A stretch of DNA of 16,967 nt from an uncultured Deinococcales bacterium (GTDB taxonomy: Bacteria > Deinococcota > Deinococci > Deinococcales > JAAFIG01), in assembly GCA_964247135.1 (NCBI GenBank), contig CAXTTL010000096.1, positions 1 through 16,967 of the forward strand, written 5' to 3'. The notes beneath the pieces are model-generated. The model ran no database searches and was not told the origin of the DNA. It saw nothing but the letters and a program-made list of their open reading frames with translations. The position numbers and the translations under genes are program-made. Positions 1-16,967 of the stretch are shown piece after piece (within the stretch, counting starts at the first letter, position 1; the number at the start of each line of letters is the position of its first letter).

Positions 1-49
1 TTTGATGGTGTCCAAGGCATGGTCTTATATTAAGCTAAAATTGCAGGAG

Positions 50-414
50 TCAGTAAAGTGAGTTTTTAAAAATCCTTTCTATAAAAGATTTAGAAACATG
101 GGGGTCATTTTTTATATACGCGTTTAAATAATAAATATCAGCAAAATCCCATTCTAAAACTATTGTGTTAAAGTTTTTATTTGTAACCAAATATTTTACA
201 ATACAAGTATTCAATGATCTAATATTTCGCTGCCATGCGTCGTTTCATCCAGCATCACAATATTATTTTTTGGATTAATATTTAAATCTTTACAGCTTAA
301 TTGTTTAGATAATTTACCATCAGACAAAATAAATTCGTCATTTTGTGCAAAAAAGCCACAAGAAACAAAAAGTAAACTTGTAATGGCAAGCAGCAGAACG
401 AACCCTTTTTTCAA
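50..414 (-). pseudogene. Frameshifted/degraded erythromycin esterase (Ere)-family lipoprotein
   Basis: GAGGAG RBS precedes TTG at 414. MKKGFVLLLAITSLLFVSC is a signal peptide with a lipobox-like Cys. IVMLDETTHGSE resembles the Ere 'lGEatHG' motif, then a stop at 211-213. A shifted frame continues as IRSLNTCIVKYLVTNKNFNTIVLEWDFADIYYLNAYI (Ere-like 'YLV.ekGF..ialE') to another TGA at 50-52. Bases 1-420 are ~29% GC. The gene may continue past the window edge. Confidence 0.65.
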
Positions 415-488
415 TTTACTCTCCTCGATCTTAAGGTCTTCCGAACTTCTCGAGAATACCAAGTTTCTCGAGCTTCAAACATGTGATC

Positions 489-519
489 AAAAAATTGGGA
501 GTGCAATTTGCACTCCCAA
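489..519 (-). terminator. Rho-independent terminator of the marR-MFS unit
   Basis: Perfect inverted repeat TTGGGAGTGCAA-T-TTGCACTCCCAA (495-519), followed on the minus strand by a T run (A6 at 489-494), 21 bp after the MFS stop. Confidence 0.85.
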
Positions 520-540
520 CGTCAACTTAAGCTTGAGATT

Positions 541-2859
541 TTACTCTGCGGCTGGGGCGTGACGCGCACCTGCGCGAAGTGGGAGTTCTGGAATGAAAGC
601 GGTAATCAAGAGTGCAAGCAAGGCGATCAAGATGCCGAGTTTGTAAACGGTGGTGATGCCAGTCGTGAACGATTCCTTGATGGCGTCGCCGATGCTGTCC
701 ACGGCTGGAAGGGCTTTGGCTTTGGCGTCAGAAATGCCCGTTAAAGCCTTGTCGAGAATCGATTTTGTGGCGCTGGCTTGAGCCGTCTGCAAACCTTTGT
801 CCAAGCCCGCCAGTGCGCCCTGGGTGGCTTGCGCAATCGCGCCAGCTTGGGCGGCATCCATGCCCTTTTTGATGCCCGCAAGAATCCCAACTCGAGCGCC
901 TGGGTTGGCGAGGGCAGCCGCAGGGATGCTCGAGAGCTGCGCTTTGAGCGGCGCTGGCAGTTGCGGGTTGGCGAGCAAGGCTTTCATGGCTTCGGGTTTG
1001 CCAGAGTTGATGGCGGCGGCAATGGCATTGTACTGCGCGGCGAATCCTGCCTTGACGCTGGCGGCGATGCCACCGGCTTGCAAGGTTTTCTTGAGTTGCT
1101 CTGGGGCGTTAGGATTCTCGAGCACCGCCTTGATGGCGACTGGATCGTTGTCACGCAAGGCTTTGGTGAAGGTGACTTTTTGCGCGGCAAGCTGGTTTTT
1201 CAAGTAATTTTGGAAACCACCGGCGCTCACGGCGTCCTCGAGTTGTTTCTTCTGGTCGGCTGGGGTTTGAGGGCTGGCAGCCAGTTTTTTCAATGCCTCG
1301 AGGTCGTTGTTTTGAACGGCGGCGGTGAACAAATTGGCGCTTTCGTCCAGTTTGGCGCTGAGGTCGGCTTTGATTTTGGTCGCGTCAAAACCGTTGCTCG
1401 AGCTGCCTTCACCCGAAAATCCTCCGCCAGCGACACTAAATTGGCTTTGCATGGCGGCGGGCAGACTGGCTTTGATCGTGTCCATGCGCGGGGTGATATC
1501 GTTTGAGACGACGTTGGCAAAGACCGAACCGAGGATTGCCACGCCAATCGTGCTGCCCATTTGTCTGAAGAAGGTGGCACTGGCGGTGGCGACCCCAATT
1601 TTTTGGGGTTGTACGGCGTTTTGAATTGCCAGCGTGAACAGTGGAATGCTCGGTCCGAGTCCCAAGCCCATGACGACCATTTTGGCGACGACTTCCCAGA
1701 AGGTGCTGTGCGAGGTGAGTGTAAAACCAGTCAGCACAAAGCTGAGTACCATGATGACCAAACCGACCAGCATTAATGGTTTGTAACGCCCGAACCTCGA
1801 GACGAGTTGACCGCTGAGCACATTACCGATGACCAGACCAAAGACCAGTGGAATACCGGCAAAGCCGCTGCTGGTGGCACTGACCCCGACCACGCGCTGC
1901 ATGAACAAGGGCAAGAACACGAACGCACCGAGAAAGCCCATGCCAATCACAAAGGCGGCTAAGTTTCCAATGGCAAAGGTTGGAATTTTAAACAATGAAA
2001 GATCGAGCAGTGGATCATGCGCTGCACGTTCGGTGAAAATAAAGGCGATCAAACCAACCACCGACAGGGCAAACAAGCCAAGAATTTCTGTCGACCCCCA
2101 CAAGAAACCCAGTTGACCAGGAGCAACACTGGTTTTGCCCAAACTTAAGGCAAGCAGCAAAGGAATGACGGCGACAATCAGGGTTAAAGCGCCCAAATAA
2201 TCAATTTTAGGCTTTAAAACTGCCAAGTTTAAATTCGGCATTTTGCTGATAATAAAAGTCAATGCCAGAGCACCAACTGGAACGTTGACGTAAAAAATCG
2301 ATTGCCAAGAAACATTATCGGTCAAAAAGCCGCCGACCAATGGACCGACCACGCTCGAGAGTCCAAAGACCGCGCCGAACAAACCGCTGTACTTGCCGCG
2401 ATCTTGGGCTGGAATAATATCGGCAATGATGGCTAAGGCACTGGTAAACAGCGATGCCGAACCCAAACCTTGAAGGGCGCGGGCGATGATCAAAAATTCG
2501 GCGGTGTTCGAGAGTCCGCACAGCACCGAACCGAGCAAGAAAATGCTGATGCCGATCAAAAGAATCGGTTTGCGTCCGTACAAATCTGAAAGTTTGCCCC
2601 AAATCGGCACAAAGACGGTACTGGAAACCAGGTAAGCGGTGGTAATCCAGGAATAGAGCGAGTTGTCAATGTTCAAGACCCGTTGGATGGTTGGTGCGGC
2701 GGTGGCGACGATGGTTTGGTCGAGGGCTGCCAGCAGAACGCCCAAAAAAGCACCAATCAGCGTGAAATTGATTTGCTGTTGGGTCAATTTTGGTACGGCT
2801 GGGGCGTTGTACGCCATGCCTGGTGGTGCGCCTTCGGGTCGGGATGATGGTGATGCCAT
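541..2859 (-). CDS. DHA2 (EmrB/QacA, 14-TMS) MFS drug-efflux transporter with a large extracytoplasmic insertion before the last TMS
   Basis: LAALDQTIVATAAP, WITTAY, motif A GKLSDLYGRK, ARALQGLG, GPLVGGFLTD, RQMGSTIGVAILG. Start moved to ATG 2859, which has an AAAGGAG RBS, instead of TTG 2952. Confidence 0.93.
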   Translation of the reverse strand: MASPSSRPEGAPPGMAYNAPAVPKLTQQQINFTLIGAFLGVLLAALDQTIVATAAPTIQRVLNIDNSLYSWITTAYLVSSTVFVPIWGKLSDLYGRKPILLIGISIFLLGSVLCGLSNTAEFLIIARALQGLGSASLFTSALAIIADIIPAQDRGKYSGLFGAVFGLSSVVGPLVGGFLTDNVSWQSIFYVNVPVGALALTFIISKMPNLNLAVLKPKIDYLGALTLIVAVIPLLLALSLGKTSVAPGQLGFLWGSTEILGLFALSVVGLIAFIFTERAAHDPLLDLSLFKIPTFAIGNLAAFVIGMGFLGAFVFLPLFMQRVVGVSATSSGFAGIPLVFGLVIGNVLSGQLVSRFGRYKPLMLVGLVIMVLSFVLTGFTLTSHSTFWEVVAKMVVMGLGLGPSIPLFTLAIQNAVQPQKIGVATASATFFRQMGSTIGVAILGSVFANVVSNDITPRMDTIKASLPAAMQSQFSVAGGGFSGEGSSSNGFDATKIKADLSAKLDESANLFTAAVQNNDLEALKKLAASPQTPADQKKQLEDAVSAGGFQNYLKNQLAAQKVTFTKALRDNDPVAIKAVLENPNAPEQLKKTLQAGGIAASVKAGFAAQYNAIAAAINSGKPEAMKALLANPQLPAPLKAQLSSIPAAALANPGARVGILAGIKKGMDAAQAGAIAQATQGALAGLDKGLQTAQASATKSILDKALTGISDAKAKALPAVDSIGDAIKESFTTGITTVYKLGILIALLALLITAFIPELPLRAGARHAPAAE

Positions 2860-2970
2860 GTTTGTGCTCCTTTCAAGCCGAATCTCGGCACTAGCGGGCG
2901 AGGTGATTGTGACGCAAAACGTGTGAACAGTGCATGAAGCTCGAGACGCCAACCTGATGTTTCTCGAGGG

Positions 2971-3450
2971 TTAAGAATTGATTTCGTTTGTTTCGCTCAT
3001 GGTGTTGGCGAGATGAACCAAAGTGTCAATAAAGGCTTTGACTTGCTCTTGGGGCAGACTCACCAGACCACGTTCGACCAGGCGAGCCATCGTGCTGCGT
3101 GTGGCGTTTAAAACCTCAAAACCTTTTTGGGTAATCTCGAGCTTAACGCGTCTGGAATCTTCGGTGTCGAGGCTGCGCCTGACAAGATCGCGTTTGGTCA
3201 GGTTTTCGAGCATCCTCGAGATTCCGCTGGGTGAAATGCTGGTACGTTCGCAAAGTAAGCCTGGGTAATTTGCGCCGCGATCAATGGTGTTGAGCGCCAT
3301 AAAATCGCCAAAATCCATCTGATGTTCGCGCTCGAGGATTGGTGCGACGTTGCGTTTCATGACTTGACCAAATGTCCACCACGCATCCATCACGTCGCTT
3401 GATGGCGTGTCTGAAAGGTCTTTGGAGGATTTTTCGAGTAATGATTTCAC
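2971..3450 (-). CDS. MarR family transcriptional regulator
   Basis: wHTH ISPSGISRMLENLTKRDLVRR and the DxR motif (EDSRRVKLEITQKG). Directly upstream of the MFS gene. Start probably GTG 3450, because the track's TTG 3489 is the -35 box. Confidence 0.88.
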   Translation of the reverse strand: MKSLLEKSSKDLSDTPSSDVMDAWWTFGQVMKRNVAPILEREHQMDFGDFMALNTIDRGANYPGLLCERTSISPSGISRMLENLTKRDLVRRSLDTEDSRRVKLEITQKGFEVLNATRSTMARLVERGLVSLPQEQVKAFIDTLVHLANTMSETNEINS

Positions 3451-3458
3451 AACGAGAT

Positions 3459-3489
3459 AATTTATACCTGAAATAGTTTCAGTTTGCAA
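3459..3489 (-). promoter_or_regulatory. sigma70-type promoter of marR-MFS with a palindromic operator in the spacer
   Basis: TTGCAA (3489-3484), 17 nt, TATAAA/TAAATT (3466-3459). Inverted repeat CTGAAA-tag-TTTCAG at 3468-3482 lies between the boxes. Confidence 0.7.
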
Positions 3490-3534
3490 GTATCTCGAGG
3501 TGAAACCATTGGCTTAAGCCAGATGGCTTAGCGT

Positions 3535-4680
3535 TCAAACTTTAGGTTTCGCAATCCCGCCCCACAACTCGAGCAATTGCGTCACGGTTTTTGAATTCTG
3601 GGCATTGATCTCCAAAACCCGAGGAATGTCGGGTTCAGGATCATCTAGGGTTTTGGGTAGCGCCTCGCTCGAGTGAGGCTGCCACTGGGTCAACCAGGCT
3701 TTGGGAAGTTGAAACGGCAATTCTTGAGCGCTTAAGGCGGCGTACAAACTGCCCCAAACCCTCGGCACAGCCGTCCAGGTGGCATACCCACCGCCGCCCG
3801 TCGCCACCATTCGCCCTCCCGTAAAACGGTCGCTGTACTGCACAATTCGTTTGAACATTTCCTGATACCCAGGCACGGTCAGTGCCAAATCCGCCAGCGG
3901 ATCAAAAAAATGCGCGTCCGCACCCGCCTGCAAGACCAGCACATCGGGTTTGAAGCAAGCCAAAACAGGCTCGAGCACACGGTCCAACGCCTCCAAGAAA
4001 CTGACGTTTTGCGTGTAAGGCTCGAGCGGAATGTTGAGGCTGGCGCCAAGACCCTCATTTCGCCCAAGTTCGTAAATAAAACCCGTGCCTGGGTACAAAT
4101 AACGCCCAGTCTCGTGAAAAGAGATGGTGAGGACGTTCGGGTCATCGTAATGAATCCATTGCACGCCGTCGCCGTGATGCGCGTCGATGTCCAGATACGC
4201 CACCCGCAAACCTTGGGTTCGCAAATACGAAATCGCCACACTGAGATCGTTGTACACGCAAAAACCGCCACCTTTGTCGCTTTGCGCGTGATGCAAACCG
4301 CCAGCCAGGCTTAAGGCTCGAGTGTACCGACCACTTGCCACCAGTTCTGCCGCCAGCAGGGTGCCGCCCACCACCAGACTGGTCGCCTCGTGCATCCCAG
4401 CAAAAATTGGGGTGTCCGACGTGCCAATGCCGTACTCGAGGCAGTCAGGAACATCCTCGCCCCTGGACGCCCGCATGACCCTCGAGAGATACTTTTTGCT
4501 GTGAACAGCCGACAATGCCTCAAGACCCGCCATTTCAGGCTCAAAGACATTGCTGGCAGCCAGCAAACCCGAATGCTCGAGCAAACTTTTCACGGCTTGG
4601 GGACGAATTGCTTTAAACGGATGATGTTGCCCCAGATCGTAACGCAACTCCGCGCTCGAGAAGACAAAAGCCGTGTTCAT
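3535..4680 (-). CDS. acuC: Acetoin utilization protein AcuC (Zn-dependent HDAC-family lysine deacetylase)
   Basis: HPFK, GGLHHA, GFCVYND, YLDIDAHHGDGVQ, SFHETG..YPGTG, GADAH..DPLA, GGGGY. ATGA overlap with acuA. Confidence 0.93.
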   Translation of the reverse strand: MNTAFVFSSAELRYDLGQHHPFKAIRPQAVKSLLEHSGLLAASNVFEPEMAGLEALSAVHSKKYLSRVMRASRGEDVPDCLEYGIGTSDTPIFAGMHEATSLVVGGTLLAAELVASGRYTRALSLAGGLHHAQSDKGGGFCVYNDLSVAISYLRTQGLRVAYLDIDAHHGDGVQWIHYDDPNVLTISFHETGRYLYPGTGFIYELGRNEGLGASLNIPLEPYTQNVSFLEALDRVLEPVLACFKPDVLVLQAGADAHFFDPLADLALTVPGYQEMFKRIVQYSDRFTGGRMVATGGGGYATWTAVPRVWGSLYAALSAQELPFQLPKAWLTQWQPHSSEALPKTLDDPEPDIPRVLEINAQNSKTVTQLLELWGGIAKPKV

Positions 4681-5276
4681 TTGACCCCCAAAAACCGCAA
4701 ACGCTCGAATTCTGCGATCAGTTCGGGCGAAGCCCTCGGTCCAATTCGTGCCATCAAACTGTTGCCAGGAAAATCCAACTCTGGGTCATCGGTCTTAAAG
4801 ACCCTCATGCCAACACCAGTGTAAAGGCGCTCAAGCAATTTGCGGTAGGCATAGGTGCTCAAAGCTGTCCCCTCGAGGTCAAAATGCCAATAATAAATTG
4901 TGGCAATCACAATTTTATCCTCAAAACGCCCAGTGTTAAACGCCACCTCGAGCAAATGCCGCGCCAAATGCCGCCCACGGTGCAACTTCGAGGTTTCCAC
5001 CGCGCCCAACTCGAGCAAGCCAGGGACACCCGAGCCGCTCCAACGCTCGATCTCATCGGGCGGATGAAAGGTCGCATAACCCACCAGACGATGCCCCAAC
5101 CGCGCAAAACACACGCAAGCCAAACGATCCTGCGCAATCTCAAGTAACGCCTCGAACTGACGGTCGGGGGTACGAAAAACGTTCAAACTTGCATCCATCT
5201 CGAGCGTCCTTAAAAGTGCAGGATCGCCGCAAGGGAAGAGTTCGATTGGACCATACGGGCTGGAGAGGGTGCGCAT
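4677..5276 (-). CDS. acuA: AcuA-type GNAT lysine acetyltransferase
   Basis: FRTPDRQFEALLEIA, VGYATFHPPDEIERW, LLELGAVE, EDKIVIATIYYWHFDL, TDDPE and LMARIG match the AcuA pattern. Translationally coupled to acuC. Confidence 0.88.
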   Translation of the reverse strand: MRTLSSPYGPIELFPCGDPALLRTLEMDASLNVFRTPDRQFEALLEIAQDRLACVCFARLGHRLVGYATFHPPDEIERWSGSGVPGLLELGAVETSKLHRGRHLARHLLEVAFNTGRFEDKIVIATIYYWHFDLEGTALSTYAYRKLLERLYTGVGMRVFKTDDPELDFPGNSLMARIGPRASPELIAEFERLRFLGVK

Positions 5277-5309
5277 TGAAGTCCTGGATTCTTAGCAATT
5301 GCGTGGTCT

Positions 5310-5473
5310 ACCCTCATCCCCGATCCTTCTTGGTTTCAAGACGCACCTTCGAGCGAAACCGCTTCTCCCAACATCAGGAGAAGGGAGATTAGGTTTTTTA
5401 CACGTGTGGATCGAGGGATTTGTCCTTCTCCTGCTGGCGGAAGAAGGTGGCGAGGTACGAGCCGGATGAGGGT
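5310..5473. repeat. Composite palindromic intergenic repeat (REP/BoxC-like, CCTTCTCC...GGAGAAGG type)
   Basis: Terminal inverted repeats ACCCTCATCC (5310-5319) / GGATGAGGGT (5464-5473). Internal hairpins CTTCTCC...GGAGAAG and CCTTCTCC...GGAAGAAGG. 18/20 identity with the reverse complement of 7749-7768. Confidence 0.7.
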
Positions 5474-5478
5474 GGAGC

Positions 5479-6108
5479 TTACTGCGCATCCAAGACATCA
5501 ATTCCGCTCGAGCGCAGGCGTTCCGCCGCCGTTTCTGAACCTTCGCCAGTGACACGAAGCACGACTTGACGGCGACCATCGGCTAATCCTGCGGTGGCAA
5601 GGCTGGCAATATTGCTGGGTTTGATGGCTTCGGTGGTTTTCTCGAGCGCCCCTGGTACGTCGGGCAGGTCGATGGTCAGGCGCACGCCGCCCTCTTTTAA
5701 ACCGAGCACTTGAATCAACGCCCCCAAGACATCGGTGATGGTCAGGATTCCGACCAGTGCGCCAGCGTTATCCAGCACGGGCAAACCGGCGACCTTATGG
5801 GCTTGCATCTCGAGGGCGGCATTTTCGAGCGTGTCATCGCTGGTGGTGGTGCGCACGGGATGCGCCATGACTTCTTTGACGGTCAGTTTGGAGAGTAAGT
5901 AATTCATTTCCCAGACCGAAAGCGTGGTGGCTTTGGAGGGCATGGCGTCTTTGAGGTCTTTATCGGTGACGATGCCGACCAGTTTTGCGCCGTCCACCAC
6001 GGGCAAACGCCTGAATTTGTGTTCACGCAAGAGCCTTAATGCCTCGAGCACTGGTTTGTCCTGGGCTACGGTGAGGGGTGCGGGTGTCATCCAGTCTTTA
6101 ACGAGCAT
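5479..6108 (-). CDS. acuB: AcuB-type tandem CBS + ACT domain protein
   Basis: [56 protein letters not shown]-like DVPGAL. GGAGG RBS. Confidence 0.9.
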
Positions 6109-6315
6109 TTTGAAGCCTCCGAAAAGATATTTTACGTCTTTTTGAGCGCAAAGTTTAGTTTTCCTTCATTCACGTTTTTAACACCGCCCTCACGCTCATG
6201 AGAAAGCCTGTGTTACATTTTGCCATGTAGAGGAATCCGAACAACGGAAAACCGACCCTCGAGTTACACCAAGCGCCCGCGAATTTAAAACCGTGTGCTT
6301 TTGAAAGGAAAAACC

Positions 6316-6807
6316 ATGTTGAAAAAAATCATTCCCGTCCTGCTGGCAGTGGCTTTAACCGCCGCATTCACCTTACCCAACGCCCAGAGCAAAGCCACCA
6401 AAATTGGTTTTGTCAACGCCCAAAAAGTGCTCGAGTGCCACCCAGATGGCAAGAATATTATTGCACAACGCAAAAAAGCCGAAGACGAACTCAAGCCGAT
6501 TCAACAACAAATCCAAGCGCTTCAAGCCAAACTCCAACAGAACACCGCCACCGCCGCCGAACGCCAACAGTACGACGTGCTGGCAAAATCGTACCAAGCT
6601 CGAGCCAAGCAACTCCAAGACAAATTTGATAAACTCCTCACGCCCGTCACCAAAGACGTTGACACCGCCGTTTCCAAGGTTGCCAAAGCCCAAGGTTACG
6701 TGATGGTCATGGATCGTCTGATCGCATCCTCGAGCGGTTTGGTCATTTACGCCGACCCAGAAGGCACGGACTTGACCGATGATGTTTGCGGTGAAGTCAA
6801 AAAGTAA
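6316..6807 (+). CDS. skp: OmpH/Skp periplasmic chaperone
   Basis: Signal peptide, KIGFVNAQKVL, Q-rich coiled coil, VAKAQGYVMVMD, DLTDDV. ATG 6316 has an AAAGGA RBS. Confidence 0.88.
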   Translation: MLKKIIPVLLAVALTAAFTLPNAQSKATKIGFVNAQKVLECHPDGKNIIAQRKKAEDELKPIQQQIQALQAKLQQNTATAAERQQYDVLAKSYQARAKQLQDKFDKLLTPVTKDVDTAVSKVAKAQGYVMVMDRLIASSSGLVIYADPEGTDLTDDVCGEVKK

Positions 6808-6830
6808 AGGTTCTGTTCTCAAGCGTCCAG

Positions 6831-6859
6831 ACCTCCCCAGATTTCGGGGAGGTTTTTTT
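6831..6859 (+). terminator. Rho-independent terminator after skp
   Basis: ACCTCCCC-agatttc-GGGGAGGT followed by TTTTTT. Confidence 0.85.
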
Positions 6860-6881
6860 GTTAAGCCCGACTCAAACCCCG

Positions 6882-6887
6882 TAAGCT
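6882..6887 (+). promoter_or_regulatory. -10 box for a probably leaderless ccmA transcript
   Basis: TAAGCT (TAnnnT) lies 7 nt before the GTG start. No SD sequence. Located just after the skp terminator. Confidence 0.55.
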
Positions 6888-6894
6888 AGAAGTT

Positions 6895-7557
6895 GTGACC
6901 GATTCCCCCGCCCTCGAGCTGACCGGTTTGGTACACCGTTACGCACGGTCTTACGTTTTGCGCGGCGCAAACTTGCAATTAAGGCGCGGCGAAGTGCTGG
7001 CGCTTTACGGCAGCAACGGCGCGGGCAAAACCACGCTCCTCAAAATTATGGCAACCGCGCTCTCGCCGTCTCGAGGCACGGGCAAGATTCTGGGATTCGC
7101 GCTGAACGACCAGCAACGCATTCGCGGCAAGGTTTTGCTCGTCTCGCACGCGCTGGGCTTGTACCAAGAACTTTCAGGACTCGAGAATCTTGAATTCAGC
7201 GCCAAGATGAGCCTGAAAAATATTCCCAAAGCCAGCCTGCAAACCGCCCTCGAGCACGTCGGCATGGGCAACGTGACCGCCCGCGTTCGCGCCTACTCGA
7301 GCGGAATGCGCAAACGCCTGGCGCTCGCCAAAATGCTGATCCTCGAGCCAGAACTGGTGCTTTTGGATGAACCTTTCGCCGCGCTTGACCCTGAAGGCAA
7401 AAACCTGGTCGAAGAACTTTTAACCCTCGAGCGTCAACGCGGCACGACCCTGATTATTGCCAGCCACGAACCCGAACGCACCAGTAAAATCGCCAGCCTC
7501 GAGACGACACTGCAAAATGGGTTGTTAAGTGAACCCATCCTTCCGAGGCTCGCATGA
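6895..7557 (+). CDS. ccmA: Heme ABC exporter ATP-binding subunit CcmA
   Basis: Walker A GSNGAGKT, signature YSSGMRKRL, Walker B/D-loop LLDEPFAALD, H-loop SH. First gene of the ccm cluster. Confidence 0.92.
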   Translation: MTDSPALELTGLVHRYARSYVLRGANLQLRRGEVLALYGSNGAGKTTLLKIMATALSPSRGTGKILGFALNDQQRIRGKVLLVSHALGLYQELSGLENLEFSAKMSLKNIPKASLQTALEHVGMGNVTARVRAYSSGMRKRLALAKMLILEPELVLLDEPFAALDPEGKNLVEELLTLERQRGTTLIIASHEPERTSKIASLETTLQNGLLSEPILPRLA

Positions 7558-7572
7558 ATTTGTCACCACGCC

Positions 7573-7770
7573 ACTCTCACCCGACTTTTTACCCCTTACA
7601 GCAGCACCTTCGGGCTTGGGGCACTCGCTTAAAGCTCGTCACCCTCTCCCGAAAGCGGAAGAAGGTTCAAACGCCTCAAAACAATAATTTCTCGAGCCTC
7701 CATTGCCGCCACACCACACAGCACCAAAACTCCCTTCTCTCCTGGGAGAGAAGGGTCGGGGATGAGAGGA
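7573..7770. repeat. Composite palindromic intergenic repeat, same family as 5310-5473
   Basis: CCCTTCTCTCC-t-GGGAGAGAAGGG hairpin plus tcggggatgagag tail. CCCTCTCCC...GGAAGAAGG hairpin. Shares GCACCTTCG with the first copy. Confidence 0.65.
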
Positions 7771-7825
7771 GACGAATAATTACCTTGTGTGTAACCACGA
7801 AAAATGTCTCTTTCCTCGCAACGCA

Positions 7826-7850
7826 GGGTGAACACAAGGTTCACCCCTAC
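7826..7850 (-). repeat. GTAG-family REP element
   Basis: Minus strand reads GTAG-GGGTGAAC-cttgt-GTTCACCC: a GTAG tetranucleotide followed by a perfect 8-bp stem. Confidence 0.75.
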
Positions 7851-7882
7851 AAAATCTTTAAACCATCGCTCGGGGCTAGCGC

Positions 7883-8560
7883 ATGAACCCGTGGCACGTG
7901 ATCCTGACCATTGCAGCCAAAGATTGGCGTATCGAAGGTCGTGCTCGAGATGTCCTGACCGCCACGATTTTCTTTGCGGGTTTGGTGGTCATGATTTTGG
8001 CGTTCGCCTTTGGTCCCGAAACCATTCGTTTGCGTCAGGCTGCACCTGGGGTGCTCTGGGTGGCGATTGCCTTTGCCAGCATTTTGGCGGCGTCCAGGGC
8101 GTTCGCCTCGGAGGCGGAGGACGGGGCGCTCGAGGCGTTGTTGTTGTACCCAGTGCCGCACGAGTTGATTTACTTGGGGAAGTTATTATCGAACATTGGG
8201 TTGATGTTGATGCTGGCGTTGTTGGTCGTGCCATTAACGGTGCTTTTGTATGACGTAAAAGTGGGCGAGAACCTGCCATTGTTGCTGCTGACCGTGTTTT
8301 TGGGCGTGATCGGTTTTTCGATCATTTCGACCTTTCAAAGTTCCCTGACCGTCAACCTTCGCGCTCGAGAGTCGTTGTTGCCAGTCTTAATTTTCCCGTT
8401 GGTGGTGCCTGTGGTGATCGGCGCGGTCAAAGCCACCACCTTGATCGTGACCAATGGCTCTGGCATCGAAATCTGGGGTTGGCTTAGACTGTTGATTGGT
8501 TTTAACGTTGTTTACGTCACGGTTTGCACCTTGGTGTTTCCGTTCGCGGTCGAATCTTAA
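7883..8560 (+). CDS. ccmB: Heme exporter permease CcmB
   Basis: KDWRIEGR, APGVLWV, EAEDGALEALLL, IYLGK, RESLLPVLIFPLVVPV. About 6 TMS. Confidence 0.92.
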   Translation: MNPWHVILTIAAKDWRIEGRARDVLTATIFFAGLVVMILAFAFGPETIRLRQAAPGVLWVAIAFASILAASRAFASEAEDGALEALLLYPVPHELIYLGKLLSNIGLMLMLALLVVPLTVLLYDVKVGENLPLLLLTVFLGVIGFSIISTFQSSLTVNLRARESLLPVLIFPLVVPVVIGAVKATTLIVTNGSGIEIWGWLRLLIGFNVVYVTVCTLVFPFAVES

Positions 8561-8717
8561 GTTCGTTCAGGTTTTGGTCAGGCGGTCATGGCAAACTCGA
8601 GTTTGGGACAATCTTCATCCCCTAAGTTTGGGGTGTGTTTTTCATCTTGAAGGCGCACAATAGAACCAAAGCTTTCTCTCGAGCGTACACTGGTCAGAAG
8701 TAAGACGGAGGGTATTT

Positions 8718-9449
8718 ATGCAAAGTAAAGCAAAATCTTTTTTTGATGCCACCTGGATCACACCAGCCCTTGGTTTCTCGAGCTTGGCGATTGTGGCTTT
8801 AACGTTCGTTTTTACCTTCACGGCACAACCCGACGTGCAGCAAGGGTTCTTGACACGCATTTTGCCGCTTCACGTGCCAGCGTCTTGGTTGGCGTACCTG
8901 TCGTTTGGCATGACGGCGGTTTACGGTCTGGCGTACCTGATCACGCGGCGCAATCATTTTGATCGGTTGTCTGCCAGCAGCGCCGAAATTGGTGTGGTGT
9001 TTATTGTGCTGTCCTTGTTCACGGGTGCGTTGTGGGGTCGTCCGACCTGGGGAACCTACTGGCAATGGGACGCCCGCATGACGACCACACTGTTAATGTT
9101 TATGGTTTACGTCGGCATGTTGATGGTGCGCGGCATCATCGACGATCCAGCCCGTCGCGCCCGAGTCAGCGCGGTCATTGGTGTGGTTGCCAGCGTGGGC
9201 GTGCCAATCAATTACATGAGCGTTTACTGGTGGAACACCTTGCATCAAACCCCAAGTTTAAGTGTTGCGGCAAAGCATTCCTCGCTGGCAAATCCTGGCA
9301 TCCTAGTCGCGTTTTTGCTGTCCCTGCTTGGTTTTACAGTTCTTTACGTGTACCTATTGCGCCTTCGTGGACAGATCGCGCTTCGGGTTAGTGACCTCGA
9401 GTCTGAAGAGATCGAAATGCAGCTCGGCAACATGAAGGTCGCCCAATGA
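8718..9449 (+). CDS. ccmC: Heme exporter/cytochrome c assembly protein CcmC
   Basis: LHVPASW, WWD domain GALWGRPTWGTYWQWDARMT, SVYWWNTLHQ. GGAGG RBS. Candidate -10 TACACT at 8686-8691. Confidence 0.95.
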   Translation: MQSKAKSFFDATWITPALGFSSLAIVALTFVFTFTAQPDVQQGFLTRILPLHVPASWLAYLSFGMTAVYGLAYLITRRNHFDRLSASSAEIGVVFIVLSLFTGALWGRPTWGTYWQWDARMTTTLLMFMVYVGMLMVRGIIDDPARRARVSAVIGVVASVGVPINYMSVYWWNTLHQTPSLSVAAKHSSLANPGILVAFLLSLLGFTVLYVYLLRLRGQIALRVSDLESEEIEMQLGNMKVAQ

Positions 9450-9586
9450 CCCCCGCCGACATTGTCGCCGCGCACAAGTGGGATATTTTTGTCTACTGGG
9501 CGTATGGTGCGGCAGTGTTGTTGTTGGGCGGTTACGCTTTTTACTTGATTCGCCTGATGCGCCAACTGAAAAAGGACACGCCATGA
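9446..9586 (+). CDS. ccmD: Heme exporter protein CcmD (46 aa, not in the ORF track)
   Basis: MTPADIVAAHKWDIFVYWAYGAAVLLLGGYAFYLIRLMRQLKKDTP: FV.wAYG motif, one TMS, basic tail. ATGA overlaps with both the ccmC stop and the ccmE start. Confidence 0.85.
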   Translation: MTPADIVAAHKWDIFVYWAYGAAVLLLGGYAFYLIRLMRQLKKDTP

Positions 9587-10035
9587 ACCCACGCTCGAGC
9601 AACAATTGGAAATATGTTTTGGGTTTGGTGATCATTCTGGGCGGCGTAAGTTTTGTGCTTTCCTCGAGCCTCAACACCAATTTAACGTTTTTTATTACAC
9701 CCTCCGAATATTTGGCTGACACCGCCAAATACACTGACAAAACCGTTCGCCTCGGCGGGGTGGTGCAAGAAAACAGTGTGGCGTACAACAAGCAGACCCT
9801 CGAGCTACGGTTTGTCATTACCGATGGCACCAGCAAATTCCCTGTTAGTTTTACGGGCACGCCACCAGATTTGTTCAAACCAGGGCGCGGCGTGACCGTC
9901 GAAGGGAAATTCGTCGGCAACACCTTCCAAGGCTCGCAATTGTTGGTCAAACACAGCGAAGAATACCGTGCGCCCAAACCAGGCGAAGTCCTCGATTACG
10001 ACAACATCACCAAGAACATCAAAGACTCGAGGTAA
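9583..10035 (+). CDS. ccmE: Heme chaperone CcmE
   Basis: N-terminal TMS, FFITPSE, VRLGGVV, PPDLFKPGRGVTVEG, heme-binding KHSEEY (HxxxY). True start is ATG 9583 (AAGGA RBS), not 9478. Confidence 0.95.
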   Translation: MNPRSSNNWKYVLGLVIILGGVSFVLSSSLNTNLTFFITPSEYLADTAKYTDKTVRLGGVVQENSVAYNKQTLELRFVITDGTSKFPVSFTGTPPDLFKPGRGVTVEGKFVGNTFQGSQLLVKHSEEYRAPKPGEVLDYDNITKNIKDSR

Positions 10036-10038
10036 AAC

Positions 10039-12009
10039 ATGAATAACTCGAGTTTGGGTGAATTTTCAATTTTGATCGCGTTGGTCTTTTGCATCTGGGG
10101 CTTTGTGAATTCCGCCCTCGGCGGCTCGAGGCGCGATTTGAGGTTGGCGGAGGTTGGACGCCGCGCCGCCATCCCAACGTTTTTGTTCGCCACCTTTGCT
10201 TTAATTGTGCTCGAGGTGGCGTTATTAACCAACGACACCAGCGTCAACTACGTGGCAAACCACTCCGCAAGCACCTCGCCGCTCTGGGTCAAGATTGTTT
10301 CACTTTGGGGCGCACTGGCGGGCAGTATTCTGCTCTGGGCGTGGTTGCTCTCTGGTTTCTTGCTGCTCGTCTCGAGAATCGCCAAAAACGATGCGTTACG
10401 TCCTTATGCGCTCGCCACGATGTTCGCGGTTTTAACGTTTTTCTTGGGCGTGAACGCCACCGTCGGCAGTCCGTTTCTCGAGGTTCCATTGCCGCCGCTC
10501 GATGGCAACGGTCCAAATGCGCTCTTGCAAAACCACTGGATGATGGCGGTTCACCCAGTTTTGATGTACATCGGTTTTGTCGGCTTGAGCGTGCCGTTCG
10601 CTTACGCCGTCGCCGCCATGCTGACGGGGCGCTTGGGCGAAACCTGGCTGGTGCAAACCCGCCGTTGGAGCATCGTCGCCTGGGCTTTCCTGTCTGCCGC
10701 AATCGTGGCTGGCGGTTGGTGGTCTTACGAGGTGCTCGGTTGGGGCGGGTACTGGGCGTGGGACCCCGTCGAAAACGCCAGCATTCTGCCCTGGTTTTTC
10801 ACGACTGCCTATTTGCACAGCCTGCAAATTCAGGAACGCCGCCGCATCCTCAAAGGTTGGAATCTGGGCTTGATCGTCGCTGCGTTCTCGAGCACCGTCT
10901 TTGGCACATTTTTAACCCGTTCGGGCATCGTCCAAAGCGTTCACAGTTTTTCCAAAAGCCCGATTGGACCCGTTTTTCTGGGTTTCTTCGCCCTCATGCT
11001 CGCCATCACGCTTTATATTGCCTACAAACGCCTGTCCCTGGTTCGTGACGATCACAGCCTCGACAGCCCACTCTCGAGGGAGGGCGCGTTTCTGGCTGGA
11101 AATTTATTGTTCTCGAGTTTTGCCTTTACGGTCGTTCTCGGCACCATGTTTCCCGTGTTTTACGAGGCGTTCACCAACAAAACCACCTCGGTTGGCGCAC
11201 CATTTTTCAATCAGGTCGGCATTCCGATTGGGCTTGCCATTCTTGGTTTGATGGCGGTTGGACCAGCACTCACCTGGCGGCGACTCGAGGGTGTGGCACT
11301 GCGCAAAACCCTGACGATACCTGGCATTTTGGCTGTGCTGACCAGCGTCATCGCATTTGTGCTGTGGATTCGAGACATCAACGTTTTGTTAACCCTGGCA
11401 TTCTCGAGCCTTGCCGTAAGTGTGCTTTTTGTGGTGACAGGCAACGCGGTGCGTCAACGCAAGCAAGCAGAGGGTGGCTCGAGCCTGAAGGCACTGAGCG
11501 ATCTCTTGAACGCCTACCCACGGCGTTACGGCGCGTACATCACGCATTTTGGCGTGGTCGTGATTGCCCTTGGCATTGCGTTTTCGGGCGCGTACAAAAC
11601 CGAGCGCGAACTGGCGTTCAAACCAGGCGAACTGAAAACCGTACTCGGACACGAGGTTCGGTATTACAGTCTGGTTGGTGACCAGCGCCCCGAAAAAACC
11701 ATTCAAGCCGCCAAACTCGAGGTGGACGGCAAAGAATTTTATCCAGCGCAAAATTATTACGGCACACAACGCGAGGCGGTGGCGACGCCAGCCATTCAGT
11801 ACAAGGTAAGTGGTGATTTTTACATGGTGTTGGTGAATGGTGATCCCAAAGATCAAAGCGTCAGCTTAAAGTTTATCTCGAGTCCTCTGGTCAGTTGGAT
11901 TTGGGTCGGAGGGTTAATTGTGGTGATTGGCGCGGCGCTGACCTTGATTCCAGCGATTGTGACCGAACCGAAGACGGTCTCCTCCAACGTGGCGGCGGCA
12001 AGCGATTAA
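10039..12009 (+). CDS. ccmF: Cytochrome c heme lyase CcmF
   Basis: YVANHS, GSILLW, GPNALLQ..MAVHP, WSYEVLGWGGYWAWDPVENAS, GTFLTRSG..SVHSF, SREG, PLVSWIW. Confidence 0.97.
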   Translation: MNNSSLGEFSILIALVFCIWGFVNSALGGSRRDLRLAEVGRRAAIPTFLFATFALIVLEVALLTNDTSVNYVANHSASTSPLWVKIVSLWGALAGSILLWAWLLSGFLLLVSRIAKNDALRPYALATMFAVLTFFLGVNATVGSPFLEVPLPPLDGNGPNALLQNHWMMAVHPVLMYIGFVGLSVPFAYAVAAMLTGRLGETWLVQTRRWSIVAWAFLSAAIVAGGWWSYEVLGWGGYWAWDPVENASILPWFFTTAYLHSLQIQERRRILKGWNLGLIVAAFSSTVFGTFLTRSGIVQSVHSFSKSPIGPVFLGFFALMLAITLYIAYKRLSLVRDDHSLDSPLSREGAFLAGNLLFSSFAFTVVLGTMFPVFYEAFTNKTTSVGAPFFNQVGIPIGLAILGLMAVGPALTWRRLEGVALRKTLTIPGILAVLTSVIAFVLWIRDINVLLTLAFSSLAVSVLFVVTGNAVRQRKQAEGGSSLKALSDLLNAYPRRYGAYITHFGVVVIALGIAFSGAYKTERELAFKPGELKTVLGHEVRYYSLVGDQRPEKTIQAAKLEVDGKEFYPAQNYYGTQREAVATPAIQYKVSGDFYMVLVNGDPKDQSVSLKFISSPLVSWIWVGGLIVVIGAALTLIPAIVTEPKTVSSNVAAASD

Positions 12010-12090
12010 ACAAATCTCGAGTCAAAATCCTTAGAACTCAACTTCAATACCCTGAAAATTTTTCCTTACAACCTCAAGAAGCCGTCAATG

Positions 12091-12116
12091 AGGGGCGCAG
12101 CAAGCAGCGCCCCTAC
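12091..12116 (-). repeat. GTAG-family REP element
   Basis: Minus strand reads GTAGGGGCGC-tgcttgct-GCGCCCCT. Same architecture and orientation as 7826-7850. Confidence 0.75.
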
Positions 12117-12159
12117 AAATACCAAAAAAGATTATTTTGAATTAATCTCGAGGTAAACC

Positions 12160-12714
12160 ATGCAAAATCCAACACCAAAATCAAATCCGATTCAAAGATT
12201 TGTCGTGCCAATCGTCTTGCTGGCTTTTGTTGCCGCGCTCGGGTATGGCTTGACCAAACCCGCCGCCGTCAACACCAGTTCGCTCGAAGGCAAACCCGCG
12301 CCCGATTTCACGCTCAAGACGCTCGAGGGCACAAACTTGACGCTCTCGAGTTTCAGGGGTCGCCCCGTGGTCGTGAACTTCTTTGCCTCCTGGTGCGGAC
12401 CTTGCGTGGACGAAGCGCCGATGCTCTCTCAGGCGGCAATTGATGCGGCAGCCAAGAAAACCGTGTTCTTGGGTGTGGCGTACAGCGACAAAGCCCCGCT
12501 CGCCAAAGGATTTCGCGACAAGTACAATCTGGGTTTTGCGGTCGTGATGGACGATGACAAACTCGAGGCTGGTCGCTCGAGCGTCAAATACGCGATCACT
12601 GGCGTTCCCGAAACCTTTTTCATTGACGCCGGCGGCATTGTGGTGAAAGCCGTGACCGGACCACTCGATGCCAATTCTTTGCAGGCAGGCTTGAAAGGCA
12701 TCGGCGCAATCTAA
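12160..12714 (+). CDS. ccmG: Membrane-anchored thiol:disulfide oxidoreductase CcmG/TlpA
   Basis: TM anchor, GKPAPDFTL, VVNFFASWCGPC, GVPETFFID. Located between ccmF and ccmH. Confidence 0.9.
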   Translation: MQNPTPKSNPIQRFVVPIVLLAFVAALGYGLTKPAAVNTSSLEGKPAPDFTLKTLEGTNLTLSSFRGRPVVVNFFASWCGPCVDEAPMLSQAAIDAAAKKTVFLGVAYSDKAPLAKGFRDKYNLGFAVVMDDDKLEAGRSSVKYAITGVPETFFIDAGGIVVKAVTGPLDANSLQAGLKGIGAI

Positions 12715-13151
12715 TGCGGCTTGTCTCGAGTCTTTTGCTTTTACTTTTGACGGGTTTTGCCCTGGCGCAAAACGCTGCCGAGGACGCTCGAGTGCAAGCG
12801 CTGGGCAAGCAAATTCGTTGCCCGATCTGTCAGGGTTTGAGTATCACCGAAAGCTCGAGCGACTTTGCGCGGTCGATGCTGAACGAACTGAGAGACCGCA
12901 TCAAACAAGGGCAAACCGACGAAACGATCCGCGATTATTTTGTCTCCAAGTACGGGCGCGTGGTCTTGCTCGAGCCTCCAAAAAGCGGTTCGGATTTGAT
13001 CGTTTGGGGTGCGCCACTGGTGATCTTGTTTGGTGGGGCGATTGGTTTATTCTCATACTTGCGTCGCGCCAGCAGCCAAATTATGCCCGAAGTACGCGGC
13101 ACCTCGCTCGAGAAAGTCCGGCAGCAACTCGAGGAAAGCAAGAATTCGTGA
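12714..13151 (+). CDS. ccmH: Cytochrome c biogenesis protein CcmH (CcmL-type)
   Basis: Signal peptide, IRCPICQGLSITES, IRDYFVSKYG..VLLEPP, C-terminal TMS. TAATG overlap with ccmG. Confidence 0.93.
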   Translation: MRLVSSLLLLLLTGFALAQNAAEDARVQALGKQIRCPICQGLSITESSSDFARSMLNELRDRIKQGQTDETIRDYFVSKYGRVVLLEPPKSGSDLIVWGAPLVILFGGAIGLFSYLRRASSQIMPEVRGTSLEKVRQQLEESKNS

Positions 13152-13206
13152 GTTCTGACTCGAGAGGCGGGAATTTATTTTAGGCATCATTTTTGGGATT
13201 TTAGGC

Positions 13207-14277
13207 GTGTTGGTCGCCCTCGGTTTGGTGTTTTACGCGGTTTGTCCAATCGTCAAAAGTTCGGCGGAGAATGGCGCAACCGATAACGCACGCGTTGAAC
13301 TGGAAGACGAGCGCGACGCATTATTCAAGCAAATCAAAGAACTCGAGCGGGATCACACGCTTGGACTGATCGACGACACCGATTACCCACGTTTGCGCCT
13401 TCGAGACGAAACCCGTGCCGCGTTGATCCTCGAGAAACTTGAGGATTTGGCGCCCGCCCCAGTTCAAACCGGCAAACGAGCACCGTTGTCCTTCGTGCTG
13501 GGTTCTCTGGCGGGGCTGGCATTGGCTGGAGCGCTGGCGAACGTCTTTGTTGTCCCGAGTTTGGAGCGTCTGGCATTGTCCAGACAGGAAGCCCAAGATT
13601 ACGAAAGTGCTGCCAAACTCAAATCACTCGAGGCTGTCTTGAACGCTCAAGCCAAAGCCGGTAAAGCTGAAGTTGCAACCTTGCTCGAGTACGGGCAACT
13701 GGCTTGGGAAATTCAAGATTACAGCCGTGCCGCCAACGCTTACGGCGAGGTGCTGCGGCAAGAACCCAAGAGTGTCACCGCCTTGGCGCGTTATGGACAA
13801 ATTTTGTTTTTTGCCAGTGCGCAAGACCCAAAATTGCTCGATCAAGCGCTTGCATTGTTACGCGCCGCCACCAAACTAACGCCACCCTCGAGCGAGGCTT
13901 GGATGACCATTGGCAACATTTTGTTCAGTTCCAAAAATGACCCGCAAGGCGCACTGAACGCTTGGACCCAGTACCAAAAAATCACGGGAGACACGGGCAG
14001 TCCACGCATCACGCAACTCATGAGCGCCGCCAGAAAACGCTTGAACGCCACCGACCCAGCCGTGAAGGTCTTCGCGGCAAATTGCGCCGCCTGTCACGGC
14101 AGCGAAGCCACAGGGCAGATCGGACCGAATTTAAGAACTTCCGTTAACGCTCGAGATGCCGCATTCGTCGAACATCAAATCAAGTTCGGCTCGAAAAACA
14201 AGAAAATGCCAGCGCTGGCACAACTCTCGAGCGCAGACATCGGCTTGCTGGTGAAGTACGTGACCGCATTGCCTTAA
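13207..14277 (+). CDS. CcmI/CycH-like TPR protein fused to a C-terminal class I cytochrome c domain (start uncertain)
   Basis: TMS, CcmI-like IKELERDHTLGLIDDTDY, second TMS, TPR-like helices (YSRAANAYGEVL, ALARYGQIL, AWMTIGNIL), then FAANCAACHG...IGPNL...KKMPA (CxxCH plus distal Met). Confidence 0.8.
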   Translation: MLVALGLVFYAVCPIVKSSAENGATDNARVELEDERDALFKQIKELERDHTLGLIDDTDYPRLRLRDETRAALILEKLEDLAPAPVQTGKRAPLSFVLGSLAGLALAGALANVFVVPSLERLALSRQEAQDYESAAKLKSLEAVLNAQAKAGKAEVATLLEYGQLAWEIQDYSRAANAYGEVLRQEPKSVTALARYGQILFFASAQDPKLLDQALALLRAATKLTPPSSEAWMTIGNILFSSKNDPQGALNAWTQYQKITGDTGSPRITQLMSAARKRLNATDPAVKVFAANCAACHGSEATGQIGPNLRTSVNARDAAFVEHQIKFGSKNKKMPALAQLSSADIGLLVKYVTALP

Positions 14278-14286
14278 ACTAAACGC

Positions 14287-14871
14287 ATGGCAGACATCGA
14301 ACCCACAACAATCTCCAGACGCAAGCTGCTCGAACTCTGGTGGATTGCCCCAGTGCTCGCGGCTGGCGGTTTTTTTGCCTGGTTTGGCATTCGTTCCTAC
14401 CGCATTCTGCTGGGCAAAACCGCTCCAGGCACACCAAATTTCCAAACGGGCGATAAATACAGGATTGCTCGGGTAACTGATCTAAAAAAACCAGGTGAAG
14501 CCAAAACTTTCGATTACCCTGTCAAAATCGGCTCGAGCACCCAAGCCTTACCTGCCATTCTGATTCGGGTGTCCAAACCACAACCAGGCGGGTTAAGCCA
14601 AGGCAGCAGGCATTTTATTGCCCTCTCGAGAGTCTGCACCCATCAAAACTGCACTTGCGATTTCATTGTCAAGCCCGAAATCGCGTCGATGGCGTACAAA
14701 TACCGTCCACCCGAGGGAACACCGATTCTTGGTTGCGCCTGTCACTTCAGCGCCTTCGATCCCGAAAAAGCAGGGGAAAGCGTTTCCGGACCCGCCCTGA
14801 AACCCCTGCCGCGATTGCAACTCGAGCTTCAAAACAATGATGTTTTCGCGGTTGGACTCGAGAAAACCTAG
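14287..14871 (+). CDS. Rieske 2Fe-2S protein with a Tat-like membrane anchor
   Basis: SRRKLL followed by a hydrophobic helix. Box I CTHQNC, box II CACHFSAF, GPALKPL. Confidence 0.88.
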   Translation: MADIEPTTISRRKLLELWWIAPVLAAGGFFAWFGIRSYRILLGKTAPGTPNFQTGDKYRIARVTDLKKPGEAKTFDYPVKIGSSTQALPAILIRVSKPQPGGLSQGSRHFIALSRVCTHQNCTCDFIVKPEIASMAYKYRPPEGTPILGCACHFSAFDPEKAGESVSGPALKPLPRLQLELQNNDVFAVGLEKT

Positions 14872-14882
14872 GCGCAAAAATC

Positions 14883-15046
14883 TGTTTGACTCGACTGGCT
14901 GTCAACTGGAATCGCAGCTTGGTTGCAACAGCTTTACAGCGGTTTGCATATCCGTTGACGCGCTCCGCGCGCTCACTTCTATGCAAACCGCTGTCTATTG
15001 CTACTCCCTTTGGTCGCCAATGTTTGACGCTTCGCGTCAAACATTG
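14883..15046. repeat. Cluster of long perfect hairpins (REP/MITE-like element or structured RNA)
   Basis: ACAGCGGTTTGCATA (14936-14950) / TATGCAAACCGCTGT (14980-14994). CAATGTTTGACGC-ttc-GCGTCAAACATTG (15018-15046). TGTTTGAC is repeated at 14883 and 15021. Confidence 0.6.
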
Positions 15047-15151
15047 TGCAAGGTGCTATAAACGCAATCTCGAGCGTGTTCGTGCTCAATCTGTCAGGCT
15101 TGAAACTCAAGCAAGTATTGAACCCGTCCGACACGACTCGAGTGCATATTA

Positions 15152-15180
15152 TTGACGAATAACGAATAACGTGCTACACT
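15152..15180 (+). promoter_or_regulatory. Near-consensus sigma70 promoter
   Basis: TTGACG (15152-15157), 17 nt, TACACT (15175-15180), with an extended -10 TG at 15172-15173. Confidence 0.7.
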
Positions 15181-15297
15181 ATACAAATCAACGGCGAAGA
15201 GCCGTGTTTTTTATTTTATGGCACTTTAAATTTGGCTCGAGTTTCAAACGTAAGACCATTCACTCGAGATTCACACTGCAAATGCCAGAATGCAGTC

Positions 15298-16593
15298 ATG
15301 AAAACCGTTGCAGATTTGCCACGTCCAGTCTTTCCTGAAGATTACCCAACTCGAGTGGGACAATTTTTGGCAGAATGCTACGAACAACACGGTCCAATTT
15401 TTGCCCGCGACATTGACGGGCGCGAACTGGTGTACTTGGTCGGACCCGAGGCAAACCGTTTTGTGCTGCTCGAGAATCGGGCGGCGTTCTCGCACGATCT
15501 GGGTTGGACGCCAATTATGGGCGAAATCATGGGCAAGGGTTTATTGAACATGGACGGCGCACCACACGACGCGCAACGCAAAATGATGAACCCAGCGTTT
15601 ACCCAAGATTACATGGACAGGTACTTGCCGATCATGAACCGCGTGATTGACCGTTATGTCTCGAGCTGGCTTGAACAAGGCACGGTCAATGTCTACGAAG
15701 AAGCCCGCAAGATCACTTTTGATGTGGCAGCCGAAGCGCTGGTGGGCTTCTCTGACCAAGCTGAAATTGACGAGTTCAGGCGCTTGTTCACGGTGCTTTT
15801 GATGGGCAATGGTGAGGACACCACCCAAGAACAAGCCTTCCAAACCGCCATGAACACCAAAGAAACGCTGTCAAAAATGCTGCTCGAGCAAATCGAACAA
15901 CGCCGCCAAAAACCTACCGATGACGTGCTTGGCATGTTGGTTCGCGCTCGAGATGGGGCGGGCAATGCGCTTTCTGACGAGCAATTGCTGGGGCATACCA
16001 ACATTTTGCTGGTCGCTGGTCATGAAACCAGCACCAGCCTAAGCGCCTGGCTGTTGTGTCTGCTGGCGCAAAACCCCGAGTACACCGCCAGAATCCGAGC
16101 CGAACTGACGGCTGTACTGGGCGACAAAGACCCGCACCTCGAGGGGGTCAAGCAGTTGAAGGTCTTGGGATATGCGCTTTCCGAAGCCGAGCGTTTGTAC
16201 CCACCTGTGGCAAACGCACCTCGAGGCACGGTACAAGATTTTGAATTTAACGGCTTCCATATTCCCGCAGGCACAAGAATGATTTACTCGATTGCTGCCA
16301 GCCACCAGTTGCCACACATCTGGCAGAACCCCGCCAGCTTTGACCCAGACCGTTTTGCACCACCTCGAGAGGAAGACAAAAAGCATCAGTTTGCCCTGGT
16401 GGGATTTGGCGGTGGACCGAGGGTTTGTATTGGCATCAACTTTGCCACCGTCGAAATGAAAGCCATGATCGCCCAGATTTTACGGCGTTTTGACCTTGCG
16501 CTTGAGCCAGGATTTAAACCCTATCAAGTTTATTTTGGTGCGACTGGAATGCCGTTTGGTGGGATTCAATTGAGGGTTAGTGCTCGAGCCTAA
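15298..16593 (+). CDS. Cytochrome P450
   Basis: I-helix AGHETS, ExxR (EAERLYPP), FDPDRF, heme motif FGGGPRVCIG. ATG 15298 preferred over TTG 15232. Confidence 0.95.
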   Translation: MKTVADLPRPVFPEDYPTRVGQFLAECYEQHGPIFARDIDGRELVYLVGPEANRFVLLENRAAFSHDLGWTPIMGEIMGKGLLNMDGAPHDAQRKMMNPAFTQDYMDRYLPIMNRVIDRYVSSWLEQGTVNVYEEARKITFDVAAEALVGFSDQAEIDEFRRLFTVLLMGNGEDTTQEQAFQTAMNTKETLSKMLLEQIEQRRQKPTDDVLGMLVRARDGAGNALSDEQLLGHTNILLVAGHETSTSLSAWLLCLLAQNPEYTARIRAELTAVLGDKDPHLEGVKQLKVLGYALSEAERLYPPVANAPRGTVQDFEFNGFHIPAGTRMIYSIAASHQLPHIWQNPASFDPDRFAPPREEDKKHQFALVGFGGGPRVCIGINFATVEMKAMIAQILRRFDLALEPGFKPYQVYFGATGMPFGGIQLRVSARA

Positions 16594-16633
16594 AGCGGTC
16601 ATCAAACACGATTGACCAAATTAATTTTTATTA

Positions 16634-16967
16634 TCAACCAATCCTCGATGCCCGTTCAGCCAGCAATGCGGCTTGGACACGATTGCGAACCTGAAGCTTT
16701 TGCAAGATGTTGGTCATGTAGCCCTTGACGGTGTTCTCGGTCAACTCGAGCCGAGCCGCGATTTCTTTGTTGCTGCGCCCTGCCGCGACCAACTCGAGAA
16801 TCGAATGCTCGCGTGGTGTTAAATCCTCGAGCAGACTGGCGCTTGTTTTGCTGGATGCCGAAGCCATTTCCGAGAGCACACCCGCCGCCAAACTGGGCGA
16901 GACAAAGACCTCACCGCGATGGACAGCTCGCACGATGCCACGCAATTCACGCCCAGTCACGCCCTTG
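16634..16967 (-). CDS. NarL/FixJ-family response regulator (C-terminal part; 5' end outside the window)
   Basis: End of the receiver domain (KGVTGRELRGIVRAVHRGE) plus a LuxR HTH, LTPREHSILELVAAGRSNKEIAARLELTENTVKGYMTNILQKL. Confidence 0.92.
   Translation of the reverse strand, partial: KGVTGRELRGIVRAVHRGEVFVSPSLAAGVLSEMASASSKTSASLLEDLTPREHSILELVAAGRSNKEIAARLELTENTVKGYMTNILQKLQVRNRVQAALLAERASRIG

Follow-up and report, generated by a model that had tools for sequence, protein, structure and literature searches.

Why should a stretch of DNA from an uncultured Deinococcales bacterium carry the same palindrome, CTCGAG, at a mean of one copy per 150 bp? The window, i.e., the whole stretch of 16,967 nucleotides that was analysed, contains exactly 110 of these sites by direct count, running from one at 449 to a final one at 16826-16831, in line with the approximate 110 of the original prediction. 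Dinucleotide-preserving shuffles of the window yield a mean of 2.76 sites (sd 1.68, maximum 9), and none of 200 shuffles reaches 110. On the plus strand, CTCGA is followed by A, C or T in 15 cases (5 + 2 + 8), again as had been estimated (about 15). As CTCGAG is palindromic, its sites are strandless. The features of the window are the following.

449-16831, strandless: dispersed array of 110 CTCGAG sites, mean one per 150 bp
449-472, strandless: two CTCGAG sites at a distance of 18 bp, in the spacer on the downstream side of the MFS transporter gene
541-2952, minus strand: MFS transporter gene, containing a CTCGAG site at 2940
2963-2968, strandless: CTCGAG site in the short gap that separates the MFS gene from the ORF 2971-3489
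6913-6918, plus strand: frame-0 site of ccmA, CTC GAG (Leu-Glu)
7070-7075, plus strand: frame-1 site of ccmA, TCT CGA GGC (Ser-Arg-Gly)
7296-7301, plus strand: frame-2 site of ccmA, TAC TCG AGC (Tyr-Ser-Ser)
10039-12009, plus strand: ccmF, with CTCGAG sites as in the rest of the window

Of the sites of the window, 97 fall within ORFs, the three frames having 48, 16 and 33, and the other 13 fall outside. The earlier figure of about 16 sites between genes thus stands as to the existence of such sites, the count being 13 by the ORF map used, and of two sites listed as intergenic, 2963 is indeed in a spacer whereas 2940 is inside the MFS ORF. The three ccmA sites cited as examples of the three frames (6913, 7070 and 7296) were correct on re-reading, ccmA being identified from a PF00005 match. 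The ccmF gene served to find relatives, and its orthologous loci in two metagenome-assembled genomes of the family (L001 and L002) carry 5.8 and 6.7 CTCGAG per kb. Deinococcota, the phylum named in the original prediction, is the right assignment, and, as anticipated, no causative gene was found in the window.

The window array is a local sample of the 33,925 CTCGAG sites of the genome to which it belongs (G000; 5,091,702 bases), i.e., 6.7 per kb or 6,663 per Mb over 5.09 Mb, and CTCGAG is the commonest hexamer of this genome. Its observed/expected (O/E) ratio is 24.8 under a zero-order Markov model and 35.2, 14.4, 3.45 and 1.24 at orders 1 to 4, the last value being low because the sub-words already carry the excess; the genome-wide excess survives codon-aware nulls as well. 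Extensions to 7 or 8 bases add nothing (order-5 O/E of 1.01 and 0.85), and the flanks, described earlier as unconstrained, are nearly so, with G at -1 (39%) and A at -3 (37%) as the top preferences. Site density is 2.6-10.5 per kb in every one of the 297 contigs of 5 kb or more, so that the enrichment is, as proposed, genome-wide rather than a property of one contig. Three or fewer sites are found in only 3 merged 3-kb stretches of G000 and in only 1 of 428 sampled 3-kb windows of G011, a family genome consisting of a single contig. An assembly artefact is excluded because the motif recurs in 12 other family genomes, among which one is a single 5.09 Mb contig, and because sites occupy orthologous positions amid ordinary substitutional divergence.

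Most other palindromes are extremely avoided in this genome, and the sites that are avoided most strongly match resident restriction systems. Thus, GGCC, CCGCGG, CAGCTG and GAGCTC are depleted and nucleases matching them are resident, which illustrates the normal avoidance of restriction sites invoked in the original prediction. These resident-nuclease sites are reduced to 0-15 copies, whereas CTCGAG, the recognition word of XhoI/PaeR7I, is enriched 25-fold instead of being under-represented as expected of a restriction site.

The motif is a trait of the family. CTCGAG was counted in 13 of the 19 family genomes, in addition to the loci L001 and L002, and all 13, from five genera, harbor 21,883-35,442 copies each (4.3-6.8 per kb). 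Among 150 genomes of other Deinococcota, none exceeds 3.4 per kb. Relative to the codon null, the motif is at 4.9-9.1 times expectation in the family, about 3 times in Meiothermus-like genomes, 1.75 times in G013 and 0.3 times in Deinococcus.

The sites are also conserved in position. Between G000 and G005, which have 86% nucleotide identity over 289,863 aligned bases containing 2,059 sites, the share of identical CTCGAG sites is 81%, 63% and 76% for frames 0, 1 and 2 and 73% for DNA outside ORFs, versus 42-46% for other hexamers. When the window is compared with five genomes, 78-84% of its CTCGAG sites are kept versus 40-47% of other hexamers. Third codon positions have an identity of 0.79-0.91 inside CTCGAG and of 0.55-0.74 outside; this holds for CTC before GAG (0.89 versus 0.56 for other CTC), GAG after CTC (0.91 versus 0.67 for other GAG), TCG (0.87 within sites versus 0.70 elsewhere) and CGA (0.80 versus 0.58). 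The sites change about three times slower than adjacent synonymous and non-coding positions, which requires a present-day constraint. Even in G011, which belongs to a different genus (66% amino-acid identity), 16-25% of G000 sites are found at the same aligned position, for a chance expectation under 1%. Gaps in the alignment affect just 1.7-3.3% of frame-0 sites, and the residues opposite them are LD, LQ, VE and similar; CTCGAG sites thus arise via substitution and not via insertion. The lineage-wide distribution, the conservation and the codon nulls bear out the earlier proposal of a HIP-like system acting on DNA itself.

The reading preferred here, with a confidence falling a little short of even, is that CTCGAG is the HIP-class motif of this Deinococcales family, built by substitution and serving as a DNA-level mark under purifying constraint with a putative reader. 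The roughly 34,000 copies per genome were created by point substitutions where the sequence was already close to CTCGAG, and they would be held by a constraint on the DNA itself, in all coding frames and in non-coding DNA alike. Such a constraint would be strong enough for synonymous change to be about three times slower in the sites and for the proteome to contain twice as much Leu-Glu. Each site would be the target of a sequence-specific trans-acting factor, and one site every 100-150 bp would confer a small benefit, most likely as an own-DNA mark used in recombination or transformation, the lineage being saturated with restriction systems, or alternatively in nucleoid organisation. Such a factor could be something other than an XhoI-type restriction-modification system or a Vsr-type repair enzyme, genes having been found for neither; the functional step is entirely inferred, with no protein identified as reader, methyltransferase or uptake component. 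The 34,000 separate sites demand that very small per-site effects be visible to selection, and site-restoring repair or biased gene conversion would give positional conservation as well, not separable here from selection. The logic behind the preferred reading also led to the inference of selection for HIP1 (Xu, Lawrence and Durand 2018).

HIP1 (GCGATCGC) of cyanobacteria and CTCGAG are both palindromes that are hyper-abundant genome-wide and lineage-wide, located within genes in all frames as well as between genes, and conserved among related genomes above background. HIP1 likewise spreads by substitution. CTCGAG differs as a 6-mer of 67% GC with a TCGA core instead of a GATC core, in a different phylum, and it is denser (6,663 per Mb versus the 300-2,700 per Mb given for HIP1 by Elhai 2015). 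HIP1 is described as having no settled function (Elhai 2015; Xu et al. 2018), and its periodicity along the chromosome at 10-90 kb is reported to support a nucleoid role (Xu et al. 2018). HIPs have been proposed as a class, with alternative HIPs such as GGCGCC in Calothrix PCC 7103 (Elhai 2015), which is, like CTCGAG, a hexameric palindrome and the dominant over-represented word of its genome. According to the same source, alternative HIPs replace HIP1 in one or a few genomes, with 75-100% GC and about 1,000-2,000 copies per Mb, whereas CTCGAG is family-wide (13/13 counted) and 3-6 times denser. CTCGAG belongs to this class: it is the dominant over-represented genome word, with an O/E of tens and at least about 1,000 copies per Mb, it occupies all frames and non-coding DNA beyond codon usage, it is a lineage trait and it is conserved above background. 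CTCGAG thus adds both a phylum and a sequence to the class, as an iterated palindrome outside cyanobacteria that is kept in place by evolution like HIP1.

DNA uptake sequences of Neisseriaceae (DUS) and Pasteurellaceae (USS) are also lineage-specific, enriched genome-wide and conserved, and a transformation-linked drive can spread them. These words of 9-12 nt are non-palindromic, occur about once per kb and are often paired in terminators. CTCGAG shares with them lineage specificity, genome-wide enrichment and conservation, whereas it has 6 nt, occurs at 6.7 per kb, lies mostly inside genes and is depleted in close pairs. HIP1 has recently been proposed to act like a DNA uptake sequence (2024 preprint). 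A bolder reading, which is doubtful, holds that CTCGAG would be a convergent second invention of HIP, a dense barcode of kin DNA read in transformation or inter-copy recombination in restriction-crowded lineages. If so, HIP1 and CTCGAG would be two cases of one general mechanism of self-DNA marking, and experiments would become feasible thanks to the weaker CTCGAG excess of culturable Meiothermus-like genomes.

The rival that survives best, although rather unlikely, is a neutral molecular drive, in which heteroduplexes, whether formed between copies of the genome or with DNA arriving from kin, are resolved in favour of the CTCGAG allele by biased mismatch repair or gene conversion, sites accumulating and persisting with no benefit to the cell. 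It would account for the equal enrichment of coding and non-coding DNA and of all frames, the conserved synonymous positions, the substitutional creation at near-cognate sequences and the graded strength over the phylum (9.1 down to 0.3 times the codon null), and the amino-acid changes imposed by CTCGAG look more drive-like than adaptive. However, replenishment predicts many young sites, whereas turnover is low: in about 57 kb compared across six genomes of the same genus, 117 sites are common to all covered genomes and 68 singleton absences are found versus 30 singleton presences, the ancestral state being clean for only 8 of the latter. Nor is there a depletion of one-mismatch neighbours, with 203-4,350 both-strand copies versus about 2,500-2,700 expected, the transition neighbours being the commonest. 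Drive does not predict the short-range repulsion of sites either: spacings below 18 bp show an approximately twofold depletion and no tandem copies occur, a pattern that fits a footprint or diminishing returns. Finally, the Vsr-like repair gene suggested earlier was not recovered: PF03852 has no match in 21 relatives, whereas the controls E. coli, B. subtilis and Caulobacter are matched. In E. coli, sequence-specific repair by Vsr restores the methylated palindrome CCWGG and shifts word frequencies, with an enrichment far smaller than the approximately 25-fold of CTCGAG. CTCGAG differs from that system by the lack of a Vsr match and by its undepleted transition neighbours.

The explanation given in the original prediction, namely an orphan CTCGAG (or TCGA) methyltransferase marking the sites while methyl-directed processes create or maintain them, now appears improbable. 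An analogue has been proposed for HIP1, with DmtA and DmtC. A methyltransferase is predicted to recognise the HIP in every HIP-bearing cyanobacterial genome (Elhai 2015); a CTCGAG-specific m5C methylation is reported in Halorubrum. Every family genome encodes several methyltransferases, and in G011 a D12-class enzyme without an adjoining nuclease stands between a glycoside hydrolase and prfB. Nevertheless, unlike HIP1, CTCGAG has no cognate methyltransferase found in common among its carriers, gene content giving the model no support: no orthologue common to all family genomes was found with the profile families PF01555, PF00145, D12 and N4/N6. PF01555 is missing in G011, PF00145 in G008, and D12 set A in G008 and in genus g5, while a 349-aa methyltransferase (C36), which has a PvuII-type nuclease as its partner, is limited to about 4 of the 19 genomes. 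Those candidates of the D12 and N4/N6 classes that were followed are mostly restriction-enzyme partners of patchy distribution, and the assignable methyltransferases of G000 pair with NgoPII-, Eco29kI-, PvuII-, SacI- and MvaI/BcnI-type nucleases. The XhoI family (PF04555) has no match in 19 family genomes and in five CTCGAG-poor Deinococcus-like genomes, with a model that is silent in control genomes too. Polarised losses reveal no strong hotspot of CpG-cytosine deamination, with 21 events at position 3 versus 16 at position 1 of CTCGAG. The methylation model is thus weakened and not refuted, because methyltransferase specificity is not readable from sequence.

Less probable still is a relic, in which a since-lost system would have produced a burst of sites in the family ancestor that now only decay. 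Many sites are older than the genus splits, density differs among genera from 4.3 to 6.8 per kb, and singleton absences outnumber singleton presences. This surplus, together with the imbalance of private sites between G000 (482) and G005 (237), also weighs on the preferred reading, as it indicates that part of the genus may be losing the motif slowly instead of keeping it at equilibrium. Against a pure relic, the threefold slower change in the sites requires constraint today, and a strain-specific 20-kb stretch of G000 without same-genus match has 5.8 CTCGAG per kb, which equals the richness of the core genome.

A preference for Leu-Glu or for the codons CTC, GAG, TCG and CGA, which the 62% of genome ORF sites in frame 0 (16,120, versus 3,961 and 6,044 in the others) and the over-represented Leu-Glu could suggest, is refuted, as the original prediction had argued, by synonymous shuffling within genes, which keeps the inflated codon counts and still leaves about 3,600 CTCGAG versus 26,125 observed in crude ORFs (7.3-fold short), by the use of CTCGAG for 77% of Leu-Glu (16,120/20,871) although CTC makes up 25% of Leu and GAG 46% of Glu codons, by the approximately 10,000 sites in frames 1 and 2, and by a density of 7.19 per kb outside ORFs versus 6.52 inside. 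Shuffling codon order leaves about 1,500 sites. ORFs were called crudely as the longest ones of at least 150 aa, so the DNA outside them still holds short genes, and a period of 3 is visible in it. CTCGAG sites have made Leu-Glu the most over-represented of all dipeptides in the proteome (O/E 2.38), and the differences that make or break sites are nonsynonymous in 27-33% of cases versus 18% for the background.

The hexamer CTCGAG is present in exactly 110 copies in the window, between positions 449 and 16831, which bears out the figure of about 110 in the original prediction. Dinucleotide-preserving shuffles of the same sequence contain 2.76 copies on average and never more than 9. By an ORF map made for this analysis, 13 of the sites fall outside ORFs and 97 within them, where frame 0 has 48, frame 1 has 16 and frame 2 has 33. 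The roughly 15 copies of CTCGA followed by A, C or T announced in that prediction amount to 15 on the + strand, and its three ccmA examples (Leu-Glu, Ser-Arg and Ser-Ser) are correct. The gene content is ordinary, with an MFS transporter, a deacetylase, a GNAT protein, a CBS protein, ccm genes for cytochrome c maturation and a P450; no gene of the window is a candidate cause, as had been expected.

The same abundance extends to the whole genome of the window, G000, a MAG of 5.09 Mb in 386 contigs (84% completeness, 52.7% GC) of which the window is contig C96. CTCGAG is its most frequent hexamer, with 33,925 copies or 6.66 per kb, and 33,919 of the 54,610 TCGA tetramers lie within it. The observed/expected ratio (O/E) is 24.8 at zero order and 35.2, 14.4 and 3.45 under Markov models of order 1, 2 and 3; at order 4 it is 1.24, the excess being already carried by the pentamers. 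Each of the 297 contigs of 5 kb or more contains 2.6-10.5 sites per kb, and only three merged 3-kb stretches of the genome have three sites or fewer. Words lengthened to 7 or 8 bases show no further excess, and flank preferences are weak (39% of sites have G at -1 and 37% have A at -3); the unit is therefore the hexamer. Neighbouring sites less than about 18 bp apart are approximately twofold rarer than the geometric expectation, and a spacing of 6, which would make GAGCTC, never occurs. Beyond this short-range depletion, the sole spacing pattern is the coding period of 3. A hairpin or terminator role of close pairs is unsupported, as these are depleted and show no excess outside ORFs.

Codon-aware nulls were computed on a crude gene set, 4.02 Mb in total, of 3,669 ORFs that do not overlap and encode 150 aa or more, delimited without a gene caller. 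These ORFs hold 26,125 sites (6.52 per kb, vs 7.19 per kb in the remainder of the genome), distributed as 16,120 in CTC GAG, 3,961 in xCT CGA Gxx and 6,044 in xxC TCG AGx. Shuffling synonymous codons within genes yields about 3,600 sites, a 7.3-fold deficit, even though this shuffle retains codon counts already inflated by CTCGAG, and shuffling codon order yields about 1,500. The enrichment thus persists under codon-aware nulls, in agreement with the original prediction. At the protein level, Leu-Glu is the most over-represented dipeptide of G000 (O/E 2.38, vs 1.02 for the reverse Glu-Leu), and 16,120 of its 20,871 occurrences are encoded by CTCGAG. Its O/E is 1.29 in G013, a genome of the neighbouring family, 0.87 and 1.25 in two Deinococcus loci, and about 1.55 in small samples of Meiothermus-like genera. 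Between G000 and G005, a species of the same genus, 27-33% of the differences that create or abolish CTCGAG are nonsynonymous, against 18% of other differences. The force acts at the DNA level and pulls protein sequence along. CTCGAG also shows how strongly such a force can bend proteins.

The nearest relatives of the CcmF protein belong to two MAGs labelled Deinococcales bacterium (95% and 65% identity), followed by Deinococcus at about 50%. At the ccmF loci of these two MAGs, whose GC is 50% and 45%, CTCGAG reaches 5.8 and 6.7 per kb, the median of the remaining 78 loci being 0.68 per kb. The family comprises 19 species-level genomes in five genera, and all 13 genomes counted contain 21,883-35,442 sites each, i.e. 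about 4.3-6.8 per kb. In G011, a member of another genus assembled as one 5.09 Mb contig, 24 chromosome-wide stretches show 3.2-5.6 sites per kb and only 1 of 428 3-kb windows has three sites or fewer; MAG binning bias therefore does not explain the uniformity. An artefact or a single-contig effect is likewise rejected, CTCGAG being carried by all contigs of at least 5 kb, the other family genomes, the same-genus alignments and G011.

None of 150 other Deinococcota genomes reaches the density of the family. Deinococcus-like genomes are depleted (26 to about 1,000 sites per genome, some having 26-60), Thermus-like genomes have about 0.9 per kb, and Meiothermus-like genera reach 2-3.4 per kb (G085, G114, G123, G052, G074 and locus L068 of a Meiothermus sp.). 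Relative to the codon-aware null, the excess is 7.6-fold in G005, 4.9-fold in G011 and 9.1-fold in L002, a locus of another family MAG; it is 1.75-fold in G013, 0.3-fold in two Deinococcus loci and about 3-fold in Meiothermus-like genomes, the latter from two small samples of 28 and 22 kb. One family thus shows the trait in an extreme form, with a gradation elsewhere in the phylum. As a separate observation, positions 1-20000 of contig C1 of G000 have no match at E<=1e-100 in five same-genus genomes, yet they contain 5.8 CTCGAG per kb and no GAGCTC; accessory DNA therefore bears the family signature.

CTCGAG is also conserved in position. Across 289,863 aligned bases of G000 and G005 (85.9% identity, 2,059 sites), it is intact in 81, 63 and 76% of cases in frames 0, 1 and 2 and in 73% outside ORFs, compared with 42-46% for all other hexamers; by arithmetic, about 4% of bases change within sites and about 12% outside. 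In the window, 78-84% of sites are conserved in five same-genus genomes, against 40-47%. The cleanest test is provided by matched synonymous positions. Conservation of the third base is 0.89 for CTC preceding GAG and 0.56 for other CTC codons, that of GAG being 0.91 after CTC and 0.67 otherwise, those of TCG and CGA 0.87 and 0.80 in sites vs 0.70 and 0.58 elsewhere, and that of fourfold xxC 0.90 before TCGAG and 0.74 otherwise. At greater distance, in 110 ORF pairs of G000 and G011 whose products are 66% identical, 16-25% of the sites of G000 are co-positioned where less than 1% is expected, and about half of the frame-0 sites of G011 (143/283) are common to G000. Essentially no sites are in common with the neighbouring family (13 pairs).

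Sites originate by substitution. Residues opposite frame-0 sites in other genomes are LD, LQ, VE, LA and similar. Alignment gaps adjoin just 1.7-3.3% of frame-0 sites, on which ground 6-bp linker-like insertions were rejected as their source. In six same-genus genomes compared over about 57 kb (the window plus a further two 20-kb stretches of G000), one or more genomes have a site at 299 positions, and all those covered have it at 117, with 68 singleton absences and 30 singleton presences; turnover is thus slow.

Most other palindromes are avoided. In G000, 28 of the 64 palindromic hexamers have an O/E below 0.1, compared with only 80 of 2,016 non-palindromic pairs, the lowest-ranked of which mostly contain GGCC or CTAG. 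Examples of such palindromes in the 5.09 Mb are GAGCTC (0 copies), GGGCCC (1), CGGCCG (3), CGTACG (5) and GGATCC (7). Thus, CTCGAG stands as the single strongly favoured palindrome where most others are purged. The most avoided words correspond to the Type II restriction-modification (R-M) systems resident in G000, outside the window:

NgoPII-like R-M system (GGCC)
Eco29kI-like system (CCGCGG)
PvuII-like system (CAGCTG)
SacI-like system with a D12 methyltransferase (GAGCTC)
MvaI/BcnI-like system
Contigs of the Type II R-M pairs: C14, positions 36040-37936; C178; C36, positions 19236-21060; C320, positions 1061-2985; C189

Among the 19 family genomes, 7 encode SacI-like nucleases. Of the 12 family genomes counted besides G000, 10 have almost no GAGCTC.

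CTCGAG fits the class of highly iterated palindromes (HIPs) as a dominant palindromic word that occurs in every frame as well as between genes, characterises a whole lineage and is conserved in position, features defined in cyanobacteria (Elhai 2015; Xu et al. 2018). It differs from the cyanobacterial HIP1 in sequence and phylum, in being 2.5 to 20 times as dense as HIP1 in the values tabulated by Elhai 2015, and in having no cognate methyltransferase identifiable in a survey of five Pfam families. For HIP1, positional conservation and slow turnover were taken by Xu et al. 2018 to indicate purifying constraint over neutral replenishment. Conservation and slow turnover of CTCGAG likewise fit purifying constraint better than continual neutral replenishment, and a functional mark, read by a putative sequence-specific factor, is for that reason the favoured if tentative reading. 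Most plausibly it would serve to recognise kin DNA during recombination or transformation, a role that has recently been proposed for HIP1; nucleoid organisation is the alternative role. A purely neutral drive by repair or conversion, which the observed conservation and slow turnover fit less well, is doubtful.

A mechanism centred on methylation is unlikely. The original prediction invoked an orphan CTCGAG methyltransferase, and a conserved one is not supported by the genome survey because no family-wide orthologue emerged and the candidates followed up are patchy, most being paired with nucleases. Methyltransferases are plentiful among 21 relatives or the 19 family genomes (PF07669, PF01555, PF00145, PF02384 and PF02086), but none of these five Pfam families yields a family-wide orthologue: PF01555 is missing from G011 and PF00145 from G008, and the D12 enzymes form several unrelated sets. 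D12 set B pairs with a nuclease matching RE_SacI; set A, which follows phylogeny within genera g1 and g3, is restricted to these two, where its loci are not syntenic from one genus to the other; unrelated enzymes take its place in g4 and g5. A 349-aa, orphan-looking methyltransferase adjoining alaS proved to be partnered by a PvuII-type nuclease, and only about 4 of 19 genomes encode it. Two unassigned R-M partner proteins had no PDB match. By the same five families, G011 contains one C5 and two D12 methyltransferases, a Type ISP enzyme and Type I systems; its sole C5 enzyme (C1, about 4,979,800-4,983,700; locus L156, 5788-9684) lies in a defence-like module next to genes for an ORC-CDC6-like ATPase and for an HD-CE protein. 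A conserved orphan CTCGAG methyltransferase may nevertheless exist, as specificity is unreadable from sequence and could be shared by different enzymes. The XhoI-family nuclease (PF04555) was found neither in the 19 family genomes nor in 5 Deinococcus-like genomes poor in CTCGAG, which is weak evidence as the model matched in no genome; Vsr (PF03852) was found in 0 of 21 genomes, with working controls.

A decaying relic is very unlikely. CTCGAG may be declining slightly in the genus of G000. The singleton absences mainly reflect one C-to-T or G-to-A substitution, which affects the CpG cytosine position in 21 cases, position 1 in 16 and position 2 in 5, so that losses in the six genomes over about 57 kb follow ordinary transition bias with no marked CpG hotspot. 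Only 8 of the singleton presences have a clean ancestral state, and several apparent gains require three substitutions, e.g. TTCATC to CTCGAG at window position 11877. The loss excess and these gains may reflect slow decay, recombination with unsampled relatives or an alignment effect. A codon or dipeptide cause is extremely unlikely, being ruled out by the codon-aware nulls together with the synonymous-site and Leu-Glu data.

To our knowledge, HIP1 has lacked an explanation for three decades, and a single phylum is the source of all well-studied HIPs. CTCGAG, an independent HIP in Deinococcota with another sequence and a higher density, is a natural replicate of HIP1. Whether it invokes methylation, uptake, nucleoid structure or a bias of repair, any explanation must now serve both, and gene families tracking both palindromes would be strong candidates. 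The literature on palindrome over-representation yielded only cyanobacterial HIP papers. No work linking CTCGAG to iterated or highly iterated palindromes was found in a search with subscription journals, REBASE and supplements outside its scope, nor any paper on CTCGAG with Deinococcota, Meiothermus or Thermaceae (subscription journals and REBASE again outside), and nothing relevant on Meiothermus methylomes. The graded excess in Meiothermus-like genomes offers cultivable organisms for testing methylation, XhoI sensitivity and transformation. In addition, CTCGAG dominates the k-mer signatures used in binning such MAGs.

Besides CTCGAG, GAGCTC and GGCC have 0 copies each in the window. Three short dispersed repeats of about 130-200 bp in intergenic positions, at 5292-5476, 7573-7772 and 14930-15066, give 42, 52 and 9 blastn hits in G000, respectively, and numerous copies in five same-genus genomes; they are read as MITE- or REP-like because of this multiplicity. 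The second overlaps a 110-aa ORF (7554-7886) between ccmA and ccmB, which may not be a gene.
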